Part shown: piece by piece, positions 1 through 64,000 of the stretch
How positions within the stretch are numbered: position 1 is the first letter of the stretch
How the letters are laid out: each line of letters starts with the position of its first letter
From: Alphaproteobacteria bacterium
GTDB taxonomy: Bacteria; Pseudomonadota; Alphaproteobacteria; UBA9219; RFNS01
NCBI GenBank assembly: GCA_009927055.1
Contig: RFNS01000177.1
Span: forward strand, 29,794 to 93,793
DNA: 64,000 bases
Reading direction: 5' to 3'
Position numbers and translations under genes: made by a program
Notes under the pieces: generated by a model
Told to the model about the DNA's origin: nothing
Seen by the model: only the letters and a program-made list of their open reading frames with translations
The model's database searches: none

Positions 1-593
1 ACAAGGGCCTGCACCTCTGATAATTTTTTTCCTGTCGCCTGATGATTAAGATAATTAGCCGCCATTTGCAGTTGCGCGGGCGAAAGGGGTTGCTGCGTCT
101 CAATCACCCGATTTTCGACCTGCCCATGCACCCCCACCAACACCACCAGCACCTGCCGCGGCGACAGCAGCACAAAATCAATCTGCCGCAGAGAAAAATC
201 GGTTTTGGGGGCCACCACCAAACTGGCACACGCCGCCAGCCCCGACAGCATGGTGGTGGTTTCATTCAGCACCTGCGGCAAACTTTTACCCGCCACCATC
301 GCTTGGCTCGACATTTGCTCTTGCTGCTCTTGGGTTAAATCGCCCACCTGTAGCAACCCATCGATGAACAGGCGCAACCCCAGGTCTGTGGGCATGCGGC
401 CCGCGCTGGTGTGCGGCGCAACCAAAAGCCCTCTTTCTTCCAGATCAGCCATCACCGACCGGATGCTGGCGGGTGATAAATGCATACGGGCCGAGATGAT
501 GCGGCTTCCCACAGGCTCGCCTGTTGTCAGATAACTGTCGATCAGCAGCCTGAAAACCTCACGCGCGCGGTCTGAAAGCTCAGAGATTTGCAT
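1..593 (-). CDS. hrcA: Heat-inducible transcription repressor HrcA, N-terminal part (C-terminus runs off window start)
   Basis: Reverse-complement translation from ATG at 593 gives MQISELSDRAREVFRLLIDSYLTTGEPVGSRIISARMHLSPASIRSVMADLEERGLL..., typical HrcA winged-helix N-terminus; ORF continues to position 1 without stop. Confidence 0.85.
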   Translation of the reverse strand, partial: MQISELSDRAREVFRLLIDSYLTTGEPVGSRIISARMHLSPASIRSVMADLEERGLLVAPHTSAGRMPTDLGLRLFIDGLLQVGDLTQEQQEQMSSQAMVAGKSLPQVLNETTTMLSGLAACASLVVAPKTDFSLRQIDFVLLSPRQVLVVLVGVHGQVENRVIETQQPLSPAQLQMAANYLNHQATGKKLSEVQAL

Positions 594-610
594 GAATTCT
601 ATCTAGGCCT

Positions 611-1912
611 TTGGCCGCCCTCCCTCAAGTCCTTAACAAAAGCTTAGTGATGCTGGCGCACAATACCAGCATGAGGATTATGGAATTCAGGGCCGATATC
701 AGCGATGCCGACCTGGTGCGCGAGCAGGATTTTATTTTGCGCCTGCGCCGCTGGCAGCGGCATCAGACCCCGCTGACGATGGTGAATGTGCTGCTGACCA
801 AACATCCCGCCCTGTTTGACGACAAAGAAAAAATTGCGGCTGTTTGTGCGTTTCTTGAAAACTATGCGGGCCAGCATCATGCCGAAATGCATGCCCTGAC
901 CATGGGCGATGTTTTTCTGGTTTTTCCGCCGCATCAGTTTTCAAAGCAGAAATTTTTGGCCGAATTGTCTGAGGCACTGACGCAGACATTGACATCGACC
1001 ACCCCAGATGACGTGAACAACATCATTGTCACCTACAATTTTCCGGCCGATTACACGCCGCTGCGCGAAAGTTTGAACCAGTCGATTGATGCCGTGCGCG
1101 CGCATCGCGATCTGCAGCCATCGCAAGCCACCCCGCAGCAACTTCTGCAAAGCGATTTGGCGCAAGGCAGCCTGACCGCGTGGAGCCTGAGCCAAATTGA
1201 AGGCTTGTTATCTGATCTGGATGTGAAACGATATATACGCGCGCAACCTCTTTACCGGCACACGGCGCAAGGCTGGCAGCCTATCGCCAAGGAATATTAT
1301 ATTGGCATTGAGGAATTGAAAAAAGAACGCTTCCCGCGTCTGAATGTGCGCGCGCCCGAAAGATTGTTTCTAGAGTTATGCAGCACACTGGATAAACGCC
1401 TGCTGAACGAAATTGCCCCGCAGCCCGCCTTGTGGGAAAACCAGCGCGTCCACCTTAATCTGGCGATGGAGACGGCGTTGACCGCGGGCTTTGCCCAATT
1501 CTGCAAAACGGTCGCGCGCGACAAACGCCAAAATATTGTGTTTGAATTAAACCGGTCCGATCTGCTGTTCGATTTTTCCACCACCCTGAATGTGATCGAT
1601 ATTTTGCGGCGCGAGGGGTTTGGCATTGTGCTGGATGGCATTCACCCCGAAATTCTGCCCTATTTCAACATTGGTCTGCTGCCGGTCGATGGATATAAAA
1701 TCAAGGTCAGCCGCGATCATTTCGAACCTCTGGCGCACGATGATGTGGTGCGCGCGCTTCACCATCTTCCGCACGATAAAATTATTTTCTATCGGTGCGA
1801 GCAGGAAGCGGCCCTGTCCATCGGGCAAAAACTGGGCATCGCCACCTATCAGGGTTGGCTGATTGATGATTTGGCGTTAGGGTTAGGACTCAATGCCACA
1901 GGACACCCATGA
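611..1912 (+). CDS. GGDEF-EAL tandem-domain protein with degenerate catalytic motifs in both domains (likely non-enzymatic c-di-GMP-related regulator/scaffold); start uncertain (alternative ATGs at 650/671/680)
   Basis: 433-aa ORF. Middle region reads ...ALTMGDVFLVFPP... where a GG(D/E)EF motif would sit (GGDEF -> TMGDVF). C-terminal region aligns to EAL-domain landmarks but with substitutions: FELNRSDL (EAL-start region), VLDGI in place of DDFGTG, KIKVS in place of KID, ATYQGWLI in place of (a)QGYlf. Confidence 0.55.
   Translation: MAALPQVLNKSLVMLAHNTSMRIMEFRADISDADLVREQDFILRLRRWQRHQTPLTMVNVLLTKHPALFDDKEKIAAVCAFLENYAGQHHAEMHALTMGDVFLVFPPHQFSKQKFLAELSEALTQTLTSTTPDDVNNIIVTYNFPADYTPLRESLNQSIDAVRAHRDLQPSQATPQQLLQSDLAQGSLTAWSLSQIEGLLSDLDVKRYIRAQPLYRHTAQGWQPIAKEYYIGIEELKKERFPRLNVRAPERLFLELCSTLDKRLLNEIAPQPALWENQRVHLNLAMETALTAGFAQFCKTVARDKRQNIVFELNRSDLLFDFSTTLNVIDILRREGFGIVLDGIHPEILPYFNIGLLPVDGYKIKVSRDHFEPLAHDDVVRALHHLPHDKIIFYRCEQEAALSIGQKLGIATYQGWLIDDLALGLGLNATGHP
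648..674. promoter_or_regulatory. Inverted repeat TGATGCTGG-N9-CCAGCATGA in hrcA upstream/divergent region (candidate operator; not canonical CIRCE)
   Basis: 9-bp arms with 9-bp spacer, 8/9 complementary, 55 bp upstream of hrcA ATG on opposite strand. Confidence 0.2.
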
Positions 1913-1927
1913 CGCTCTCCCATCGTC

Positions 1928-2020
1928 ATCCTCGCGCAGGCGGGGATCCACTTACCCACCCACACTTCTTGCAGAGGCGTGAAGACTCCCTATCGCCGGA
2001 ATGACGCTGTTTTGTTGTTG
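1928..2020. repeat. Copy of composite intergenic palindromic element (left hairpin CGTCATCCtcgcgcaggcGGGGATcca ... right end GCCGGAATGAC)
   Basis: Shares both end motifs with element at 11098..11215; hairpin ATCCTCGC/GCGGGGAT. Confidence 0.4.
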
Positions 2021-2088
2021 GCTGATCTTAATTTTTTACAGGTCTTTCCCCTTATGTGTCCCCACACTATCCTACACACGGAATCGTT

Positions 2089-2910
2089 ATGCCCTTCGAT
2101 CTTTCTCTTATCGCCATTCCTGCCCTGCTGCTGATTGTGGGGGGGCTTGCCGGAACTCTGGCCGGATTATTTGGCGTGGGCGGTGGCATTATCATGGTGC
2201 CGATGCTCTCCAGCGGTTTGGCCATGCTGGGCACCCAGCACGATACCGCCATGCACGTCGCTGTGGCCACATCGCTGGCCACTATCATTCCTACATCCTT
2301 AATGTCGTTTCGCACGCACATGAAGCAGGGCAGTGTTGATACAGCCATTCTGCGTGAAGCCGTGACATGGATTGTTCTGGGGGCCATGGCGGGCAGTTTT
2401 ATCGCCTCCCAAATCTCTGCAAAATATATTTCGCTGTTTTTTGTAGGCCTGTGCGGTTTTATGATCTGGCATTATCTGGCCAAAGATCACCTGAATGTCG
2501 CCCCCAGCTTTATGCCCGGCCCCATTGTGCGCGGGGTATTATGCCTTGGGATTGGGCTTTTTTCATCCATCATGGGCATTGGCGGAGGGGTTTTGGGCGT
2601 TGTGATGCTGACCGCCTTTGGCCTGCCCATTCATCGCGCTGTCTCAACCGCTGCGGCCTTTGGGTTGATTGTGGCCGTGCCCAGCACCATCATTAATGCC
2701 CTGCACGAGGTGGAGGGGTTTGTCCCCTTCGGCACCATTGGCACCATTCATCCCTTGGGCATTTTGTTACTCACCCCCACGGCCATGATCATGGCGCGCA
2801 TAGGGGCCAGGTGGGCGCATAAAATATCGGCCAAAAAACTGAAAGGTGCTTTTGTTATTCTCATCAGCATCATCGGGGCCAAGATGCTGATCAGCACTTT
2901 GATGTTTTAA
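2089..2910 (+). CDS. TauE/SafE (TSUP) family sulfite/anion exporter membrane protein
   Basis: Polytopic membrane protein with two GxGGG-containing repeats (GLFGVGGGIIMVP ... MGIGGGVLGV), 4+4 TM pattern typical of DUF81/TauE. Confidence 0.75.
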   Translation: MPFDLSLIAIPALLLIVGGLAGTLAGLFGVGGGIIMVPMLSSGLAMLGTQHDTAMHVAVATSLATIIPTSLMSFRTHMKQGSVDTAILREAVTWIVLGAMAGSFIASQISAKYISLFFVGLCGFMIWHYLAKDHLNVAPSFMPGPIVRGVLCLGIGLFSSIMGIGGGVLGVVMLTAFGLPIHRAVSTAAAFGLIVAVPSTIINALHEVEGFVPFGTIGTIHPLGILLLTPTAMIMARIGARWAHKISAKKLKGAFVILISIIGAKMLISTLMF

Positions 2911-2976
2911 TCGCAAAACCTGTCAGAAATGATTTTTTTCATCAGCCCATGCGGCGGCATGGCACAGGCCCATTTT

Positions 2977-3648
2977 TCAGAAAAGCTGGGTTATAATTTT
3001 TTGGGCGGCATCGCGCGCGTTGGGCAGTTGTGCCGGATCATGCCCAGGGTAGGCCGCCGCATGCAGCTTTGTGGCCATGGGGCCGGGGTCGTTCAGCCGC
3101 ACGTTGATGCCGCCGCCTGTTGGCTGTTCGGCTGCAAAACTTTGCAACAAACATTCAAACGCCATTTTGCTGGCACGATAGGCCGACCAATAAGCGGTGT
3201 GCGACATCAGAGATTGGCAGGTGATGCCCAAAACAAAACTGCCCGCCGCCTGTTGCAACAGCGGGGCAAGGCTGCGCAGCAGGCGGAAGTTGGCTGTGGC
3301 ATTCACCATCATGCACGTGTGCCATTCTTTGGGTGTTGTTTGCGCGGCGGGCGCAAGCTCGCCCAAATGCGCGGCGTTCAGCACCAGACCATCTAACTTG
3401 CCAAAACGTTCATACACGTGGGCGCCCAGCGCATCCAGCTGATCATGATGATCTGACATATCGCACGGCACCAGTGTCGCCTGCGGGCCGCCTGCTGCCT
3501 GAATGGCATCATCCAGCGCGGTCAATCCCCCCTGGGTGCGGGCCAGCGCGATGATGTGGTGGCCCAAAGCCCCCATCGATTCTGCCAGGGCAAAACCCAA
3601 GCCGCGCGAAGCCCCCGTGACCAGAATAATTTTTCTCTGGGACATCAA
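2977..3648 (-). CDS. Short-chain dehydrogenase/reductase (SDR) family oxidoreductase
   Basis: N-terminal TGASRGLG Rossmann motif, 223 aa; start overlaps purF stop (ATGA). Confidence 0.75.
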   Translation of the reverse strand: MMSQRKIILVTGASRGLGFALAESMGALGHHIIALARTQGGLTALDDAIQAAGGPQATLVPCDMSDHHDQLDALGAHVYERFGKLDGLVLNAAHLGELAPAAQTTPKEWHTCMMVNATANFRLLRSLAPLLQQAAGSFVLGITCQSLMSHTAYWSAYRASKMAFECLLQSFAAEQPTGGGINVRLNDPGPMATKLHAAAYPGHDPAQLPNARDAAQKIITQLF

Positions 3649-5099
3649 GCAAGCCGTTTAAGGGGCAACGCCGCCGAGGTTTGGCAGGTTGTCATATCGG
3701 TTAAGGCAATGGGATAATCGCCGCTGAAGCACGCATCGCAAAATTGCGGGGCATTGGTGTTGCGCATCGCCTCGCCCGTCGCGCGATACAACCCATCCAA
3801 CGAGATGAAAGCCAGGCTATCGACGCCAATCAGTTTTGCCATATCATCCACGCTGTGGATGTGCGCCAGAAGTTTTTCTTTTTCAGGTGTATCGATGCCG
3901 TAAAAGCAGCTGTGCCTGGTGGGTGGGCTGCTGATACGCATGTGAACTTGGCGGGCACCGGCGGCGCGCACCATTTCCACAATTTTTTTCGATGTCGTGC
4001 CGCGTACAATAGAATCATCCACCAAAATCACCCGCTTGCCCTGAATATAGCTGCGATTGGGGTTATGTTTCAGTTTCACGCCAAGGTGGCGAATGCGATC
4101 GGTCGGTTCAATAAACGTGCGGCCAACATAGTGATTGCGAATAATGCCCAGATCAAACGGCAGGCCGATTTGCTGGGCAAAGCCAATGGCCGATGGCACG
4201 CCGCTGTCGGGCACGGGCACAACCATATCGGCATCAACGGGCGCTTCAATGGCCAACTCTCGTCCAATCGCTTTGCGAATAGCATAGACCGAGCGTCCTT
4301 CCACCATGCTATCGGGGCGCGCAAAATAAATATATTCAAACACGCAGAAGCGGTGCGGTTTTTTCTGAAACGGCGTAAAACTCTGCAGGCCGGTTTGAGA
4401 AATCACCACCAGCTCGCCCGGCTCCACATCACGCACATAGGTGGCGCCGATGATATCCAGCGCGCAACTCTCGCTGGCCAGCACAAAGGAGTCATCCAGC
4501 TTGCCCAGCATCAGGGGGCGGACGCCATACGGATCACGCACGCCGATCATCGCATCGTCGGTCAGGCAGATCAGCGAATAAGCGCCTTCAATCTGATTCA
4601 GCGATGCTATTAACCGATCGACCACGCTGCTGTTCTGGTGTGTGGCCATCAGATGAATGATGGTTTCGGTATCCGTGCTCGATTGAAAAATGCTGCCCTG
4701 TTTCACTAAGGTTTGACGAATAGTCAGGGCGTTGGTCAGGTTGCCGTTGTGGGCCACAGCAAAACTGCCAAAGGCCATTTCGGCCATCAGCGGCTGAATA
4801 TTACGGCGGGCTGTTTCACCCGTGGTGGCATAACGAACGTGGCCAATGGCATGGGCGCCGTGCAGCTGATCGATGATGTTTTCATTCGCAAAGGTATCGC
4901 TGACCAACCCCAACTCATGCCGCGCAAAAAGTTTTTGACCGTTGCTGGAAATAATGCCGCAGGCTTCCTGTCCGCGATGCTGAAGGGCATGAAGGCCGAG
5001 GGCCACCAGCGCCGCCGCACTTTCATGATTGTACACGCCAAAAATGCCGCACTCCTCGCGCAGTTTGTCATCATCAAAAGGGGTCGATAAAAAATCCAT
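3645..5099 (-). CDS. purF: Amidophosphoribosyltransferase
   Basis: MDFLSTPFDDDKLREECGIFGV... N-terminal nucleophile Cys motif, PRTase motif VDDSIVRGTT, C-terminal Fe-S cysteines; canonical cvpA-purF arrangement. Confidence 0.9.
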   Translation of the reverse strand: MDFLSTPFDDDKLREECGIFGVYNHESAAALVALGLHALQHRGQEACGIISSNGQKLFARHELGLVSDTFANENIIDQLHGAHAIGHVRYATTGETARRNIQPLMAEMAFGSFAVAHNGNLTNALTIRQTLVKQGSIFQSSTDTETIIHLMATHQNSSVVDRLIASLNQIEGAYSLICLTDDAMIGVRDPYGVRPLMLGKLDDSFVLASESCALDIIGATYVRDVEPGELVVISQTGLQSFTPFQKKPHRFCVFEYIYFARPDSMVEGRSVYAIRKAIGRELAIEAPVDADMVVPVPDSGVPSAIGFAQQIGLPFDLGIIRNHYVGRTFIEPTDRIRHLGVKLKHNPNRSYIQGKRVILVDDSIVRGTTSKKIVEMVRAAGARQVHMRISSPPTRHSCFYGIDTPEKEKLLAHIHSVDDMAKLIGVDSLAFISLDGLYRATGEAMRNTNAPQFCDACFSGDYPIALTDMTTCQTSAALPLKRLA

Positions 5100-5100
5100 C

Positions 5101-5739
5101 TCAGGGTGTTTCGGGCATGGCAGGCTTGGGCACAGAGAGATCATTCAACATGTCCTCGCTCTCCTCAATTTCTTTCACGGCTTCTTCGATGTTGCGCTGC
5201 TTGGCCAGCTTCTCGATATTTTCGCCTTTCATAGAATCGGGGATCATTTCCTGAACTTGAAGGGCGATGGCCTCCAGCACCGGGCGGCTGTGCGCATTTT
5301 TCAGCGCGTCGGGCATTTTTTCTTCATCGGGCCAGATCATCAGCACCACCAAATACATCATACCCAAAATCACCACGCCGCGCAGCAGGCCAAAAACAAA
5401 ACCCAGCGAGCTATCGATGGCGGTCATGGTGCGGCCGGTGATTTTGCTGGCCCACATGTTGGTCAGCGGAATAAAAATGACCAACGAAATGGCCACCAAG
5501 ATGGCCAGCGACACCCCATCGGCCACAATGGGGCTGCTGATTTGCCCGCGCAAAAGGCCTGAGACGCCAGGAAACAAAAGGGCCGTGACAGCGCCCGCCG
5601 CAATCCACACACCAATCGAGAGCATTTCGCGCGTGAACCCGCGCATGAGCGCCAGAACACCCGATAAAATAACAAGGCCAATCACGGTCAAATCAACCCA
5701 CTGGGCCCCTTGCAACGTCATTCCGGTTTCTTCACCCAT
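5101..5739 (-). CDS. cvpA: Colicin V production protein CvpA (membrane protein)
   Basis: TM-rich N-terminus, located immediately upstream of purF as in many bacteria; ATG at 5739 has GAGGG RBS 9 nt upstream (track start 5748 is GTG). Confidence 0.8.
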   Translation of the reverse strand: MGEETGMTLQGAQWVDLTVIGLVILSGVLALMRGFTREMLSIGVWIAAGAVTALLFPGVSGLLRGQISSPIVADGVSLAILVAISLVIFIPLTNMWASKITGRTMTAIDSSLGFVFGLLRGVVILGMMYLVVLMIWPDEEKMPDALKNAHSRPVLEAIALQVQEMIPDSMKGENIEKLAKQRNIEEAVKEIEESEDMLNDLSVPKPAMPETP

Positions 5740-5764
5740 GATGTTCACCCTCGCTGATTAATGA

Positions 5765-7135
5765 TTACGCCGCCTTTTGCTTTCTGGTCAACATGGCGGG
5801 CAAATCCTGCAGCAGTGATAATGATTGAATGGCCAGATGGCCATCAAGCGCAGTTGTATATTTGCTGCCGGCCGGAATCAGGGCGCCTGTAAAACCAAGT
5901 TTGCTGGCTTCTTTCAGCCGCAAATCGGCCTGGGCGACGGGGCGAATTTCACCTGTCAGCCCCACTTCGCCAAAGGCCAGCTGCTGCGTGGGCCACGGCG
6001 TGTTAAAGTGAGCCGACAAAAGGGCCGCCGCCACAGCCAAATCGGCCGCGGGTTCTGATATTTTAATGCCCCCCGCCATGTTCAAATAAACATCGGTTTG
6101 ACCAAAGGCGATGCCAAGGCGCGTTTCAAGCACGGCCAGAATAAGATTCAGCCGCGCAAGATCCCACCCCACGCTGGCGCGGCGCGGCGTGCCATAATAG
6201 CTGGGCGAGAGAAGCGCCTGCACCTCGCACAACACGGGCCGCGTGCCTTCAAGCCCGGCAAACACAATGGTGCCGGGCACAGGCAATCGCGTTTCAGACA
6301 AAAAAAGCGCCGAAGGGTTGGTGACTTCCTGCAACCCCTCTGGCCCCATATCAAACACGCCAATTTCATCGGTGGGGCCAAAGCGGTTTTTGGCGGCGCG
6401 CAAAATGCGAAACTGGTGGCCGCGATCACCTTCAAGATACAACACCGTATCGACCATGTGTTCCAAAACCTTGGGGCCTGCAATCATCCCTTCCTTGGTT
6501 ACGTGCCCCACCAGCAGCAGCACAAAACCCATTTTTTTGGCGGCCGATATCAGCTCTAGCGCGCTGGCGCGCACCTGCGCCACGGTGCCTGGCGCACTTT
6601 CAACATTTCCCACACTCATGGTCTGAATACTGTCGACCACCACAATATCGGGCGTGGCCTGTTTCAGCGAGGCGATGATATGATCGACCGAATTTTCGGT
6701 GGCCAGCGCCAGTGGGGCTTTTTGCAGACCCAGCCGCTTGGCGCGCAAACGAATTTGGGCCACGGCCTCCTCGCCCGATAAATAAAGGCAAGGCATTTTG
6801 GCGGCCATTTTGCACATCAGCTGCAGCAGCAGGGTTGATTTGCCAATGCCAGGATCACCGCCGATGAGAATGGCCGAGGCAGGCACAAGCCCACCCCCCA
6901 ACACGCGATCGACCTCTGAAAATCCGGTGGCCTGGCGCGGCGCTTCGGGGGTGTTGTCGGTTAATTGCTCTATGGCGATTTTTCCGCCACCACGCATTTT
7001 CTGGGTCGAGGCGGTTTTGATCACTTCTTCCTGTTGCAAACTGTTCCAGCTGCCGCACGCCTCGCACTTGCCGGCCCATTTGGGGCTGGCGGCGCCACAT
7101 TGCTGGCACACATAGGCCGTGGTTGTTTTGGGCAT
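5765..7135 (-). CDS. radA: DNA repair protein RadA/Sms
   Basis: N-terminal zinc ribbon CQQCGAASPKWAGKCEACGSWNS, Walker A GDPGIGKST, KNRFG motif, C-terminal Lon-like domain. Confidence 0.9.
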   Translation of the reverse strand: MPKTTTAYVCQQCGAASPKWAGKCEACGSWNSLQQEEVIKTASTQKMRGGGKIAIEQLTDNTPEAPRQATGFSEVDRVLGGGLVPASAILIGGDPGIGKSTLLLQLMCKMAAKMPCLYLSGEEAVAQIRLRAKRLGLQKAPLALATENSVDHIIASLKQATPDIVVVDSIQTMSVGNVESAPGTVAQVRASALELISAAKKMGFVLLLVGHVTKEGMIAGPKVLEHMVDTVLYLEGDRGHQFRILRAAKNRFGPTDEIGVFDMGPEGLQEVTNPSALFLSETRLPVPGTIVFAGLEGTRPVLCEVQALLSPSYYGTPRRASVGWDLARLNLILAVLETRLGIAFGQTDVYLNMAGGIKISEPAADLAVAAALLSAHFNTPWPTQQLAFGEVGLTGEIRPVAQADLRLKEASKLGFTGALIPAGSKYTTALDGHLAIQSLSLLQDLPAMLTRKQKAA

Positions 7136-7185
7136 GCCCAAGGGTACGCTGGGGAATATCAGAAATCAATCAGGGTGCAAACCCC

Positions 7186-7779
7186 TCAGGCCAGAATATT
7201 CAGGGCCGAGGCGCCAACATCGATAAAGCTGCCGGGTGCTTTGCTTGTCAGCATGCCGGTGATGACAGTGCTTGTGGGAATGACATTGGTCGTGTTGCGT
7301 CCTGCGGGGCGTTCAACCGTTTCATAATCAAACTTGAAGGTCTTCCCCATCGATAGCTGAATGACATAGTTGGGTTCTTTCGTGCGCGACTCGCCCACCG
7401 CGCGATCAACCTTCAGCACATACAGTTTGGGCTTCACATCCAGCTTGTTGGCCTGCAAATCATCAAAACGCTGTTTCAATTCCGATCCTTCGGCCGCACC
7501 ACTGTCAGCAATCAGGCGGCCTGTGCTGCGTTCCAGTAAACGAAAACGCATATTCACTTCTTCGTTGGTGGTATAGGCCATGCCCAGCGTGCCTTTGGTT
7601 TGCACGCTGAACGAGAAATTATCTTCACGGTCATTGGCGTTATCCAGGGCGCTGGCCACGTTCAGGCGGGTAAAATTGTTGCGCAGCAGGCCAATATAGC
7701 GGGCGTTGGCCAGCGTTTCACTGCGTTCATCAACGCTGCTTCGTGCCAAAACAAATTTTTCGCTGACTCTGTCAACCAT
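7186..7779 (-). CDS. Hypothetical protein (197 aa, no signal peptide, no recognisable domain)
   Basis: Intact ORF with coding-like composition; no family recognised by eye. Confidence 0.4.
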   Translation of the reverse strand: MVDRVSEKFVLARSSVDERSETLANARYIGLLRNNFTRLNVASALDNANDREDNFSFSVQTKGTLGMAYTTNEEVNMRFRLLERSTGRLIADSGAAEGSELKQRFDDLQANKLDVKPKLYVLKVDRAVGESRTKEPNYVIQLSMGKTFKFDYETVERPAGRNTTNVIPTSTVITGMLTSKAPGSFIDVGASALNILA

Positions 7780-7917
7780 GGTTCACCCTCTGCATCATAC
7801 ATGCAAGAAAGTTGCCAAGGCCTGAAGATAGGGTAAATAAACATTAAGGCTGTATTGGCGTTGAAGAAAACACGCTCTGCGTCCATCAAAGACGCCATGA
7901 ACCGGCAGAGACATTCA

Positions 7918-7943
7918 AATTTTTAGATCACATTTTTAGATCA
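7918..7943. repeat. Tandem 2 x 13-bp repeat ATTTTTAGATCAC in intergenic region
   Basis: caaATTTTTAGATCACATTTTTAGATCACacgggg read directly. Confidence 0.5.
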
Positions 7944-8029
7944 CACGGGGCGGCCAAGGGCAGCCCGTGCCAGAATAACGCCGCTTCTTCTGAAAGATTC
8001 AGCCTTATCAGCGCCTCAACCACCCCACC

Positions 8030-8383
8030 TTACGAGGCGACGCGACCCTCATCGCCCGGTTTGCCATCTTGCAAATACTTCCGGCGATAATCCTTCAGGC
8101 GTGTCACACGCAGCGCGCGCGTGCCGTGCCTATCAAACAGTTTTTCCCATGAATGATATTCTTCTTCCGAAATACCATAGCGGTTACAGGCATCGCCCAC
8201 GCTGAGAAGCCCCCGGCGCACGGCGTTGATCACCTGCCCCTTACGCCTTGCCACCCAGCGCGTGGTGTTGGGCGGTGGCAGGTTATCCAGCTCCGATTTA
8301 TGGGCCATTGGCAAAACATTCACGCCAGCAGGTGCGGCATACCCCAAATGACTCTCTGTCATATTCTCCCCCGTTAAATGCAA
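8030..8383 (-). CDS. DUF1153-family small protein (HTH-like; common on alphaproteobacterial plasmids/near IS elements)
   Basis: ...PPPNTTRWVARRKGQVINAVRRGLLSVGDACNRYGISEEEYHSWEKLFDRHGTRALRVTRLKDYR matches the DUF1153 pattern as recalled. Confidence 0.5.
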   Translation of the reverse strand: MHLTGENMTESHLGYAAPAGVNVLPMAHKSELDNLPPPNTTRWVARRKGQVINAVRRGLLSVGDACNRYGISEEEYHSWEKLFDRHGTRALRVTRLKDYRRKYLQDGKPGDEGRVAS

Positions 8384-8487
8384 TCAATGAAAGTAATAAC
8401 AATCTAATCCCTGCAGCTTAACAAAGACCTAAATGATGGTTGCCAGGCCGTTAACCCATGACAAACAGCCAAATAACGAAGGAAAGG

Positions 8488-8562
8488 TGGTTGGGGCGCT
8501 AGGGATCGAACCTAGGAATGGCGGTACCAAAAACCGCTGCCTTACCGCTTGGCTACGCCCCA
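8488..8562 (-). tRNA. tRNA-Gln (anticodon UUG), CCA encoded
   Basis: Reverse complement TGGGGCGTAGCCAAGCGGTAAGGCAGCGGTTTTTGGTACCGCCATTCCTAGGTTCGATCCTAGCGCCCCAACCA folds as cloverleaf: U1-A72 acceptor as in E. coli tRNA-Gln, anticodon loop UUUUGGU, T-loop TTCGATC. Confidence 0.85.
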
Positions 8563-8723
8563 ATGGGTGGATGGTGAAGGTCTTTATAGCGTGTTTTAAG
8601 AAAGCTGCAATACTGTTTGCAACCCAGGCAACGCAAGCCCAGGCAAAGGGTTGAAAGTCATATCAACCTACACCCTATGTTAAAGATTCGCTGCTATTCC
8701 TTGACAATCGAAAGGCTGCACGT

Positions 8724-9182
8724 ATGCGCCAGATGCACGAGACACTGATCGACAAGACCTTTGCGGAGGGTGTCGCCCTGACGCAGGAGGCGCGCAATTA
8801 TATTGCCTATCACGATCGTGCCCCCCGCGCTGCCAATGAACTTCCGCACTGCCTGCATGTGGGCTATCAGCACACGCGCGTATCGGCCCGCCTGATTCAG
8901 GCCATGAGCTGGCTTTTGGCCATCAAAGCCCTGCTGGCTGGCGAAATCTCACAAGAGCAGTTTTCATCACCCACGTTTGCGTTTTCAGGGGGCGAGGAAT
9001 GCGCCGACCCCTCTGGCCCCGATATTGAACAACTGCCCAGCGGCCTTCGCAGCCTGCTAGAGCGCAGCTATCACCTCTACAGCCGCGTGCAACGTCTTGA
9101 TGGCATGGTGAAAGCCCGCATGATGGCCGGCGAAGTGCCCGAATTTGCCGGACACAACGTTATTCAGCTTCATTCGCTTTAG
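8724..9182 (+). CDS. DUF1465-family protein (RcdA-like, alphaproteobacterial)
   Basis: 152 aa, helical; resembles DUF1465/RcdA family by length and motifs (weak, from memory). Confidence 0.4.
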   Translation: MRQMHETLIDKTFAEGVALTQEARNYIAYHDRAPRAANELPHCLHVGYQHTRVSARLIQAMSWLLAIKALLAGEISQEQFSSPTFAFSGGEECADPSGPDIEQLPSGLRSLLERSYHLYSRVQRLDGMVKARMMAGEVPEFAGHNVIQLHSL

Positions 9183-9192
9183 TAATAGAAAG

Positions 9193-9219
9193 ATTTGGTG
9201 ATCCCGGTCGGGTTTGAAC
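9193..9219. repeat. 27-bp direct repeat duplicating the 3' end of tRNA-Lys (second copy 9304..9330) - att-site-like footprint
   Basis: ATTTGGTGATCCCGGTCGGGTTTGAAC occurs at 9193..9219 and 9304..9330; the second copy is the tRNA-Lys 3' 24 nt plus 3 nt. Confidence 0.6.
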
Positions 9220-9265
9220 TGAATGGCTTGGTTGGCGAGTGTACGAGCCTACCAAACATTCATCC

Positions 9266-9290
9266 CCGCGAAGGCGGGGACCTGCGGCAA
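9266..9290. repeat. GC hairpin CCCCGCGAAGGCGGGG (member of CCYCGCGAAGGCGGGG palindrome family; also at 42912..42935)
   Basis: Perfect 6-bp stem with GAAG loop; near-identical motif TACCCTCGCGAAGGCGGGGGC at 42912..42935. Confidence 0.45.
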
Positions 9291-9306
9291 GACGCATGCC
9301 CAAATT

Positions 9307-9381
<75 letters not shown>

Positions 9382-9481
9382 GCACCCGTTTTAACCCAGT
9401 TTGGCCAACATTCAAACACCGATTTTGCGTGAAAGTATTGGGGCATAGACTTTACCAAAACCACACGATAATTCTCTGTCT

Positions 9482-9844
9482 ATGAAAGATTGTCACGAAA
9501 CAAAGGGCCCCTTGGCCGAAGTGATGGCTGAGGTGCAAGCTTATGGAGATCGTGCCAATTCTGAGGAAGCTCTGGCCTTTACAGCCGCAAAACTTTTAGA
9601 AATCTACCTGCGCCATTCATGTCAAATGCCCCGGGCTGTGGTTCAGGTCATGAATGGAGGATTTGACCTTATGTATGGAGGAAAAGCCTTCATGGCAGTT
9701 TTTAATACTACGGCCGCGCGTGTTGTTAACCGCACCGCATTTCAACATTTTGTGGCCGACGTTGTGGCGGTTTACCCTGCCAGAAAGGAACTGGCCAAGT
9801 ATCTTGGAAAACTGAAAGTATCCGGAATACAGCTTGATCAATAG
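9482..9844 (+). CDS. Hypothetical protein (120 aa), lower-GC ORF adjacent to tRNA-Lys
   Basis: ORF only; composition lower in GC than flanks. Confidence 0.35.
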   Translation: MKDCHETKGPLAEVMAEVQAYGDRANSEEALAFTAAKLLEIYLRHSCQMPRAVVQVMNGGFDLMYGGKAFMAVFNTTAARVVNRTAFQHFVADVVAVYPARKELAKYLGKLKVSGIQLDQ

Positions 9845-9879
9845 CTGATTAATCGCCATATTCGCACCTTGAGGTTACC

Positions 9880-11055
9880 ATGGCCGTTCCCATTCAGCAG
9901 CAGGTGGATGTTGCACTTTATATTGCCAAGCAAAAGCTGGCGGGTAATAAATTTTACCCCCTGGTGCTGATGCTTGAGCCGCTGTTCAGGTGCAATCTGG
10001 CCTGCGCGGGCTGCGGGAAAATTGATTATCCTGATGAAATTTTGAACAAACGCCTTTCGTTACAAGAATGTATTGATGCGGTGGAAGAATGCGGCGCACC
10101 CATTGTGGCCATTCCGGGGGGCGAGCCTTTGCTGCACAAAGAAATGCCCGACATTGTGCGTGCACTGATTGCGCGCAAAAAATATGTCACGCTGTGCACC
10201 AACGCCCTGCTTCTGGAAAAGAAAATTGATCAATACACCCCATCGCCCTATTTCAATTGGTCCATCCACCTTGATGGCCTGAAGCCCGAGCACGATCAAT
10301 CAGTCTGCCAAGAAGGCGTGTTTGAAAAGGCCGTGGCCGCATTCAAGCTGGCCAAGCAAAAAGGTTTCCGCACCAACATTAACTGCACCCTGTTTACCAG
10401 CAACGCCAACCCACAGCGCGTGGCCGAGTTTTTTGATATGGTGACAGAAATGGGCGTGGACAACATGACCGTCAGCCCCGGCTATGCCTATGAACGCGCG
10501 CCAGACCAAGAACATTTTCTGAACCGCAAAGCCACCAAAGAACTTTTCCGCACCATTTTTGCCATGGGCAAAGAGCGTGTGAAGGCCGGCAAACCCAAAT
10601 GGCGCTTCAGCCAATCTGATTTGTATATGGATTTTTTGGCCGGCAATCAGGAATATTTGTGCACGCCGTGGGGCATGCCCACACGCAATGTGTTTGGCTG
10701 GCAAAAACCCTGCTATTTGCTGGGCGAGGGTTATACCAAAACCTATCAAGAGCTGGTGGAAACAACTGATTGGGATAGTTATGGCACCGGCCGCTATGAA
10801 AAATGCGCCGATTGCATGGTGCATTGCGGTTATGAACCCACCGCCGCAAATGATGCGTTCAGCAACCCACTGAAACTAATGACCGTGGGCATGCTGGGCA
10901 TGAAAACCGAAGGCCCCATGGCCGAAGAAATTGACATGAGCCAACAGCGCCCCGCGCAATATGTGTTCGATAAAAACGTGCAAGAAGCGGTGAGCGAATT
11001 GCACGATGCGAAGCAGAAAACATCATCCCTTCCTCAAAAAACGGCTGCGGCTTAG
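9880..11055 (+). CDS. hpnH: Hopanoid biosynthesis radical SAM protein HpnH-like (adenosylhopane synthase)
   Basis: Radical SAM CxxxCxxC (CNLACAGC) near N-terminus, about 390 aa with conserved C-terminal Cys cluster (CADCMVHCG) as in the HpnH family. Confidence 0.65.
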   Translation: MAVPIQQQVDVALYIAKQKLAGNKFYPLVLMLEPLFRCNLACAGCGKIDYPDEILNKRLSLQECIDAVEECGAPIVAIPGGEPLLHKEMPDIVRALIARKKYVTLCTNALLLEKKIDQYTPSPYFNWSIHLDGLKPEHDQSVCQEGVFEKAVAAFKLAKQKGFRTNINCTLFTSNANPQRVAEFFDMVTEMGVDNMTVSPGYAYERAPDQEHFLNRKATKELFRTIFAMGKERVKAGKPKWRFSQSDLYMDFLAGNQEYLCTPWGMPTRNVFGWQKPCYLLGEGYTKTYQELVETTDWDSYGTGRYEKCADCMVHCGYEPTAANDAFSNPLKLMTVGMLGMKTEGPMAEEIDMSQQRPAQYVFDKNVQEAVSELHDAKQKTSSLPQKTAAA

Positions 11056-11097
11056 GTTCAGTCCTTACTGATCAACAGCCACGCCGCACATACCATC

Positions 11098-11215
11098 GTC
11101 ATCCCGACGAAAGTCGGGATTCATGGATCAATCTGTACGCATAAAAAGCGGCAGATATGCCGATATATCTGTCCATGGATTCCGGCTTCCGCCGGAATGA
11201 CATTTTGTGTCAATC
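11098..11215. repeat. Composite palindromic intergenic element (hairpin ATCCCGACgaaaGTCGGGAT ... TCCATGGATTCCGGCttcGCCGGAATGACA) in convergent hpnH/ppdK spacer
   Basis: Right-hand unit TCCATGGATTCCGGC-N3-GCCGGAATGACA recurs at 45748..45780, 61981..62011 and inverted at 62137..62167. Confidence 0.5.
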
Positions 11216-11241
11216 TTGTTTTTTGGCGGTGATCATCAAAC

Positions 11242-13929
11242 CTAAGCCGCCGCCTTTTTAATCTCGGCGGGGTCGGCTTTCAAGGCCGCTTGGGCTGCTG
11301 CCAATCGCGCAATGGGCACGCGGTAAGGACTGCACGAGACATAATGCAACCCCACCGCATGACAAAAGGCCACACTGGCCGGATCACCGCCATGCTCGCC
11401 GCAAATGCCCAGCTTCAAATCATGACGTTTGCTGCGCCCGCGCTCGGCCGCCATGCGAATAAGTTCGCCCACACCTTCGGTATCCAGGCTTGCAAACGGA
11501 TCGTGCGGAAAAATATTGGCGCGCTGATAATCGGCCAAAAACATTCCGGCATCATCGCGGCTGATGCCCAGGGTTGTTTGCGTCAAATCGTTGGTGCCGA
11601 AGCTGAAAAACTGGGCATGCTTGGCCAAATCAGCTGCCCGTAAGGCTGCTCTGGGCAACTCAATCATCGTGCCGACCCAATAATCAATTGTCTTGCCCGC
11701 CGCCATCATTTCGGCAGTCATCACTTTATCCACCATCTGTTTCAAAAGGTTCATCTCCTGTTCAGTCGCAATTAATGGCAGCATAATTTCGGGCAACACC
11801 GTATGACCGTGCGCCACAGCCTGCAACGCACCGCGCGCAATGGCCTGCACCTGCATCTCATAAATTTCAGGGAAACTGATACCCAAACGGCAGCCGCGAT
11901 GCCCCAACATGGGGTTTGATTCATGCAACTCATGCACGCGCTGACGCACATAAGCCACCGTGACACCCGCCAGGCGCGCCACCTCGGCCATTTCATTTTC
12001 TGATTTTGGCAAAAACTCATGCAACGGTGGGTCGAGCAACCGAATGGTGACAGGCAACCCATCCATGATCGCAAAAAGCTCGGCAAAATCTTTGGTCTGG
12101 AAGGGGGCCAGCTTTTCCAGCGCGGCCACGCGGCTTGGCTGATCTTTCGCCACAATCATTTCGCGCATCGCTGAAATGCGCTCGGCATCAAAAAACATAT
12201 GCTCGGTGCGACACAGGCCAATGCCCTCGGCCCCAAAGCGACGCGCGGTTTCAGCATCGCGCGGCGTTTCGGCGTTCGCGCGCACGCGCAAGGTGCGCAA
12301 ACGATCGGCCCAGCCCATCAGCGTAGCAAAGTGGCCTGTTAAAGCCGGCTGAACCCGCGGCACATCGCCCATCATCACCTCGCCTGTGCTGCCATCCAGC
12401 GTGATGATATCGCCTTCCTTCAGGGTTGTGCCTTTGATATTCATGGTGCCTGCGTACTCATCCATCACCATGTCGCCAGCGCCCACCACACAGCATCGCC
12501 CCATGCCGCGCGCTACAACCGCGGCGTGGCTTGTCATGCCGCCGCGGCTTGTCAAAATACCTTTGGCCGCGTGCATGCCATGAATATCTTCGGGGCTCGT
12601 TTCGGTACGGCACAAAATAACGGCCACACCTTTGTGCGCCAGCTCCTCGGCCCGGTCGGCTGTAAAAACAACCTGCCCCGATGCAGCGCCAGGGCTGGCC
12701 GGCAACCCTTTGGTCAGCACCGTGCGTTTGGCCTTGGGATCAAGCGTGGGGTGCAATAATTGGTCGAGCGACTTTGGCTCGATCCGCAGCACAGCCTCGT
12801 TTTGGCTGATCAACCCTTCTTCCACCATCTCCACCGCGATGCGCAGAGCGGCAGGTGCCGTGCGTTTGCCCGAACGCGTTTGTAACAAATAAAGCTTGCC
12901 CTGCTGCACCGTAAATTCAATATCCTGCATATCCTTATAATGTTTTTCCAGCTGCTGGCGCACGGCGCAAAGTTGTTGAAAAACGGCGGGCATCACCTCC
13001 TCCATGGCGGGTTCGGTGGCTTTCATCTCGGCCTTGGCTTTCAGGGTAATGGGGTTGGGCGTGCGCAAACCGGCCACCACATCCTCGCCCTGCGCGTTGA
13101 CCAGATATTCGCCATAAAAAGCATTCTCGCCCGTGCTGGGGTTGCGCGTAAAGGCCACGCCCGTGCAGCAATCATTCCCCATATTGCCAAACACCATGGC
13201 CTGCACGGTCACCGCTGTGCCCCAATCGTGCGGCAAATCATGCAAGTTGCGATACGTGACGGCGCGCGGATTCATCCACGACTTAAACACCGCGCCCACC
13301 GCCGCCCATAACTGATCATCGACATTCTGCGGAAAATCTTTTCCTGTTTCTTTTTTCACAATCTGCAGATATTCGCCAATGATTTCTTTCCAGTTCTCGG
13401 CCGTCATGTCGGTATCACTGCGATAGCCGGCGTGGCGCTTCATATCATCCAGCGCTTCTTCAAACGGCGCGTGGGGCACGCCCAGCACAACACCCGCAAA
13501 CATATGAATAAACCGACGATAACTATCATACGCAAAACGCGGGTTGGCGCTGCGCTTGGCCAAACCTTCCACCGTTTCGCTGTTCAACCCCAGGTTCAGC
13601 ACCGTATCCATCATCCCCGGCATCGAGGCGCGCGCACCCGAACGCACAGACACCAGAAGCGGATTGTGCGCATCGCCCAGCGTGGCGCCCAGCTGCTGCT
13701 CAATTTTTGTCAGCGCGGTTTTCAGCTGCGCCGCAAGCTCTTGCGGAAACCGTTGGTTGTTTTGGTAAAACCAGGTGCAGGCCTCGGTGGTGATGGTAAA
13801 GCCAGGCGGCACCGGCAGCCCCAGATGCGACATCTCGGCCAGGCCCGCCCCCTTGCCCCCCAGCAGATTCTTCATATGCCCGCGGCCATCGGCCGTGCCA
13901 TTGCCAAAACCGTAAATCCACTGGGTCAT
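11242..13929 (-). CDS. ppdK: Pyruvate, phosphate dikinase
   Basis: 895 aa; N-terminal KNLLGGKGAGLAEM, phosphohistidine region GGMTSHAAVVARGMG, C-terminal PEP-utilising TIM barrel motifs. Confidence 0.9.
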   Translation of the reverse strand: MTQWIYGFGNGTADGRGHMKNLLGGKGAGLAEMSHLGLPVPPGFTITTEACTWFYQNNQRFPQELAAQLKTALTKIEQQLGATLGDAHNPLLVSVRSGARASMPGMMDTVLNLGLNSETVEGLAKRSANPRFAYDSYRRFIHMFAGVVLGVPHAPFEEALDDMKRHAGYRSDTDMTAENWKEIIGEYLQIVKKETGKDFPQNVDDQLWAAVGAVFKSWMNPRAVTYRNLHDLPHDWGTAVTVQAMVFGNMGNDCCTGVAFTRNPSTGENAFYGEYLVNAQGEDVVAGLRTPNPITLKAKAEMKATEPAMEEVMPAVFQQLCAVRQQLEKHYKDMQDIEFTVQQGKLYLLQTRSGKRTAPAALRIAVEMVEEGLISQNEAVLRIEPKSLDQLLHPTLDPKAKRTVLTKGLPASPGAASGQVVFTADRAEELAHKGVAVILCRTETSPEDIHGMHAAKGILTSRGGMTSHAAVVARGMGRCCVVGAGDMVMDEYAGTMNIKGTTLKEGDIITLDGSTGEVMMGDVPRVQPALTGHFATLMGWADRLRTLRVRANAETPRDAETARRFGAEGIGLCRTEHMFFDAERISAMREMIVAKDQPSRVAALEKLAPFQTKDFAELFAIMDGLPVTIRLLDPPLHEFLPKSENEMAEVARLAGVTVAYVRQRVHELHESNPMLGHRGCRLGISFPEIYEMQVQAIARGALQAVAHGHTVLPEIMLPLIATEQEMNLLKQMVDKVMTAEMMAAGKTIDYWVGTMIELPRAALRAADLAKHAQFFSFGTNDLTQTTLGISRDDAGMFLADYQRANIFPHDPFASLDTEGVGELIRMAAERGRSKRHDLKLGICGEHGGDPASVAFCHAVGLHYVSCSPYRVPIARLAAAQAALKADPAEIKKAAA

Positions 13930-13996
13930 GTTGCACCTTTGCTTATTTCGTGGCAGAAAAGATTTGCTTCTTTTAATCTATGCCAACGGGTTAAAC

Positions 13997-14530
13997 ATGG
14001 CAAAGTCGGGGAAAAAAAAAGAAAAACCAAGTGGTCGCAGGAAAACTGGTCCCAAGAAAACTCAAACACTGAATATTAGATTCTCTGTACTCGGCGTTAT
14101 CAAGGAATATCAGGCCGCTGCCGCAGAATCATGCGACGGCAAAGAAAATCTTTTTGGCCCCTTTCCAGAAGGAAGCGACGCACCTTATTGTATCGTCGAA
14201 CCAAAGCCGCGGTTTTACTTAAAGCTTGATGAACCTGTTCGTGTAGAGCTATTAGACGGAACACACTTGATTATTGATGAGGTGATGATTCCCCTGCACG
14301 TCCTGCATGATGGAATCAGAAAAGAAACCGCAGAGCTTTCCATTTCATTTGGTATTGGCAGCAGGGCCTATGCCGAGATTGCCTTGTCGGACAGAGAAAT
14401 AGCGTTTGTTAAGGTGGTAGAATATACAAACATTTCTAAATCCAACGCCGTAGTGCCCAAACCAGTAAGACCCGACGATCCAGTCAATGGTGGCGCCAAG
14501 GTCATCCCGTTTTCTAAACCTCGCCGCTAG
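13997..14530 (+). CDS. Hypothetical protein with highly basic N-terminus (MAKSGKKKEKPSGRRKTGPKK...), low-GC
   Basis: 177-aa ORF from ATG 13997 in an AT-rich patch between divergent ppdK and glyRS. Confidence 0.4.
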   Translation: MAKSGKKKEKPSGRRKTGPKKTQTLNIRFSVLGVIKEYQAAAAESCDGKENLFGPFPEGSDAPYCIVEPKPRFYLKLDEPVRVELLDGTHLIIDEVMIPLHVLHDGIRKETAELSISFGIGSRAYAEIALSDREIAFVKVVEYTNISKSNAVVPKPVRPDDPVNGGAKVIPFSKPRR

Positions 14531-16050
14531 TCACCAGAAAAAAACGGGCTGAGGTATTCCCTCAACCGATCCACACCCACTCTTTCCTGCTGGGCGGTGT
14601 CGCGGTGGCGCACGGTCACATCGTTTGCTGTCAGGCTATCACCATCAATGGTCAGGCAAAAAGGCGTTCCCGCTTCATCCATGCGCGCATAACGCTTGCC
14701 GATGCTTTGTTTCGCATCAAACTGCGCGGTATATTGGCCACGCAAATTATTATAAATTTTTTCGGCCATCTCAGGCATGCCATCTTTGGCCACCAGTGGG
14801 AAAATTCCCAGCTTGATGGGGGCCAGGGCCGGCTTAATCTTCAGCCATTCGGGGCTGGCGCGGCTTTCATCCACCCTATAGGCATCGCACAACACGGCCA
14901 GCACGCCGCGCGTTAGGCCCGCCGCGGGCTCAATCACATGCGGCAAATAACGCGTGTTTGTTTCAGCATCAAAATACTCCAGCTTTTGTTTGCTGTGTGT
15001 CTGATGCTGGGTCAGGTCATAATCACCACGGTGCGCCACACCTTCCAGTTCGCCAAAATGAGGGTCGGTGAAGGGATACTTAAACTCAATATCTGATGTT
15101 GCGGTGCTATAGTGCGATAATTCGTCCTTCTCATGGTCGCGGCGCAGCAGATTGTCACGCGACAAACCCATGTTCTGCCACCACTGCATGCGCGCATTCA
15201 CCCAATATTCAAACCACATCTGGCTTTCATTGGGCGGGCAGAAAAACTCCATCTCCATTTGCTCAAACTCGCGCGTGCGGAAAATAAAGTTGCGCGGCGT
15301 CACTTCGTTGCGAAAACTTTTTCCCACCTGCGCAATGCCAAACGGCGGGCGCACGCGGCTGGTATCCAGCACATTTTTGAAATTCAGAAAAATACCCTGC
15401 GCTGTTTCGGGCCGCAGATAAGCTTTGTTTTCTTCTGTTTGAATGGCCCCCAGGTACGTATGAAACATTAAATTAAAGGGGCGCGGTTCTGTCAGCGTGC
15501 CTGCATCAACCGCATCGGGGCCAATGGCGTGCATCCGCGCATCGACCGGCAGAGATGTTAAAGGAACCGCCGCCGACAAGTTAAAGGGGATCAGATCACC
15601 CCCGCCTGCTTTGGCGATCATTTTTTTTGCTTTTTTTTCCAGAGAGTCTTGGGAATCATCACCAGAGAGGGCGCACATCAAACCCAATTTTTTTTGAGCA
15701 CCCGATTTTTCATATAAAACCTCTGTGCATATCACATGATCGGCCCGATAGCGCGCTTTTGTCTCACGACAATCGACCATCAAATCGGCAAAACCTCCCA
15801 CATGCCCACTGGCCACCCATGTCTGCGGATGCTGGATAATGGCCGTATCAAGCCCCACAATGCTGACCGGCTTGCCATCAGGCCCCAGGGGAGGGCACAG
15901 CACCATATCGCGCCACCAAGCATCGCGCAGGTTGTTTTTTAACAAGGTGCCCAGCGGCCCAAAATCCCAAAAACCGTTCAGACCCCCATAAATTTCAGAG
16001 GCTGGAAAAACAAACCCACGGCGTTTACACAAGGCGACAAGATTTTGCAT
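14527..16050 (-). CDS. Glycine--tRNA ligase, alpha2 homodimeric (eukaryote/archaea-like) type
   Basis: ...LCKRRGFVFPASEIYGGLNGFWDFGPLG... class II motifs characteristic of alpha2 GlyRS; about 507 aa. Confidence 0.85.
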   Translation of the reverse strand: MQNLVALCKRRGFVFPASEIYGGLNGFWDFGPLGTLLKNNLRDAWWRDMVLCPPLGPDGKPVSIVGLDTAIIQHPQTWVASGHVGGFADLMVDCRETKARYRADHVICTEVLYEKSGAQKKLGLMCALSGDDSQDSLEKKAKKMIAKAGGGDLIPFNLSAAVPLTSLPVDARMHAIGPDAVDAGTLTEPRPFNLMFHTYLGAIQTEENKAYLRPETAQGIFLNFKNVLDTSRVRPPFGIAQVGKSFRNEVTPRNFIFRTREFEQMEMEFFCPPNESQMWFEYWVNARMQWWQNMGLSRDNLLRRDHEKDELSHYSTATSDIEFKYPFTDPHFGELEGVAHRGDYDLTQHQTHSKQKLEYFDAETNTRYLPHVIEPAAGLTRGVLAVLCDAYRVDESRASPEWLKIKPALAPIKLGIFPLVAKDGMPEMAEKIYNNLRGQYTAQFDAKQSIGKRYARMDEAGTPFCLTIDGDSLTANDVTVRHRDTAQQERVGVDRLREYLSPFFSGD

Positions 16051-16135
16051 AGCCACGATTGTAAATGAAAAGCGATGCACTGCAAGCGCATAATATCATT
16101 GACGCTTGCCCCCAACTGGTTCAGAAAATGGCTGA

Positions 16136-17139
16136 ATGTTTCTGCCCGAACACGCCCTGCACCTTGGCCTGATGGCCACGGCAGTTTTTTTGGCAAGCGC
16201 GCTCATCACGCGCTTTCTGGTGTGGTGGCTGCCCAAACTCTCGCGCCTTGATACGCCGAACGACCGCAGCCTGCACACAGCGCCCGTGCCGCGCGGCGGG
16301 GGTTGGGCCATCATCGTGCCTTTCATTCTTGTCTTTTTTCTGTGGCGCGATTTTATTCCGGCATGGCAGGAATTAATTCTGGCCACCACGGTGTTGGTTT
16401 TCATCTCATGGCTCGATGATCGGGCCCATGTACCTGCGCACTGGCGACTGTTCATCCATGTTCTTGCCTCGGCACTGGTTGTGTTGACAGCCCCGCCTGA
16501 GTGGCAGGTTTTCTCGTGGCTTGATCCGCTGCTTGAACGCGCGCTGCTGACGGTCGTGCTGGTGTGGTATATGAACCTGACCAATTTTATGGATGGCATC
16601 GATGGTTTAACCGCCACGCAAATGATGGCCATCAGCCTGGGCATTCTTTTATCAACGCTTATCATCAGCCTCGCACCCACCAGCGTGATTATGTCTGTGG
16701 CGCTGTTTGCGGCAGCCGGCGGGTTTTTGCTTTTCAACTGGCACAAGGCCAAAATTTTTATGGGCGATGTGGGCAGTGTGCCGCTTGGTTTTTTGGCTGG
16801 CTATGCGCTGCTGACTCTGGCATGGCAGGGATATGGGGCGGTGGCCCTGCTTTTGCCTGCCTACTCGGTGGCCGATGCGACCATCACACTTCTCAAACGG
16901 CTTTTTGGGGGCAAAAAAATCTGGCAGGCGCACCGCGAGCATTTTTATCAGCAAGCCACGCTGGCATGGCAGCGACACGATAAAACCGTCATCGCCATTG
17001 CCTGTGTCATGCGGCGCTGCTTCTGCTGGCATTGCTCAGCCTTGTGGTGTCGCCCATGGTGGCGCTGGCCGGCGTACTGCCTGTGGGCGGTGTTTTATAT
17101 TTTTTCTATCGTGCCGGAAAAAAACACCATGCGGCTTAA
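16136..17139 (+). pseudogene. WecA/WbpL-like UDP-HexNAc:polyprenyl-phosphate HexNAc-1-P transferase (MraY family) with apparent -1 frameshift near 16985..17010 (pseudogene or sequence error)
   Basis: Frame 2 gives N-terminal 290 aa with NLTNFMDGIDGL signature; downstream of about 17000 frame 2 becomes W/C/R-rich nonsense while frame 1 gives a plausible hydrophobic C-terminus ...HAALLLLALLSLVVSPMVALAGVLPVGGVLYFFYRAGKKHHAA* ending at TAA 17137..17139. Confidence 0.5.
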
Positions 17140-19000
17140 CCTGTCATTTCTGAAATCGTTATTGGCCGTGTCGCACGATCTGATTGTCACTGCACTGGCC
17201 CTGGTTCTGGCCTATCTTGTGCGTTATCTCGATCAGCCGCAGCCGCTGCCCATCATGGCCATGGTGCAGCATGGCGCCATTCTTCTGGCCACAGCCACTG
17301 TGGTGTATCCACTTTCGGGGCTGTATCGCGGCGTGTGGGCTTATGCGTCGGTCAATGATCTGGCCGCCATTATCCGCTCAACTTTCATCACGCTTTTGTG
17401 CTTCACAGCCATCAGCTTTCTGGCCACACGCATGGAATTTTTGCCGCGATCAGTTCCCTTCATCACCTGGTTTGTTCTGATCGCGCTGATGGGGGGCGGG
17501 CGCATGTTTTACCGCCTGCTGCGCGATGGCCGGCTGAATTTGAAATGGCAAAAAGCCGGCGCGGGCCGCACGCCTGTGATGCTGTTTGGCGCGGGCGATG
17601 AGGCCGAAATGTTTATTCGCTGGCTGGGCCATCATCCGCATGCGGCGTACGATGTTGTGGGTGTGATTGCCGAAAATGAAAAACGCGTAGGTCGCACCAT
17701 TCATGATGTACGCATTCTGGGTCAGCTGGATGATTTAGAAAACATTGTGATGCTTCTGCGCAAACAAAACCGTGCACCCACACGGTTGATCATCACCAAA
17801 GCAGCGCACCAGCTGGGCGAGCATTTTACATCACTGCTGGCCGAGCAATCGACCAAACTTGGCCTGCAACTTTCTTACATTCCTAACTTGCTGCAACTCA
17901 ATAACAGCATTGATCAACCCCAGTTGCAGGAACGCTCTCTGCAACTGTCTGATCTGCTCTCGCGCCCCGAAATTCGGCTGGAGAAAGAAAACATCGCCAG
18001 CATGCTTCAGGGGAAATGCGTGCTGATCACAGGGGCTGGCGGCAGCATTGGCAGCGAACTGGCGCGGCAGATTGAAAGCTTCAAACCATCACGGCTTGTG
18101 CTACTCGATCACAGCGAATTTGCCCTTTACAACATTCATACCGAACTGGCTGATCGACCATCGGGCACCATCTTGCATCCCATCATTGCCGATGTGCGCC
18201 AGCTTTCGCGCCTGCAGCAGGTGTTTGCCGAATTTCAGCCTACCATCGTTTTTCATGCCGCGGCCATTAAACATGTGCCACTGGCCGAAACCAATATGGC
18301 CGAAGCGGTGCGCACCAACGTGCTGGGCAGCCGCCATGTGTTTGATTTATGCGCGCTGAATAAAACATCCATCTGCGTGCTCATTTCAACAGACAAGGCG
18401 GTGGAACCGTTGAGTGTGATGGGCGCCACAAAACACGTGGCCGAGCGTCTGGCACAGGATTTTGACCTGAAAAACCCCCACACGCGTTTTGTGGCTGTGC
18501 GGTTTGGCAATGTGCTGGGGTCAACGGGTTCGGTTGTGCCGCGCTTTCAGGCGCAGATTGCGGCGGGTGGCCCTGTCACCGTGACGCACGCCGACATGAC
18601 CCGCTTTTTTATGACCGTGCCCGAAGCGGTCAGTCTTGTTTTGCAGGCATCGCATTATGGCCTCACACAAGCCACGCATGGCCGCGTGCTGGCGCTTGAT
18701 ATGGGCACACCGGTGAAGATTGCCGATCTGGCCCGTCATATGATCCGCCTTTCGGGCAAGCAACCCGATGTTGATATTGCCATTCACTACACCGGCCTGC
18801 GCGCGGGTGAAAAAATGCACGAAGCGCTGCATGGCGCCGATGAAACCCTGCATACCGCAAAAATTTCTGGCCTTTATGAAATTCAGGCGCCCGTGCGCGC
18901 GCTTTCACCTCTTTTGCTGGAACGCCTGCTGGCACTGACAGAAGATATCACCGCCAGCGCAGATGATTTACGGCAACTCTTGTTTCAACTCACGAAGTAA
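17129..19000 (+). CDS. Membrane-anchored UDP-N-acetylglucosamine 4,6-dehydratase (WbpM/PglF/CapD family)
   Basis: N-terminal TM segments then VLITGAGGSIGSEL Rossmann, ...STDKAV...NVMGATK... catalytic region, CapD-like C-terminus; ATG 17129 overlaps upstream gene stop. Confidence 0.75.
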   Translation: MRLNLSFLKSLLAVSHDLIVTALALVLAYLVRYLDQPQPLPIMAMVQHGAILLATATVVYPLSGLYRGVWAYASVNDLAAIIRSTFITLLCFTAISFLATRMEFLPRSVPFITWFVLIALMGGGRMFYRLLRDGRLNLKWQKAGAGRTPVMLFGAGDEAEMFIRWLGHHPHAAYDVVGVIAENEKRVGRTIHDVRILGQLDDLENIVMLLRKQNRAPTRLIITKAAHQLGEHFTSLLAEQSTKLGLQLSYIPNLLQLNNSIDQPQLQERSLQLSDLLSRPEIRLEKENIASMLQGKCVLITGAGGSIGSELARQIESFKPSRLVLLDHSEFALYNIHTELADRPSGTILHPIIADVRQLSRLQQVFAEFQPTIVFHAAAIKHVPLAETNMAEAVRTNVLGSRHVFDLCALNKTSICVLISTDKAVEPLSVMGATKHVAERLAQDFDLKNPHTRFVAVRFGNVLGSTGSVVPRFQAQIAAGGPVTVTHADMTRFFMTVPEAVSLVLQASHYGLTQATHGRVLALDMGTPVKIADLARHMIRLSGKQPDVDIAIHYTGLRAGEKMHEALHGADETLHTAKISGLYEIQAPVRALSPLLLERLLALTEDITASADDLRQLLFQLTK

Positions 19001-19306
19001 CGCCCGCATTGTTTCTTCCGATGCATCGGTTGCGGCGTGTGGTTCTGGCTGTCTCTGTGGTGCTGGCCCTTCATCGCGCAATTTTCCGGCACCTTCGACA
19101 ACACTCAGGGCTTCGTCAAACGCGCGGCTGAATTTTTTGTCCATTCTTCTCGCATTCTTTCATTAATCAAAGGTGATATGATTGGATTTTTATGACATAA
19201 AAAATGCTCCATACATGTGTGTGCGCCTTCTCATAACACCCTATCACAACTGGGTTAGTTTTTTGTTGCGTGGTTGCATTTTTTTGGCCCACAGCCACAA
19301 TGCCGT

Positions 19307-20299
19307 ATGCACCATTTCTATCCTCTCCTGCGTCACTTGCTGTTTATGCTGGATGCCGAGACAGCCCACAACACAACCATCGCAGCTCTCCGCAGCCCAT
19401 TTTTTCCTGCCATTCCTTTATCTCCTCACCCACGCTGGGCCACCCCACTGTGGGGGCACGCGTTGCCCCACCCTATTGGTCTGGCGGCAGGCTTTGATAA
19501 AGATGCCGAAGCGGTGGCGGGCCTTTTCAAACTTGGGTTCAGTTTTGTAGAGGTTGGCACCGTCACGCCGCAACCACAGGCGGGCAATTCGCGTCCGCGC
19601 GTTTTTCGCCTGCCGCAGCAACAGGCCGTGATCAACCGCTATGGCTTTAACAGTAAGGGATTAGATTATGTTGTGGCCAACCTGCGTCGCTATCGCCATC
19701 ACCATGGCCGCCAGGGCGTGCTGGGCGCGAATGTTGGCAAAAATAAAAACAGCGAAGGCGTGGCTGATTTTGTGACAGGGGCCAACGCCGTGGCCCCTTA
19801 TGTTGATTATATCACGCTGAATATTTCATCGCCCAACACGCCGGGCCTGCGCGATTTGCAGCACGATAACGCGCTGACCGAATTGCTGGATCGCGTTCAA
19901 ACCCATCTTTCGGCCTTAACCAGTGGGCCCAAATTGGTGCTGAAGGTGGCGCCCGATCTTGATGACGAACACATCCACCACATCGCCGCGCAGGTCATCA
20001 AATTCAAGCTTGATGGGTTGATTGCGGGCAACACAACGCTGCGGCGCGATGCTGTGCCTGATGTGTGGCAGCACGAAGCGGGCGGACTTTCTGGCGCGCC
20101 ACTTTTTGACCATGCCACCACAACGCTTCAAAAATTTTCATATCATCTGAAGGGAAAAACAACCCTGATAGGGTGCGGGGGCATTGGCACACCCCAGCAG
20201 CTTCAACAAAAACTTGCAGCGGGGGCCGATGTTGTGCAGATATACACAGGCCTTATTTATCAAGGCCCCGCGCTTCTTCACACACTCCTCTCATCATGA
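19307..20299 (+). CDS. pyrD: Dihydroorotate dehydrogenase (quinone), class 2
   Basis: GLAAGFDKDAEA..., FVEVGTVTPQPQAGN, NRYGFNS(K)G, GCGGI motifs. Confidence 0.85.
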   Translation: MHHFYPLLRHLLFMLDAETAHNTTIAALRSPFFPAIPLSPHPRWATPLWGHALPHPIGLAAGFDKDAEAVAGLFKLGFSFVEVGTVTPQPQAGNSRPRVFRLPQQQAVINRYGFNSKGLDYVVANLRRYRHHHGRQGVLGANVGKNKNSEGVADFVTGANAVAPYVDYITLNISSPNTPGLRDLQHDNALTELLDRVQTHLSALTSGPKLVLKVAPDLDDEHIHHIAAQVIKFKLDGLIAGNTTLRRDAVPDVWQHEAGGLSGAPLFDHATTTLQKFSYHLKGKTTLIGCGGIGTPQQLQQKLAAGADVVQIYTGLIYQGPALLHTLLSS

Positions 20300-21147
20300 A
20301 AATTTTATCATCCCTCGCCGATGTTGCCCACAATTATTCAGGCTTTCTGATCGATCTGTGGGGGGTCATGCACGGCGGGGCGCATGCTTTTCCGCATGCA
20401 CTGGCGGCGCTTCAACACTTACGCGCGCACAATAAAAAAATTGTTCTGCTCTCTAACGCGCCGCGCCGCGCCGCCATTGTGGCCCACAGCCTGACCCCCA
20501 AGGGCATCTCGACTGATTTGTATGATGCGGTCCTCACTTCGGGCGAGGTGACGTATCAGGCGCTTGTCAACCGCGAGGATGCGTGGATGAAAAAAATTGG
20601 CAACGCCTGTTATTTTCTTGGCGAAGAATATCATTTTGGCAGCTATCACGATTTATCGCTCACGTTTGTCGATGATATCCAAACGGCCACCTTTGTGCTG
20701 GTCACGGGCAGTTATGATCAAAACCCAGGCCTGAATGTTTTTATACCGCTGTTAAAAGAAATGGCCGCGCGGCCACTGCCCATGATTTGCGCCAACCCCG
20801 ATAAAGTCGTGATCCATCATGGTGAGGAATTGATGTGCCCTGGCACCATCGCCGATGCTTATGAAAAAATGGGGGGCGATGTGAAATATTTTGGCAAGCC
20901 AGACCCTGCCATTTTTTCGCACGCCATGACATTAATTGGAACAGCGCCCCACAACACGCTGATGATTGGCGATGGGCTGGCCACCGATATTGCGGGGGCA
21001 ATGGCCAGTGGCATGCACAGCGTGTGGATCAGCCACACAGGTATTTTCGCCAATCAGGTGCCCGATGTGATTTCAACTGCCACTGATGTGGCGCACATTC
21101 TTGGCAACGCGCAGCCCACTTACGTGCTGCAAAGGTTGTGCGTGTAA
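20296..21147 (+). CDS. HAD superfamily hydrolase, subfamily IIA
   Basis: GFLIDLWGV (DxxG motif I), ...SNA... motif II, GKP and GDxxxTD motifs; overlaps pyrD stop (ATGA). Confidence 0.65.
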   Translation: MKILSSLADVAHNYSGFLIDLWGVMHGGAHAFPHALAALQHLRAHNKKIVLLSNAPRRAAIVAHSLTPKGISTDLYDAVLTSGEVTYQALVNREDAWMKKIGNACYFLGEEYHFGSYHDLSLTFVDDIQTATFVLVTGSYDQNPGLNVFIPLLKEMAARPLPMICANPDKVVIHHGEELMCPGTIADAYEKMGGDVKYFGKPDPAIFSHAMTLIGTAPHNTLMIGDGLATDIAGAMASGMHSVWISHTGIFANQVPDVISTATDVAHILGNAQPTYVLQRLCV

Positions 21148-21202
21148 AAAATCATACGGGCGGTGTTAGAATGACGCAGGCCTGACACGGTTTCGCAACA
21201 CA

Positions 21203-23785
21203 TCACCCCACATCAACGTGCAGATTTTTATCACCGCCCACCGTCACGTTCAGCATCGCACCATCGCGCACACGCCCTGATAATAGCAGCTCGGCCAGCG
21301 GGTTTTGCAGCGTGCGTTGAATAACGCGCTTTAAGGGCCGTGCGCCATACACAGGGTCATAGCCCGCCTCGGCCAACCATGATAAAGCCTCGGCCGATAT
21401 GTTCAGCCGCAGTTTTTTATCATCCAAAAGTTTTTGCAAACGCCGTAGTTGAATATCGACAATCGTCGCCATATGGGTGCGCGACAGGCGACGGAACATG
21501 AGAATTTCATCCAGCCTGTTCAAAAATTCAGGCCTGAAATGCCGGCGCACAATCTCCATCACGTCATCGCGCACGCGGGGTGTCAGCTCGCCGCTGGCAT
21601 CGGCCGCCATCGCTTCTGAACCAAGGTTGCTGGTCAGCACCACAATCGTATTGCGAAAATCGACCACGTGCCCCTGGCCATCGGTCAGTCGTCCATCATC
21701 CAGCACCTGCAGCAGCACATTAAAAACATCGGCGTGCGCTTTCTCCACCTCATCGAACAGCACAACCTGATACGGCCTGCGGCGCACGGCTTCTGTCAGC
21801 GTGCCGCCTTCTTCATACCCCACATAGCCAGGTGGCGCGCCAAGCAATCGGGCCACAGCGTGCTTTTCCATATATTCTGACATATCGATCCGCAACAGCG
21901 CCGCATCGCTATCGAACAAAAATTCGGCCAGCGCTTTGCACAATTCTGTTTTGCCCACACCCGTGGGGCCCAGAAAAAGAAAGCTGCCAATGGGGCGCGA
22001 GGGGTCTTGCAGGCCCGCGCGCGCACGGCGCACGGCTTCGGCCACGGCTTTCACCGCGTCATCTTGCCCCACTACCCGCTTCCGCAACTGATCTTCCATC
22101 CTCATCAGACGATCACGCTCACCCTGCAGCATTTTATCGACCGGAATGCCTGTCCAGCGGCTGACCACAGAGGCGATATCGCTTTCCTTCACTACTTCAT
22201 CGAGCAGTGGATTATCGGCCTGCGCCTCGGCCTGCTTCAGCTTTTTTTCAAGATCAGGGATAATGCCATACGTCAGCTCACCCGCCCTCGTAAAATCGCC
22301 CTTGCGCTGCGCCTGCTCCAGCGCGGCGCGCGCGGCATCAATCTGCTCCTTCAGCTTTTGCGCGCTGTGGATTTGATCCTTCTCGGCCTGCCAGCGCGCT
22401 GTCAGCGCTGCGGCCTGCTGCTGCAATTCGGCCAGCTCTTTTTCCAACTTCTGCAAACGATCTTGAGACGCCGCATCGCTTTCTTTTTGCAGCGCCGCCT
22501 GCTCAATTTTCAGCTGAATAATACGCCTGTCCAACTCATCAATCGCCTCAGGCTTGCTATCAACCGCCATGCGCAGGCGCGCCGCCGCTTCATCGACCAG
22601 ATCAATCGCTTTATCGGGCAGAAAACGATCGGTGATATAGCGGTTCGATAATGTGGCCGCGGCCACAATCGCGCCATCGGTAATGCGCACGCCGTGATGC
22701 AACTCATATTTTTCTTTGAGGCCGCGCAAGATGGAGATGGTATCCTCCACCGAGGGTTGCTGCACAAAAACAGGCTGAAAACGCCGCGCCAACGCCGCGT
22801 CTTTTTCAATATATTTTCTATATTCATCCAGCGTGGTGGCCCCAATGCAATGCAACTCTCCCCGCGCCAGCGCGGGTTTCAGCATGTTGCCGGCATCCAT
22901 GGCGCCATCGGCCTTGCCAGCGCCCACCAGCGTGTGCAACTCATCGATGAACAAAATCACCTCACCCGCCGCGCCCGAAATTTCTTGCAGCACGGCTTTT
23001 AACCGCTCCTCAAACTCGCCACGGAATTTTGCACCCGCAATCAGCGCGCCAAGATCCAGCGAAAGCAGGCGCCGATCTTTCAAACTTTCGGGCACATCGC
23101 CTTTGATAATGCGTTGCGCCAGCCCCTCGGCAATGGCTGTTTTGCCCACCCCTGGCTCGCCAATCAGCACCGGATTATTTTTTGTGCGCCGCGCCAGCAC
23201 CTGAATAGCGCGCCTGATTTCTTCATCGCGCCCAATCACGGGGTCAAGCTTGTTGGCGCGTGCGGCCTCGGTTAAATCGCGTGTATATTTTTTCAGCGCT
23301 TCATAGGCCTGCTCGGCTTGGGCCGTATCGGCAGTGCGGCCTTTGCGCATGCTGGCAATGGCGGCCTTTAATTGATCGGGCGTCACCCCCGCCCCTTTCA
23401 AAATATGTCCGGCCCCCGTGCTGGCCTCCAGCGCCATGCCCAGCAGCATATATTCGGCCGCCACATATCGGTCGCCCGATTTTTTGGCCTGATCTTCGGC
23501 AGCGGCCAGGGCGCGGGCCAAATCGGTGCCCAAGTAAATTTGATCAGCATGGCCTGTCCCCTGCACGCGCGGAATTTTGGCAAGGGCGGTATCGGTCTCT
23601 GCCTCGGCCGCTTGGGGGTCGGCCCCCGCTAGGCGCAGCAGGTTAGCCGCCATGCCTTCGTTATCGGCCAGCAGTTCTTTCAGCAAATGTTCGGTCTGGA
23701 TGCGCTGATGCTGTTCGCGCAACGCGCGCATCTGTGCCGATTGCATAAAACCTTTACTGCGGTCAGTAAAAAGATCGAGATTCAT
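21203..23785 (-). CDS. clpB: ATP-dependent chaperone ClpB
   Basis: 860 aa, two AAA+ modules ([20 protein letters not shown]), long coiled-coil middle domain. Confidence 0.9.
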
Positions 23786-23859
23786 GGTGCCTACCTTCCA
23801 CCCGAAAAGTTAGGACTTCTTTTATTTCCTGCAAGGCTTGAAAAAACAGCCCCAAATAC

Positions 23860-24441
23860 CTATTGCCCCACCAGCACTTCAGACCAGTGCTGCCGCACGT
23901 TCTTCTCAAACTGCTGATCAATATCAGAGATCAGGCCGTTCATCAGGTTATTCCAGGCGGCTTGGCGCTCGGCGGGGGTGGCGTCTTCTGGCAGCGTGGT
24001 TGAGCGTGCCGCCTCTGCACTCACAAAACCGCGCTGGGCCGTTTCCGGCTTCAGCAACTGCATCTCGGCCTTCACTGTGCCTTGCCATTGCTCGCGCTGC
24101 TGGCGGGTGAAGGTGCCCTGAAGATCTTGTCGCAGGGGCAGCGGCTGCCGCACAACCTCGGCCTGCTGAATAACCAGGGTGATTTGCCCATCGGCCCCCG
24201 CGGCCTGAAGGCGCTGCTGCTGCCAGTTGTTCAGCCGTGTTTTAAGATCAGGCATCATGGTGATGGCATGGGCCGACACGCCCACCGCATTATCGGCCGC
24301 AGCAACGTGCGCCACATTTAACCGTAAGGGCGAGAGTTGAGAGAGATCATAGACAGCAGGCACCGCCGCAGGTGTTGTGGCGCACGCCGACAACGCCAGC
24401 AAAAGCACAAAGCCCAGGCCCATCAGCCGCCCGCGCATCAT
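23860..24441 (-). CDS. Hypothetical lipoprotein
   Basis: Signal peptide with lipobox LLLALSAC; start overlaps nuoD stop. Confidence 0.5.
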
Positions 24442-25652
24442 CGATCAATCTCGCCAAAAACAATATCCATGCTGCCGATGATGGCCACCGTATCGGCCAG
24501 CATGCTGCCTTTGCACATAAAATCGGATGCCTGCAGGTGGGCAAAGCCGGGACTGCGGATTTTGCAGCGATATGGTTTATTCGTGCCATCGCTGACCAAA
24601 TAAACGCCAAATTCACCCTTGGGGGCTTCTACGGCCGTATAGGTTTCGCCCGCCGGCACGTGATAACCTTCGGTATAAAGTTTGAAATGGTGGATCAGCG
24701 CTTCCATCGATTTTTTCATCTCGGCGCGGCTGGGCGGGGCGCTTTTCCGGTCATCACTTTTCACCGGCCCATCGATGCCGGGCAGGGCCGACAAGCATTG
24801 CTGCATGATTTTCAGGCTTTGGCGCATTTCTTCAACACGCACCAGATATCGCGCATAACAATCGCCCGTTTTGCCCACAGGCACGTCAAAGTCCATTGTG
24901 TCGTACACATCGTAGGGCTGGCTTTTCCGCAAATCCCACGCCACGCCGCTGGCCCGCAGCATAGGGCCACTGAATCCCCACGCAATCGCATCAGCCGCTT
25001 TCACAATGCCCACATCAATGGTGCGTTGGCGGAAGATGCGGTTATCGGTGAGTAATTCTTCCAGATCGGCCAAAAATTTTGGAAAGCGCGCGCACCACGC
25101 CACCATATCGTCCAGCAATCCTTTGGGCAGATCTTGGTGTACGCCGCCGGGCCTGAAATAATTGGCGTGCATGCGGGCGCCTGAGACGCGCTCGTAAAAC
25201 TCCATCAACTCCTCGCGCTGTTCAAACGCCCACAGCGAGGGGGTGACCGCGCCAACATCAATCGCAAAGGTGGTGACATTCAGCAGGTGATTAAGAATGC
25301 GCGTGACTTCTGAAAACAGCACCCGAATATATTGCGCGCGCAACGGCGGCGTAATTTTCAACAACTTTTCAACCGCCAGCGCAAAGGCATGCTCTTGACA
25401 CATGGGGCTGACATAATCGAGCCGGTCAAAATAAGGGATGGCCTGAAGATAGGTTTTGTGCTCGATCAGCTTTTCAGTGCCGCGATGCAGCAGGCCAATG
25501 TGCGGGTCGGCGCGTTCTACCACTTCGCCATCCATTTCTAAAATCAGGCGCAGCACGCCGTGCGCGGCAGGGTGCTGTGGCCCAAAGTTCATGGTGAAGT
25601 TGCGAATTTTTTTTGTGCTGTCGTCGGCGGGCTTTTCTTGGGGCAGAGTCAT
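24438..25652 (-). CDS. nuoD: NADH-quinone oxidoreductase subunit D
   Basis: [16 protein letters not shown]..., 404 aa, typical 49-kDa subunit. Confidence 0.9.
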
Positions 25653-25729
25653 GCCATTTATTTACGCCAACTCTCTCTGAACCACAAATGGGTTGACGGT
25701 GTGGGGCTTTTTTATCACCTTAGGGGCGC

Positions 25730-26482
25730 ATGCCCACCCCACCCTTGGTTACCGTTGCTGTGCCCAGTTTTCAGCAAGGCCGTTTTCTGGCCGATGCGCT
25801 TGATTCTATCTTGTCGCAACATGTGTCGGTTGAAATTTTTCTGGCCGATGGCGGATCAACCGACCAGACGCCAGAGATCATCAAAAAATACGCCCCCCAT
25901 CTGGCAGGCTGGCGCAGTGAGCGTGATGGCGGCCAGGCCAATGCCATTAACTGGGCCATGGCCCAGGGCACGGCCCCATTTGTGTGCTGGCTGAACAGCG
26001 ATGATGCCTTTGCTGCCAATGGGTTATCAACATTGCTTGATGCATTACAGAAGAACAGTGATTGGGCCATGGCCTATGGCAAGGTGATGAATACCGATGC
26101 AACCCTGACCCCCACCAGCGCTGTGTGGGTTCAATCGTTCAGCCGCTCAAAAATGGCGCAGCGCTGCATCATCAGCCAACCCGGCACCCTGATGCGGCGC
26201 ACGGCATGGGAAGCCGTGGGCGGCGTGAACGGCGCCCTTCATATGGCGATGGACTATGACTTGTGGTGGAAACTGTCAACGCAGGGGCCTTTGGGCCACG
26301 TGCCACGTCTTGTGGCCTATAACCGGGTCCACCCAGAGACAAAAACAAATTCAAAGCGCGTGCAACATTATGTTGAAGCCATGAAGGTGGTGCGCCAGCA
26401 TTATGGGCATGTGCCCCTCAAATGGTGGCTTTACTGGCCTTATGCGGTATGGTTCAAATCACTCCTTAACCCCCAACGTTGA
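25730..26482 (+). CDS. Family 2 glycosyltransferase (GT-A fold)
   Basis: VTVAVPSFQQGRFL...DGGSTDQT...WLNSDD (DxD) pattern; paralog of 27439..28656. Confidence 0.7.
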   Translation: MPTPPLVTVAVPSFQQGRFLADALDSILSQHVSVEIFLADGGSTDQTPEIIKKYAPHLAGWRSERDGGQANAINWAMAQGTAPFVCWLNSDDAFAANGLSTLLDALQKNSDWAMAYGKVMNTDATLTPTSAVWVQSFSRSKMAQRCIISQPGTLMRRTAWEAVGGVNGALHMAMDYDLWWKLSTQGPLGHVPRLVAYNRVHPETKTNSKRVQHYVEAMKVVRQHYGHVPLKWWLYWPYAVWFKSLLNPQR

Positions 26483-26490
26483 GACACTGC

Positions 26491-27432
26491 ATGGGCGCTG
26501 TCACCTTTTCAATCGATGAAAGACTGCTGGAAATACTTCAAAACAACGGCCGCCTAGATGCGTTTGTGGAAACCGGCACCTTCAAAGGTGATAGCGCGCT
26601 TCTTGCCTCAAAGTATGCCAAAAACGTTTACTCAGTCGAATGGTCAGAAAAGCTCTATGCAGAGGCCTCTGACAAATTGCGTGGTGTGGCGAATATCGCA
26701 TTAACCCAAGGCACATCACCCAACTTCCTGATGACATTAAAAAGCAGGCTTGCTGAACGTCAGATTGTGTATTTTTTAGATGCACATTGGTGCGTTCATG
26801 CCAACACCGCTGGGGAAGAATCGCAATGCCCGCTCTTGGAAGAGTTGAAAAGCATCGGCAGCTTAAAAAGTCGTGATATTGTCATCATCGATGATGCAAG
26901 GCTTTTTTTATGCTCCCCCCCTGCTCCTCATCATGTCACCGATTGGCCAAAACTGCACGACATCATTACAGCCCTTCAGCGCCTGAGCGCCTCTCATCGT
27001 CTCGCCGTCTGCAATGATATGATTTTATTTTATCCGGAGGATATGGAAACGCTCCTGTCAACCTATGCCATCAACCACGGCATTGACTGGCTTCACATCA
27101 TGCACCAAAACCGCGCCATTCAAAATGAGCACATCACCAAAGAGCACTTTTTTGCCGAGCAACGGCGATTGATTCAACTTGCACACGAAAAAGATGCCCT
27201 GATCCACCGGTATGAGGCGATATTCCAATCTTCTGCCAGCCTCAGCGATATTCACCCCGGCTTTATCTCAGAAATCCGCCGGCTTAACCATGAAGTTGCT
27301 TACTATCAGTCGCTCAGCAACGCCTACAAAGTTTATAGCGGCGGCGCCTTCAGTCAGTTGAAGGTGCAAGTGACAGCCGCGCTTGCCCGGTTAGGTCAAC
27401 GCTTGTCTCACCTGATCAGACGCACGTCTTGA
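26491..27432 (+). CDS. Class I SAM-dependent O-methyltransferase-like protein (family-3 OMT-like N-terminal domain) with C-terminal coiled-coil extension; start uncertain (TTG 26479 in track)
   Basis: FVETGTFKGDSALLAS (SAM motif I-like), ...VYFLDAHW..., ...DIVIIDDARLF... resemble the O-methyltransferase family-3 pattern. Confidence 0.45.
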   Translation: MGAVTFSIDERLLEILQNNGRLDAFVETGTFKGDSALLASKYAKNVYSVEWSEKLYAEASDKLRGVANIALTQGTSPNFLMTLKSRLAERQIVYFLDAHWCVHANTAGEESQCPLLEELKSIGSLKSRDIVIIDDARLFLCSPPAPHHVTDWPKLHDIITALQRLSASHRLAVCNDMILFYPEDMETLLSTYAINHGIDWLHIMHQNRAIQNEHITKEHFFAEQRRLIQLAHEKDALIHRYEAIFQSSASLSDIHPGFISEIRRLNHEVAYYQSLSNAYKVYSGGAFSQLKVQVTAALARLGQRLSHLIRRTS

Positions 27433-27438
27433 AAAGTC

Positions 27439-28656
27439 GTGACTGGACAAGTGACTGTTAAGCAGCCTATATCCTTTTCAGGAAAAAAACTTAAGCAAAA
27501 CACCCATCTTGGTGCAAAAAATATGACCAAACCTCAACTCCTTTCATCATCCGAACACACGACATCTCCAATCCAGGAGGATGAGGTTTTGAGCACAAAT
27601 GTTTTGTCGCGACTCCAAGAAGTGACAAAACATCTTGAAAAAATTGATACCCAATTGACCAAAAATAACAAGCACCTTGAGAATATAGAAGGTTTGATAT
27701 GCTCGAAAATGAATTCGTCGGCTGCCAACAAAACTTCTTCACTTGTAAAGCGCCTTTTCTGGCCGCGCTTGGGCAACTTGAACCAATCGCCGCCTTGCCA
27801 ACTTCTGCTTGATGACAGCTATTTCAAAACTTCGCCCCCCCCGAAGGCGCCAAAAATTTCTCTTGTCACGCCATCGTTTCGGCAAGGCGCCTTTATCGAA
27901 CGAACAATCCTCAGCATCCTTCATCAGGATTATCCCAATCTTGAATATATTGTTCAGGATGGTGGATCGACCGATGATACCGTTGCGCATCTAAAAAAAT
28001 ATGAACATCGCCTGACATCGTGGGTGAGCGAAAAAGATGGCGGACAAACCAACGCCATTAATCGCGGCTTTGCCAAAACGGACGGCGAGATTATGGGCTG
28101 GCTCAACTCCGATGATCTGCTGCTGCCAGGCAGCCTGAACACGGTTGCCAACTTTTTTGCCCAAAACCCGCATGTGGACGTGGTCTATGGCCACCGCATC
28201 CTGATTAATGAGCATGACCATCAGATTGGGCGCTGGATCATGCCCAACCACAATCACGATGTTTTATCGTGGGCCGATTTTATTCCACAAGAAACCATGT
28301 TCTGGCGGCGCAGCCTGTGGGAAAAAGTGGGCGCCAGCCTGGATGAAAACTTTAAGTTCGCCATGGATTGGGATTTGATCCTGCGTTTTCGGAAAGCGGG
28401 CGCAAAGTTTGTGCGAATCCCCCGTTTTCTTGGCGCCTTTCGCATCCATTCTGCCCAAAAAACCTCGGCTGTTATTTCTGATATCGGCTTTAAGGAAATG
28501 GATATTCTACGCAAACGGGAAATTGGCTACGTTCCAGGTTATCCGGAAATACGCAAAAATCTGCTGATCTATATCTTGGAACATATTGCGCTGGATTACT
28601 CTTACCGCCTGTCGAGAAATTTCAAACCGCGCAAACCTTTTATGGTGATGGCCTAG
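27439..28656 (+). CDS. Family 2 glycosyltransferase with about 140-aa low-complexity/coiled-coil N-terminal extension (GTG start in track; alternative ATG about 27523)
   Basis: C-terminal 260 aa parallel 25730..26482 (VTPSFRQGAFIERTILSILHQ...DGGSTDDT...WLNSDD); N-terminal region low-GC. Confidence 0.65.
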   Translation: MTGQVTVKQPISFSGKKLKQNTHLGAKNMTKPQLLSSSEHTTSPIQEDEVLSTNVLSRLQEVTKHLEKIDTQLTKNNKHLENIEGLICSKMNSSAANKTSSLVKRLFWPRLGNLNQSPPCQLLLDDSYFKTSPPPKAPKISLVTPSFRQGAFIERTILSILHQDYPNLEYIVQDGGSTDDTVAHLKKYEHRLTSWVSEKDGGQTNAINRGFAKTDGEIMGWLNSDDLLLPGSLNTVANFFAQNPHVDVVYGHRILINEHDHQIGRWIMPNHNHDVLSWADFIPQETMFWRRSLWEKVGASLDENFKFAMDWDLILRFRKAGAKFVRIPRFLGAFRIHSAQKTSAVISDIGFKEMDILRKREIGYVPGYPEIRKNLLIYILEHIALDYSYRLSRNFKPRKPFMVMA

Positions 28657-28660
28657 ATTC

Positions 28661-31519
28661 ATGCTGGCTCTCGCACTCAGTTTTTTGTTGCTTATTTATT
28701 TCTCGATGGTCGGTTTTAGCGCGCTTGGTTTCACGCAATTAAGACAACGATTGATGATTAAACTGCTGCTGGCCCCTGCGGTGGGAATTGGGTTGGTGAT
28801 GGTCCCCATCAACCTGCTTCATTTTTTTAATTTACCTATCAGCACCATCTGCTGGCCTGTTTTTATGGCCACAATTTTTATCGCTATCTTGCTTCTGTTA
28901 AGGCAAAAACCTATTATCCACACGCATCACGTCATACGCGTGGGGCTCATTGCCCTCGCCGCCTTGCTGGTGGTGGGGTGGCCCATGTTGCTGTTCGGGC
29001 TTGACTGGCTTAGCTACACCAACGATGACATGGCCAATTATGTTCTGGGGGCGCAGCGTTGTCTGCTGCACGGCCTTCAAGACAGGCCACCTGCCACTGC
29101 ATTCTCAGAGCACACCGACTACACCGCCTTTTTCTGGTTCATGCATTGGTTTGGCGGGCACCGCGTGGGATCGGAGCAGATGATCGCCTATTTCTGGGGA
29201 TTAACCGGGCTAAACGGGCACCAGCTGTTTGTACCGATGATGAACTGCTTTCACATGGCGTTGGTCATGGCGGCCGGCGGGCTTGTGTCGGCCAATTTTT
29301 CGGGCTCACGGCAGGCTTATGTCACTCTTATTCTCATGGCTTTATCACCCCTCACAGGATTGGGCACCCTCTTTCAGCTGATCGCGCAACTGATGGGTTT
29401 ACCCGTTTTATGCGCTCTGCTGGCTCTCTCACACCGACTGGCACGGCCGACATCCTCGCACTTGGTCGGCCATATCTTGATCACCGCCTTGTTGTTCGGG
29501 GGTCTTTGCATCATTTACCCCGAAACCCTACCGTTTTATGTTCTCAGTGTCATTGTTTTTCTGCTGGCCATGACATGGCGCCGCGGGCGCACTCAAAACA
29601 CCTTACGCCTGCTCATCATTGGTAGCATCATTGCCTTGGGGAGCCTGCTGTTACTGAACGTCACTTTGGCGAACATTGTGCATTTCATGATCACGCAGGC
29701 ACAGTCGGGATCGAGCGCCCATGTGGTGCGTGGGCTGATCTTACCTTATTTCATGCTACCCACAGGGTTGCCCACTTTTTGGGGGATTTTGCCACTCACC
29801 GCCCATCTTCCCCTGCCCGACATCCTGAAAGATGTCGTGATGAATGGAATGATTCTTGTGGCCATAGCTCTTTTTGGTATCTTGCTCTGGCAACTGTTCA
29901 AACAAATAAAAAAACAAACCGTCTGCGCCATCACATCTCTTGTGATGCTTCTGCTGGGGGGTTATCTGTTCTACCAAGTTAGTGATTTTGGTCTTTTCAA
30001 GCTGTCGATGTTTATCCAGCCTTTTGTGCTGGGTGTCATGGCGATCTGGCTTTGTGAAAAGAAAAAACTTTTTTCTCCTCGCCGACAAAAAATCGTTCTG
30101 TTGCTGCTGTTGGTTCCAACCTTGGTGACTTATGGCGGCTATACGCTACGCAGCACGGGCACGATCAGCGGCAGTGCCAATGATGTGCCGCTTGCTAGCC
30201 TTAAAAAGGTCAACCAGCAATTTGCACAAACCATGGAAGAGGCCAAAGAAAAAGGCCTGAATCTTTTATGGTCAGATGCATCATGTACTGTGCTGGCTAA
30301 GTTTCAATCATTATACGCGCTGGGTGAATCTTTCCTCCTCCCCTCGCGGGATTTTCTGGGGAAACTTTTGGATCAAGCCACAGGCAAGCCTTCACCCCTC
30401 ATGAGTGAGGAAGATATTCGTGCAGGCCATGAGCTCGATCAGATTCACATCCATCAACGTCGCGTCCATCTGATGGATAATCATTCTGTTGTTAACCGGT
30501 TCAAGGTTGTCAACAACCTGGGCGATGAATTATCGCGGCGCGCCTTAATCACAACCAACCAATCACAAAGCTTTTATAATGCTTATTATGCCAACCATGA
30601 TGACGCCCCTTACTTTAGAATAGATACAAAACCGCGCAATCATCTTGTGTTTGTTTTTTCTGATTTCGGCAACCACTATTACCTGCATGATGTTAAAAAA
30701 ATTTCGTATTTTGAGTTAGAGCGAGACCCGATGTTTCCCGGCCGCCAGTTTGCAAGCATGGGGCAGTATCTTGTATTCTTTATGGTTGGCGCGCCCCAGC
30801 AACCCCGCGTTTTAATGGAACTGACCAGCACCATTCTTAAACACAAAGGCAGCCAGTTGCCCCAGCCCGTCATCTCAGGAACAGAGGAAACGGTGATGCC
30901 GTTTGTGGGGCGCGGCTCTGGCCGCATGGTCAGCGCGCCTGTGCAAGGCAAAATGATTGAAGGCGCGCCCTTTCTGGCCTTCGATATGCAATCGCCCCCC
31001 GAGCGCATGCCCATTCACCGCACAGGCCTGATGAACCTGTATCACCCTGAAATACCGCTTGATCTGCGTAACATCAGCGTGTTTGGACGCGATGTATCGA
31101 TTATCGACGACGAGGATTATGGCGCGTGGCAACGACCATCGTGGCTTGAAAAATTTCCGGCCGATCTGTCGCACAAACATCTGGAATATTCGGGCATTTA
31201 TGAGGATGGATGGCTGTCTGAACACAGTTTGTTTGTTTTATCACGCCCCGATAAAAATTCAGTCCTGCACATTCAAGGATTGATCCCTTTGGTAAAAAAT
31301 AGCCAATTCAGCACAACTCTGACTGTAAAAATAAATGGGAAGAATATGTTGGAACAACAATTAGCTTTGGGCGAGTTTCACTTCCGCATCCCGTCCGATC
31401 AGTTGCCCGAAAGCACAAGCTACCGCATTGAACTCATTTTCTCTGCCGCCCAGAAGCTGCCAGGCGATGATGCCCGCGTGGCCGTGGGCCAGCTGCACGC
31501 CATCGGGTTCAGGCCCTGA
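28661..31519 (+). CDS. Large polytopic membrane protein, putative GT-C-fold glycosyltransferase (YfhO/ArnT-like architecture: 12-15 TM N-terminal half plus about 450-aa extracytoplasmic C-terminal domain)
   Basis: 952 aa; many TM helices to about residue 480; conserved acidic pair in first extracytoplasmic loop (WLSYTNDDMANY); immediately followed by GtrB-like and GtrA-like genes. Confidence 0.45.
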   Translation: MLALALSFLLLIYFSMVGFSALGFTQLRQRLMIKLLLAPAVGIGLVMVPINLLHFFNLPISTICWPVFMATIFIAILLLLRQKPIIHTHHVIRVGLIALAALLVVGWPMLLFGLDWLSYTNDDMANYVLGAQRCLLHGLQDRPPATAFSEHTDYTAFFWFMHWFGGHRVGSEQMIAYFWGLTGLNGHQLFVPMMNCFHMALVMAAGGLVSANFSGSRQAYVTLILMALSPLTGLGTLFQLIAQLMGLPVLCALLALSHRLARPTSSHLVGHILITALLFGGLCIIYPETLPFYVLSVIVFLLAMTWRRGRTQNTLRLLIIGSIIALGSLLLLNVTLANIVHFMITQAQSGSSAHVVRGLILPYFMLPTGLPTFWGILPLTAHLPLPDILKDVVMNGMILVAIALFGILLWQLFKQIKKQTVCAITSLVMLLLGGYLFYQVSDFGLFKLSMFIQPFVLGVMAIWLCEKKKLFSPRRQKIVLLLLLVPTLVTYGGYTLRSTGTISGSANDVPLASLKKVNQQFAQTMEEAKEKGLNLLWSDASCTVLAKFQSLYALGESFLLPSRDFLGKLLDQATGKPSPLMSEEDIRAGHELDQIHIHQRRVHLMDNHSVVNRFKVVNNLGDELSRRALITTNQSQSFYNAYYANHDDAPYFRIDTKPRNHLVFVFSDFGNHYYLHDVKKISYFELERDPMFPGRQFASMGQYLVFFMVGAPQQPRVLMELTSTILKHKGSQLPQPVISGTEETVMPFVGRGSGRMVSAPVQGKMIEGAPFLAFDMQSPPERMPIHRTGLMNLYHPEIPLDLRNISVFGRDVSIIDDEDYGAWQRPSWLEKFPADLSHKHLEYSGIYEDGWLSEHSLFVLSRPDKNSVLHIQGLIPLVKNSQFSTTLTVKINGKNMLEQQLALGEFHFRIPSDQLPESTSYRIELIFSAAQKLPGDDARVAVGQLHAIGFRP

Positions 31520-31558
31520 TCACTTGCCATGATGCGTGGCTTTATTTATCGATAAGAG

Positions 31559-32509
31559 ATGACTCGCGAAGCCCCCAACCCCCTGCTGTCGGTTGTTGTT
31601 CCTGTCTATAAGGAGGAAAACAGCATTAAGCCTTTTCTGGCGCGCATAGAGCCTGTGTGCCAAAAAATTGCCGGCGATTCTTATGAAATTATCTTTTCAC
31701 TCGATCCATCGCCCGACAAAACCGAAGATGTGATTATGGCCGAAATTCAGCGCAACCCCCATATTCGGCTGCTTGTTTTCTCGCGGAGGTTTGGGCAACC
31801 GGCCGCCACCATGGCGGGCATTTTGTCATCGCAAGGGCAACACTGCGTGGCGATTGATGTTGACCTGCAAGACCCGCCCGAATTGATTGAAACCATGTTC
31901 CAAAAACTGGGCGAGGGGTTTGAAGTGGTTTATGCCCAGCGCCGCACGCGCGAGGGCGAAACGTGGGTGAAAAAAACCATTGCTGAATTCGGTTATGCGG
32001 TCATCAATAAACTGAGTGATGTTAAAATCCCCCGCAACACGGGCGATTTTCGCATCATGACACGCCGCGTGGTGGAAGAACTGCGCCGCCTGAACGAAAC
32101 GCACGGCTTTTTGCGCGGGCTGGTGGCGTTTGTGGGCTTTAAGCAGGCCGCAGTGTTATACGATCGCGATGCACGCTTTGCTGATGTGGGCAAATATAAT
32201 CGCCTGACAGGTTCTTTCAAAATTGGCCTGAACGGTCTGGTTGGGTTCAGCAGTCGGCCCCTTCAGTTTATGTCGCTGATTGGTTTTTGCTTCGCCATGA
32301 TTGGCTTTTTGCTGGGGGCCTGGTACGTTTTCCAAAAAATTGTGGGTATTGAACTCACCCCCGGTCTTTCAACCACTGTGCTGGTTGTCACGTTCTTTTC
32401 TGGCGTACAGCTGCTGGCGCTGGGGCTGATGGGCGAATATGTGGGCCGCATTTATGACGAAGTGAAACGCCGCCCCGCCTATATTGTCGATCGCAAGGTC
32501 AATTTTTAA
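31559..32509 (+). CDS. Polyprenyl-phosphate glycosyltransferase (GtrB/CsbB/ArnC/DPM1-like GT2 with C-terminal TM pair)
   Basis: LSVVVPVYKEE...DDGS-like region, DVDLQDPPE (DxD), C-terminal two TM helices; 316 aa. Confidence 0.75.
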   Translation: MTREAPNPLLSVVVPVYKEENSIKPFLARIEPVCQKIAGDSYEIIFSLDPSPDKTEDVIMAEIQRNPHIRLLVFSRRFGQPAATMAGILSSQGQHCVAIDVDLQDPPELIETMFQKLGEGFEVVYAQRRTREGETWVKKTIAEFGYAVINKLSDVKIPRNTGDFRIMTRRVVEELRRLNETHGFLRGLVAFVGFKQAAVLYDRDARFADVGKYNRLTGSFKIGLNGLVGFSSRPLQFMSLIGFCFAMIGFLLGAWYVFQKIVGIELTPGLSTTVLVVTFFSGVQLLALGLMGEYVGRIYDEVKRRPAYIVDRKVNF

Positions 32510-32916
32510 TGATGGCGCTTATCAGGGAAAATCTGCGCCGGCCGGCGGTGCGATATATCTTGGTGGGCGTCACCAACACAACTTTCGCATGGCTGCTCAT
32601 GAACCTCACGCTGGGCCCGCTGGCCATGAGCCCGGCCGCCGGCATGGCCATCGTTTTTGCTTTAACGGCCATTTTTCATTTTATCGCCAATCGGCAGTTC
32701 ACCTTTCAAAGCAAGGGCAAGTGGCAGCATGATGTGCTGCGGTATCTTATCCTTTTGGGTGTCAATTACTTATCAACAACCGCCCTCACCCAATGGTTGA
32801 CCGATTTGTCGCTGCCGCTATTAATCATCACAACAGCCGCAACGGTGTGGAGCGCGCTGCTGGGCTTTGCGGGGGGCAAATTTTTTGTTTTTCGCAACGC
32901 ATCGTCATCTCTTTGA
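32509..32916 (+). CDS. GtrA-family small membrane protein (polyprenyl-P-sugar flippase-like)
   Basis: 135 aa, 4 TM, RYILVGVTNTTFAWLL... typical GtrA fold; start overlaps upstream stop (TAATG). Confidence 0.7.
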   Translation: MMALIRENLRRPAVRYILVGVTNTTFAWLLMNLTLGPLAMSPAAGMAIVFALTAIFHFIANRQFTFQSKGKWQHDVLRYLILLGVNYLSTTALTQWLTDLSLPLLIITTAATVWSALLGFAGGKFFVFRNASSSL

Positions 32917-32925
32917 GCGAAAAAC

Positions 32926-33888
32926 ATGACACAAAAAAAATATTTGGTCACCGGCGCCGCGGGCTTTATTGGCAGCACGCTGGTCGATCGTCTGCTGCGT
33001 GATGGTCACACCGTGGTGGGGATTGATAATTTTTCAACAGGACAGCGCCGCTTTCTTGAAAAGGCGCAACCCACCCCCCGCTTCACACTGATCGAGATTG
33101 ACCTGCTGCACGGCAATATTGTGCCGCATTTTGCGGGGGTTGATGGCGTGTTTCATCTGGCCGCCAATGCCGATGTGCGCTTTGGCACCGATGCCCCGCG
33201 CCGCGATTTAGAGCAAAACACCATCGTTACCCACAACGTGCTGGAAGCGATGCGACAAAACGGCGTGACACAGATTGGTTTTTCATCCACCGGCTCGGTT
33301 TATGGTGAGGCCAGGCAAATCCCCACGCCAGAGGATGGCCCCTTCCCCATCCAAACATCGCTTTATGGCGCCTCAAAACTGGCGGGCGAAGGGCTGATTG
33401 CGGCCTATGCCGAAGGTTTTGGTTTTAAGGCGTGCATTTTCCGTTTCGTCTCGGTGCTGGGGCCGCGTTACACGCACGGCCACGTGTTTGATTTTGTCCA
33501 GCAGTTGAAAAAAGACCCCGCCAACCTGCGCGTGCTGGGCAATGGCAAGCAACGCAAATCGTACATGCATGTCGATGACTGTGTCGATGCCATTTTGCTG
33601 GCGACCGAAAAATCGACCGAGAAGGTGGGCGTGTTTAATCTGGGCTGCCCCGAATATTGTGAAGTGAACGACAGCATTGGGTGGATCACCGCCCGCATGG
33701 GCCTGAATCCGCAGCTGAATTATACGGGCGGCGAACGTGGGTGGATTGGCGATAATCCGTTCATCTTCCTTGATGTACAAAAAATTCTGGCCCTAGGCTG
33801 GAATCCCAAATACACTATTCGCCAAGGCGTTGAAGCGACAGTTGATTTTCTGACGAACAATCTTTGGGTTTATGAGGCGCGATCATGA
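32926..33888 (+). CDS. NAD-dependent epimerase/dehydratase (extended SDR, UDP-sugar 4-epimerase/decarboxylase-like)
   Basis: VTGAAGFIGSTLVDRLL Rossmann motif, YxxxK present (YGASKLAGE). Confidence 0.75.
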   Translation: MTQKKYLVTGAAGFIGSTLVDRLLRDGHTVVGIDNFSTGQRRFLEKAQPTPRFTLIEIDLLHGNIVPHFAGVDGVFHLAANADVRFGTDAPRRDLEQNTIVTHNVLEAMRQNGVTQIGFSSTGSVYGEARQIPTPEDGPFPIQTSLYGASKLAGEGLIAAYAEGFGFKACIFRFVSVLGPRYTHGHVFDFVQQLKKDPANLRVLGNGKQRKSYMHVDDCVDAILLATEKSTEKVGVFNLGCPEYCEVNDSIGWITARMGLNPQLNYTGGERGWIGDNPFIFLDVQKILALGWNPKYTIRQGVEATVDFLTNNLWVYEARS

Positions 33889-34006
33889 AGGGTGTTGATC
33901 ATGCCTTAGGCCAACAAACACCTCATCACGCGGCCTGTTTGCCCAACGATGATGGCACGCTGCGCTGCATTGTGCCGGCCGATCGCGGCAAAAAATGGGG
34001 GAACTG

Positions 34007-34993
34007 ATGCGCGTAGGCATTGTGGGCTGTGGGTTGATTGGCCAAAAACGCGCCAAGGCGCTGGCGGGCGCGCATCTCACCATGTGCGCCGATGTGGTGA
34101 TGGATCGCGCCGCCGCACTGGCCAAAACCGCCAAGGCCGAGGCGACCGATGACTGGCAAAAACTGGTGACAAGCCCCCATGTTGATGTGGTTGTGGTGGC
34201 CACGCGGCATGATGTGCTGGCCCCCATAACCCGCGCCGCCATCGACAACGGCAAGCACGTTCTGGTTGAAAAACCGGCCGCACGACACACCACCGAACTG
34301 GCGGGCCTGGCCGATGCGGCCAAGCAAAAAAAGGTTTGCGTGCGCGTGGGGTTTAATCATCGCTATCATCGCGCTTTCCAAAAAGCACGGCAGATTGTGG
34401 ACAGCGGCGCGCTGGGCGAGATGATGTTTATTCGCGCGCGCTATGGCCACGGCGGGCGCGTGGGATACGATAAAGAATGGCGGGCTGATCCCGCGCTCTC
34501 TGGTGGGGGCGAGCTGATTGACCAAGGCGTGCACCTGATTGATCTGGCTGGGTGGTTTCTGGGAAATTTCCCCCACGTTGATGGTTTTGCGCACACATAT
34601 TTTTGGCAAATGCCGGTTGATGATAACGGCTTTATGATTTTGCGGACAGAAAAAAACCAGGTGGCCTTCTTGCATGCCAGCTGCACCGAATGGAAAAACA
34701 CTTTTTCGTTCGAAATGTATGGCCGCACCGGCAAACTTCATATCGAAGGTTTGGGCGGCAGCTATGGCGTTGAGCGTCTGACGCACTATGCCATGCAGCC
34801 CGAAATGGGCCCGCCGCCCACCGAAGCGTGGGAGTATCCGATGGCCGATAACTCGTGGGATGTTGAAATGGCCGAATTTCTGGCCGATATTCAGCAGGGG
34901 CGCACACCGGCCGCCGGCCTTGCAGAGGCCGAGGCCGCCCTGACAGTTGTTCAAAAAATCTACGAAAGGTCTGGATATGATCATCGCCCGTAG
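34007..34993 (+). CDS. Gfo/Idh/MocA family NAD(P)-dependent sugar oxidoreductase
   Basis: MRVGIVGCGLIGQKRAKAL..., EKP motif (VLVEKPAA). Confidence 0.75.
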   Translation: MRVGIVGCGLIGQKRAKALAGAHLTMCADVVMDRAAALAKTAKAEATDDWQKLVTSPHVDVVVVATRHDVLAPITRAAIDNGKHVLVEKPAARHTTELAGLADAAKQKKVCVRVGFNHRYHRAFQKARQIVDSGALGEMMFIRARYGHGGRVGYDKEWRADPALSGGGELIDQGVHLIDLAGWFLGNFPHVDGFAHTYFWQMPVDDNGFMILRTEKNQVAFLHASCTEWKNTFSFEMYGRTGKLHIEGLGGSYGVERLTHYAMQPEMGPPPTEAWEYPMADNSWDVEMAEFLADIQQGRTPAAGLAEAEAALTVVQKIYERSGYDHRP

Positions 34994-35957
34994 TCCCCTT
35001 CGCGTCACCCTTGGCGGCGGCGGCACCGATTTGCCTTCGTATTATCGCGAACACGAAGGATTTTTGATCGCCGCGGCGATTGATAAATATGTTTATGTCA
35101 CCGTCATGCGGCCATTTACGCCCGGAATTTTTTTGAAATACTCGCAACTTGAAAATGTGCCGCAGCCCGATGACGTGAAGCACCCCATTGTGCGCGAAGC
35201 CCTGCACATCATGAAAGAGCCCGTGCCGCAGGTTGAAATTACCACGCTGGCCGATATTCCTTCGGGTACGGGGCTTGGCTCATCGGGCAGTTTTACAACA
35301 GCCCTGATGAAGGCCCTGTATATGCATCACAAAAAACTTATTTTGCCGGCCGAGCTGGCCGAACTGGCATGCCACATTGAGATTGACCGATTGAAGGAGC
35401 CGGTGGGCAAGCAAGATCAATACATCGCGGCCTATGGCGGCATTACCTGCTTTACCTTCTGCCGCGATGATAAAGTGCAGGCGCGCCCCCTCAACATCAA
35501 TTCAGAAACGATGTTTGATCTGGAAGATAATTTGCTGCTGTTCTTCACCGGTTTTTCGCGCAGCGCCGGCAGCATTTTGAAAGACCAGAACACCAAAACG
35601 CAGCAAAATAATAACGATATGATTGCCAACCTGAATTATGTGAAAGACCTTGGCCTGCGCAGTCAAAAGGCGCTGGAAGCCGGCAACGCGCGCGAATTTG
35701 GCGCCCTGATGCACGAACATTGGGAGCACAAGAAAAAACGCAGCGGCGGCATGAGCAACCCCAAAATTGACGAATGGTATGAACTGGGCATGACAAGCGG
35801 CGCGGTGGGTGGCAAGCTGGTGGGCGCGGGCGGCGGTGGCTTCCTTATGTTCTATGCCGAGGATAGAAACAAACTGAAACATGCGATGGTGAAAGCGGGG
35901 CTGGAAGAAGTCCGTTTTCGGTTTGATTTTGAAGGCACAAAAATTGTGTTGAACTGA
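34977..35957 (+). CDS. GHMP kinase, D-glycero-alpha-D-manno-heptose 7-phosphate kinase (HddA-like)
   Basis: ARSPLRVTLGGGGTDLPSYY..., GHMP motif PSGTGLGSSGSFTTAL; positioned with gmhA/gmhB/nucleotidyltransferase. Confidence 0.65.
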   Translation: MIIARSPLRVTLGGGGTDLPSYYREHEGFLIAAAIDKYVYVTVMRPFTPGIFLKYSQLENVPQPDDVKHPIVREALHIMKEPVPQVEITTLADIPSGTGLGSSGSFTTALMKALYMHHKKLILPAELAELACHIEIDRLKEPVGKQDQYIAAYGGITCFTFCRDDKVQARPLNINSETMFDLEDNLLLFFTGFSRSAGSILKDQNTKTQQNNNDMIANLNYVKDLGLRSQKALEAGNAREFGALMHEHWEHKKKRSGGMSNPKIDEWYELGMTSGAVGGKLVGAGGGGFLMFYAEDRNKLKHAMVKAGLEEVRFRFDFEGTKIVLN

Positions 35958-36661
35958 TGATCCCCGTTGCCATTTTGGCGGGTGGGCTGGCCACGCGCCT
36001 TCGCCCCATCACCACAACCATCCCCAAGGCTTTGGCCGAAGTAGCGGGCCACCCCTTTATTCATTGGCAGCTGCAAGATCTTGCGGTGCAGGGCGCGCAC
36101 GATGTGGTGATGCTGGTGGGCTATTTGGGCGAGCAGATTGAAAAAGAAATTGGCAACGGCCACCAATACGGCCTGAACATTCGCTATGTTTTTGATGGGC
36201 CAACACTGCTGGGCACCGGCGGCGCGTTGCGTCAGGCCCTGCCGCTGCTGGGCGATGCGTTTTTTGTGCTGTATGGCGATTCCTTTTTGCAGGTCAATTA
36301 TCAGGCGGTGGAGGCGGCCTTTATCAAAAGCGGCCAGCGCGCCCTGATGACCGTGTTAAAAAACGGCAACCAATGGGACAAAAGCAATGCAACCTTCAGC
36401 GGCGGCCAACTGATTGAATATAATAAGAAAAGCCCCACACCCGCCATGACCTATATCGATTATGGCCTCAGCATTTTAACCCGCCAGGCCCTTGAAGACT
36501 GGCACGAAAACGGTGTGTTTGATCTGGCCAGTTTGTTTCACTATCTTTCGGTGAGCGGACAATTGGCGGGTTTTGAGGTGTTTGAGCGTTTCTATGAAAT
36601 CGGCACCCCGCAATCACTCGCCGAAGCCAACGCATACTTTTCATCAAAGAGGAAACCATGA
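35957..36661 (+). CDS. Sugar-1-phosphate nucleotidyltransferase (HddC-like D-glycero-alpha-D-manno-heptose 1-phosphate guanylyltransferase)
   Basis: AILAGGLATRLRPITTTIPKAL... NTP_transferase signature, 234 aa. Confidence 0.65.
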   Translation: MIPVAILAGGLATRLRPITTTIPKALAEVAGHPFIHWQLQDLAVQGAHDVVMLVGYLGEQIEKEIGNGHQYGLNIRYVFDGPTLLGTGGALRQALPLLGDAFFVLYGDSFLQVNYQAVEAAFIKSGQRALMTVLKNGNQWDKSNATFSGGQLIEYNKKSPTPAMTYIDYGLSILTRQALEDWHENGVFDLASLFHYLSVSGQLAGFEVFERFYEIGTPQSLAEANAYFSSKRKP

Positions 36662-37287
36662 CCTACGCCGCGCAACACATTCAAGAATCCATTCAGATTT
36701 TACAAAAAATTGATGCCGCCGCGATTGAACGCATGGCCGATGAGCTGGCCGCACTCCGCGCGCGCGGTGGACGACTGATTTTTCTGGGCGTGGGCGGCAG
36801 TGCGGGCAACTGCGGTCATGCCGTCAATGATTTTAGAAAAATTGTGGGCATCGAAAGTTATGCCCCCACCGATAATGTTTCAGAACTCACCGCGCGCACC
36901 AACGATGAAGGCTGGGCCAGCATTTTTATCGAGTGGTTGAAGGTTAGCAAACTGAACAACAATGATGCGGTTTTTGTTTTCTCGGTTGGCGGCGGCAATA
37001 TTGAAAAAAACATCAGCCCCAATTTGGTCACGGCCCTTCAACACGCCAAAAGTGTGGGTGCAAAAATTTTGGGCGTGGTGGGGCGCGATGGCGGCTATAC
37101 CGCCCAGGTGGCCGATGCCTGCGTGATTGTGCCCACCGTGAACAATGATAACGTCACACCCCACAGCGAGGCGTTTCAGGCCGTGGTGTGGCATTTGCTG
37201 GTGTCGCATCCCAAACTGAAAGCCAACCAAACAAAATGGGAAAGCGCCACAGGTTCGCCCGCGGTTTCTACAGCCAAAGTGGCCTAA
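36658..37287 (+). CDS. gmhA: Sedoheptulose-7-phosphate isomerase (SIS domain, GmhA)
   Basis: SIS domain GVGGSAGNCGHAVNDF..., ...FSVGGGN... Confidence 0.75.
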   Translation: MTYAAQHIQESIQILQKIDAAAIERMADELAALRARGGRLIFLGVGGSAGNCGHAVNDFRKIVGIESYAPTDNVSELTARTNDEGWASIFIEWLKVSKLNNNDAVFVFSVGGGNIEKNISPNLVTALQHAKSVGAKILGVVGRDGGYTAQVADACVIVPTVNNDNVTPHSEAFQAVVWHLLVSHPKLKANQTKWESATGSPAVSTAKVA

Positions 37288-37290
37288 GCG

Positions 37291-37824
37291 TTGACGCGCG
37301 CCGTTTTTCTTGATCGTGATGGTGTGCTGAATGCCTCGCTGGTGCGCGATGGCCAGCCCTTTCCGCCCGCCACCCTTGATGAGCTGGATATTTTGCCAGG
37401 CGTGCCCGAAGCGCTGCACAAACTGCATCATGCCGGTTTTCTTTTGCTGGTGTGCACCAATCAACCCGATATTGCGCGCGGCAAAACCAAACTGGCCGAT
37501 GTGCAAAAAATCCACGCGCACATGATGCAGACATTGCCGCTGGATGATGTTTTTATGTGCCCGCATGATGGGGGCGATGGTTGCGCGTGCCGCAAGCCCA
37601 AACCAGGCATGATTGTGCAAGGGGCCGAGAAATGGGGCGTTGACCCCCGCCAAAGCTTTATGGTGGGCGACCGCTGGCGCGATGTGGCGGCGGGCCAGGC
37701 CGCCGGTTGCACCAATTATTTTATCAACTATAACTACAACGAATCCCAGCCGCAGCCCCCTTTTTTTGAGGTTGCCTCACTTCTGGAGGCCGCGGATCAT
37801 ATCCTCTCTAACCCGGTCACATGA
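37291..37824 (+). CDS. gmhB: D,D-heptose 1,7-bisphosphate phosphatase (HAD-IIIA, GmhB)
   Basis: TTG start; AVFLDRDGVLN (DxDGT/V motif), CxHxxxxGCxCRKP zinc-binding insertion typical of GmhB. Confidence 0.7.
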   Translation: MTRAVFLDRDGVLNASLVRDGQPFPPATLDELDILPGVPEALHKLHHAGFLLLVCTNQPDIARGKTKLADVQKIHAHMMQTLPLDDVFMCPHDGGDGCACRKPKPGMIVQGAEKWGVDPRQSFMVGDRWRDVAAGQAAGCTNYFINYNYNESQPQPPFFEVASLLEAADHILSNPVT

Positions 37825-37831
37825 GGGCCCC

Positions 37832-38548
37832 ATGCCAAGCATCCATGAACTGAACGTGAAAATTTTTGCCGATGGTGCCGATAAAACAGGCATGCTGGAC
37901 ATGGCGGCGAAGGATCATATCAAAGGCCTGACCACCAACCCCACGCTGATGAATAAAGCCGGCATCAAAGATTATGAAGCCTTTGCGAAAGATATTTTGT
38001 CGGTCATTCAAACCAAACCTATTTCGTTTGAAGTTTTTTCAGATGATTTTGCCGATATGGAACGTCAGGCTCACAAAATCGCCAGCTGGGCCGATAATGT
38101 TTATGTAAAAATCCCCATCACCAACACAAAAGGTGAAAGCGCGGCACCGCTGGTGGCCAAACTGGCGCAACAAAGAATAAAACTGAACATCACCGCGCTG
38201 ATGACGCTTGATCAGGTGAAAACCGTTGTGGCTGCGGTGCAACCCGATGTGCCCAGCTATATCTCTGTTTTTGCGGGCCGCATTGCCGATACGGGCATCG
38301 ACCCCCTGCCCCTCATGCAGGCCTCGATTACGGCGATGAAGGCCAAACCCGCTTCTGAGCTGATCTGGGCCAGCCCGCGCGAACTGCTGAACGTTTTTCA
38401 GGCCGATGCGATTGGCTGCCACATTATTACCGTGACCAACGATATTTTGAAAAAATTATCGCTGGTGGGGTATGACCTGAACACCTATTCGCTGGATACC
38501 GTGAAAATGTTTTATAACGATGCGACGGCGGCGGGTTTTAAGCTATGA
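37832..38548 (+). CDS. Transaldolase/fructose-6-phosphate aldolase family (short TalC/FSA type)
   Basis: FADGAD..., TTNPTL, KIPIT (Schiff-base Lys), [16 protein letters not shown] motifs; GAGGG RBS. Confidence 0.7.
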
Positions 38549-39627
38549 AAAAAGCACTGATCACAGGCATTACGGGGCAGGATGGCGCCTATTTGGCTGA
38601 GTTTTTACTTGGCAAAGGGTATGAAGTTCACGGCGTCAAGCGTCGCAGCTCGCTGTTTAATACGCAGCGCATCGACCACATTTATCAAGACCCGCACGAA
38701 AAAGACCGCAGGCTGTTTCTCTATCACGGCGATATGACCGACAGCCTAAGTTTGCTGCGTGTTGTGCAGCGCGTTCAGCCCGATGAGATTTATAATCTTG
38801 CCGCGCAAAGCCACGTGGCCGTTAGTTTTGAAGAACCTGAATATACCGCGAATTCCGATGCGCTGGGCGCCCTCCGCCTCCTGGAAGCCATTCGCATTTT
38901 AGGGTTAGAGAAAAAAACACGCTTTTATCAGGCCAGCACGTCTGAACTTTATGGGTTGGTGCAAGAAATTCCGCAAAAAGAAACCACACCGTTTTATCCG
39001 CGCAGCCCCTATGCCGTGGCCAAGCTTTATGCCTACTGGATTACGGTCAACTACCGCGAAGCCTATGGCATGTATGCCTGCAACGGCGTGCTGTTTAACC
39101 ACGAAAGCCCGCTGCGTGGCGAAACATTTGTGACGCGCAAAATCACGCGGGCTATCTCGCGCATTTATTTGGGCCTGCAAGATTGTTTGTATATGGGCAA
39201 CCTGAACGCCAAGCGCGATTGGGGCCACGCGCGCGATTATATCGAGATGCAATGGCTGATGCTGCAGCAAAAACAGCCCGAAGATTTTGTCATCGCCACC
39301 GGTGTTCAGGCCAGCGTGCGCGATTTTATAGAAATGTCGGCGGCCGAAGTGGGCATCAAACTCACATGGCGCGGTCATGGTGTTGATGAAAAAGGCTATG
39401 ATCAAAACGACAAATGCATTGTGGCGGTTGATCCGCGCTATTTCCGCCCAACCGAGGTGGATACTCTTTTGGGCGATGCGACCAAGGCGCGCGTCAAACT
39501 TGGCTGGCAACCCAAAATTACTCTTGAAGAACTGGTGAAGGAAATGATGCAGGCCGACGTGATATCGGCCAAACGTGATGACCTGATTAAAAAGCACGGC
39601 TATGCCGTGTTCAACCACAACGAATAG
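38545..39627 (+). CDS. gmd: GDP-mannose 4,6-dehydratase
   Basis: [21 protein letters not shown]..., [17 protein letters not shown], 360 aa. Confidence 0.85.
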
Positions 39628-39629
39628 CC

Positions 39630-40601
39630 ATGGACGCCAACACAAAAATTTATGTGGCAGGACACCGCGGGCTGGCGGGGTCGGCCATTGTGCGCGGCCT
39701 TCAACGTGCCGGTTATTCAAACATTATCACGCGCACGCATGCCGAGCTTGATTTAACCCTCCCCCAACCAACAGATGATTTTTTTAGCACCACAAAGCCC
39801 GATGTTGTTTTTCTGGCCGCCGCCAAGGTGGGCGGCATTGTGGCCAACAACACTTATCCGGCTGATTTTTTGCGCGAAAACCTGGCCATTCAGAACAACG
39901 TGATTGATGCCGCGCATCGTCATGGCGTGGCGCGGCTTGTTTTTCTTGGCTCCAGCTGCATTTACCCGCGCGATTGTCCGCAGCCAATCAAAGAAAATTA
40001 TCTGCTCACAGGCCCGCTGGAGGCCACCAACAGCGCCTATGCTCTGGCCAAAATTTCAGGCGTTGAAATGTGCCGCGCTTATAATCAGCAGCATGGCACG
40101 CATTTTTTGGCTGCCATGCCCACCAATCTTTATGGACCTGGCGATAATTATGATTTGCAGCATTCGCACGTGCTGCCCGCCCTTATTCGCAAGGCGCACG
40201 AAGCCAAACAGGCCGGCGCCGCCGACATGGTGGTGTGGGGCACAGGCACACCGAAGCGCGAGCTGCTTTATTCTGATGATCTGGCCGATGCGCTGGTCAT
40301 GCTGATGCAGCTGCCCCCGCCTGCTTTTCAAAAAATATTGACCGATGAACGCTGGCCCCTCATCAACGTGGGCTGCGGCGAGGATTTAACCATCCGCGAA
40401 CTGGCGCAATTAGCCATTGAACAAGTTGGCTTCAGCGGTCAGCTGCGTTTTGACACCACACGGCCCGATGGCACCCCCCGCAAGGTGATGGATGTCTCGC
40501 GCATCAAGGCGCTGGGCTGGTCGCCAAAAATTTCTCTGGCGCACGGCATCAGCCTCGCCTATGCCGATTATCTGCAGCGCAGCCAAAAACAGGCAGCGTA
40601 A
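39630..40601 (+). CDS. fcl: GDP-L-fucose synthase (GDP-4-keto-6-deoxy-D-mannose 3,5-epimerase/4-reductase)
   Basis: KIYVAGHRGLAGSAIVR..., SSCIYP, YALAKISG catalytic triad context; 323 aa. Confidence 0.85.
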   Translation: MDANTKIYVAGHRGLAGSAIVRGLQRAGYSNIITRTHAELDLTLPQPTDDFFSTTKPDVVFLAAAKVGGIVANNTYPADFLRENLAIQNNVIDAAHRHGVARLVFLGSSCIYPRDCPQPIKENYLLTGPLEATNSAYALAKISGVEMCRAYNQQHGTHFLAAMPTNLYGPGDNYDLQHSHVLPALIRKAHEAKQAGAADMVVWGTGTPKRELLYSDDLADALVMLMQLPPPAFQKILTDERWPLINVGCGEDLTIRELAQLAIEQVGFSGQLRFDTTRPDGTPRKVMDVSRIKALGWSPKISLAHGISLAYADYLQRSQKQAA

Positions 40602-40711
40602 TTACTGCGTTAACACAGAAATATGCCTCAGTTGTCGCGGCGCATGACGCACATCAGGGCATGGCAAAGTGCACAAAATATGGTTCGCTGTTTGCATCAG
40701 TTCGGCTTCAG

Positions 40712-40888
40712 TCATACCACCTTTTTACTGGTTTTACTGGCCCCTGTGACATAAACATTCAACACAAATTCAGCGCCACCAAACTGTTTTGGGTCAACCT
40801 TCTCGCCATAACCTATCACGGCTTCTATGCCATGAGCTAACAGCGCCGCTCTGATTTCTCGTTCATAAAACTCGGTGTTTTTTTGCAT
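40712..40888 (-). CDS. Small hypothetical protein (58 aa) with strong AAGGAG RBS, low-GC spacer between glycan island and nuoC
   Basis: ATG 40888 preceded 8 nt by AAGGAG; MQKNTEFYEREIRAALLAHGIEAVIGYGEKVDPKQFGGAEFVLNVYVTGASKTSKKVV. Confidence 0.35.
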   Translation of the reverse strand: MQKNTEFYEREIRAALLAHGIEAVIGYGEKVDPKQFGGAEFVLNVYVTGASKTSKKVV

Positions 40889-40934
40889 TGTTATCTCCTT
40901 CGAATGCTTTATTAAACAATAGTCACACAACAAA

Positions 40935-41501
40935 TCAACGGCGCGAAACAACCGGCCTTGTCCCCTTTTCATCGCCGGGCAGCATCACATCGGTCATGCC
41001 AGCCCAGGGCGAGAGATTATCGAAGTTCCTAAAATCCTGCACCAGCTTCACGGGTTCATAGACCACGCGCTTTTGCTCGTCATCGTAACGAACTTCAACA
41101 AAGCCTGTCAGCGGAAAATCTTTCCGCAGGGGGTGCCCTTCAAAGCCATAATCGGTCAGAATGCGCCGCAAATCGGGGTGGCCCGAAAACTTGATGCCGT
41201 ACATATCCCAGCACTCGCGCTCAAACCACCCCGCAGCGGGATAAAGCCCCACAATGCTGGGCACGGGTGTGTTTTCGTCGGTGCACACCTTGACGCGCAG
41301 GCGGGTGTTGCGGCGCAGAGAAAGCAGGTGATACACAACCTCAAACCGCTGCTCACGCTCGGGGTAATCAACCCCACAAATATCGATCAGTTGATCGAAT
41401 TGCGTGGCGGGGTCATCGCGCAAACGTATCATTTCTGATAACAAATCTTCTACAGTAACAATCAAAGTTTGTTCGTTTGTGTCCATTAACTCGTTCATCA
41501 T
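40935..41501 (-). CDS. nuoC: NADH-quinone oxidoreductase subunit C
   Basis: 30-kDa subunit motifs (...[14 protein letters not shown]..., [22 protein letters not shown]). Confidence 0.85.
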
Positions 41502-42058
41502 GCACCATCACCCCGCACAATCACTGTCTTGCCACCACGGCGTATTTTCCTGTGCAACTGCATAATGCCATAAATCAGGGCCTCGGCGCTGGGGGGGCAG
41601 CCGGGTACATACACATCGACCGGCACAATGCGATCGCACCCACGCACGACAGAATAAGAATAATGATAATAGCCGCCGCCGTTGGCGCAGCTGCCCATGC
41701 TGATGACCCAGCGCGGCTCCGGCATCTGGTCATAAACCTTGCGCAGCGCGGGCGCCATTTTGTTGGTCAGGGTGCCGGCCACAATCATCACATCTGATTG
41801 ACGGGGTGAGGCGCGCGGCATCATGCCGAATCTGTCCAAATCATACCGGCTCATGTAGGCGTGGATCATCTCAACCCCGCAGCACGCCAAGCCAAAGGTC
41901 ATGGGCCACATGCTGCCTGTGCGGGCCCAGTTAAACAGCTCATCCAGCTTGGCCAGCAAAAAGCCTTTTTTCTCGACCGTATCATTGATATGGCTTGTCA
42001 CAGCCTCGGCCCCCGTGATGACGGGCATGGTGGGGGGCAAATCATGGGTGCGGATCAT
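41498..42058 (-). CDS. nuoB: NADH-quinone oxidoreductase subunit B
   Basis: [27 protein letters not shown] motifs for the N2 Fe-S cluster. Confidence 0.9.
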
Positions 42059-42061
42059 GGC

Positions 42062-42385
42062 TTAATTCTTAAACTCAAACACAAAATGTCGCAACAGGCC
42101 CGCATCACGAAAGCCGCAGGCGGTGTGGGCGGCGGCCGAGGCATCGTTCTCTGGCTCGGTATCAGAGGCGATGGCCAAAAAACCCATGTTTTTGGCATGG
42201 TCTATCAACTTTTCCATCAGCTGACGTCCCACCCCCTGCTGACGATAGGCCGGATCGACCCAAAAACCCTCGACATACATCACGGGGCTTTCCAGCGTGC
42301 CAAAGGCATGGCTGCGGGGCTGATAGTGCACATAGCCCACGCGCTTGTCGCCATCAAAAATTTCAAAGGATTCGTATTTGTGCAC
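42062..42385 (-). CDS. Short GNAT-family N-acetyltransferase (107 aa; lacks usual N-terminal third) inserted between nuoA and nuoB
   Basis: Motif A (V..A..RQQGVGRQLMEKL) then GF...; bounded 6 nt from nuoA stop. Confidence 0.55.
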   Translation of the reverse strand: MHKYESFEIFDGDKRVGYVHYQPRSHAFGTLESPVMYVEGFWVDPAYRQQGVGRQLMEKLIDHAKNMGFLAIASDTEPENDASAAAHTACGFRDAGLLRHFVFEFKN

Positions 42386-42391
42386 GGTGGC

Positions 42392-42760
42392 CTATTCCCA
42401 CTCCAGCGCGCCCTTTTTCCATTCATAGATAAACCCGATGGTAAGAACGCCCAAAAATATCATGACCGACCAAAAAGCCGCCACCCCGCCTTCAAACAAA
42501 CTGACCGACCACGGGAACAAAAACGCCACTTCCAAATCGAAAATAATAAACAGAATGGCAACCAGATAAAACCGCACATCGAAACGGCGGCGCGCATCGC
42601 TGAAGGCTTCAAAGCCGCATTCGTACGCCGAGACTTTTTCAGGATCAGGTTTCTGTTTGGCCAGCACAAACGAAAGGCCAGAGGCCGCCAGCGCCACCCC
42701 CAGCGCCACCGCCAGGAAGACCAGAATGGGGAGATATTGAACAGCGATATCAGAAAGCAT
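42392..42760 (-). CDS. nuoA: NADH-quinone oxidoreductase subunit A
   Basis: 122 aa, 3 [14 protein letters not shown]... motif. Confidence 0.85.
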
Positions 42761-42958
42761 GATTCATGCTAACCCAAGCCACGCAACGGCGCAAACCTCA
42801 TGAGGTGAGGAATCATTTAATATAGACTGTTGTGCCTGCGGAGGCAGGCCCCCATCACCCGCATGAAATGCAAAAAATGAAGTATGTGTGATGGGCCCCT
42901 GCTGGAGTTTACCCTCGCGAAGGCGGGGGCAGGGGCTTCAGTCTTTTCCTATGCTTTT

Positions 42959-44380
42959 TTATGAAGTGCTGCCCCTCATCCGCGATGACCAGCTTTGCGC
43001 CACCCCCATGCCCAAAATGGTGGCATAAGTTACGCTGATGGCGGGGATTTGCAGGCTGAAATCGACCACACTGTGCAGCCCCACCTGCACGCTGACGGCC
43101 AGGGCCAGAATAGGGAAAATCGCATCGCGCTGGCGTTCCATCGCGCCCATTAAACAACGCCACACCAAATACGCCAACGCGGCCAGCACCAGAATGGCCA
43201 TGGGCAGGCCCAAATCAAACGCCAGCTCTAAATAATCGTTATGCGTTTTGTGCACCCACCCTTCGACCGAAGGATCGCGATACAATCGGAAAGCCTGATC
43301 AAAATTGCCAAAGCCATGACCAAACCACGGGTTATTCAAAATGGCCTGCCATGTCAGTTCATAGACGCGCCAACGGTAAGGCACATCGCTGGCCAAGGCG
43401 CTGCCCGAAAGGCGTTCAAGCAACCCCGCCCCGCCCAGCGCCAACCCAAACAGTGCCAGCCCCACCATGCCCAGCGCCAGCAACCCCGCCGTGACCACCG
43501 AAAGTTTTCGGTTAAGGCTGAACGCCAGCACCAAAACCACCAGCCCCGCCATGGTGCTGAAAAAACCGGCGCGACTGTCAGAATAAATCAGCGCCACCAG
43601 CAGCACCAGCGGCAGCAAAACCCACACAAGCTCGCGCCCCACAAAGCGCTGCAACAAATCGTGCCAGAAGTTTTTTTTGTCAATCTCATCCCACGCGTGG
43701 CGCCAGCGCCGGAGCACAAAAGCCACCGCCGCCAAAAAGCCCATGCCCGCATAGGTGGCATAAGAATTGCGGTTGATAAATGTGCTGGTCAGGTTATCGA
43801 TGTATCGGGTTTTCTCCATCCACAAAATCATGTTCAGGCCCATAAATTCCATGCTCAAACCGTACAGAGCATAAAGAACACCCGCAAAAATAATCATGCG
43901 CAACAGCAGGTGCGCATCATCGGCGTGCGCGGCAACAGAAAGCGCCATAAAAAAAACCACGGCATACATGCCAAACCGCAGCACGCTGGTGTACGTCGCC
44001 GTCGGATCAAGCGCGATGCGTGGTGTGAGTGAAAAAGTTTGATCGGTTTGCGATAAAATTTTCTGCGCCTCCAGCCACAGAGGGTGCGCCCACTCGGCCG
44101 CATGCCAGCCGGTGGTCTGCCACAGGGCGAACGCCATCACCATCACCGCCACGATGCCTGTCAGCACAAGCCCTGTCTGACATTTTAAGGCACACAGCTG
44201 CGGTTGCCGCCACACCGCCACGCCATAAAGGGCGGCCAGCGCGCCCATCGCAACGGCCATCAGCGCCGCCGACCATAAACGGTTGGCCCCCAACGGCAGG
44301 GGCGCCAGCAGCAGCACAAGGCACAGGCCAATTACTGCCAGCCTGACAAGCAATGTGGGCAAATCAGAACGCCATGTCAT
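42959..44380 (-). CDS. O-antigen ligase/polymerase family membrane protein (Wzy_C/WaaL-like)
   Basis: 473 aa, about 12 TM, periplasmic loop with HKTHNDYLELAFDLG (H-N-D-Y-L signature of O-antigen ligase family). Confidence 0.7.
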   Translation of the reverse strand: MTWRSDLPTLLVRLAVIGLCLVLLLAPLPLGANRLWSAALMAVAMGALAALYGVAVWRQPQLCALKCQTGLVLTGIVAVMVMAFALWQTTGWHAAEWAHPLWLEAQKILSQTDQTFSLTPRIALDPTATYTSVLRFGMYAVVFFMALSVAAHADDAHLLLRMIIFAGVLYALYGLSMEFMGLNMILWMEKTRYIDNLTSTFINRNSYATYAGMGFLAAVAFVLRRWRHAWDEIDKKNFWHDLLQRFVGRELVWVLLPLVLLVALIYSDSRAGFFSTMAGLVVLVLAFSLNRKLSVVTAGLLALGMVGLALFGLALGGAGLLERLSGSALASDVPYRWRVYELTWQAILNNPWFGHGFGNFDQAFRLYRDPSVEGWVHKTHNDYLELAFDLGLPMAILVLAALAYLVWRCLMGAMERQRDAIFPILALAVSVQVGLHSVVDFSLQIPAISVTYATILGMGVAQSWSSRMRGSTS

Positions 44381-44462
44381 GGCCCATCATGCGATAAAGT
44401 GTCGCGCGGGGCAAAAGCCTTTCATCTCTTGACAAATTGGCGCAATCCGCCAGCCTTCGCGC

Positions 44463-45668
44463 ATGAAAAAATATCGCACCCTCGATGATCTGAATGCCGC
44501 AGGCCAGACCGTGCTGGTTCGGGCCGATTTGAACGTGCCCATCGATAGCGCGACGGGCGTTGTGCGCGATGCCACGCGCATCATCCGCCTGGCCCCCACC
44601 ATGGTCGAGTTGGCTAATCAGGGCGCCAGGGTTGTGGTGATCTCGCACTTTGGTCGGCCGCAGGGGCATGAGAAACAATATACACTAGAAAAAATTTCCC
44701 TGGCGTTCGCCCATGCGCTCAATCGTGAGGTAAAGTTTTTCCCCGATACCATTGGCGATGGCGTGCGCAGGGAAATTTCCCATATGAAGAATGGCGATAT
44801 TCTGGTTTTAGAAAACACACGCTTTTATAAAGAAGAAGAAGCCAACGATGCGGCCTTTGCCGCGCAATTAGCCTCGCTGGCCAATGTCTATGTGAACGAT
44901 GCGTTTTCATGCGCGCACCGCGCGCACGCCAGCACGGCCGGTGTGGCCCACCATTTGCCCAGCTATGCCGGCCGCCTGATGCAAGCCGAACTGGAAGCGC
45001 TTTCAACAGCGCTGGAAAACCCCAAACGCCCCGTGCTGGCTGTGGTGGGGGGCAGTAAAATTTCAACCAAACTTTCGCTGCTGAATAACCTGATCGCCAA
45101 GGTCAACAGTCTGGCGCTGGGCGGTGCCATGGCCAACACCATGCTGCTGGCCAGGGGGCAGAACATTGCCAAATCGCTGGCCGAACACGATATGCTGGAT
45201 ATCGCACGCGATATTATGACCACAGCCAGCAAACAGAATTGTGAAATTCTGCTGCCCATCGATGCCTGTGCCGGCAAAAAACTGGCGCCCGATCAGCCCG
45301 TGCGCATGGTCACGCTGGATAAGCTGGAGGCCGATGAAATGATTTTGGATATCGGCCCGCAATCGATCACCGCCCTGCAACGCAAGCTGACAAGCTGCCG
45401 CACGGTGTTGTGGAATGGCCCCTTGGGCGCCTTTGAAATCAAGCCGTTTGATACGGGCACCAACATGGTGGCCCAGGCCGTGGCCGAACGCAGCACGGCA
45501 GGACAACTTGTCTCTGTCGCGGGCGGGGGCGATACGGTGGCCGCCCTTAACGCCGCGGGCGTGGCTGATCATTTCACTTATCTTTCGACCGCTGGCGGCG
45601 CATTTCTGGAATGGTTGGAAGGCAAAGAATTGCCCGGCGTCAAAGCCCTGCTGCTGCAACGCGCCTAG
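44463..45668 (+). CDS. pgk: Phosphoglycerate kinase
   Basis: VLVRADLNVP..., SHFGRP, N- and C-domain motifs; 401 aa. Confidence 0.9.
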   Translation: MKKYRTLDDLNAAGQTVLVRADLNVPIDSATGVVRDATRIIRLAPTMVELANQGARVVVISHFGRPQGHEKQYTLEKISLAFAHALNREVKFFPDTIGDGVRREISHMKNGDILVLENTRFYKEEEANDAAFAAQLASLANVYVNDAFSCAHRAHASTAGVAHHLPSYAGRLMQAELEALSTALENPKRPVLAVVGGSKISTKLSLLNNLIAKVNSLALGGAMANTMLLARGQNIAKSLAEHDMLDIARDIMTTASKQNCEILLPIDACAGKKLAPDQPVRMVTLDKLEADEMILDIGPQSITALQRKLTSCRTVLWNGPLGAFEIKPFDTGTNMVAQAVAERSTAGQLVSVAGGGDTVAALNAAGVADHFTYLSTAGGAFLEWLEGKELPGVKALLLQRA

Positions 45669-45747
45669 GGTTAGAATACATCAAGAGCACGGCTGTGCCT
45701 GCGGAATCAGGTATCCAGTTTTTGCTTTGTTTTTCTGCGTTACTTTT

Positions 45748-45780
45748 TGTCCATGGATTCCGGCTTCCGCCGGAATGACA
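45748..45780. repeat. Palindromic repeat unit TCCATGGATTCCGGCttcCGCCGGAATGACA in convergent pgk/HAD spacer
   Basis: Same unit as 11184..11215 and 61981..62011. Confidence 0.5.
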
Positions 45781-45820
45781 TGATTTTTTCTCAGCTACCC
45801 ATCTTCATGATGGATTCAGC

Positions 45821-46414
45821 TTACACCACCACTTTGTTCTGCACTGCCTCAAACATTCCCTGGTCGGCGGGCCAGTTGCCATAGGCCCATGTTTCGGTAA
45901 ACGGCCCGTGTTTTTCTATATAATCTTGTACGCGCTTTTTTTTGCGATCGCGCACGCAGTTGCCGTTCACAAAACGTTCGCCATAACACCCATCGGCCCC
46001 CACCTCAATCTCGGTGCACAAAATATCGTGATGCGGCAGCGCACGACACAAGGTGGGCAAATAAATATTCATGCCGCCGCTTGCAATCACAATCCTGTCG
46101 CCGGCAGCATCATGCTGTTTCAGACGATGTACGATCTCATCATTCCATACCACCTTGGCGCACAAACGCGCGATGGCGGGTTCCATCTCTTGCGGCGTGC
46201 GGCCTGTTAAAACGCGCCTGACCATCCACGCCTTCAAATAAGTTTTGCGGCTCGTATCGGCCGATGCGGATGAGAAATTTTTTCCTATCATCGATAGCAT
46301 CGCCAGCGCGCTGTAAATGATCATGCGCGGCCAACCAACCAGCTGCACAAAAAAATCAAAATTACTGTCATGGGTGATCAGTGTATGATCAAAATCGAAG
46401 AAAACCGCGCGCAT
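45821..46414 (-). CDS. HAD superfamily hydrolase (subfamily IB-like)
   Basis: RAVFFDFDHTLI (DxDxT), ...ASGG... , C-terminal Asp pair region. Confidence 0.6.
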   Translation of the reverse strand: MRAVFFDFDHTLITHDSNFDFFVQLVGWPRMIIYSALAMLSMIGKNFSSASADTSRKTYLKAWMVRRVLTGRTPQEMEPAIARLCAKVVWNDEIVHRLKQHDAAGDRIVIASGGMNIYLPTLCRALPHHDILCTEIEVGADGCYGERFVNGNCVRDRKKKRVQDYIEKHGPFTETWAYGNWPADQGMFEAVQNKVVV

Positions 46415-46420
46415 GATCAA

Positions 46421-47737
46421 TCAGGCCGACTGGGCGGGCAGCAGCACCGCCTGCACAGGTTGATTTTTTGAAAGCCCCATCAACGCACCGCAATGCGGGC
46501 ACAGCGCGCGCCAATCGGGCGTGGCGGTGTTGCATTGGCTGCATTCCCATGCCACGGCGGGCGGCACATGCACGGCTTTTTCCAGCCAGTTTTTGGCGGC
46601 AAGATGATCACCGCGCTCGGCCTCCTCCAGCTGTGCCAGTTGCTGATACACCCACTGATCGGGTTGCAACTGTTCAAGCCTGAACAGGTGCCGGCGCGCC
46701 TCGCCCCACAATTTAGCCCGCTGCGCTGTCGTGGCCAGCAGCCAGTGGCTGGCTACATCATCGGCCGCGTGGCCCGTAAATTTTTGTGCGCGGCGATGCT
46801 GCACCAACGCATCATCGGGCTGAAGCAAATGCGCCAGAAGCTTCGCGATTTCAAGATCAGGCTCCTTACGAAACTGATCGGCCAGCAAACGCAGCGCGCG
46901 TTCGCGCTTGCCATTCGCGGCCAGAGCGCGCGCCATCACCATCATCACCGGCGGCCAGTCTGATTGAAGTTTGCGCGCATCCTCGGCCGCCTGAAGGGCT
47001 GTCGTATGATCGGCCACCGCCAGAGCATTTTCGGCACGCGCCAGGGCCACCGCCGCCTGCCGCTGCAACGCATCGCGCGCCCCCAGCTGGCGATGCACAT
47101 AGGCCTGACGCAGCGCATTGCCCGCGGCATTCCAATTTTGCTCGCGCAGAGAAATCTCATACGTCACCATGTGCAGCCACGGCACATCGGCGCGGCGCTG
47201 GCCCAGCTCGGCCGCCAGTTTTTTGGCTTCAGCCACATCGCCTTTGCGCAACGCCAGATTAATCAACCCCCGATACCCCAGCACGGCGCTGTCGGCTTCC
47301 AGCAGCAACTGTCTGAAATGCTCGGCCGATTTTTCTTCATGGCCCGATAAATCGGCCGCCTGCGCCAGCAACAATTGTGTCAGCGGTTTGCCTGGCAGAA
47401 GATGCTGCACGGCTTTTGCTTTTTGTGTGGCCAGCTTGGTATCGCCCGAAGCCACGGCGATTAATCCTTCCAGCAATCGCTGCTGCCCTTTTTCCAGCCG
47501 CTGCAGCCGATTTTTTTCACGCCACAGGCGCGGGCCATCAAGAAACCAGCGCAAGGCGCGGTACACCACCAAACATAACGCCACCAGAATAAAAATGGCC
47601 GCGGTAAAAAACGCCGCCGATGTACGCACTTCATAGCCCAGCCAGTGCAGCACCACATTGCCGGGATTCGTGGCCAACCACACGGCCAAGGCCGTGGCCA
47701 GCACAATTTTGATGATAAAGGCCAGATATTGCCACAT
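46421..47737 (-). CDS. hemY: HemY-like protein (N-terminal membrane anchor plus TPR; heme biosynthesis-associated)
   Basis: Two N-terminal TM helices then TPR-rich domain; position downstream of hemC-hemD-hemX as in alphaproteobacteria. Confidence 0.65.
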   Translation of the reverse strand: MWQYLAFIIKIVLATALAVWLATNPGNVVLHWLGYEVRTSAAFFTAAIFILVALCLVVYRALRWFLDGPRLWREKNRLQRLEKGQQRLLEGLIAVASGDTKLATQKAKAVQHLLPGKPLTQLLLAQAADLSGHEEKSAEHFRQLLLEADSAVLGYRGLINLALRKGDVAEAKKLAAELGQRRADVPWLHMVTYEISLREQNWNAAGNALRQAYVHRQLGARDALQRQAAVALARAENALAVADHTTALQAAEDARKLQSDWPPVMMVMARALAANGKRERALRLLADQFRKEPDLEIAKLLAHLLQPDDALVQHRRAQKFTGHAADDVASHWLLATTAQRAKLWGEARRHLFRLEQLQPDQWVYQQLAQLEEAERGDHLAAKNWLEKAVHVPPAVAWECSQCNTATPDWRALCPHCGALMGLSKNQPVQAVLLPAQSA

Positions 47738-47740
47738 GAT

Positions 47741-48835
47741 TTAGGGTTCCATCACAGCGGCAGGGGGCGATAGATTTTCAGTTCCTTTCGTGGCGGCGCC
47801 TTCCATTTTTTCGGGCATAGAGAATGCCCCTGCTGCCTCCCCCGTCTCTCCCTGCAATGCTTCCTGCGGCTCTCCCTGCAGGGCGCGGCTGATGTCTCTC
47901 AGCGTCGTTTCTAATTGATCACGCGCCTCGGCATCCCTCAGCCATTCTTGCAGGGGTTCGCCCGCATCGCCCGGCAAGGCCTGTACGGCGGCAATGGCTT
48001 CGGCCAGCTCGCCCCGCTGCAGGTGGGCATCAATCTCGAACAACACACGCTCAGGCCCGCCCGATTGACCATCCAGCTGCATGCGCCGCACGCTGATCAC
48101 GCCCTGAAGCTCGGCCAGCACTCTGTCCCACCACTGGGGCGCTTCGGCCAAGCGCAGTTTTTGGAGCGTGGCCCCCGCCAGCACATTAAACCGCTGGCCC
48201 AGCGCCTCACGCGTGGCCACACCGGCCTGGGCATGTTCTTTCATCTGCTGGCAAAGTTGTTCAACATCCTGCCTGTCAGATACCGACTGGCAAAAACTTT
48301 TCCATTCACGTTCAAAAGGGCGCGAGGTTGAGGCCACCTGCCGCAAATCGAGGTACGACAGCAACTGCACCCGCTGACGCTCAATCTCCTCGCGCTCGTA
48401 CTTCACCTGGCTTTCCTTCAGGGCGTTCAGCTCTTGCTCCAAAATCAATAAATTCTCTTGGGTTTTTGTGACGTCGGCGCCTGTGCCGCCTGCCAGTTTT
48501 TCTTCCAGCGCCGCCACCTGCCCGGCCAGCGATGCCAGCTGACTGTTATCAATGGCTCCGGCCGCAATGGCGACGCGATTATTCAAACTTTCCAGCTGGC
48601 GCTGCATGTTTTCCAGCGTGGCGGTATCAGGCGCGATGCCTTCTGCCTGGTCAGGCGCTGTTTGTTTGGCTGTTATCTGTGCGGCCTCTGGCAGCCATGC
48701 CGGAAAAAAATGCACAACCACCCACGGCTGAGCCAGCGCCACAACAGCCAGCACAAAGGCCAAAACACCCACCACGCCCGATTTTTTTGGGGCGGCAGAA
48801 AGTGGCGGCGTGGGTTTTTCTGTGGGTTCGGTCAT
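47741..48835 (-). CDS. HemX-like/mitofilin-like membrane-anchored coiled-coil protein
   Basis: Single N-terminal TM, long coiled coil; conserved position between hemD and hemY. Confidence 0.5.
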   Translation of the reverse strand: MTEPTEKPTPPLSAAPKKSGVVGVLAFVLAVVALAQPWVVVHFFPAWLPEAAQITAKQTAPDQAEGIAPDTATLENMQRQLESLNNRVAIAAGAIDNSQLASLAGQVAALEEKLAGGTGADVTKTQENLLILEQELNALKESQVKYEREEIERQRVQLLSYLDLRQVASTSRPFEREWKSFCQSVSDRQDVEQLCQQMKEHAQAGVATREALGQRFNVLAGATLQKLRLAEAPQWWDRVLAELQGVISVRRMQLDGQSGGPERVLFEIDAHLQRGELAEAIAAVQALPGDAGEPLQEWLRDAEARDQLETTLRDISRALQGEPQEALQGETGEAAGAFSMPEKMEGAATKGTENLSPPAAVMEP

Positions 48836-49581
48836 GGTGTTTCAGACAGTGTATGATGCAAAAGTTGCAGCAGTTTTTCTTCCTCTGGTTGTGCCGGAGT
48901 CAGGACCTTTTGCCAAGCCAGCACGCCTGCCGCCCTAGCCACAGCCGGTGAAAGACAAAACGCCATCATCCCCCTGCATTGTTGTTGCTGATGAATGGCC
49001 GAAAGCCCGCGCACCAGCGCCTCGGCCGTGCGCGCCGAATACAGCAGCACAGCCTGCCACGGCGGTTGGGCCCACAGCGTGATCATCTCATCATCCCATT
49101 CTGTCACCATTGTGGCCGAATAGACAGGCCATGTGTGCACGATATGATTTTTTTCCTGAAGGCTGGTCAACGGCTCGGCCGTGCGATGCTCGCCCCCTAC
49201 CCACAAAAAATGTCTTGGCGCAGAATATGTTGCCACAATTTTTTTGGCTAAAACGTCACCATCCTCTGCGATGGCTGCGATGTTTTTGAATCCGGCCGCG
49301 GCCGCCGCCTCGGCCGTTTTTTGCCCCACAATATAACAAGGCACCTCGCATAAATCGTGCGGCGGGTGCCAAAAACAAAAACTGTTCTGACTGGTGATGA
49401 TGATGGCATCAGCGCGCACACCTTCTGGCCTTGGCGCATGGGTGGGGGCAAGGTGCAGCAGCGGCTGATGATACACCACAAAGCCGCGCTGTTTCAGCGC
49501 ATCGATGGTGCTGGCCGCCGCGGGCATGGGCCGCGTCAACAGCACACCCTTTGCGCTGGCGTTCATCAGGGTGTCCACCAC
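48832..49581 (-). CDS. hemD: Uroporphyrinogen-III synthase
   Basis: About 250 aa, ...GVLLTRP... start, position immediately after hemC with overlapping stop/start. Confidence 0.6.
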   Translation of the reverse strand: MVDTLMNASAKGVLLTRPMPAAASTIDALKQRGFVVYHQPLLHLAPTHAPRPEGVRADAIIITSQNSFCFWHPPHDLCEVPCYIVGQKTAEAAAAAGFKNIAAIAEDGDVLAKKIVATYSAPRHFLWVGGEHRTAEPLTSLQEKNHIVHTWPVYSATMVTEWDDEMITLWAQPPWQAVLLYSARTAEALVRGLSAIHQQQQCRGMMAFCLSPAVARAAGVLAWQKVLTPAQPEEEKLLQLLHHTLSETP

Positions 49582-50507
49582 GGCGCTTTGGCCAGCATAT
49601 CGTGCGCGAGGTGACGGCCCAGATTCGCCGCCTCGTGGCGGGGGGCAGCCCTTGTCTCACGCAGCTGATGTGTACCATCCACCGACGCCACAAAACCTGT
49701 CAGGGTTATCTGATCACCCTCCAGCGTCGCCAGGCCGCCAATGGGGGTCTGGCAACTGCCGTTCAAAGCCGCCACAAAAGCACGCTCGGCCGCCACGCAC
49801 ACCGCCGTTTCGGCATGATTAATCTCTGCCATCATCGCGGCGATATCTTCATCGCTTTCCCTGATCTCCATCGCGATGACCCCCTGGCCCACTGCCGGCA
49901 CCATCTGATTAACAGGAATAATGCTGGTCACGCGATCGATATGCCCAAGGCGGGCCAGCCCCGCATACGCCATAACGGCCGCCGGCACCTGCCCGCGCCA
50001 CAACTTCTCCAGCCGCGTGTCGACATTGCCGCGCAATGGCACCACCTGCAGATCGGGCCGCATGGCCAAAAGTTGTGCCTTGCGCCGCACGCTGGCTGTG
50101 CCCACCACACTGCCTTGCGGCAGCTGATCAAGGGTGGCGGCAAAGGGCGATAAAAACGCATCGCGCGCATCGTGCCGGGGCAGATAGGCGGCCAGCGTTA
50201 ATCCCTTGGGTGAAAAATTCTCCATATCCTTCAGAGAATGCACAGCAATATCGATCACATTGCTCTGGAGGGCCTGCTGAAGTTCTTTGGCAAAAAGCCC
50301 CTTGTGCCCGCCCATATGTGTTAAGCATTGCTCGCCCTGATCGGGCCGCCATTCGCCCGAGGTGCTGATGGGCACAAGCTTCATCGCCGCCTCATGCGCC
50401 AGCCCCGGCACCGCCGCACGCAGGGCAGACATGCATTCGGCCGCCATGGTTTGGGCCAAAAGACTGGGGCGCGTGCCCACACGAAGGGGGAATCTGGAAA
50501 AAGTCAT
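49566..50507 (-). CDS. hemC: Hydroxymethylbilane synthase (porphobilinogen deaminase)
   Basis: LRVGTRPSLLAQ..., LRGNVDTRLEKL, dipyrromethane cofactor Cys region. Confidence 0.85.
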   Translation of the reverse strand: MTFSRFPLRVGTRPSLLAQTMAAECMSALRAAVPGLAHEAAMKLVPISTSGEWRPDQGEQCLTHMGGHKGLFAKELQQALQSNVIDIAVHSLKDMENFSPKGLTLAAYLPRHDARDAFLSPFAATLDQLPQGSVVGTASVRRKAQLLAMRPDLQVVPLRGNVDTRLEKLWRGQVPAAVMAYAGLARLGHIDRVTSIIPVNQMVPAVGQGVIAMEIRESDEDIAAMMAEINHAETAVCVAAERAFVAALNGSCQTPIGGLATLEGDQITLTGFVASVDGTHQLRETRAAPRHEAANLGRHLAHDMLAKAPWWTP

Positions 50508-50968
50508 GTGAAAGAATATTTCTTAACAGAGATTAGGGAGGGATCAAAACCGTCGTGGCATGGAAAAACTGAAAATCCTGCGACAATAGAAGCCCATCAT
50601 TATCGGTCGTGTCTTGTTTACCTAAGCCAGCCTGTCCATCTGCCGGCCTCTGTTTTCTGAGCTGCTGGTATTTTCTTTGCTATTTTTGTTCTGTCTGTGC
50701 TGCGTGGCCGGTTTTTCGGGCGGTTCGCTGGCGCGTTTGGTCATGGGCACGGCCTGATGCGGCACGGCCTGAAAAAGCTGCTGCTGAGGCTGTTGCTGCT
50801 GCAAGGGCAGGTTTTGAGCCTGCGGCGGCGGTGTGATCTGGTTAATGTGCATTTATCCATCCCCTGAAAAATTAACAATAAAAAATAATCTGTGCGCCTA
50901 TAATTCTAACATTAATTGCGTGAAGGGAACCTTAACCAATAAGAGGTGAGATAAGGCAGCAAAACGAC

Positions 50969-52117
50969 GTGGAAATGCAACACATTAGCCCCTCACAGAT
51001 GAATCAGCTGCTCGCGCTGGCGCGTGATAATTCGGGCACGGGGCGTCGTCACCTTGTTTCTGAAATTTCGTCGCACTTTTTGCCCGATCATGTGCGCCTG
51101 TCTGATCGCGAGATTGAACTGCTTCACGCCATTGTCGATGAACTGATCAGGTCGGGCGATACAACCGTCAAGCGCGATCTGGCCGAATGCGCGGCGATCA
51201 GCGCCAAAATTTCGCGCCACACGCTGCTGATGCTGGTGGCCGATCGCATTGACGTGGCCGAACCTGTTTTATCGAAATCAAAAAAACTGAGCGATGATGA
51301 CTTAGTGCGTGTGATTGCCGAGCATGGGCGCGATCATGCCAAAGCCATTGCCACGCGCGAAAGCATCAGCGCGGCGGTTGTGGATGCGCTGGTGATCACG
51401 GGCGATGTGGACGTGATGACCATGGTGGCCAAAAATCTTGGCGCCGTTATTTCAGATGACGCCATGCGCATCATGACCGAAGCCGCCCGCTTTGCCGAGC
51501 AGTTGCGGGGCCCCATTTCAGCGCGGCCAGAACTGAAACCAGAGCAGGCCACGCAAATTTACTGGTGGCTGTCGGGCGATATGCGCCGCAGTTTGCTGAA
51601 GCGTTTTGGGCTGAACCCCCATCAATCTGAGCAGGCGCTGCAAAACACCATTGAAGAACTTTTGGCCCACCACCAGCTGGCCAAAACCGATGATGCGGCG
51701 ATGAATCAGGTGGCCGATTGGCTGCTGGAGCGCGAAGCGGTGAACCCCAAAAGCCTGACACAGGTGCTGCGCCTGGGTTTTTTCCGGCTGTTCAACATTC
51801 TTATGGCGCGCATCACGGCCCTGCCGCAAAATGCTGTTGATACGGTTGTGCTTGAATCGGGCGGGCGCTCGCTTGCGGCGCTGTGCAAGGCGCTGGGGGC
51901 CGATAAACCGTGCTTTGTGTCTATTTTTCTTCTCTCGCGCGGCAGCAGGCCCGGCGAGCAGATTGTGCACCCGCGCGAGCTTTCAATGGCCATCGCCGCG
52001 TTCGATCGCGTGACACCCACCATCGCCCAGCAATTGCTGCAAACCTGGCGCCGCGACCCCAGTTATTTGTTGCGCAGCCAAGATACGTTGACCGACGTGG
52101 AAACCGCGGCGCGATAG
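50969..52117 (+). CDS. DUF2336-family protein (alphaproteobacterial, repeat-rich helical)
   Basis: 382 aa helical protein resembling DUF2336 by length and repetitive leucine-rich helices (from memory). Confidence 0.45.
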   Translation: MEMQHISPSQMNQLLALARDNSGTGRRHLVSEISSHFLPDHVRLSDREIELLHAIVDELIRSGDTTVKRDLAECAAISAKISRHTLLMLVADRIDVAEPVLSKSKKLSDDDLVRVIAEHGRDHAKAIATRESISAAVVDALVITGDVDVMTMVAKNLGAVISDDAMRIMTEAARFAEQLRGPISARPELKPEQATQIYWWLSGDMRRSLLKRFGLNPHQSEQALQNTIEELLAHHQLAKTDDAAMNQVADWLLEREAVNPKSLTQVLRLGFFRLFNILMARITALPQNAVDTVVLESGGRSLAALCKALGADKPCFVSIFLLSRGSRPGEQIVHPRELSMAIAAFDRVTPTIAQQLLQTWRRDPSYLLRSQDTLTDVETAAR

Positions 52118-52132
52118 TCGATAAAACCTTTA

Positions 52133-52897
52133 TCAACTGCGTTGCACGAACCAGAATCCCCTATCCCAAACAATATGACTTGGCGTCAAACCAAGCGATG
52201 GCGCGTCATCCTTCAATCTCTCAAAGAGTTCCTTACTTGCGCCTGTAATCATGACGGCTGGTACAGTCTGACGCTTTAATTCAAATCTGCTTTTAGCATA
52301 TCTAAACGCCCTCATCATCAGATGATCCCGTCTATCCACCACTTTGATTAAGCCTATCCCTTGATAATCAAAGCCCGACAAAATCCCATGGCTGGCCCTT
52401 ATCTTCTCAACAATGCTGTCTTTAAGAGGACGAAGCCCTCCGATAGACTCATGACCATCTTGAAAAACTAATATCGTCTCAAAATTTTCTGATGGCGGCA
52501 GCCTGCGCAGAACTGGAGATTTTTTCAGTTGGTCAACAAACCTTTCTAAACTTCTATCTTCACGACGAGCTTCAAGTGTATATGCCCCTGAAAACACACT
52601 GACATCACTTAAAATACTGACCGCGCGAAAGAGATTTTTGTCATCGGTACGCTGCGCCATCTCCAGCACAGCGTTTCCATAACGAGCAAACGGCCATAGA
52701 AATGGTTTTAACGCTTCATAAATTCCTTTTTTTCCTTCTGCCCCGCGTAACAGCGGCAAATGATGTGTGATAAGATTTGCCATACGATCATTGATATTTG
52801 CATGAATATTTGCCTGCAACAGGGCATTGGCCACAACGTCACACGCCCATGCAATTGTGCCGGCGCTGTGCCCACCTAAGAGATTATTGTCTGACAT
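52133..52897 (-). CDS. Hypothetical protein, low-GC (possible degraded hydrolase remnant)
   Basis: 254-aa ORF in AT-rich patch; GGHSAG (GxSxG-like) at residues 8-13, too N-terminal for an intact alpha/beta hydrolase. Confidence 0.35.
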   Translation of the reverse strand: MSDNNLLGGHSAGTIAWACDVVANALLQANIHANINDRMANLITHHLPLLRGAEGKKGIYEALKPFLWPFARYGNAVLEMAQRTDDKNLFRAVSILSDVSVFSGAYTLEARREDRSLERFVDQLKKSPVLRRLPPSENFETILVFQDGHESIGGLRPLKDSIVEKIRASHGILSGFDYQGIGLIKVVDRRDHLMMRAFRYAKSRFELKRQTVPAVMITGASKELFERLKDDAPSLGLTPSHIVWDRGFWFVQRS

Positions 52898-52967
52898 TTT
52901 TTATCCACTCTGTTTACGATGAAGGAAACGCAAAATAATTATCCTTACAAACAATAAAGTCAACCCA

Positions 52968-54389
52968 CTAAAACCCACTCGCAATACGTTCTACCAGCTG
53001 TTTCACGGTGGGGATGAAGCCGTTCGAGTAAAACGGATCGCGCGCAAAGCGATAGGCGTTGTGGCCGCTGAACATCAGGTTATCATTCACGCTGCCATCG
53101 TGGCTGATGTTTTGCAGCGTTTTTTGAATACAGAAACTGCGCGGATCAGGCTTGCGGCCTGTGCTGTTCCCCTCGTGCTGCGACCAGTTGGAAAAATGAC
53201 ACGCCGACAGGCACCCCATGCACCCGCCCTGATCGGCCAGAATTTGTTTGGCGTTTTCAGGCGTCACAAAAATAAGGGTTTGGTCGGGGGTGTGCAGCGC
53301 TTTGCTGAAACCCTGTGCGCGCCATTCAAACATGCGGGCTTCATCGGCCGGCGTGATGTAAACAGGCTTGCCCACGGCCGAAATTTGATAAGGCTGGGTA
53401 TGTTCGCCCACCGCTTCGGGCACATAGGCGATTTGCCGTTCGCTGCGCGCAATCAAATCCTGCAAGAAATCATTCCGCACGGCCGACGAATAAAAACCGG
53501 TGGGCGAGAATTTGTTCAAAAACACATCGCCTTCTTTCAGCGTCAGCAATTTTTCTTTCCACGCGTTGCTGATGGGACTTTCCTGCGTGACCAGCGGGCG
53601 CGTGCCAAACTGAAACGCGATGGGGCCAATTTCTGGGTTATCCAGCCACTTTTCCCATTCCGAAACCCACCACACCCCCCCCGCCATCACAATGGGCGTA
53701 TCGTGCAGGCCCACCTCTTTCATATAATCACGCAAGGCTTTCACACGCGGATAGGGGTCTTGCGGCACATCTGGGTCTTCGCTGTTCGACAAACCGTTGT
53801 GGCCGCCGGCGCGCCACGGGTCTTCATACACCACGGCGCCCAGCTTATCGCTGACCTTATGAAAAGCGCGCAGCCAAAGTGCACGAAACGCCCGCGCCGA
53901 CGACACAATGGGGTAATAATGCACGTTAAATCTGGCCGCAATTTCAGCCAGCTTATAGGGCATGCCGGCCCCACAGGTAATACCATGAATAAGCCCCTTG
54001 GCGCCTTCTAATATACCATGAAGCACACGCTCGGCCCCGCCCATTTCCCACAACACGTTCATGTGAATGCGACCCTGGCCACTGGCAATATCCCACGCCT
54101 TGCGCGCCTGGGTAATGCCGCCTTGAATGGCGTATTTTATCAGCTCTTCGTGCCGCGCCTTGCGATCTTTGCCATGATAGATTTGGGGGATGATGCGCCC
54201 CTGCTCATCATAACTGTCGGCGTTCACGCCCGAAAACGTGCCCACGCCACCCGCCGCCGCCCAAGCCCCCGTGCTGGCCCCATTGCTGATGGAAATACCC
54301 TTGCCACCTTCGATAAGAGGAAGCACCTCTTTACCAGAGATCACCAACGATTTTAATGCTTTCATAGGTGTATTTATGGCGGGATTCAT
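52968..54389 (-). CDS. Nitronate monooxygenase / 2-nitropropane dioxygenase-like FMN-dependent oxidoreductase (long form)
   Basis: TIM-barrel NMO motifs (...PIVMAGGV... , GGITQ...) with C-terminal CMGCLSAC cluster; about 473 aa. Confidence 0.65.
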   Translation of the reverse strand: MNPAINTPMKALKSLVISGKEVLPLIEGGKGISISNGASTGAWAAAGGVGTFSGVNADSYDEQGRIIPQIYHGKDRKARHEELIKYAIQGGITQARKAWDIASGQGRIHMNVLWEMGGAERVLHGILEGAKGLIHGITCGAGMPYKLAEIAARFNVHYYPIVSSARAFRALWLRAFHKVSDKLGAVVYEDPWRAGGHNGLSNSEDPDVPQDPYPRVKALRDYMKEVGLHDTPIVMAGGVWWVSEWEKWLDNPEIGPIAFQFGTRPLVTQESPISNAWKEKLLTLKEGDVFLNKFSPTGFYSSAVRNDFLQDLIARSERQIAYVPEAVGEHTQPYQISAVGKPVYITPADEARMFEWRAQGFSKALHTPDQTLIFVTPENAKQILADQGGCMGCLSACHFSNWSQHEGNSTGRKPDPRSFCIQKTLQNISHDGSVNDNLMFSGHNAYRFARDPFYSNGFIPTVKQLVERIASGF

Positions 54390-54406
54390 GGCGCATGACA
54401 ACCGCG

Positions 54407-54693
54407 CTATAAATGTCTTTCAAAATCCATGTGACCGTGCAAAACGCGAACAACAATAATATTTTTCCCCTGCTTTTTATAAAAAACAACGTGCGAACCG
54501 ACAAGGCGCCGATAATATCCCAGCCGCACATCAGCGCACGATTGCCCAAGAGAGGGATGTTGATGAACCCGCGTCATGTCATCGACAATCCTTGTGACAT
54601 ATTCTTCGGCCTGTTGCAGTCCCCACTATTGGGCTGTGTAATCCCATATCTGGCTTAAATCATCTTCTGCTTTGGGCGTGAGCGAAGGGCCAT
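54407..54693 (-). pseudogene. parE: parE-like toxin gene, inactivated by 1-nt deletion near start and an in-frame TAG (amber) stop
   Basis: ATG overlapping parD stop (TAATGG) gives MALRSRPKQKMI* in frame 1. Frame 3 reads ...LTPKAEDDLSQIWDYTAQ-TAG-WGLQQAEEYVTRIVDDMTRVHQHPSLGQSCADVRLGYYRRLVGSHVVFYKKQGKNIIVVRVLHGHMDFERHL, collinear with Caulobacter ParE1; the TAG sits where the conserved Arg of the (Q)RWG motif would be. Confidence 0.7.
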
Positions 54694-54932
54694 TATTTTT
54701 TCTTGCGTTTTTTGGCGATAAATTGATGCGCATTAAAACGCACAGGTTTGCCGCTTTCTTCCCCCTCAATCAGGGCGGCGCGCAAAGCACCAAGGCGTAT
54801 TTCCTGATCTTCCAGAAGGCGCAACCCCGCCCGCACAACATCGCTGGCCGAACCGAAACGTCCCGCCGAAACCTGCTGCTGAATAAATGCCGCGAAGTGA
54901 TCGCCAATCGTGATTGATGTGTTTTTGGACAT
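54693..54932 (-). CDS. parD: ParD-family type II antitoxin (ParD1-like)
   Basis: MSKNTSITIGDHFAAFIQQQVSAGRFGSASDVVRAGLRLLEDQEIRLGALRAALIEGEESG... closely matches ParD1/COG3609 antitoxins. Confidence 0.8.
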   Translation of the reverse strand: MSKNTSITIGDHFAAFIQQQVSAGRFGSASDVVRAGLRLLEDQEIRLGALRAALIEGEESGKPVRFNAHQFIAKKRKKK

Positions 54933-55044
54933 TGCCCCCTCTGTCTTTGCACAAAGTACCAAAAAGTACCATAACATGGTATCTTTGGCAAGGGCTGTTT
55001 GCATAAATATTTTCTTGACCTTGGTTCAAATTATTCCGCATAAT

Positions 55045-55122
55045 GTGGGTGTGAGCACGCTTTTACCCCTTCTTCTCCTGCGACTGCTGCGCAGTGTTTT
55101 GCTGCCCCTTGGGGCGCGATAA
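55045..55122 (+). promoter_or_regulatory. Candidate leucine-rich leader peptide (attenuator) upstream of leuA: (M)GVSTLLPLLLLRLLRSVLLPLGAR*
   Basis: In-frame GTG starts at 55045/55051; 11 Leu codons in 23; followed by GCCCCTTGGGGCGCG hairpin plus TAATTTTTAT about 60 nt before leuA ATG. Confidence 0.35.
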
Positions 55123-55182
55123 TTTTTATGGCCCTTGGCCACCCTCCAAAATATACCAACCATCAAACAGAGAGAAAAAAAC

Positions 55183-56739
55183 ATGTCTGCCACCCCTATT
55201 ATTATTTTTGATACCACCCTGCGTGATGGTGAACAATCGCCGGGCGCCGCCATGACGCTGGAGGAAAAAGTGCGCATTGCCCGCGTGCTGGATGAGTTGC
55301 GTGTGGATGTGGTCGAGGCCGGGTTCCCCATCGCCAGCGAGGGCGATTTTATGGCCGTGCAGGCGGTGGCGCGCGCATTGCAGCACGCCGTGCCTTGTGG
55401 TCTTGCCCGCGCTGCGAAAGCCGATATTGAACGCGCCGCGGAAGCACTGAAAGTATCGCCACGTTTTCGCATCCACACCTTCATCAGCACCTCGCCCCTG
55501 CATATGAAATTTAAGCTGCAGATGGAACCTGATCGTGTCTTGGAAAAAGTGAAAGAAAGTGTGGCACTGGCCCGCAAACTGACCGATGATGTAGAATGGT
55601 CTGCCGAAGATGCCAGCCGCACCGAGCATGATTTTTTATGTCGCTGTGTCGAAACGGCGATTAAGGCGGGTGCCCGCACCATCAATATTCCTGATACGGT
55701 GGGTTACAGCGTGCCCCAAGAATATGAGGCGTTGATCAACATGCTGGCCAACCGCGTGCCAAATATCGATCAGGCCATTCTCAGCACTCATTGTCATAAC
55801 GATCTTGGGCTGGCTGTCGCCAATTCGCTGTCAGGTGTTTTGGGTGGCGCGCGGCAGGTTGAGTGCACCCTGAATGGTCTTGGCGAGCGCGCGGGCAACG
55901 CCGCTCTGGAAGAAATTGTGATGGCCATGAAAACACGACCCGATTTTCTGCCCTATACCTGCAACATCCACACCGAGGTGATTACCAAAGCCAGTCGTTT
56001 GGTTTCCAGCATCACGGGTTTTGTGGTGCAGCCGAACAAAGCCATTGTGGGGGCCAACGCCTTTGCGCACGAAAGCGGCATTCATCAAGATGGCATGATT
56101 AAAAACAAACACACCTATGAAATTATGACGCCCGAAAGCGTGGGCCTGACCAAATCATCGCTCAAGCTTGGCAAACTGTCGGGGCGCAATGCGTTTAAGA
56201 CGAAACTGCATGAACTGGGCTATGACCTGGGCGACAACGCGCTGGAGGATGCCTTCAAACGCTTCAAAGATTTGGCCGATGCCAAGCGCGACATTTGGGA
56301 TGAAGATATTATCGCGCTGGTGGATGATGAAATGGCCCGCAGCATGGATCGCGCCAAATTTGTGGGGCTTGAATTGCGCGCCGGCACGCGCGGCCCCGCC
56401 GAAGCCACGATGGAGATTGACGTGGATGGCGCCGTGCGCGCCACCAAAGCCTTTGGCAACGGGCCGGTCGATGCCATTTTTAACGCGGTGAGTGATTTGC
56501 TGCCCCACGATGGCAAACTGATTTTATTTCAGATTGGGGCCATCACCACAGGGGCCGATGCACAGGCCGAAGTGACCGTGAGGCTGGAAGAAAACGGCCG
56601 CACCGTGAACGGCCAGGGCACCGACCACGATACCATGGTGGCCGCCGCACGCGCCTATATTCACGCTGTCAACAAACTGGCCATCAAGCGCCAGAAAAGC
56701 GAACCACCAGTGTTGACCGAAAAAATGCGGGCGGTGTGA
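55183..56739 (+). CDS. leuA: 2-isopropylmalate synthase
   Basis: [15 protein letters not shown]..., HxH motif ([11 protein letters not shown]), C-terminal LeuA dimerisation/regulatory domain; alternative upstream ATG 55135. Confidence 0.85.
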
Positions 56740-56743
56740 TTAT

Positions 56744-57013
56744 CTATCGCCGCTCTGTCAGTTTTTCATTCAACCAATATTTGATCAGCGACTGATAAGG
56801 AATATCGCGTTTATTGGCGGCTATTTTAATCGACTCCAGCAAACTGAGCGGCAGTCGCAAAGAAATCGCCGTGGTCGTGGGTTTCAGATTGGGCATGCGT
56901 GTGCGTTTGGCTTTTGACCAGTCGAAATAATCGGTTGAATCGTGCTTCTCCCAAAAGCGTCTTTCCGCCGCTTCGCTGGAGAATTTTGGCACCGTCTTAA
57001 GTTTTTTCGTCAT
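56744..57013 (-). CDS. brnA: BrnA antitoxin (type II TA, RHH/CopG-like)
   Basis: MTKKLKTVPKFSSEAAERRFWEKHDSTDYFDWSKAKRTRMPNLKPTTTAISLRLPLSLLESIKIAANKRDIPYQSLIKYWLNEKL matches BrnA family. Confidence 0.75.
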   Translation of the reverse strand: MTKKLKTVPKFSSEAAERRFWEKHDSTDYFDWSKAKRTRMPNLKPTTTAISLRLPLSLLESIKIAANKRDIPYQSLIKYWLNEKLTERR

Positions 57014-57299
57014 AAATCGCACGCTCCTTCCGGTGCATAGGTCTGGCTGAGATGATACGCAAAAGTGTTTTATTTTTCCGCAATGTAAAGGTAAGGTGCA
57101 ACCGTTTACCTTCATCTGTCTGACCGAGAGCATGAAACCTTTCTTCGTTAGCGCTATGTATCACATCAGTGCCCACAACTAACGGTTCATTCAGCATCAC
57201 TTCCTCAGCTTCTCTGGATGTAATACCGTGCTTCTGCCAGTTTTTGCTGACATTTCCGGCATCCCTGTTAAACCCTCGTACATTCTCCCAATCGATCAT
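56997..57299 (-). CDS. brnT: BrnT toxin (DUF497/RelE-fold ribonuclease)
   Basis: MIDWENVRGFNRDAGNVSKNWQKHGITSREAEEV... ...RIISARPMHRKERAIYDE; toxin-first order overlapping brnA by 17 nt. Confidence 0.7.
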   Translation of the reverse strand: MIDWENVRGFNRDAGNVSKNWQKHGITSREAEEVMLNEPLVVGTDVIHSANEERFHALGQTDEGKRLHLTFTLRKNKTLLRIISARPMHRKERAIYDEKT

Positions 57300-57334
57300 A
57301 AGTTGTATATGATGAAAATATACCTAAAACAAGG

Positions 57335-57802
57335 TTAAAACGGTATCTCATCATCCAAATCGCGGGGGGCGTTGCGACTGTTGTCTGATAAGCTGCCGGC
57401 ATCGCCGCCAAAATCATCATTCGCACCAAGGGTGCCGCCACCACCGCCACCACGACTATCCAGCAAAGTCAGCTCGCCCCTGTAGGGGCGCAGCACCACT
57501 TCGGTGGAATATTTTTCTTGGCCACTTTGGTCGGTCCATTTGCGGGTTTCTAGCTGGCCTTCAATGTAAACCTTGCTGCCTTTTTTCAAATATTTTTCAA
57601 CAATCCCCACCAAGTTATCATTCAACACCGAAATGCGATGCCACTCGGTGCGCTCTTTTTTCTCGCCGGATGCTTTGTCTTTCCAGCTTTCCGACGTGGC
57701 GATAGAAAAACTGGCCACGCGCCCGCCGTTGTTAAAGGCCCGAATTTCAGGATCGCGCCCCAGATTGCCCACCAGAATCACTTTATTCACACTGCCTGCC
57801 AT
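57335..57802 (-). CDS. ssb: Single-stranded DNA-binding protein
   Basis: [21 protein letters not shown]... OB fold, Gly-rich linker, C-terminal acidic tail DDEIPF. Confidence 0.85.
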
Positions 57803-57992
57803 GGTTGTCTCCCTGTTTGTTTCTGGCCCAAGCACAGCACAGTTTGTGGGCAAAATCCAATGGTGGTTAAGACCCCTTTACCCAACAAGTTGTGGATATT
57901 TTTGGCCGTCAGCAAGTTCCTATGAAATTAATAAACATTTAGACAAATGATGGTGAAATGATAACATATTCACTGAACCATAGGGGGAAGAG

Positions 57993-58118
57993 ATGGCAAG
58001 AACTGATTTATCGCAAGTGAATGCAAATATGGGTGCGATACCACCTACCCCGCAAATGACTGGCGCAGGACAACCTCCCCAACCTAGCGCAATACCAGAT
58101 CAACAACCGCAACCTTAG
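57993..58118 (+). CDS. Candidate small ORF (41 aa, Pro/Gln-rich) with strong GGGGGAAG RBS
   Basis: MARTDLSQVNANMGAIPPTPQMTGAGQPPQPSAIPDQQPQP*; AT-rich spacer between ssb and gpt. Confidence 0.25.
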   Translation: MARTDLSQVNANMGAIPPTPQMTGAGQPPQPSAIPDQQPQP

Positions 58119-58162
58119 TTCATCTATACGGAATCTGATTGCAGCCCAGCTTCAGATGACTT

Positions 58163-58609
58163 CTACAAATCCCACGGGAAATCAATCCACGTATCTTGTG
58201 ATACTTCAGTAATAAACGTATCCACCAACGGGCGGCCAGCGGGCTTGGCATAAACGGTGGCCAAGTGTGCGGCAGGCAGCCGCTGGCGTATCAAGCGCGC
58301 GGTGGCCCCTGTATCCACCAAATCATCCACCACCACAAAGCCTGCGCCATCGCCCACAAAACTGGCCACGGGTTTAAGCACCTGCAACGCGCCCTGCTGC
58401 TGCCCTTCATAACTGGCAATGCACAGCGTTTCGATGGTGCGAATGTTCAACTCGCGCGCTACAATGGCCGCAGGGGCGAGGCCCCCGCGCGTAATGGCCA
58501 CCAGGCCATTCCACGGCCCGCGCTCCATCAGCCGCCAGGCCAGCGCGCGCGTATCGCGGTGCAAATCGGCCCAACTGACAGGAAAACGTTTATGTTCAGA
58601 TTTAGTCAT
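58163..58609 (-). CDS. gpt: Xanthine-guanine phosphoribosyltransferase
   Basis: 148 aa, PRPP-binding motif [12 protein letters not shown]. Confidence 0.8.
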
Positions 58610-58647
58610 GGTTGACCTTTGATGATGATCACTTCATGTACCAAAGG

Positions 58648-59232
58648 ATGCCGAAAATTGAAACTCTGGTGCTGGCCACCCACAACGCGGGCAAGGTGGC
58701 CGAGATGACCCCCGCCCTTTTATCTATCGCCGAATGCGTGGTGAGTGCGGCCACCCTGGGCCTGCCCGAGCCCGCTGAAACAGGGCATGATTTTTTATCG
58801 AATGCGCGTATCAAGGCGCACGCCGCCTGCAGGGCCAGCAACCTGCCCGCCCTGGCCGATGATAGCGGATTGTGCGTGGCAGCCTTAAACGGCGCGCCTG
58901 GGCTTTATTCGGCATGGTGGGCGGGGCCGCAGAAAAATTTTTTGGCGGCCATGATGCAGGTGAACACGTTGTTGGGGAAAAACACCAACCGACGCGCCAG
59001 TTTTGTGGCCACGCTTGTGTTGATGTGGCCTGATGGACGCGAGGTGGTGGCCGAAGGCAGGGTGGATGGTGACGTGGTATGGCCCCCACGCGGCGCGGGC
59101 GGCCATGGGTATGATCCGCTTTTTGTGCCAGAGGGTGATACGCGCACTTTTGCCGAAATGACCGTGACAGAAAAAAGCCAATACAGCCATCGCGCGCGGG
59201 CGCTGAAAGCCTTGGTTGATCAACTCTCATGA
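58648..59232 (+). CDS. rdgB: Non-canonical purine NTP pyrophosphatase (RdgB/HAM1)
   Basis: LVLATHNAGKVAEM..., SHRARAL C-terminal motif; conserved rdgB-hemW pairing. Confidence 0.8.
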   Translation: MPKIETLVLATHNAGKVAEMTPALLSIAECVVSAATLGLPEPAETGHDFLSNARIKAHAACRASNLPALADDSGLCVAALNGAPGLYSAWWAGPQKNFLAAMMQVNTLLGKNTNRRASFVATLVLMWPDGREVVAEGRVDGDVVWPPRGAGGHGYDPLFVPEGDTRTFAEMTVTEKSQYSHRARALKALVDQLS

Positions 59233-60377
59233 CCCCCCTCGCCCTCTATATCCACTGGCCATTTTGCCTTAAAAAATGCCCCTATTGCGATTTTAACAGC
59301 CACGTGCGCGAAGGTATTGACGTGGCCGCATGGCAGCAGGCCTATATCAGGGAAATTTCCCACTATGCCCAACACCTGCCCCGCCGCACCCTTGGCAGTG
59401 TTTTTTTTGGCGGCGGCACACCCAGCCTGATGCCGCCCACGCTGGTCGAGGCGATCCTCAACACCATCGCGCAGCACTGGCCCATGGCGCACGATGTTGA
59501 AGTGACGCTGGAAGCCAACCCCACCAGCGCCGAGGCGGAAAAGTTCAAGGCCTTCAGGGCTGCCGGGGTGAACCGGTTATCGCTGGGCATTCAGGCGTTG
59601 GATGATGCCACGCTGCACTGGCTGGGCCGCACACACAGCGCGCAGCAAGCCAGGCAGGCGCTGACATGGGCCGCCCACATTTTTCCGCGATATAGTTTTG
59701 ATCTGATTTATGCGCGCGCCAACCACACGCTATCTGATTGGCAAAAGGAATTGCAGCAGGCCCTTGGCATGGCGGGCGGGCATATGTCGCTGTATCAACT
59801 GACGCTGGAACCGCACACGGCCTTTTATGCGCGCGCGCAAGGCGGCGAGATTTTAACGGCCAGCGACGATATGGCGGCCGATATGTATGAGATGACGCAG
59901 GATATGATGAATGCCGCCGGCATGCCCGCCTATGAAATTTCAAACCACGCGGCGGCCGGACATGAAAGCCGGCACAACACAGCCTATTGGCAGTATGATG
60001 ATTATGTGGGCATTGGCCCCGGCGCCCATGGCCGCTTTCGTGATGAGGCGGGCACGGTGTGGGCCACCGTGGATGAACCACAGCCCGAAGCATGGCTGAC
60101 CAAGGTGCAGGCCAGCGGCCTTGGCCAAAGAAGTTGCGAGGTTGTTGATGACCCCACGCAACGCACCGAAGCCTTGCTGATGGGCCTGCGTCTCTCACGC
60201 GGTATTAATCGTGCCGCGTGGCGCGAGAGATTTGGGCAGGATGTGCTGGCATGCCTGAACGAGGCCGCCCTCGCCCCCCTCCTCACCGCCGGGTTTGCCA
60301 CGATTAACGATGATCAACTCTGTTTAACAAGCGCAGGGATGATGAGAGGGGATGGAGTTTTGAGGAGGTTAGTGTAA
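59229..60377 (+). CDS. hemW: Radical SAM heme chaperone HemW (HemN-like, oxygen-independent coproporphyrinogen oxidase family)
   Basis: LYIHWPFCLKKCPYCDFNS radical SAM CxxxCxxC, GGGTPS motif; start overlaps rdgB stop. Confidence 0.8.
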   Translation: MTPLALYIHWPFCLKKCPYCDFNSHVREGIDVAAWQQAYIREISHYAQHLPRRTLGSVFFGGGTPSLMPPTLVEAILNTIAQHWPMAHDVEVTLEANPTSAEAEKFKAFRAAGVNRLSLGIQALDDATLHWLGRTHSAQQARQALTWAAHIFPRYSFDLIYARANHTLSDWQKELQQALGMAGGHMSLYQLTLEPHTAFYARAQGGEILTASDDMAADMYEMTQDMMNAAGMPAYEISNHAAAGHESRHNTAYWQYDDYVGIGPGAHGRFRDEAGTVWATVDEPQPEAWLTKVQASGLGQRSCEVVDDPTQRTEALLMGLRLSRGINRAAWRERFGQDVLACLNEAALAPLLTAGFATINDDQLCLTSAGMMRGDGVLRRLV

Positions 60378-60989
60378 CCCCAATCTATACTCATCCCCTT
60401 CACTAGGACTCCGTACTGGCCTAGAGGGAGTAGGGGAAGATAGACCAGCCACAATTTCATCACGTGGTTTTTTTCTTTGCACAACATCACCCGGACGTAT
60501 GTGAGTTTCTAGCGGAGTTGATGGCAAAAACCGACCAGCAACTCTCACGCTGCCTACCCCTGCGGTAGGTTCAACAACTGGTTTTGCAGCTACATTGTGA
60601 CGCAAGGCAATCCCAGGGTCGCCTTCGTTGACCAAATGCCTCACAGGCCCTGTTGAGAGAGGAAAATTTTCTACAGCTGCTGCAATTCTTTGGGCTCTCA
60701 ACGCCTCATTCGCTGCTGCGACAACTTTTGAATCACCGCCCGTGATCGCCGTCAAATCGCCTATCGAAAGCTCACCCGTACCCTCCGCCAATATCGCATT
60801 GGCAGGACCAGATTTTTTATGATCAATATTATTTCTATTGGCCGCGGCCCAATGACCGGCCGCAACATGGGGATCGGTGAGATCGGTTGTTTGCCGCGAT
60901 CCAGCCGCGGCGGCCATCATCAAAAACATCCCCCATCCTCCCACACTTTGGGGGGGAGGCCAAGATGTAAGTGTTTGTTTTAGTTTCAC
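60369..60989 (-). CDS. Hypothetical protein, possible secreted (internal MFLMMAAAAGS signal-like start), low-GC
   Basis: ORF only. Confidence 0.3.
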   Translation of the reverse strand: MKLKQTLTSWPPPQSVGGWGMFLMMAAAAGSRQTTDLTDPHVAAGHWAAANRNNIDHKKSGPANAILAEGTGELSIGDLTAITGGDSKVVAAANEALRAQRIAAAVENFPLSTGPVRHLVNEGDPGIALRHNVAAKPVVEPTAGVGSVRVAGRFLPSTPLETHIRPGDVVQRKKPRDEIVAGLSSPTPSRPVRSPSEGDEYRLGLH

Positions 60990-61087
60990 GCGTGCAGCGA
61001 TGTTGGTAAGGGCCGGAGCGCCCCCACATTGCCAAATCAGCGGCGGGGGCGTTATGGTTAACGCCTCTTGACCCAGAGAGGTACCCC

Positions 61088-61669
61088 ATGGCCAGCCAGG
61101 CGCGCTATCACACGGTTTCTATTATTCTTCACTGGTTGATGGCGGTGCTGATTATTGGCATGTGGCTGCTGGGCAAGGCCATGGCCGATGATGACTGGGG
61201 CGCCTTGTTGGGCGTGGTGGCCGAAGATAAAGGCAGCCTTTATGCGCTGCACAAGGCCACGGGCATGCTGCTGCTGTGCCTGACAGTGGTGCGCATGGCC
61301 TGGCGCATGACGCACAAACCACCCGCCCTGCCCGCCGCATTGCCCAAACACATCGCCATGGCGGCAGCGGCCGTGCACGCCCTGATGTATGGGCTGATGC
61401 TGGGTCTGCCGCTGACAGGCTGGATCATGAGTTCGGCCAACCCCACGCGCCCGCCCATCAGCCAATATGGTTTGTTTGATTGGCCGCGCCTTCCGGTTGA
61501 AAATTTTGTGGCCGATGCCGCCGGTGCAGGCCGCCTGATGAACCAATCGCATGAATTTCTCAGCACTCTTTTGGCGCTTCTGCTGGCGCTGCATGTGGGG
61601 GCTGTGGTGTATCACACTGTCATCCGACGCGATGGCATGCTCTCGCGCATGGTGCCAGCACGACGCTGA
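61088..61669 (+). CDS. Cytochrome b561 family membrane protein
   Basis: SIILHWLMAVLIIG... His-containing 4-TM pattern typical of CybB. Confidence 0.75.
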   Translation: MASQARYHTVSIILHWLMAVLIIGMWLLGKAMADDDWGALLGVVAEDKGSLYALHKATGMLLLCLTVVRMAWRMTHKPPALPAALPKHIAMAAAAVHALMYGLMLGLPLTGWIMSSANPTRPPISQYGLFDWPRLPVENFVADAAGAGRLMNQSHEFLSTLLALLLALHVGAVVYHTVIRRDGMLSRMVPARR

Positions 61670-61695
61670 GAAAAAATTTTCAATTGGCCGCATCT

Positions 61696-61968
61696 ATGGC
61701 TTATGTTGTGTACATTCTTGCCAGTCAGAAACGCGGAACACTCTACGTGGGTGTGACCAATAATCTGTCACAACGGCTTGAACAGCATCGCCATGGCCGT
61801 ATAAGCAGTTTTACAAAACGATATAAAGTTTTTCGGCTTGTGTATGCCGAAGAATATGCCGTGGTGACAGAGGCCATTCAACGCGAAAAAACAATTAAAG
61901 AGTGGCGGCGACAATGGAAGATTGAATTGATCGAGAGCATCAACCCCGACTGGAAAGAACTGTCTTGA
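61696..61968 (+). CDS. GIY-YIG nuclease family protein (YhbQ-like)
   Basis: YVVYILASQKRGTLYVGVTNNLSQRLEQH... GIY...YVG motif. Confidence 0.7.
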   Translation: MAYVVYILASQKRGTLYVGVTNNLSQRLEQHRHGRISSFTKRYKVFRLVYAEEYAVVTEAIQREKTIKEWRRQWKIELIESINPDWKELS

Positions 61969-61980
61969 TGGCCATTTCAG

Positions 61981-62167
61981 TCCATGGATTCCGGCGTGCG
62001 CCGGAATGACACAATGATAACGATTGGTTTTGTTCTGACCATATTATTTTTGTTCTGACCATCTTGGTTGAGGATCATTTTTTCAAGCAGAACAATGCAT
62101 CATCATAACAAACCATCACAACAAAAAATGTCATTCCGGCGCACGCCGGAATCCATGGAGCGCTTGC
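61981..62167. mobile_element. MITE-like element: 31-bp terminal inverted repeats TCCATGGATTCCGGCGTGCGCCGGAATGACA flanking about 125-bp AT-rich core with internal direct repeat TTTGTTCTGACCAT x2
   Basis: 61981..62011 and its reverse complement at 62137..62167 read directly; core contains two copies of tttgttctgaccat. Confidence 0.5.
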
Positions 62168-62191
62168 CACGTTCATCACAACATCACCATC

Positions 62192-63163
62192 TCAGACCGC
62201 CAGCAAAGCGGATAAAGCCATTTTGGGGCGGGCGCCGTGGTGCTGAATAATATGCCCGGCACAGAGATGCCCCACGCGCGCAGCCTTGGGCAACGGCATG
62301 TTCTGGCACAGGCCAAACAAAAAGCCAGCGGCAAACATATCGCCCGCCCCTGTGGTATCAACCACATGTGACACACGCTCGGCCGGGCTGTGCAGCGTTT
62401 CTTCGGCCGCGCTGACAATGGCGCCTTTTTCACTTTGCGTGCACACCACAAGGCGGGCATGACGGCGGGCCGAGGCCACGGCCTTCTGCACATCGGCGGC
62501 TGGAAAAAGCGTCATCAACTCTTGCTCATTCGCAAACAACACATCAATGCCCATCATCAAATAATCACGAAACAATGGCGTGTGGCGCGCAATCAGCCAG
62601 CTATCTGACAGTGTCAGGGCGACCTGCACACCATGGCTTTTGGCCAGGGTCATCGTTTTGGCCAGCGCCTCGCGCGGCTTGGGCAAATCAAACGGATAAC
62701 CTTCCAGATACACCATGCGATACTGGGAAATTTCCCCGTCCTTGATATCTTCGTCGGTCAAATTTTCGCACGCGCCCAAAAAAGTATTCATGCTGCGCTG
62801 CGCATCGGGCGTGACCACCGAAAGGCAGCGGCCCGTGGCGGGGCCCGTTTTGGCGGCTGAGGTGTTAAACTGCACGCCCTGCGCTGTTAAATCGTGCCTG
62901 AAAATTTTGCCCAGCTGGTCATCGCGCACTTTGCCAACAAAGCCGGCCTTGCCACCCAAACTGGCCAGGCCCGCCGCCGTGTTGGCGGCCGATCCGCCCG
63001 AAACCTCCACCGCCGGCCCCACGCGCGCATAAAGCGCTTCGGCGCGCGCTTCATCAACCAAAGTCATGACGCCTTTCATCACATCGTTTGCGGCCAGCCA
63101 TGCATCATCCACATCGGCCACCACATCGACCAGCGCATTCCCCACAGCCAGAACATCACGCAT
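62192..63163 (-). CDS. PfkB-family kinase (adenosine kinase-like)
   Basis: VLAVGNALVDV..., GGSAANTAAG, C-terminal DTTGAGD motif. Confidence 0.65.
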   Translation of the reverse strand: MRDVLAVGNALVDVVADVDDAWLAANDVMKGVMTLVDEARAEALYARVGPAVEVSGGSAANTAAGLASLGGKAGFVGKVRDDQLGKIFRHDLTAQGVQFNTSAAKTGPATGRCLSVVTPDAQRSMNTFLGACENLTDEDIKDGEISQYRMVYLEGYPFDLPKPREALAKTMTLAKSHGVQVALTLSDSWLIARHTPLFRDYLMMGIDVLFANEQELMTLFPAADVQKAVASARRHARLVVCTQSEKGAIVSAAEETLHSPAERVSHVVDTTGAGDMFAAGFLFGLCQNMPLPKAARVGHLCAGHIIQHHGARPKMALSALLAV

Positions 63164-63806
63164 GTTTTTTCTCCTTCGCGTTGCAGTATGCGGCAATCGT
63201 ACACGTGGCGCAACGTGGCGCGCGCGCCGTGCACACATACCGCCCATGTAAAATCAGCCAATGGTGGCCATGCGTCAGCCATTTTTGGGGAATAATTTTC
63301 AGCATATCCCTCTCTACATCATCGGGCTTTTTGGCGTTGCTGAAACCCAAACGATGCGCCACCCGAAACACATGCGTATCCACCGGCATGGTCAGGTGGC
63401 CAAACGCACAATTCAGCACCACGTTGGCAGTTTTGCGCCCCACGCCTGGCAGTTGCCTCAGTTCATCATGCGTGGCGGGCACTGCGCCATTAAATTTTTC
63501 CATCAACCCACGACACAGCGCCAGCACGTTTTTTGTTTTCGTGTTGACAAAATTGATGCTCCTCAAATAGGTCTTCAGTTTTTCTTCGCCAAGAGCCAGC
63601 ATTTTTTCGGGCGTATCGGCCACCTTGAACAAATCTTGCGTCGCTTTATTCACGCCCTTATCGGTCATTTGTGCCGATAAAACCACCGCCACCAGCAGGG
63701 TAAAATTGTTGGTATAGACAAGCTCGGTACGGGGTGCCGGGTTCGCGGCCGATAAAATCTCAAAAATACGATTAATGCGTTGCGAAACAGATTTTTTGAC
63801 AGGCAT
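63156..63806 (-). CDS. nth: Endonuclease III
   Basis: HhH-GPD (LPGVGRKTANVV), 4Fe-4S CxxxxxxCxxCxxxxxC at C-terminus. Confidence 0.85.
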   Translation of the reverse strand: MPVKKSVSQRINRIFEILSAANPAPRTELVYTNNFTLLVAVVLSAQMTDKGVNKATQDLFKVADTPEKMLALGEEKLKTYLRSINFVNTKTKNVLALCRGLMEKFNGAVPATHDELRQLPGVGRKTANVVLNCAFGHLTMPVDTHVFRVAHRLGFSNAKKPDDVERDMLKIIPQKWLTHGHHWLILHGRYVCTARAPRCATCTIAAYCNAKEKKHA

Positions 63807-63849
63807 GACAGGATGATCCACAGTTTTGCCGCCAGCGCAAGGAGGCCGC

Positions 63850-64000
63850 ATGCTGCACTTTCCGCGACACGTTGCGTTTTATTCTCTGCCCGCCCATTCC
63901 ACCGTGGTGTGGGAGAAGCACGACACCCCCATCGGCCCCTTAATGCTGGGCATGGTGGATGATTTTGTGGCCTATCTCAGCTGCATCACATGGCCTTTGG
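63850..64000 (+). CDS. Partial ORF (N-terminus), possible methylated-DNA--protein-cysteine methyltransferase (Ogt/Ada N-domain)
   Basis: GGAGG RBS; ...WEKHDTPIGPLMLGMVDD... resembles Ogt N-terminal T-P-L-G-P-L motif; runs off window end. Confidence 0.4.
   Translation, partial: MLHFPRHVAFYSLPAHSTVVWEKHDTPIGPLMLGMVDDFVAYLSCITWPL

Follow-up and report, generated by a model that had tools for sequence, protein, structure and literature searches.

A GGDEF-like/EAL-like protein with one retained metal site as a candidate c-di-GMP effector in Micavibrio-like alphaproteobacteria

Degenerate GGDEF-EAL proteins represent a recurrent bacterial route from dead enzymes to second-messenger receptors. A first-pass annotation of the 64-kb stretch of DNA analysed here (the window) proposed such a protein next to the heat-shock gene hrcA: a GGDEF-EAL protein with both active sites degenerate, acting as a LapD- or FimX-like c-di-GMP receptor or scaffold. 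The locus thus raises the question of whether the protein is a receptor, a scaffold or still an enzyme, and whether hrcA has any part in its function.

The gene and its genomic setting

The gene and its immediate neighbours are arranged as follows.

671-1912, plus strand: coding sequence of the GGDEF-like/EAL-like protein from its likeliest start, ATG671 (413 aa); the same coding sequence could also begin at ATG650, as NCBI calls it (420 aa, P0001), or at TTG611, which gives the longest open reading frame (611-1912, 433 aa)
3-593, minus strand: 5' part of hrcA, first 197 codons, extending beyond the window (TIGR00331 188.7 bits, plus Pfam HrcA)
594-670, no strand: divergent intergenic region, without a CIRCE element
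2056-2910, plus strand: TauE/SafE-family membrane protein, downstream on the same strand (Pfam TauE, E 6.8e-44)

The homolog search returned 63 homologous proteins with E values down to about 1e-110, one of which, an NCBI protein of 420 aa, is 100% identical to the gene product, leaving 62 further homologs. The existence of such strong homologs indicates that the gene is real. Most homologs start at MRIWE, corresponding to ATG671. At E<1e-30 the family comprises 442 cluster representatives, nearly all about 400 aa long, and a scan of GTDB species-representative genomes located 58 family loci with varying neighbours. A second, word-indexed homolog search with the diverse alignment as query recovered the same close family and nothing further. 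In the two clusters that were checked, all members are MAG-derived and either unnamed or generically named. The family is confined to uncultured Micavibrio-like alphaproteobacteria. A literature search pairing Micavibrio with c-di-GMP or with GGDEF turned up neither work on the family nor a described Micavibrio c-di-GMP effector; a c-di-GMP component reported from Micavibrio is a cNMP-EAL homolog of Bd1971 (PMC6717892).

The first-pass annotation had described a protein without transmembrane segments or a sensory N-domain, and both points hold. The 19-residue Kyte-Doolittle mean peaks at 1.12, compared with 2.43 for the neighbouring TauE protein. No Pfam REC or PAS match was obtained, and neither Pfam nor the layout of structural elements revealed any added sensory domain; the 413 aa hold just two domains, and the protein begins directly with the GGDEF-like one. 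Relatives of greater length (P0087-P0142) have this soluble N-domain too, with long linkers added, and neither transmembrane segments nor coiled coils.

The distance to the divergent hrcA gene had been given as about 60-90 bp. The minus-strand hrcA gene starts with its ATG at position 593, 77 bp from ATG671, 56 bp from ATG650 and 17 bp from TTG611. A functional tie, with the protein as a member of the heat-shock regulon or its regulator, would fit the 56-77 bp between the divergent starts, and hrcA also lies within 1.2 kb upstream of the family gene in one related locus (L005), where a radical-SAM/BATS-domain gene stands between them. However, hrcA does not flank the family gene in any of the remaining 63 of 64 related loci, and DJ-1/PfpI (20 loci) or trpF (17 loci) is more often the upstream neighbour. 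Furthermore, a search for the CIRCE operator (TTAGCACTC-N9-GAGTGCTAA) yielded 0 matches in the whole window with up to 3 mismatches allowed. Synteny effectively refutes the tie, which we regard as highly improbable; the emphasis placed on hrcA was unwarranted, the adjacency is incidental and hrcA is not part of the system. The intergenic region does contain a 7-bp inverted repeat, ATGCTGG-N9-CCAGCAT at 650-672, which overlaps both candidate ATG starts.

The TauE gene lies downstream in 15-16 of the 64 loci, all within the closest clade. We considered an operon with TauE and treated the arrangement as synteny rather than as a functional module; DJ-1, trpF and pyrF, the remaining neighbours, have housekeeping roles. 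Since neighbours vary among the family loci, a stand-alone regulator fits.

Active-site positions of the EAL-like domain

The C-terminal part of the protein is an EAL-like domain.

1163-1885, plus strand: EAL-like domain, about residues 165-405, TIM-barrel-like fold

The window protein matched Pfam PF00563 with 36.2 bits against a gathering threshold of 31.3, over residues 255-418 (433-aa numbering) and profile positions 58-233 of 236, and so did all 46 of the 46 diverse relatives. When the whole-family profile was searched against the PDB, only the EAL region was matched, with the RbdA/PA0861 EAL domain at E 1.6e-7. Comparison by hhalign with the EAL domains of E. coli PdeL, DosP, PdeR and CsrD gave 97.7%, and Foldseek returned many EAL structures with E down to about 1e-8. 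A sub-profile of residues 165-300, searched against the PDB for the register of the EAL motif, gave no match. The EAL half of the proposed GGDEF-EAL architecture is therefore sound. Its active-site positions are the following.

1292-1306, plus strand: E208-Y-Y-I-G212 in beta2, preferred equivalent of EALxR; Glu kept, Arg lost
1310-1324, plus strand: E214-E-L-K-K218, alternative equivalent of EALxR, picked by hhalign and HMMER
1457-1459, plus strand: N263, metal-1 ligand corresponding to PdeL N200; retained and invariant
1544-1555, plus strand: E292-L-N-R295, ExxE motif corresponding to PdeL E232..E235; metal-1 Glu kept, second Glu replaced by Arg
1634-1645, plus strand: D322-G323-I-H at DDFG; first Asp (metal 1 / bridging) invariant, second Asp (metal 2) lost
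1697-1705, plus strand: K343-I-K345 at KxD; catalytic Lys invariant, metal-2 Asp lost (Asn in most relatives)
1790-1801, plus strand: Y374-R-C376-E377 at EGVE; first Glu (metal 2) lost, S/F/Y across the family
1850-1858, plus strand: Q394-G395-W396, the canonical QGY/F; retained

In the EAL enzyme PA3825, the ligands of metal 1 are the EAL Glu, the Asn, the acidic residue of ExxE and the first Asp of DDFG, and those of metal 2 are the second DDFG Asp, the Asp of KxD and the Glu of EGVE (PMC5301497). The family divides these two sets cleanly across a deep phylogeny, with site 1 fully conserved and site 2 fully erased. The metal-1 set and the catalytic Lys are all kept (E208 or E214, N263, E292, D322, K343), while the metal-2 set is lost throughout (G323, K345 and Y374; G/S/A, N/R and S/F/Y in the family). 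Relative to PdeL, G323, K345, Y374 and R295 stand at D263, D285, E319 and E235. Neither the 62 close nor the 46 distant relatives vary at N263, E292, D322, K343 or Q394, which implies selection on the metal-1/phosphate site. The glutamine of the QP motif is retained as well. Canonical EAL domains (PdeL/YahA, RocR, PA3825, RbdA, MorA) thus share the fold, homology, metal-1 ligands, Lys and both Gln with the family, but they possess the metal-2 ligands, the second ExxE Glu, the EALxR Arg and a DFG(T/A)GYSS loop 6, all of which are missing here; loop 6 is degenerate and reads DGIHPEILPY.

Beside the lost EGVE Glu, Cys376 is invariant in the close family and replaced by Val/Ile in 7 of 46 distant relatives, and position 377 is acidic, being Asp in 61 of 62 relatives and Glu in the window protein. 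The first Glu of EGVE has been described as the general base in the RocR literature. Mutagenesis of RocR and TBD1265 reportedly showed that changing any one metal-2 residue abolishes activity.

These assignments only partly agree with the earlier claim that the catalytic landmarks are replaced. LDGI and KIKVS had been correctly placed at DDFG and KxD, and the metal-2 ligands and the EALxR Arg are indeed gone. ELNR, however, had been mistaken for EALxR: FELNR aligns with LELTE, the ExxE motif, of PdeL and the RbdA EAL domain. The claim was also overstated, as N263, E292, D322, K343, Q394 and a Glu at the EAL position all remain.

Which Glu occupies that position, E208 or E214, is ambiguous from the alignments, and a Glu is present under either. 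E208 belongs to a family pattern E/D-x-F-x-S, is invariant in the 46 diverse relatives and E/D in the 62 close ones, and lies within a strand (201-211), cross-strand from Q192. In this register the spacing is 16 from Gln to Glu and 55 from Glu to Asn, compared with 14 and 59 in PdeL. The choice of E214 comes from hhalign and a non-significant HMMER alignment to PA3825. We prefer E208 on account of its conservation, its strand position, the hairpin register and the analogy with TipF (see below). The Arg of EALxR, which contacts a c-di-GMP phosphate in EAL structures, corresponds to G212 in the preferred alignment (Gly/Ser in the family) and to K218 in the alternative.

The GGDEF-like N-terminal domain

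The N-terminal part of the protein forms an alpha/beta domain with two conserved motifs.

671-1120, plus strand: N-terminal alpha/beta domain (residues 1-150), folded like a palm/ferredoxin domain, its elements ordered as in GGDEF
725-760, plus strand: N-terminal helix signature E18-Q19-D20-F21-I22...R26-R27...R30, the most conserved part of the helix
896-916, plus strand: hairpin motif L76-T-M-G79-D80-V-F82, at the structural position of RxGGDEF between beta2 and beta3

Its elements run from alpha0 (12-30) through beta1 (35-40), two helices (46-49 and 52-68) and beta2 (72-75) to beta3 (81-85), a helix (92-106), beta4 (119-124) and a last helix (128-148). The first-pass annotation had read TMGDVF as the GGDEF signature, and its place on the hairpin that joins beta2 and beta3 in a GGDEF-like fold agrees with this. 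Profile searches did not: Pfam PF00990 (GGDEF) found no match at E<=10 in the window protein and matched 0 of 46 diverse relatives, the NCBIfam scan contained no GGDEF match, and an HMM built locally from the GGDEF domains of E. coli matched nowhere in the window. The annotation had named the lack of a profile hit as evidence against itself, and by this measure its GGDEF half is left unproven beside the 36.2 bits of the EAL half; the idea of a GGDEF-EAL protein with two degenerate sites stands for this domain at the level of the fold only.

The GG(D/E)EF active-site motif itself is absent. The window protein has M78-G-D-V-F82 and the family N-G-D-x-F, so that Gly, Asp and Phe alone are conserved; in the longer form of the family consensus, M-S-N-G-D-x-F, D80 is invariant, G79 occurs in 61 and F82 in 60 of 62 sequences. 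The window protein departs from its own family at this hairpin, with L for M at 76 and M for N at 78. The acidic metal ligand of beta1 is apparently an Asn. The RxxD I-site, whose conservation the earlier annotation had suggested checking, would lie five residues upstream of the signature, where positions 69-72 read HHAE; no R..D occurs there in 62 family sequences.

The N-domain could instead be a ferredoxin-like (ACT/STAS-like) module that is unrelated to GGDEF and became fused to an EAL domain. Foldseek with the N-domain alone gave no significant match (E >= 0.07). Among the natural hits of the fold comparison, however, those to GGDEF domains align over the greatest length (109-120 of 155 residues), and the domain follows the full GGDEF order of elements, with an N-terminal helix and with two helices separating beta1 from beta2. 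A conserved xxNGDxF sits on the signature hairpin, and hhalign independently pairs this motif with GGDEF, placing MGDVF on the GGDEF of DosC in a colinear 111-column alignment with a probability of 5%. Full-length Foldseek alignments span both domains of MorA, RbdA and LapD, and a location directly upstream of EAL is the standard tandem arrangement. We consider an unrelated module a lesser possibility; the domain is probably an eroded GGDEF domain, as judged from its modelled fold and the weak colinear profile alignment, which leave its ancestry statistically insecure.

The N-terminal helix is arginine-rich with RxxxR spacing, and Q19 (60/62), D20, R26 and R30 (each 61/62) are nearly invariant. 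A match of this helix to a cytochrome c555 repeat in the PDB search with the family profile was spurious and was set aside.

Receptor, scaffold or enzyme

Taken together, we propose with a probability of roughly 0.55 that the protein is a soluble two-domain c-di-GMP receptor or sensor rather than an enzyme, combining an eroded GGDEF domain with an EAL domain that retains metal site 1 only. The N-domain, as an eroded GGDEF palm, would be unable to make c-di-GMP, given its MGDVF signature, the apparent Asn at the beta1 ligand position and the missing I-site. The EAL-like domain would bind c-di-GMP, probably with one divalent cation, and hydrolysis would be nil or extremely slow; phosphodiesterase inactivity is predicted from the loss of three metal-2 ligands and the EALxR Arg and from the degenerate loop 6. 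Ligand binding may then change the conformation or the partners of the protein, with the conserved N-domain and its Arg-rich helix probably providing the surface for output or dimerisation. For the whole family, c-di-GMP binding, catalytic inactivity and the mode of output are predictions drawn from its sequences. Points against the receptor reading include the loss of the EALxR Arg under the preferred alignment, although the receptor TipF (see below) tolerated R215L, and the lack of any canonical GGDEF or EAL gene in the 64-kb window. The inactive two-domain receptor suggested by the first-pass annotation survives in its core, the metal-2 ligands being lost, with the correction that the EAL site is only half degenerate.

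By analogy, the closest studied precedent for the logic of such a site appears to be TipF of Caulobacter crescentus. TipF is likewise alphaproteobacterial, has E-x-F at the EAL position (ESF; E-[YF]-F in the family and EYY in the window protein), keeps the first Asp and loses the second (D331-K332 vs D322-G323) and keeps the catalytic Lys (K352 vs K343), a likeness that is a motif comparison only, without sequence alignment. TipF also keeps R215, the EALxR Arg, and E396, which we take to be the Glu of EGVE, whereas Gly/Ser and Tyr/Ser/Phe occur here at the corresponding positions. TipF, an EAL protein devoid of catalytic activity, determines where the flagellum is placed and binds FliG/PflI. 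With its ESF and Asp-Lys it binds c-di-GMP with a Kd of 0.4 uM and showed no hydrolysis in 24 h; it needs E211, D331 and K352 and tolerates R215L, and E396 was tested as a PDE-specific catalytic residue (PMC3792480). An inactive, c-di-GMP-binding site of this kind can therefore be a receptor. TipF has two N-terminal transmembrane segments and a coiled coil, in contrast to the soluble protein with an alpha/beta N-domain found here, and we rejected orthology on architecture, the longer relatives included.

The receptors named by the first-pass annotation are more distant, and although the receptor idea stands, the retained metal-1 site and Lys make the protein much more TipF-like than LapD- or FimX-like. 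LapD (Pseudomonas fluorescens / Vibrio cholerae) has two transmembrane helices, a periplasmic output domain, a HAMP domain and an S-helix, none of which is present here, and its sequence identity in the Foldseek alignments is 11-16%. Its EAL site is described as lacking metal ligands and binding c-di-GMP metal-free, unlike the family, which keeps the metal-1 site. FimX (Pseudomonas aeruginosa / Xanthomonas) is cytoplasmic as well. It carries N-terminal REC and PAS domains and QAF in place of EAL, the Glu being lost, whereas our protein has no sensory domain and keeps the EAL Glu. Both domains are degenerate also in CsrD, the E. coli reference that the family profile scores highest (E 3e-8 in a search of 4 sequences), with a weak NCBIfam match (13.8 bits vs a cut-off of 663, E 0.013). 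CsrD, however, has transmembrane segments and a HAMP-like region, and the metal-1 Asn and Asp that never vary in the family are missing from its EAL domain.

The resemblance to CsrD leads to one of two functional alternatives, in which the protein, like YdiV/RflP or CsrD, would serve independently of any ligand as a scaffold or anti-factor, using its EAL-like fold only to contact proteins or RNA machinery, with no c-di-GMP bound. Some degenerate EAL proteins (YdiV, CsrD, BluF) are known to bind no c-di-GMP at all. The weak best matches to CsrD among the E. coli references (NCBIfam and local hmmsearch), the loss of the EALxR Arg and loop 6 and an N-domain beyond profile recognition would all suit a scaffold. 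Yet four metal-1 ligands and the Lys are invariant over distances of 20% identity, which is difficult to account for unless a metal/phosphate ligand is bound, and CsrD, the one reference checked, does not conserve the metal-1 Asn and Asp (VTV, VNQAG). We therefore think a scaffold unlikely. Even less likely, in our view, is that the protein is still a phosphodiesterase of c-di-GMP (or pGpG), relying on Lys343 and one metal at site 1, while Asp/Glu377, Cys376 or Arg295, for example, stands in as base or second charge; it might be slow and act as a timer or trigger enzyme. The invariance of the metal-1 ligands, Lys, Gln192 and Gln394 in a deep family goes beyond the known needs of mere binding and speaks for such an enzyme, as does the conservation of Cys376 and Asp377 beside the lost Glu. 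On the other hand, none of the three metal-2 ligands survives, loop 6 has degenerated, and TipF, which has lost the second Asp alone, is already inactive over 24 h. Moreover, the Val/Ile found in distant relatives shows that Cys376 is no universal catalytic residue. The family thus offers a natural test of what a metal-1 half-site can do by itself, binding or catalysis.

The family contributes a very small, soluble form of the degenerate GGDEF-EAL theme, with an N-domain diverged past the reach of the profile searches used, and a candidate c-di-GMP effector in Micavibrio-like bacteria. More tentatively, and with the odds against us, we suggest that it could be an order-wide core c-di-GMP receptor, so far unrecognised, in Micavibrio-like bacteria, which are epibiotic predators, and in related uncultured alphaproteobacteria: a minimal, soluble GGDEF-EAL relic in which a TipF-like logic with a single retained metal site arose separately in another architecture. 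The GGDEF remnant and the EQDF...RRxxR helix would then serve as the output surface, and the receptor might control a step in the cell cycle, polarity, motility or predation. For the family, a label such as 'EAL domain-containing protein / putative phosphodiesterase' is probably mistaken.

Gene product and cyclase-like half

The EAL-like gene encodes a soluble two-domain protein with a dead cyclase-like domain. The first-pass annotation had placed it in a frame that is indeed present in the window:

611-1912, plus strand: longest open reading frame, 433 aa from TTG
671-1912, plus strand: EAL-like gene as numbered here, 413 aa from ATG

An identical NCBI protein from a MAG (P0001, 420 aa, 100% identity) starts at ATG650. 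Because MRIWE, found at the start of most homologs, has its counterpart in MRIME at ATG671, residues are numbered from ATG671 (413 aa); numbers in the first-pass frame are higher by 20. A perfect 7-bp inverted repeat (650-672, ATGCTGG-N9-CCAGCAT) contains both candidate ATGs, 650 and 671, in its arms; it is short enough to be due to chance, and it could also fold into a hairpin spanning the start codon or serve as an operator. No convincing promoter was found in the intergenic region upstream of the gene. With a G+C content of 52.7% versus 54.2% for the window, the gene is not compositionally foreign. Consistent with the earlier statement that transmembrane segments are absent, the best 19-residue Kyte-Doolittle mean was 1.12, compared to 2.43 for the neighboring TauE protein.

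The first-pass assignment of the N-terminal half to the GGDEF family was not borne out by profile searches. The GGDEF profile matched neither the window protein (E up to 10) nor any of 46 relatives, one of which matched the unrelated 'GGDEF_2' model. AlphaFold2 models were confident (full length, pLDDT 91.1; residues 1-155, 89.6) and gave the element order alpha0, beta1, two helices, beta2-hairpin-beta3, alpha, beta4, and a long alpha helix. In these models, this corresponds to the order of the GGDEF/class-III cyclase palm, without the C-terminal strands of the canonical fold. The best Foldseek matches of the full-length model in the PDB were tandem GGDEF-EAL structures over ~440 columns (MorA, 4rnf, E 3e-14; RbdA; LapD). 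Matches of the isolated N-domain were not significant (best E 0.07; GGDEF matches with probability 0.6-0.7 and TM ~0.4).

An hhalign comparison of the N-domain with five E. coli GGDEF domains gave P 0.0076 and a probability of 5%; this low-probability alignment is colinear over 111 columns, pairing M78-G-D-V-F82 with G-G-D-E-F and the final helix with the AD..ALY.AK helix. In the family, the hairpin motif consists of Met (59/62), Ser, Asn (55/62), Gly (61/62), Asp (62/62), any residue, and Phe (60/62), and the window protein departs from it at L76 for Met and M78 for Asn (nt 896-916). Among distant relatives, only the Asp of the motif is nearly invariant. Asn39 at beta1, likewise nearly invariant in the family, may occupy the position of a metal-binding Asp in cyclases, as judged from an approximate alignment. 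The RxxD I-site, whose conservation the first-pass annotation proposed to check, was not found in the family. The N-terminal half is certainly unable to act as a cyclase. It is quite probably an eroded GGDEF domain, and membership in that family is not demonstrable.

The EAL half-site

By the Pfam criterion, the C-terminal half belongs to the EAL superfamily (36.2 bits versus a gathering threshold of 31.3), with the match covering profile positions 58-233 only. The family profile matched the EAL domain of RbdA/PA0861 in the PDB with E 1.6e-7 and other EAL domains more weakly, and hhalign gave 97.7% probability when the C-terminal half of the family was compared with E. coli PdeL, DosP, PdeR, and CsrD. 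These two independent alignments (PDB profile match and hhalign) agree in their residue mapping, for which PdeL numbering was verified.

Kept are N263 (PdeL N200), E292 (E232), D322 (D262), K343 (K283), E377 (E322), and Q394 (Q339); R295 replaces E235, and G323 (D263), K345 (D285), and Y374 (E319) mark lost positions. Structures of PA3825 show four ligands for metal 1 (the Glu of EAL, the Asn, the acidic residue of ExxE, and the first Asp) and three for metal 2, namely the second Asp, the Asp of KxD, and the Glu of EGVE (PMC5301497). Thus, the metal-1 set and the Lys are kept and the metal-2 set is lost. The catalytic landmarks reported as replaced are therefore gone for the whole metal-2 set but not for the metal-1 set and the Lys. 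The earlier placements of LDGI and KIKVS were right in the alignments to PdeL and RbdA, whereas ELNR, previously read as EALxR, falls on the ExxE motif.

This pattern is a property of the family rather than of the window protein alone. No variation was seen at N263, D322, K343, Q192, Q394, and G395 among 62 close and 46 distant relatives (17-37% identical), apart from one Glu at 394 in the distant set, and position 292 is E or D in the family. The lost positions hold G/S/A (323), N/R (345), and S/F/Y (374). The window protein deviates with K345 for Asn (44/62; nt 1703-1705) and E377 for Asp (61/62; nt 1799-1801). The metal-1/Lys half-site is under strong selection and the metal-2 half-site is erased.

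Sequence methods left the register of the EAL motif ambiguous, as the Pfam alignment begins downstream of it and a sub-profile of residues 165-300 had no match in the PDB. E-A-L-x-R falls on E214-E-L-K-K218 in hhalign and also in an HMMER alignment to PA3825 that was not significant. We prefer E208-Y-Y-I-G212 (family E/D-x-F-x-S) as the equivalent. Unlike position 214, which varies, E208 shows no variation among the distant relatives. The AlphaFold2 model also puts it in a strand (201-211) where it sits roughly across the beta1-beta2 hairpin from Q192 of the QP motif, and the distance from Q to E in canonical EAL domains suggests that the two residues face each other. Further substantiating this, conservation at i, i+2, and i+4 is typical of a strand face, with 213-220 modeled as helix; the Q-to-E and E-to-N distances (16 and 55) are nearer to those of PdeL (14 and 59) than the alternative 22 and 49; and Caulobacter TipF has exactly E-S-F at the motif. 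A Glu is available in the window protein under either register, and the Arg is lost under the preferred one.

Predicted role

Degenerate EAL and GGDEF proteins are common; what stands out here is the sharp contrast between metal site 1, which is conserved, and metal site 2, which is erased. By analogy, the protein most resembles TipF in its site logic and LapD and FimX in its tandem of two dead domains, although its architecture is that of none of them. In TipF, ESF substitutes for EAL and Asp331-Lys332 for Asp-Asp, no hydrolysis occurred in 24 h, and c-di-GMP was bound with a Kd of 0.4 uM; E211A, D331A, and K352A abolished binding or function, and R215L and E396A were tolerated (PMC3792480). 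TipF provides a precedent for a receptor, the role predicted here, and the protein would best be classed as a new and so far uncharacterised version of the degenerate GGDEF-EAL receptors. We infer that it would bind c-di-GMP with one cation without cleaving it. For contacts with a partner or for dimerisation, the N-domain offers two candidate surfaces, the invariant EQDF...RRxxR helix and the NGD hairpin. Beyond this family, Micavibrio carries at least a Bd1971-like cNMP-EAL protein as a c-di-GMP component (PMC6717892).

Rival readings bear on each half. The retained metal-1 set and Lys would also suit a residual one-metal phosphodiesterase; the whole metal-2 set is missing, and TipF shows no turnover. 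A ligand-independent scaffold like YdiV or CsrD would agree with the lost residues, and the strong selection on the half-site points to a bound ligand. An N-domain not derived from GGDEF would fit the profile and isolated-domain searches; the palm-like order and the full-length structural matches argue for GGDEF ancestry. We favor the receptor.

Family and genomic context

A word-indexed search returned 63 homologs (385-420 aa) with 28-47% identity except for P0001. In an exhaustive profile search against 50%-identity clusters, 442 representatives matched at E<1e-30 and 969 at E<1e-10; those listed were, with few exceptions, about 400-430 aa long and aligned across both domains. The window protein is a divergent member, its closest non-identical relative being only 45-47% identical. 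Named sources are all MAGs (Alphaproteobacteria, Rhodospirillales, Rhodospirillaceae), and several of the 58 loci in a GTDB scan are labelled Micavibrio or 'Bdellovibrionales'. The MAGs of eight loci (L008, L018, L031, L039, L040, L043, L048, L051) carry the NCBI title 'Bdellovibrionales bacterium', which we take as a label for Micavibrio-like MAGs, presumably reflecting an older placement in that order. The confinement of the family to Micavibrio-like lineages is also noteworthy. No cultured or characterised member was found in homolog searches and cluster look-ups. Database labels are 'EAL domain-containing protein' or 'putative c-di-GMP phosphodiesterase class I', the latter probably wrong for this family. 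One distant relative, P0087 (712 aa, ENA metagenome contig), shows an internal duplication, with two tandem EAL-like domains behind its N-terminal NGD domain. In P0097, P0142, and P0125, also long relatives, the two domains are joined by extended Ala/Pro-rich linkers.

Window neighbors of the gene are:

ATG at 593, running off the window, minus strand: hrcA (TIGR00331, 188.7 bits)
2056-2910, plus strand, directly downstream: TauE/SafE-family membrane protein
7186-7779, minus strand, 5 kb away: PPC-like repeat protein

The divergent hrcA neighbor was correctly recognized, and its reported distance of 60-90 bp holds from ATG671 (77 bp) but not from ATG650 (56 bp) or TTG611 (17 bp). A functional link to hrcA would fit this arrangement. 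However, across 64 distinct related loci, hrcA occurred in the flanks of one (L005) only, clustering of the flanking ORFs showed changing housekeeping neighbors, and no CIRCE element was found in the 64-kb window. These findings suggest a stand-alone regulator that sits beside hrcA by coincidence, and they leave no basis for a tie between the two genes. The 64 kb contain no canonical GGDEF or EAL gene, and the rest of the window near the gene is housekeeping (purF, radA, PPDK, a class-II aminoacyl-tRNA synthetase, ClpB, NuoD).

Across the loci, upstream neighbors include DJ-1/PfpI (divergent, 20 loci), trpF (17), and pyrF (14). TauE follows on the same strand in 15-16 of 64, all in the closest clade and separated from the gene by about 30-140 bp; the two could form an operon there, or the arrangement could be no more than synteny. 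PPC-like repeat proteins (200-490 aa; weak PPC or Por_Secre_tail-like Pfam matches below cut-off) lie just downstream in 28 loci, where the gene is convergent and immediately next to the EAL-like gene or else follows TauE on the same strand, for example:

L029, 5185-6636, minus strand: PPC-like repeat protein
L012, 6344-7078, plus strand: PPC-like repeat protein
L003, 7084-7809, plus strand: PPC-like repeat protein

Two loci, L001 and L002, represent one 1,828,711-bp contig present in two NCBI assemblies (GCA_037200005.1 and GCA_037975565.1) with slightly different gene calls. There, genes for flagellin, FlbT, and FlaF occur upstream of the EAL-like gene, at a distance of 3-4.5 kb, which is noteworthy given the TipF analogy and is probably coincidental. 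Elsewhere in the window, a 952-aa ORF (28661-31519, plus strand) with no Pfam family at E<=1e-4 is preceded by a family-2 glycosyltransferase gene (27439-28656).

Follow-up and report, generated by a model that had tools for sequence, protein, structure and literature searches.

A dispersed family of intergenic hairpins, probably Ssn-related motifs, with a predicted cognate GIY-YIG nuclease in an uncultured freshwater alphaproteobacterium

Short palindromic sequences recur in the intergenic spacers of a 64,000-nucleotide stretch of alphaproteobacterial DNA (termed here the window), which raises the question of what kind of element they are. A preliminary description, made from the letters alone, viewed them as two hairpin types within a REP-like family, and suggested that they may serve as bidirectional terminators or mRNA stabilizers or, alternatively, may be the ends of a mobile MITE. 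Here these possibilities are weighed against others, including one that involves a small gene lying beside two of the repeats.

Ssn-related motifs (SRMs) form hairpins in ssDNA and serve as binding sites for small GIY-YIG nucleases (Ssn), which were described in 2025 and are the first site-specific nucleases that cut only ssDNA (Chenal et al. 2025, Nat Commun, PMC11893778). Ssn cleaves the strand that carries the motif, a few nucleotides to its 5' side, and is inactive on dsDNA, on RNA and on the complementary strand; the N. meningitidis enzyme (Nm SsnA) binds the ssDNA form, not RNA, and loses activity when the palindrome sequence is altered; and the cytosine after the palindrome is binding-critical (PMC11893778). 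The NTS/SRM motif extends the Neisseria dRS3 element; its canonical layout is NTS-ssnA-NTS, and in Neisseria Ssn controls transformation (PMC11893778). The dRS3 element is a 20-bp repeat, ATTCCC-N8-GGGAAT, and NIME are arrays of such units separated by 50-150-bp RS-element families (Bentley et al. 2007, PMC1797815). Every such pair of nuclease and motif is a potential ssDNA tool.

One family of oriented hairpin units

The two hairpin types of the preliminary description are a single oriented unit read on opposite strands: the supposed second type (1924-1951, 9258-9285 and 11097-11127) is the first on the other strand, and a repeat search of the window groups 1920-1950, 9254-9284, 11093-11123 and 62125-62155 into one family (D1). 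The unit is about 30 nt long and consists of (C/T)GTCAT, an 8-bp stem starting with ATYCC, a 4-nt loop, and GGRAT-CCATGG; the inner 3 bp of the stem vary with compensation, and the loop is mostly GNRA-like. Over five spacers there are six good copies, plus a degenerate one and the remaining half of a decayed one. They are listed here with the neighboring gene, where 'SRM pattern' denotes the published search sequence, HGTCWYN(0-2)YYVSBRHN(0-5)WNVSBRGN(0-2)RNCYNB (Chenal et al. 2025):

1924..1951, plus strand: SRM unit CGTCATCCTCGCGCAGGCGGGGATCCAC; stem ATCCTCGC/GCGGGGAT including one G-T pair, loop GCAG; 8-bp hairpin; exact SRM pattern; in a tandem spacer, just past the stop of an EAL-domain gene
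1978..2006, minus strand: decayed reverse unit, of which only the 3' half remains, CGCCGGAATGAC(G) at 1994-2006; 12-mer match
9258..9285, plus strand: degenerate SRM-like unit ATTCATCCCCGCGAAGGCGGGGACCTGC; 7-bp hairpin; one substitution from the SRM pattern; flanked on each side by a copy of the tRNA-Lys 3' end, in the DUF1465/tRNA-Lys convergent spacer
11097..11127, plus strand: SRM unit CGTCATCCCGACGAAAGTCGGGATTCATGGA; stem ATCCCGAC/GTCGGGAT, loop GAAA; T after the palindrome; left half of a forward/reverse doublet in the HpnH/PPDK convergent spacer
11172..11203, minus strand: SRM unit ATGTCATTCCGGCGGAAGCCGGAATCCATGGA; right half of the same doublet; one substitution from the SRM pattern
45750..45781, minus strand: solitary SRM unit in the PGK/HAD convergent spacer; 34 nt identical to 11170-11203
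61696..61968, plus strand: ssn gene; its 90-aa product is a single-domain GIY-YIG nuclease and the predicted partner of the repeats (Pfam, homology, AlphaFold)
61981..62011, minus strand: SRM unit TGTCATTCCGGCGCACGCCGGAATCCATGGA; exact SRM pattern; begins 13 nt past the ssn stop
62012..62128, no strand: AT-rich 117-nt segment enclosed by two inverted units; contains TTGTTCTGACCAT twice
62129..62159, plus strand: SRM unit TGTCATTCCGGCGCACGCCGGAATCCATGGA; exact SRM pattern; downstream of a PfkB-family kinase gene

That the repeats are real and above chance is borne out by counts against shuffled sequence, all of which refer to the 64-kb window (about 72 kb of the host genome was covered in all). 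With at most one mismatch, TCATYCC-N10-GGRAT has 8 matches, as opposed to 1.09 +/- 1.03 in shuffles, none of 100 of which reach 8; CGCCGGAATGAC has 5, as opposed to 0.58; and the SRM pattern has three exact matches (1924+, 61984- and 62129+), as opposed to 0.21 +/- 0.45 in 100 shuffles. Units 9258, 11172 and 45750 are each one substitution away from the SRM pattern, and unit 11097 requires more than one. No orthologous empty sites were obtained, since the closest relatives of HpnH, from JGI metagenomes, have 62-73% protein identity, which is too distant for spacer comparison; such HpnH-related loci from other organisms were therefore used as a negative control, and within their 796 kb the hairpin motif has no match. 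Among all Rfam families at gathering thresholds, two tRNAs alone matched in the window.

The first of the two proposed types, TCCATGGATTCCGGC-N4-GCCGGAATGACA, indeed occurs at 45750-45780 and 61981-62011, but its two other sites are shifted, to 11172-11202 (from 11184-11215) and, for the inverted copy, to 62129-62159 (from 62137-62167). A hairpin at 42912-42930, which had been counted as a member, exists but has neither conserved flank and does not fit the family pattern even when one substitution is allowed; hence it is not a member. Another candidate small repeat, TGTGCCTGCGGA at 42831 and 45694, does not significantly exceed chance, inasmuch as its two matches are reached in 11 of 100 shuffles.

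Conservation extends beyond the palindrome. The upstream flank GTCAT is present in six of seven units, and a C directly follows the palindrome in units 1924, 11172, 45750, 61981 and 62129, with a T in 11097. The flanks of unit 9258 are mutated (TTCAT for GTCAT, and GGGGAC for GGGGAT, in which C replaces the last palindrome base, T). Four stems occur in the window, namely ATTCCGGC, ATCCCGAC, ATCCTCGC and ATCCCCGC; the first predominates, occurring in four units, and that of unit 11097 is also found in other genomes.

The units form stable hairpins, as had been proposed: RNA and DNA folds agree on an 8-bp stem closed by a 4-nt loop, except that the stem of the degenerate unit 9258 has 7 bp, and DNA-parameter folds range from -6.3 to -11.4 kcal/mol with z-scores of -2.2 to -4.4. 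Nor is the motif unique to the window, since members of the family are found across many phyla. Among 121 different units, drawn from this window and from many phyla, pairing holds in 98% of stem cells, and double-sided changes occur in 85 stem cells versus 23 in shuffles; none of 500 shuffles reaches 85. The stems of the units differ from one another by compensatory changes.

The neighboring GIY-YIG gene and the identity of the repeats

The gene that ends 13 nt before unit 61981-62011, which was overlooked in the preliminary description, encodes a 90-aa protein with a GIY-YIG domain (PF01541; 63.4 bits over residues 7-80 of the 94-aa ORF). It contains Y6, Y17 and E64, the positions mutated in Nm SsnA; these, together with R27, H31 and N83, are invariant in alignments of 28 and of 40 homologues. 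The AlphaFold model has a pLDDT of 93.4, and its best PDB matches are GIY-YIG structures (1zg2, 1ywl, Slx1 and the UvrC N-terminal domain). A gene flanked by unit arrays in a Neisseria sp. MAG (locus L073) encodes a homologue with 52% identity over 86 aa (E = 4e-33), and homology to Neisseria was measured through it, the published criterion being E < 1e-10 to N. meningitidis SsnA. NCBI MAGs include annotations of a 90-aa protein with exactly this sequence, and PADLOC defence-system models gave no meaningful match for the nuclease.

Because of this adjacent gene, the repeats are identified as Ssn-related motifs (PMC11893778); that is, very probably they are a generalized form of the Neisseria NTS/dRS3 whose predicted cognate Ssn is encoded within the window. 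The unit consensus matches the published NTS (CGTCATTCCCGCGMAVGCGGGAATCYRG), with which it shares an oriented unit with (C/T)GTCAT, a palindrome beginning with ATYCC, a C-rich 3' flank, a 4-nt-loop hairpin, multiple intergenic copies and an adjoining gene for a single-domain GIY-YIG protein of about 90 aa with predicted catalytic residues Y6, Y17 and E64. Hence the window supplies a further instance of an established kind of system, an SRM/Ssn pair, in an uncultured freshwater alphaproteobacterium. It departs from the described system in several respects besides its host: the dominant stem is ATTCCGGC rather than ATTCCCGC; neither of the ssn-linked SRMs lies upstream of the gene, both being downstream as a reverse/forward pair, the second (62129) 117 nt after the first; several stem classes occur alongside the single ssn gene seen; and an A-rich run occupies the expected cleavage region of the ATTCCGGC units.

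Linkage between ssn and such units is also seen elsewhere, at the homologue loci L073, L048, L222 and L224. Of three loci examined from among the closest homologues, two have SRM-like hairpins adjoining ssn; the third (L221) has a single hairpin about 3.9 kb from the gene. One of the two, L224, has the same layout as the window (ssn, reverse unit, about 100 nt, forward unit) in a different gene context.

By analogy with the characterized enzymes, a unit would fold into a hairpin once the DNA becomes single-stranded; Ssn would then bind the hairpin together with its flanks and cleave that strand a few nucleotides to the 5' side of the motif. Units 1924, 11097/11172 and 45750 and the degenerate unit 9258 are dispersed members of the family to which the two beside ssn belong. 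We infer by the same analogy that the Ssn of the window cuts these units. Resemblance to the two ssn-adjacent units is, however, limited to the four units with the ATTCCGGC stem; the stems ATCCCGAC, ATCCTCGC and ATCCCCGC may not be substrates of this Ssn, given that Nm SsnA loses activity upon changes to its palindrome. For the host, the system could serve in the control of incoming or transient ssDNA and of recombination, as in Neisseria transformation, or it could persist as a semi-selfish gene-plus-site module; both roles are inferred. The window thus offers a compact pair (a predicted 90-aa enzyme and a ATTCCGGC-stem site 13 nt away), the natural variants of which (i.e., other stems, or T for the critical C) are useful for testing how specificity is encoded.

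The relationship to dRS3 raises the further question of whether the units instead have the role that dRS3 has for Nf prophages. Neisserial filamentous phages integrate at dRS3, which forms the core of this motif family, and the units resemble dRS3 in palindromic core design (ATTCC...GGAAT) and intergenic location; such a role is therefore conceivable. It is nonetheless very improbable here: no recombinase or prophage gene of this kind is present among the called genes of the window, and the strict ATTCCC-N8-GGGAAT is absent from all units. The arrangement also differs from NIME, since the window contains solitary units and two-unit groups with unrelated interiors rather than long RS-separated arrays. 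(A role as a phage site would add to the link with Ssn and not exclude it.)

The view of the repeats as a REP-like family of palindromic intergenic sequences enriched in convergent spacers holds descriptively: like REPs, BIMEs and REPINs, they are short extragenic palindromes that prefer the 3' ends of genes, often form inverted doublets of non-identical units (compare the Y and Z REPs of BIMEs), and are linked to a dedicated enzyme that recognizes ssDNA hairpins. It is a different matter to suppose that a RAYT, an IS200/IS605-like Y1 enzyme, has spread them in the way that REP/REPIN elements are spread in E. coli and Pseudomonas. The foot of a REP palindrome reportedly carries a conserved GTAG/GTGG tetranucleotide, whereas the conserved 5' flank here is YGTCAT; no Y1-transposase Pfam family occurs among the called genes of the window; the doublet interiors are not conserved; and the gene linked to the units, both here and in relatives, encodes a GIY-YIG nuclease rather than an HUH Y1 transposase. 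Mobilization by a RAYT is accordingly a most improbable account of these repeats.

Spacer placement and transcription termination

SRMs occur in 4 of 11 convergent junctions versus 1 of 58 other junctions (Fisher p = 0.0017), the four being the HpnH/PPDK, PGK/HAD and ssn/PfkB spacers and, for the degenerate copy, the DUF1465/tRNA-Lys spacer; thus the convergent-spacer location noted earlier is upheld. Copies probably persist mainly in such spacers because insertions there spare promoters.

This placement, which applies to four of the five loci, is also what might suggest that the hairpins are mainly bidirectional intrinsic terminators or 3'-end mRNA stabilizers selected as RNA, their repetition being due to convergent selection or to terminator copying. 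As in Rho-independent terminators, the stem is GC-rich and 8 bp long, and in two units it is followed by a T-run when read in the sense of the upstream gene: in unit 11172 the hairpin is followed by GACATTTTGT on the plus strand, and in unit 62129 by GACATTTTTT on the minus strand. Two sites, at 11179-11198 (+) and 62152-62133 (-), pass a stem-plus-T-run scan, and in each ATTCCGGC unit ...GGAATGACA gives way to a T-rich stretch when read in the sense of the upstream gene. By this simple scan the proposed terminator role fits two of the seven units, but the other five fail it, most units lack a T-run, and no A/T run is seen beside the unit across 203 family members from other genomes. Moreover, PGK already has a terminator-like hairpin (45695-45714) upstream of its SRM; the conserved non-palindromic flanks, GTCAT and CCATGG, play no part in termination, and sequence conservation across phyla likewise sets the units apart from terminators; Nm SsnA binds ssDNA, not RNA; and the adjacent nuclease gene would be left unexplained. 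Termination as the main function is therefore unlikely. On the preferred reading of the repeats as SRMs, some copies may double as transcription terminators, this being at most a local, secondary role.

Doublets, relatives and a possible inversion

The loci at 1928-2020 and 11098-11215 share the order described earlier, a forward unit followed by a reverse unit, except that in the first the reverse unit is half decayed. Alignment of 1978..2006 with the composite at 11088-11220 indicates that the left arm has been lost; judging from this alignment, unit 1924 and the decayed unit are a former forward/reverse doublet. In the intact doublet, the starts of the two units (11097 and 11172) are 80 nt apart. 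This fits the commonest paired form, inasmuch as forward/reverse doublets spaced 43-90 nt account for 46 of 76 adjacent pairs.

It is this arrangement that led to the proposal of MITE ends, under which the composites at 1924-2006 and 11097-11203 would be MITEs and the units the terminal inverted repeats of a non-autonomous transposon. The inverted ends do share the same outer sequence (CCATCGTCATCC...CGCCGGAATGAC), and the composite folds, at -52 kcal/mol, into one long hairpin. Between the two composites, however, the interiors have no similarity, and those of 43 doublets from other genomes likewise differ, the exceptions being two tandem copies in L015 and a near-identical pair (L062/L106). 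Furthermore, the arms of the 11097/11172 doublet differ in stem, each being compensated within its own unit, which implies that selection maintains the single hairpin rather than pairing between the arms. Since, in addition, no target-site duplication is visible, a solitary unit exists (45750) and no transposase gene is present in the window, the MITE proposal is very unlikely and is not retained.

Reading the repeats as SRMs leaves one further feature to be considered, namely the pair beside ssn: 61981-62011 and 62129-62159 form a perfect 31-nt inverted repeat (I3) around the 117-nt segment, whose internal repeat TTGTTCTGACCAT is found nowhere in the window except as this local tandem pair in the ssn spacer. 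In one contig from a freshwater metagenome (L211) the segment 62012..62128 is reversed, and the Ssn cuts expected for the inverted pair fall on opposite strands, just inside the segment. That the units bound a segment that can flip is nevertheless unlikely. A look-up from the PfkB side gave no second case of the inverted segment because the contigs end at the unit. If flipping were true, the Ssn/SRM module would itself be, or would help to drive, a small switch based on DNA inversion, and SRM pairs would have a role in recombination or rearrangement beyond the control of Neisseria transformation, which might also be how units spread.

Every strain of 99-100% identity from other samples has these units too, with no presence/absence polymorphism among them. 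Assembly contigs end at the units (Logan contig L003 at 11199; L215 and L216 at 45777; L219 and L220 at 62133), which is due to the copies within the window (the 34-nt and 31-nt identities) and thus provides no independent evidence for more copies. Such breaks in short-read assemblies, the bias toward convergent 3' spacers and the prevalence across phyla of BIME-like forward/reverse doublets of non-identical units are descriptive points that may be added to what is known of SRMs. On a practical note, recognizing the units avoids spurious calls of small ORFs ('WIPA.AGMT'-type peptides) and false N-terminal extensions of ssn.

The repeat unit and its family

Judged from their sequence, the repeats in the window are Ssn-related motifs (SRMs) accompanied by a predicted cognate ssn gene, that is, they represent a system known since 2025. 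In Neisseria the motif is the 28-nt NTS (CGTCATTCCCGCGMAVGCGGGAATCYRG), which contains dRS3; the SRM is the generalised NTS, with the search pattern HGTCWYN(0-2)YYVSBRHN(0-5)WNVSBRGN(0-2)RNCYNB, and a ~94-aa single-domain GIY-YIG gene (ssnA, CDD cd10448) is spatially linked to such motifs across phyla (Chenal et al. 2025, PMC11893778). Binding by SsnA is limited to the forward strand of the motif in single-stranded DNA, with the cut falling a few nucleotides 5' of it; cleavage depends on three bases upstream of the palindrome and binding on the C directly 3' of it, activity is abolished when the palindrome is altered with the hairpin kept, and catalysis is lost in Y6A, Y17A and E64A mutants (PMC11893778). 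In N. meningitidis the system reduces transformation by NTS-containing DNA ~5-fold, and its NTS-ssnA-NTS layout has been likened to an insertion sequence or a REP/RAYT arrangement (PMC11893778).

Site inspection and a hairpin scan define the unit as (C/T)GTCAT, an 8-bp stem, a 4-nt loop, a complementary arm ending in GGRAT, and then CCATGG(A), where the stem opens with the AT of the 5' flank (ATYCC plus three variable bases). The copies in the window and the associated gene are as follows.

Repeat units and ssn gene in the window
1924-1951, forward, unit
1994-2005, reverse, decayed half copy (CGCCGGAATGAC)
9258-9285, forward, degenerate unit
11097-11127, forward, unit
11172-11203, reverse, unit
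45750-45781, reverse, unit
61696-61968, plus strand, ssn gene (90 aa; Pfam GIY-YIG, 63.4 bits)
61981-62011, reverse, unit
62129-62159, forward, unit

The preliminary description had distinguished two hairpin types, which turn out to be the reverse ('type 1') and forward ('type 2') orientations of one unit; repeat grouping likewise places the copies at 1920, 9254, 11093 and 62125 in a single family (D1). The repeats that it reported are present, some of them 8-12 nt away from where it had placed them. Four window copies carry the stem ATTCCGGC/GCCGGAAT; the other stems are ATCCCGAC/GTCGGGAT, ATCCTCGC/GCGGGGAT and ATCCCCGC/GCGGGGA(C), their differences being compensated, and each unit forms the expected stem-loop in both RNA and DNA folds. 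One further hairpin that had been assigned to the family, at 42912-42930 (CCCTCGCGAAGGCGGGGG, GC-rich), lacks both the GTCAT and the GGRAT-CC flanks and fails the SRM pattern; it sits downstream of a Wzy_C/O-antigen-ligase-like gene and is probably an ordinary 3' hairpin.

The family identity of the units was established in this analysis. The window contains three exact matches to the SRM pattern (1924+, 61984- and 62129+) versus 0.21 in 100 shuffles; units 9258, 11172 and 45750 match with one substitution, which in the latter two is the first loop base, and unit 11097 departs by more than one. Unit 11097 has T where the published binding-critical C follows the palindrome. These stably folding repeats exceed chance: TCATYCC-N10-GGRAT with at most one mismatch occurs eight times in the window (seven of these being true hairpins) versus 1.09 +/- 1.03 in dinucleotide shuffles, none of 100 of which reached eight, and CGCCGGAATGAC has five matches versus 0.58 expected. 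The identical hairpin scan found none in 796 kb of HpnH-relative loci from other organisms.

The linked ssn gene

The units are physically linked to an Ssn-type gene, the only one in the window, which was overlooked in the preliminary description and whose stop codon lies 13 nt before the start of unit 61981-62011. NCBI holds an identical 90-aa protein, annotated as a GIY-YIG nuclease family protein. Its catalytic residues are intact: Y6, Y17 and E64 fall at exact SsnA numbering and, together with R27, H31 and N83, are invariant among 40 homologues. The AlphaFold model (pLDDT 93.4) best matches the GIY-YIG structures 1zg2, 1ywl, Slx1 and the UvrC N-terminal domain. Homologues of ~93-100 aa number more than 4,400; one in a Neisseria sp. 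MAG (52% identity, E = 4e-33) is flanked by arrays of four units on one side and three on the other. Among the nearest homologue loci fetched (~66% identity), L224 shares with the window the order ssn, reverse unit, ~100 nt, forward unit, in an unrelated gene context (the suf cluster), and also has a unit directly upstream of ssn; in L222 there are two ssn genes with hairpins on both sides of each; and L221 has a single SRM-like hairpin ~3.9 kb from its ssn gene. In both L224 and L222 the stems vary between loci. In some homologue gene calls (proteins P0003, P0017, P0060 and P0038) the protein is extended at its N or C terminus, for example by MAGLDPAIHA or VTWTPRSSHGVT; such extensions seem to be SRM units next to the gene that were translated with it, an annotation artefact that recurs.

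If the properties of SsnA carry over (PMC11893778), the window protein would bind its motif only as single-stranded DNA, in a strand-specific manner, and cut a few nucleotides 5' of it. It would recognise the ATTCCGGC units, whose stem is that of the two units adjoining ssn; units with any other stem, and 11097 with its T for the critical C, may be relics or substrates of paralogues elsewhere. The role could be control of single-stranded intermediates or of recombination, or else semi-selfish persistence. This further member of the known system brings a new host and small points of description: units biased to convergent spacers, doublets as a general form, and stem classes that coexist.

The 117-nt segment between the ssn-linked inverted units is flipped in one assembly: the 578-nt contig L211 (ENA ERZ937303) runs along window 61518-62011 and then continues with 62128-62045 in reverse complement. 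Seven other assemblies keep the window orientation. This could be a real, and possibly new, inversion; no less probable is an artefact of small-k assembly at the perfect inverted repeat of 31 nt. This AT-rich segment contains a tandem pair of TTGTTCTGACCAT at a 20-nt spacing (62030-62042 and 62050-62062), overlapped by a weak sigma-70-like site on the minus strand (62041 to 62014); the only other match to TTGTTCTGACCAT in the window, at 26640-26652, has two mismatches.

Stem covariation and doublets across genomes

The motif is not confined to the window: GTCATYCC-N10-GGRATYCATGG, scanned against one genome per GTDB species, matched at least 118 stretches in many phyla (the pattern pre-set the flanks, and the matches listed are no census of the family). 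Hosts among the matches listed include Sphingomonadaceae, Lysobacteraceae, Beta-, Zeta- and Deltaproteobacteria and Neisseria; Nitrospirae, Omnitrophica, Chloroflexi and Gemmatimonadota; and, from the candidate phyla radiation, Daviesbacteria, Saccharibacteria and Magasanikiibacteriota. Among these matches loops are mostly GAAA, GAAG, GCAG, GCAA or GGAA, and the most frequent stem, ATTCCCGC/GCGGGAAT, includes the Neisseria dRS3 repeat.

The stem is constrained to form a hairpin. Although the pattern left three stem pairs free, 122 of the 135 matches listed have a perfect 8-bp stem. In an alignment of 121 distinct units (the window's seven and others from the matches listed), 98% of stem cells are paired, four of the eight pairs show compensatory changes, and double-sided changes number 85 versus 23 in shuffles (85 being attained in 0 of 500); shifting the partner by one column leaves only 37-54% paired.

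Among the 118 loci listed from other genomes, a forward/reverse order with facing CCATGG ends is seen in 46 of 76 pairs of adjacent units, and start-to-start distances in such pairs cluster at 43-90 nt. The 11097/11172 pair (80 nt) is thus a typical doublet, and 1924/1994 a decayed one. RNAfold also gives a long arm-to-arm hairpin (-52 kcal/mol); however, stems within a doublet are often unlike, each self-compensated (as with ATCCCGAC and ATTCCGGC in 11097/11172), which indicates that the selected structure is the single 8-bp hairpin. This, together with doublet interiors that are unrelated from locus to locus, argues against a MITE or a REPIN-like replicating doublet. The proposal that the repeats are MITE ends is hence not supported, target duplication being absent as well as a conserved interior; nor is a RAYT-REP identity, the units lacking a GTAG/GTGG foot and the window having yielded no Y1 transposase. 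E. coli BIMEs, which SRM doublets recall, are likewise built from unlike REPs. Use of the units as recombinase or phage attachment sites, as for dRS3, would be compatible with the Ssn link, but no recombinase or phage gene was found in the window.

Genomic setting of the units

The units are enriched at convergent 3' ends, as the preliminary description had proposed. Called genes and tRNAs define 11 convergent, 46 tandem and 12 divergent junctions in the window, and units occupy four convergent ones (DUF1465/tRNA-Lys, HpnH/PPDK, PGK/HAD and ssn/PfkB), one tandem (EAL/TauE) and no divergent one (Fisher's exact p = 0.0017). Being harmless in convergent spacers may be what lets copies persist in them. 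That they act as terminators or mRNA stabilisers, as had also been suggested, is plausible as a local side role but not as their identity: a stem-plus-T-run scan, read in the sense of the gene upstream, picks out two units, and a T-rich run follows GGAATGACA in all ATTCCGGC units, but the scan leaves out five units, PGK already has a terminator-like hairpin of its own before its unit, and no T-rich run adjoins 203 units from other genomes among the matches listed. Cumulative GC skew drops steadily over the window, implying no replication switch, and the units, four forward and three reverse, thus show no strand bias.

The tRNA-Lys(CTT) gene (minus strand, 9307-9381) has a second copy of its last 30 nt; the two copies, at 9193-9222 and 9304-9333, are 97% identical, 111 nt apart with only 81 nt between, and enclose the degenerate SRM-like hairpin 9258-9285. 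The pattern resembles an att-site scar left by an insertion that an integrase made and that has since been almost entirely deleted.

The window belongs to a 97.7-kb metagenome scaffold (ENA ERZ28577356), and the same organism (99-100% identity) occurs in several freshwater metagenomes and in MAGs GCA_010027225.1 and GCA_010031005.1, both labelled Alphaproteobacteria bacterium by NCBI. Its Logan short-read contigs (L003, L215, L216, L205, L209, L219 and L220) stop exactly at SRM stem edges (window 11199, 45777, 62009 and 62133), because identical copies of 31-34 nt exist inside the window; SRM copies are thus a practical source of MAG fragmentation.

Toxin-antitoxin genes flank leuA (a ParD-family antitoxin, and a BrnT toxin with a CopG-family antitoxin; 54693-54932 and 56744-57197), and a gene for SSB is found at 57335-57802; neither has an evident tie to the repeats. 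Finally, nuoA, nuoB and nuoC are split from nuoD (all minus strand; 24438-25652 and 40935-42760) by a ~15-kb plus-strand cluster (25730-40601) of glycosyltransferase, sugar-nucleotide and GtrA genes, with GC down to 0.49-0.51 at 26-32 kb, which may be an inserted polysaccharide island.

What the first reader, a model, noticed from the sequence alone, without database searches (positions are those of the whole stretch)
25653..40934. 15-kb co-directional glycan-biosynthesis island inserted between nuoC and nuoD, in opposite orientation to the nuo genes
nuoA, nuoB and nuoC (42760..40935, minus strand) and nuoD (25652..24438, minus strand) would normally be contiguous. Here they are separated by 15 tightly packed plus-strand genes: two GT2s, an O-methyltransferase-like gene, a large putative GT-C, GtrB-like and GtrA-like genes, an epimerase, a Gfo/Idh/MocA oxidoreductase, four GDP-heptose pathway genes, a transaldolase, gmd and fcl. 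Many of them have overlapping stop/start codons, which suggests translational coupling. nuoD is then followed by a lipoprotein gene and clpB rather than nuoE. Either the respiratory operon has been split by an acquired surface-polysaccharide or protein-glycosylation locus, or this lineage has an unusual fragmented nuo organisation.
Basis: partly seen in the sequence, partly recalled or inferred. Interest (0 to 1): 0.75.

Follow-up and report, generated by a model that had tools for sequence, protein, structure and literature searches.

The report
Glycan operon splitting a nuo operon
In one uncultured alphaproteobacterium, a 15-gene sugar-polymer operon sits between two respiratory complex I genes (nuoC and nuoD) that are adjacent in nearly all its relatives; the break is real and specific to this lineage, but it is an ordinary kind of genome rearrangement.

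Summary
nuoA-(GNAT)-nuoB-nuoC (42760..40935, minus) and nuoD (25652..24438, minus) are separated by 15 tightly packed plus-strand glycan genes. nuoD is followed by a lipoprotein gene and clpB, not nuoE.

Both junctions recur in independent assemblies, so this is not a chimera. Among 160 related loci with sequence upstream of nuoD, 159 have nuoC directly before nuoD, and all 160 with sequence downstream have nuoE after it. The nearest NuoD outside this population is only 85-86% identical. The split is therefore derived and lineage-specific.

The nuo cluster is cut in at least two places, and the genes upstream of nuoA also differ from several relatives. I could not find nuoE-N. There is no integrase, tRNA or flanking repeat, and GC is only slightly lower (0.523 against 0.548), so recent foreign acquisition is not shown.

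Split nuo clusters are already documented. Interest is low to moderate.

The parts
42392..42760 (-). nuoA
   Evidence: PF00507, E 2.8e-38; 61-80% identical to NuoA of relatives
42062..42385 (-). 107-aa GNAT acetyltransferase gene between nuoA and nuoB
   Evidence: Acetyltransf_1 and related Pfam families. Best NCBIfam match is AAC(6')-like at 71 bits, below its cut-off. None of 139 relatives has more than 66 bp between nuoA and nuoB.
41498..42058 (-). nuoB
   Evidence: PF01058, E 9.9e-29
40935..41501 (-). nuoC, last nuo gene of the first fragment
   Evidence: PF00329, E 3.9e-49, profile positions 3-123 of 124. NCBI protein NBX73621.1.
40712..40888 (-). 58-aa ORF just after nuoC, preceded by GGAGA; function unknown
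   Evidence: Called as a gene in two assemblies. No family match. No homologue in the related loci.
40602..40711 (.). convergent gap between the 3' end of the glycan operon and the 3' end of the nuoABC unit
   Evidence: Sequence read. It folds no better than shuffled sequence on either strand, z +1.2 and +1.7.
39630..40601 (+). fcl-like GDP-L-fucose synthase
   Evidence: NF047922 at 451.9 bits, cut-off 500. Epimerase Pfam, E 2.5e-61.
38545..39627 (+). gmd, GDP-mannose 4,6-dehydratase
   Evidence: TIGR01472 at 595.5 bits, above the cut-off of 415
37832..38548 (+). transaldolase
   Evidence: TIGR02134 at 338.9 bits, above the cut-off of 281.95
37324..37824 (+). GmhB-like HAD-IIIA phosphatase
   Evidence: TIGR01656 at 129 bits, above its cut-off of 84. 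GmhB models at 127 and 96 bits, below theirs. Start as called.
36658..37287 (+). SIS-domain isomerase, GmhA-like
   Evidence: PF13580, E 1.2e-8. TIGR00441 gmhA at 45.8 bits, cut-off 209.
35957..36661 (+). sugar-1-phosphate nucleotidyltransferase (HddC- or MurU-like)
   Evidence: PF00483. MurU at 129 bits (cut-off 250) and HddC at 84.5 bits (cut-off 300).
34977..35957 (+). GHMP sugar kinase, HddA-like
   Evidence: GHMP_kinases_N and _C. HddA model at 157 bits, cut-off 600. 76% identical to the partial homologue at the end of L087.
34007..34993 (+). Gfo/Idh/MocA oxidoreductase
   Evidence: PF01408 and PF22725. 64% identical to the L087 homologue, which also lies next to the GHMP kinase gene.
32926..33888 (+). 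SDR sugar epimerase/dehydratase
   Evidence: PF01370, E 9.5e-51. 70% identical to the L087 homologue.
32509..32916 (+). GtrA-family small membrane protein
   Evidence: PF04138, E 8.8e-14
31559..32509 (+). GtrB-like polyprenyl-phosphate glycosyltransferase (GT2 with C-terminal membrane helices)
   Evidence: PF00535. Best NCBIfam matches are PgfS at 232 bits and ArnC at 146 bits, both below cut-off. Hydrophobic segments at residues 234-293.
28661..31519 (+). 952-aa membrane protein with a predicted GT-C fold and C-terminal beta-sandwich (CBM-like) domains
27439..28656 (+). GT2 glycosyltransferase; start uncertain, with gene callers giving 355 and 377 aa
   Evidence: PF00535, E 2.3e-23. Called lengths. 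57% identical to part of a gene next to the 952-aa homologue in L088.
26479..27432 (+). 317-aa ORF of unknown function
   Evidence: No family at E<=0.001. Methyltransf_24 at E 0.061 only.
25730..26482 (+). GT2 glycosyltransferase, first gene of the glycan operon
   Evidence: PF00535, E 1.2e-19
25653..25729 (.). 77-bp divergent intergenic region between nuoD and the glycan operon; presumed site of both promoters
   Evidence: Sequence read. No promoter-like site reached the scan threshold here.
24438..25652 (-). nuoD, isolated from the other nuo genes
   Evidence: PF00346, E 1.5e-127. Full length, with conserved N- and C-termini against relatives. NBX73605.1.
23860..24441 (-). 193-aa lipoprotein gene overlapping the nuoD stop codon by 4 bp, in the place of nuoE
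   Evidence: Signal peptide with lipobox LLALSAC. No family. No homologue in the related loci.
21203..23785 (-). clpB
   Evidence: AAA_2, ClpB_D2-small and Clp_N
42959..44380 (-). Wzy_C (O-antigen ligase/polymerase family) membrane protein directly upstream of nuoA
   Evidence: PF04932, E 1.1e-21. About 10 hydrophobic segments.

Best explanation
This is chromosomal DNA of an uncultured alphaproteobacterium in which the normally contiguous nuoA-N cluster has been broken by rearrangements specific to this lineage.

It now consists of at least three pieces:
- nuoA-GNAT-nuoB-nuoC-orf58
- nuoD-lipoprotein gene
- nuoE-N, somewhere I could not find

A 15-gene, co-directional glycan-biosynthesis operon lies between the first two pieces on the opposite strand. 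nuoABC and nuoD keep their original order and orientation, so the simplest history for this junction is the insertion or translocation of the 15-kb block into the nuoC-nuoD spacer. A separate event cut nuoD from nuoE.

Inferred consequences:
- nuoD must now be transcribed from its own promoter, in or near the 77-bp divergent region shared with the glycan operon.
- nuoABC is a separate transcript that converges on the 3' end of the glycan operon.
- Complex I is presumably still assembled from separately expressed subunits.

The glycan operon probably works as follows (inferred from families and fold, not shown):
- Transaldolase, a SIS isomerase, a GHMP kinase, a HAD phosphatase and a nucleotidyltransferase make an NDP-heptose, probably GDP-D-glycero-alpha-D-manno-heptose.
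- Gmd and Fcl make GDP-fucose or a 6-deoxy-heptose.
- The epimerase, GtrB and GtrA load a sugar onto undecaprenyl phosphate and flip it across the membrane.
- The 952-aa GT-C-fold enzyme transfers that sugar to a periplasmic acceptor.
For: The arrangement is real:
- The nuoD|GT2 junction appears in ENA ERZ28577356 (a 97.7-kb scaffold), ENA ERZ28575597, NCBI GCA_010027225.1 and Logan SRR8075935.
- The fcl|nuoC junction appears in ERZ28575597 and SRR8075935.
- These loci are 99.98-100% identical to the window.
- NuoD and the 952-aa protein carry accessions from three NCBI MAG series: NBX, NDC and NDG.

The state is derived:
- I examined 80 GTDB species representatives and 80 JGI metagenome contigs, with NuoD 74-85% identical, plus 8 further loci.
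- The nuoC-to-nuoD gap has a median of 15 bp and a maximum of 853 bp (n=159).
- nuoD is followed by nuoE in 160 loci.
- None of these loci holds a relative of an island gene, the lipoprotein or clpB.
- The nearest relatives by NuoD, at 85-86% identity (L005, L089, L175, L176), keep nuoA-L in order.
- Among 5.8 billion protein clusters, this NuoD has one near-identical variant. The next hit is at 86%.

There is a second break. No NuoE-L homologue lies in the window or in the 10 kb beyond its right end.

Related lineages tolerate foreign genes inside nuo. L176 carries orf153 between nuoC and nuoD, three genes between nuoF and nuoG, and a GIY-YIG gene between nuoG and nuoH. L005 and L089 carry ORFs between nuoB and nuoC and between nuoE and nuoF.

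Literature: most clades hold a mix of split and single-cluster complex I. [quoted passage not shown]

Glycan module:
- The GT-C fold rests.
- The order 952-aa homologue, GtrB, GtrA, epimerase, then Gfo and the GHMP kinase, is conserved in L087 at 64-76% identity for the enzymes.
- Other homologues of the 952-aa protein always sit in polysaccharide clusters.
Against: - nuoE-N of this organism was not found, so I cannot show that these nuoA-D genes are the cell's only or working copies.
- No relative closer than 86% NuoD identity exists in the collections. The event cannot be dated, and insertion cannot be told apart from a series of other rearrangements.
- The genes upstream of nuoA (Wzy_C, pgk) also differ from the clpX-lon-hup context in L089 and L175. 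That fits general scrambling as well as it fits one clean insertion.
- No promoter or terminator could be identified. The promoter scan found no more sites than shuffled sequence (17 found, 17.6 expected), and the convergent gap is not structured.
- The heptose pathway assignment is at domain level only.
Confidence: 0.7

Rival explanations
1. Recent horizontal acquisition: the 15-kb block is a foreign surface-glycan island that integrated into the nuoC-nuoD spacer.
For: - nuoABC and nuoD keep their order and orientation on either side of the block.
- Relatives lack the block.
- GC is a little lower, 0.523 against 0.548, and falls to 0.491 over orf317, the second GT2 and the 952-aa gene. GC3 differs at Mann-Whitney p 0.012.
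- A homologous cassette with 64-76% identical enzymes sits in a genome stretch of very different composition, L087 at GC 0.437.
Against: - No integrase, transposase, tRNA gene or flanking direct or inverted repeat lies at the borders.
- Per-gene codon-usage distance overlaps that of the flanking genes.
- Polysaccharide loci often have lower GC without being recent imports (my own knowledge).
- Other glycan genes (Wzy_C at 42959-44380, GT4 plus a PglF-like gene at 16136-19000) sit in the same neighbourhood outside the block.
Confidence: 0.35
2. The nuoABC and nuoD genes here are remnants of a duplicated or decaying second nuo cluster. A complete nuoA-N operon elsewhere does the work.
For: nuoE-N were not found near these genes. 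Some alphaproteobacteria carry two nuo clusters (my own knowledge).
Against: - All four proteins are full length with complete Pfam coverage.
- NuoD is 85% identical to orthologues over 96-100% of its length, with a conserved C-terminus.
- No frameshifts are present.
- Their closest relatives are the main, mitochondrial-type operons of related MAGs.
Confidence: 0.1
3. Assembly artefact: a chimeric contig joins unrelated fragments at nuoC and nuoD.
For: The source is metagenomic. One MAG, GCA_010027225.1, is highly fragmented, with contigs of 4.5 and 7.6 kb.
Against: Both junctions are spanned by contigs from different samples and different assemblers, with 99.98-100% identity to the window. 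Gene spacing at the junctions looks natural: 77 bp divergent and 110 bp convergent.
Confidence: 0.03

Closest known systems
Canonical alphaproteobacterial nuoA-N (nqo) operon with interspersed unidentified reading frames, as in Paracoccus denitrificans and Rhodobacter capsulatus (my own knowledge) and in loci L005, L089, L175 and L176 here
   Same: The subunit genes are the same, and so is the internal order A, B, C, then D. Unrelated genes are tolerated between nuo genes: GNAT between nuoA and nuoB here, orf153 between nuoC and nuoD in L176, and methyltransferase genes between nuoF and nuoG in L175 and L176.
   Different: In those operons the inserts are short (at most 3.3 kb) and co-directional, so one transcript remains possible. 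Here the insert is 15 kb on the opposite strand, and nuoE does not follow nuoD.
Split or dispersed nuo gene sets: Rickettsiales (my own knowledge) and the 'split' complex I class of PMC12361115
   Same: Complex I subunit genes lie in several separately transcribed pieces. The paper reports that most clades hold a mix of split and single-cluster forms.
   Different: This organism is not AT-rich or obviously reduced (GC 0.55). It belongs to a group in which 159 of 160 sampled relatives keep nuoC and nuoD together. The full set of pieces is unknown.
Three-component polyprenyl-phosphate-sugar glycosylation modules: GtrA/GtrB/GtrC of Shigella and Salmonella phages, ArnC/ArnE-F/ArnT, and PgfS/PgfE/PgfM of Streptococcus mutans (my own knowledge of these systems)
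   Same: A GT2 with C-terminal membrane helices whose best NCBIfam matches are PgfS and ArnC. A GtrA-family protein, an SDR epimerase and a large GT-C-fold membrane enzyme are all adjacent.
   Different: The GT-C partner belongs to no curated family and carries about 450 residues of CBM-like beta-sandwich domains. Scores for PgfS and ArnC are below their cut-offs. Donor sugar and acceptor are unknown.
GDP-D-glycero-alpha-D-manno-heptose and 6-deoxyheptose loci: Aneurinibacillus thermoaerophilus S-layer glycan, Campylobacter jejuni capsule, Yersinia pseudotuberculosis O-antigen (my own knowledge)
   Same: The same four enzyme classes lie side by side (SIS isomerase, GHMP kinase, HAD-IIIA phosphatase, nucleotidyltransferase), next to Gmd- and Fcl-type enzymes.
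   Different: The HddA, HddC and GmhA models score well below their equivalog cut-offs. A transaldolase and a Gfo/Idh/MocA oxidoreductase are embedded in the set. The nucleotide used is not established, because the MurU model scores higher than the HddC model.
GT-C fold glycosyltransferases with solved structures: STT3/PglB/AglB, ArnT, AftA/AftD, PMTs, ALG enzymes
   Different: Sequence identity is 8-12%. There is no profile match to any PDB chain or to any Pfam or NCBIfam model.

Membership tests
Complex I nuoA-N operon, alphaproteobacterial type | Genes encode NuoA, NuoB, NuoC and NuoD | tested here: met
   PF00507, PF01058, PF00329 and PF00346, all far above gathering scores. 60-88% identity to relatives.
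Complex I nuoA-N operon, alphaproteobacterial type | Genes contiguous and co-directional: nuoC directly followed by nuoD, and nuoD by nuoE | tested here: not met
   15.3 kb of opposite-strand genes separate nuoC from nuoD. A lipoprotein gene and clpB follow nuoD. No NuoE-L homologue in the window. Relatives: 159 of 160 and 160 of 160 contiguous.
Complex I nuoA-N operon, alphaproteobacterial type | Full set nuoE-N present in the genome | tested here: inconclusive
   A NuoE search from the nearest relative found only other organisms' genes. The 10 kb beyond the window holds none. The MAGs are not among the GTDB representatives that were hit.
Mobile genomic island | Integrase, transposase or other mobility gene; insertion at a tRNA gene; flanking direct repeats | tested here: not met
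   No such domains in the 15 genes or their neighbours. The only tRNA genes are at 8.5 and 9.3 kb. Only short, chance-level repeats were found.
Mobile genomic island | Composition clearly different from the host | tested here: inconclusive
   GC 0.523 against 0.548. Mean GC3 0.601 against 0.632, p 0.012. The ranges overlap.
GT-C glycosyltransferase superfamily (952-aa protein) | Multi-pass N-terminal membrane domain followed by a soluble extracytoplasmic domain | tested here: met
   About 13 hydrophobic segments in residues 1-500. The model has helices up to residue 498, then mainly beta structure.
GT-C glycosyltransferase superfamily (952-aa protein) | GT-C fold of the membrane domain | tested here: met
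GT-C glycosyltransferase superfamily (952-aa protein) | Conserved acidic catalytic residue in the first extracytoplasmic loop | tested here: inconclusive
   Invariant D123 and nearly invariant D122 lie in an 'NDDMANY' motif across 45 homologues. I did not establish their side of the membrane or their structural equivalence to the catalytic Asp of PglB or ArnT.
GT-C glycosyltransferase superfamily (952-aa protein) | Match to a curated GT-C sequence family (for example PMT_2, STT3, ArnT) | tested here: not met
   No Pfam hit even at E<=5, no NCBIfam hit and no PDB profile hit. All 56 homologues lack Pfam domains.
GtrA/GtrB/GT-C three-component periplasmic glycosylation | Adjacent GtrB-type GT2 with membrane anchor, GtrA-family protein and GT-C enzyme | tested here: met
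   The same adjacency is found in L087, but not around the homologues in L088, L181 and L182.
GDP-D-glycero-alpha-D-manno-heptose pathway (GmhA, HddA, GmhB, HddC) | All four enzymes present as equivalogs | tested here: inconclusive
   The right domain classes are adjacent. Scores against cut-offs: HddA 157 of 600, HddC 84.5 of 300 (MurU 129 of 250), GmhA 45.8 of 209. Only the HAD-IIIA domain models pass.
GDP-L-fucose synthesis (Gmd, Fcl) | Gmd and Fcl equivalogs | tested here: met
   Gmd at 595.5 bits, above 415. Fcl at 451.9 bits, just under 500.
O-methyltransferase (317-aa ORF) | Significant match to a SAM-dependent methyltransferase family | tested here: not met
   Only Methyltransf_24 at E 0.061 and 14.6 bits, cut-off 26.3. 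No NCBIfam hit.

The most novel reading that the evidence does not exclude
This lineage builds complex I from at least three separately transcribed gene sets. The quinone-site subunit NuoD has its own promoter, set back-to-back within 77 bp with that of a surface-glycan operon. NuoD supply, and therefore complex I assembly, would then be regulated independently and perhaps together with envelope glycan synthesis. The operon's 952-aa enzyme would also represent an uncurated GT-C family of about 950 sequence clusters at E<=1e-30.
Probability: 0.1. Interest if true: 0.5.

Novelty: new member of a known kind. Interest (0 to 1): 0.3.

Why it matters
nuo is among the most stably ordered operons in Alphaproteobacteria. 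In the 160 relatives sampled here, it was intact at this junction in all but one.

This is a natural case in which nuoC and nuoD are separated by 15 kb of opposite-strand genes and nuoD stands alone. In some bacteria these two genes are fused (my own knowledge). The case is consistent with the E. coli report that nuo gene order is not needed for assembly, but it does not test that idea. It could serve as a test of how subunit stoichiometry is kept without co-transcription.

The practical by-product is a high-confidence GT-C-fold model for a protein family with no Pfam or NCBIfam entry, repeatedly found in polysaccharide loci.

None of this opens a new kind of biology. Split nuo clusters and glycan loci of this type are both known.

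Tried and rejected
- **Finding nuoE-N.** I searched with NuoE of the nearest relative. The best candidate, P0065, belongs to another organism with an intact operon. Accession look-up of ten further candidates gave no accessions. Matching contig lengths between the NuoE and NuoD hit lists showed that many candidates sit beside their own NuoD.
- **Looking beyond the window.** Two look-ups failed because the ORF starts I chose were not the called ones. A third, with a corrected start, showed only nth, ogt, his, serS and tat genes.
- **Closer relatives.** The JGI metagenome scan gave at most 82% NuoD identity. The 5.8-billion-cluster search gave nothing between about 100% and 86%.
- **Promoters and terminators.** Promoter-like sites were no more frequent than in shuffled sequence, and none lies in the 77-bp region. 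The convergent gap has no stable hairpin.
- **Boundary repeats.** Only short, low-identity matches.
- **Is the lipoprotein, orf58 or GNAT gene a relic of ORFs inside relatives' nuo operons?** No similarity apart from one weak GNAT hit.
- **Sequence-level link of the 952-aa family to solved structures.** None.
- **AlphaFold database fold search.** The library was not available.
- **Literature search for the sample and assembly accessions.** No paper found. A search for papers on unidentified reading frames in Paracoccus and Rhodobacter nuo clusters returned nothing usable.

Full report
**What is in the sequence**

On the minus strand:
- nuoA, 42392-42760
- nuoB, 41498-42058
- nuoC, 40935-41501
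- nuoD, 24438-25652

Each has a strong, full-length Pfam match.

Between nuoC and nuoD, at 25730-40601 on the plus strand, lie fifteen genes:
- a GT2 glycosyltransferase
- a 317-aa ORF
- a second GT2
- a 952-aa ORF
- a GtrB-like GT2
- GtrA
- an SDR epimerase
- a Gfo/Idh/MocA oxidoreductase
- a GHMP kinase
- a nucleotidyltransferase
- a SIS isomerase
- a HAD phosphatase
- a transaldolase
- Gmd
- an Fcl-like enzyme

With the called starts, five of the fourteen junctions overlap. Seven have gaps of 2-39 nt, and two are longer at 118 and 156 nt. A single operon is therefore plausible.

nuoD overlaps by 4 bp the start of a 193-aa lipoprotein gene with lipobox LLALSAC. clpB follows.

One is a 107-aa GNAT acetyltransferase gene between nuoA and nuoB. 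The other is a 58-aa ORF with a good ribosome-binding site just after nuoC.

**Source, and whether the arrangement is real**

The window matches contigs of an uncultured alphaproteobacterium. NuoD is NCBI protein NBX73605.1 and NuoC is NBX73621.1, both on a 105,373-bp contig. NuoD and the 952-aa protein also carry accessions from two other MAG series, NDC and NDG.

Contigs from different samples and assemblers span the nuoD|GT2 junction: ENA ERZ28577356 and ERZ28575597, NCBI GCA_010027225.1 and Logan SRR8075935. The fcl|nuoC junction is spanned in ERZ28575597 and SRR8075935. These contigs are 99.98-100% identical to the window. A chimeric assembly is very unlikely.

The rest of the window is ordinary chromosomal core: purF, radA, ppdK, proS, pyrD, pgk and hemC-hemD-mitofilin-hemY.

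**Comparison with relatives**

I fetched loci around the closest NuoD genes in three sets:
- 80 GTDB species representatives, 74-85% identical
- 80 JGI metagenome contigs, at most 82% identical
- contigs of the best hits in the 5.8-billion-cluster protein collection

The results:
- In 159 loci that hold both genes, the nuoC-to-nuoD distance has a median of 15 bp and a maximum of 853 bp.
- nuoD is followed by nuoE in all 160 loci with sequence downstream.
- No related locus has a relative of an island gene, the lipoprotein or clpB.

The one exception is L102. There nuoD-E-F is preceded by a MacB/FtsX permease gene instead of nuoC.

In the protein collection this NuoD has a near-identical variant, and then nothing until 86%. 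The lineage is poorly sampled, so the event cannot be dated.

They do not. The arrangement is derived.

**One insertion or general fragmentation?**

nuoABC and nuoD keep their original order and strand on either side of the block. The most economical account of that junction is the insertion or translocation of the block into the nuoC-nuoD spacer.

It is not the only break, however. nuoE does not follow nuoD, and no NuoE-L homologue lies anywhere in the 64 kb or in the 10 kb beyond the right end. Upstream of nuoA the window has Wzy_C and pgk, whereas L089 and L175 have clpX-lon-hup.

Related lineages also carry foreign genes inside nuo, though these are co-directional and short:
- orf153 between nuoC and nuoD in L176
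- two or three genes between nuoF and nuoG in L175 and L176
- a GIY-YIG gene between nuoG and nuoH
- ORFs between nuoB and nuoC and between nuoE and nuoF in L005 and L089

I conclude that the cluster is fragmented into at least three pieces in this lineage.

I failed to find the nuoE-N piece. I therefore cannot rule out that a second, complete operon exists. The intact, well-conserved sequences argue against decay.

**Was the block acquired from outside?**

There is no integrase, transposase, tRNA gene or flanking repeat.

Composition:
- GC is 0.523 in the block against 0.548 in the rest of the window.
- GC is lowest, 0.491, over the 317-aa ORF, the second GT2 and the 952-aa gene.
- Mean GC3 is 0.601 against 0.632 (p 0.012), with overlapping ranges.
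- Codon-usage distances overlap those of the flanks.

A homologous cassette exists in L087, a stretch with GC 0.437. It has the order 952-aa homologue, GtrB, GtrA, epimerase, and later Gfo and the GHMP kinase. The enzymes are 64-76% identical, but the large protein is only 34% identical. This shows that the module occurs in very different genomes. It does not show when it arrived here.

Other glycan genes lie just outside the block: Wzy_C next to nuoA, and a GT4 plus PglF-like dehydratase gene at 16-19 kb. Horizontal origin is possible but not demonstrated.

**The glycan genes**

NCBIfam places the following above their curated cut-offs:
- Gmd, 595 against 415
- the transaldolase, 339 against 282
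- the HAD-IIIA domain of the phosphatase

Fcl falls just below, at 452 against 500.

The kinase, nucleotidyltransferase and isomerase match HddA, HddC or MurU, and GmhA only weakly: 157 of 600, 84 of 300 or 129 of 250, and 46 of 209. The GDP-heptose pathway is a reasonable inference from the four adjacent enzyme classes. It is not an established assignment.

The 317-aa ORF has no significant family. The methyltransferase idea rests on E 0.061.

**The 952-aa protein**

It has no Pfam, NCBIfam or PDB sequence match. A word-based search found 56 homologues, none with a Pfam domain. A profile search of 1.84 billion representatives found 949 at E<=1e-30 and 2215 at E<=0.001.

It has about 13 hydrophobic segments in its first 500 residues.

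An AlphaFold2 model built on 45 homologues is confident, with pLDDT 90 and pTM 0.92:
- **Foldseek.** It agrees, with PglB, AftD, STT3, AftA and DPY19 at the top.

An invariant Asp (D123) lies in an 'NDDMANY' motif and is a candidate catalytic residue. I did not verify its position.

Homologues always sit in polysaccharide clusters. Together with the adjacent GtrB-like GT2, GtrA and epimerase, this fits the three-component scheme. In that scheme a sugar is loaded onto undecaprenyl phosphate, flipped, and transferred in the periplasm by the GT-C enzyme.

**How it probably works**

These points are inferred, not shown:
- nuoD must have its own promoter in or near the 77-bp region it shares divergently with the glycan operon.
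- nuoA-GNAT-nuoB-nuoC-orf58 is a separate unit that converges on the end of the glycan operon.

Consensus scans gave no usable promoter or terminator.

Complex I would be assembled from separately expressed subunits. This is credible, because split nuo clusters occur in most clades. Gene order was also reported as not essential in E. coli (PMC12361115 and its reference to Oppermann 2022).

**Verdict**

'Acquired locus' remains open.

Every component belongs to a known kind:
- a split nuo cluster
- a nucleotide-sugar and Gtr-type glycan operon
- a GT-C-fold enzyme

The unusual points are the position and orientation of the insert within a normally very stable operon, and the fact that the large enzyme's family has no curated model. 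Interest is low to moderate.

Noticed in passing
window 16136-19000 (+): A single 954-aa ORF fuses a GT4 (WecA/MraY-like) domain with a CoA_binding_3 plus Polysacc_synt_2 (PglF/PseB-like) dehydratase. Two ENA assemblies have one extra base at about 16998 (GCCATCTGCC against GCCATTGCC), which splits it into 334-aa and 623-aa genes. The fusion is therefore a 1-nt indel variant or an assembly error.
   Followed up: partly
window 42062-42385 (-): A 107-aa GNAT acetyltransferase gene lies between nuoA and nuoB. Its best NCBIfam match is AAC(6')-like, below cut-off. None of 139 related loci has more than 66 bp between nuoA and nuoB.
   Followed up: partly
window 40712-40888 (-): A 58-aa ORF with a GGAGA ribosome-binding site lies directly after nuoC. 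It was called as a gene in two assemblies, matches no family and has no homologue in the related loci.
   Followed up: partly
L102 1-4391 (Ga0209488_10024423): This is another alphaproteobacterial contig in which nuoD-E-F is not preceded by nuoC. A MacB/FtsX-type permease reading frame runs into nuoD instead. It was the only such case among 160 relatives.
   Followed up: partly
L176 8599-18794, L177, L175 13150-14822, L005 8653-9294 and 11768-12454: The nearest relatives carry co-directional foreign genes inside otherwise ordered nuo operons. Examples are orf110 between nuoB and nuoC, orf153 between nuoC and nuoD, a SAM methyltransferase, a SpoU methylase and orf498 between nuoF and nuoG, and a GIY-YIG gene between nuoG and nuoH. 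None of the small ORFs has a Pfam match.
   Followed up: partly
window 28661-31519 and proteins P0002-P0056, P0318-P0455: The 952-aa protein represents a family with no Pfam or NCBIfam model, with 949 representatives at E<=1e-30 among 1.84 billion. It has a confident GT-C-fold model and CBM-like C-terminal domains.
   Followed up: yes
window 56744-57299 (-): Two small overlapping ORFs correspond to genes called as BrnT_toxin and CopG_antitoxin in a matching contig. A ParD antitoxin gene lies a little further on in that contig.
   Followed up: no
window 52133-52897 (-): A 254-aa ORF with no family match has the lowest GC3 of the genes examined (0.404) and the largest codon-usage distance (0.167). 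On composition it is a better candidate for foreign DNA than anything in the glycan block.
   Followed up: no
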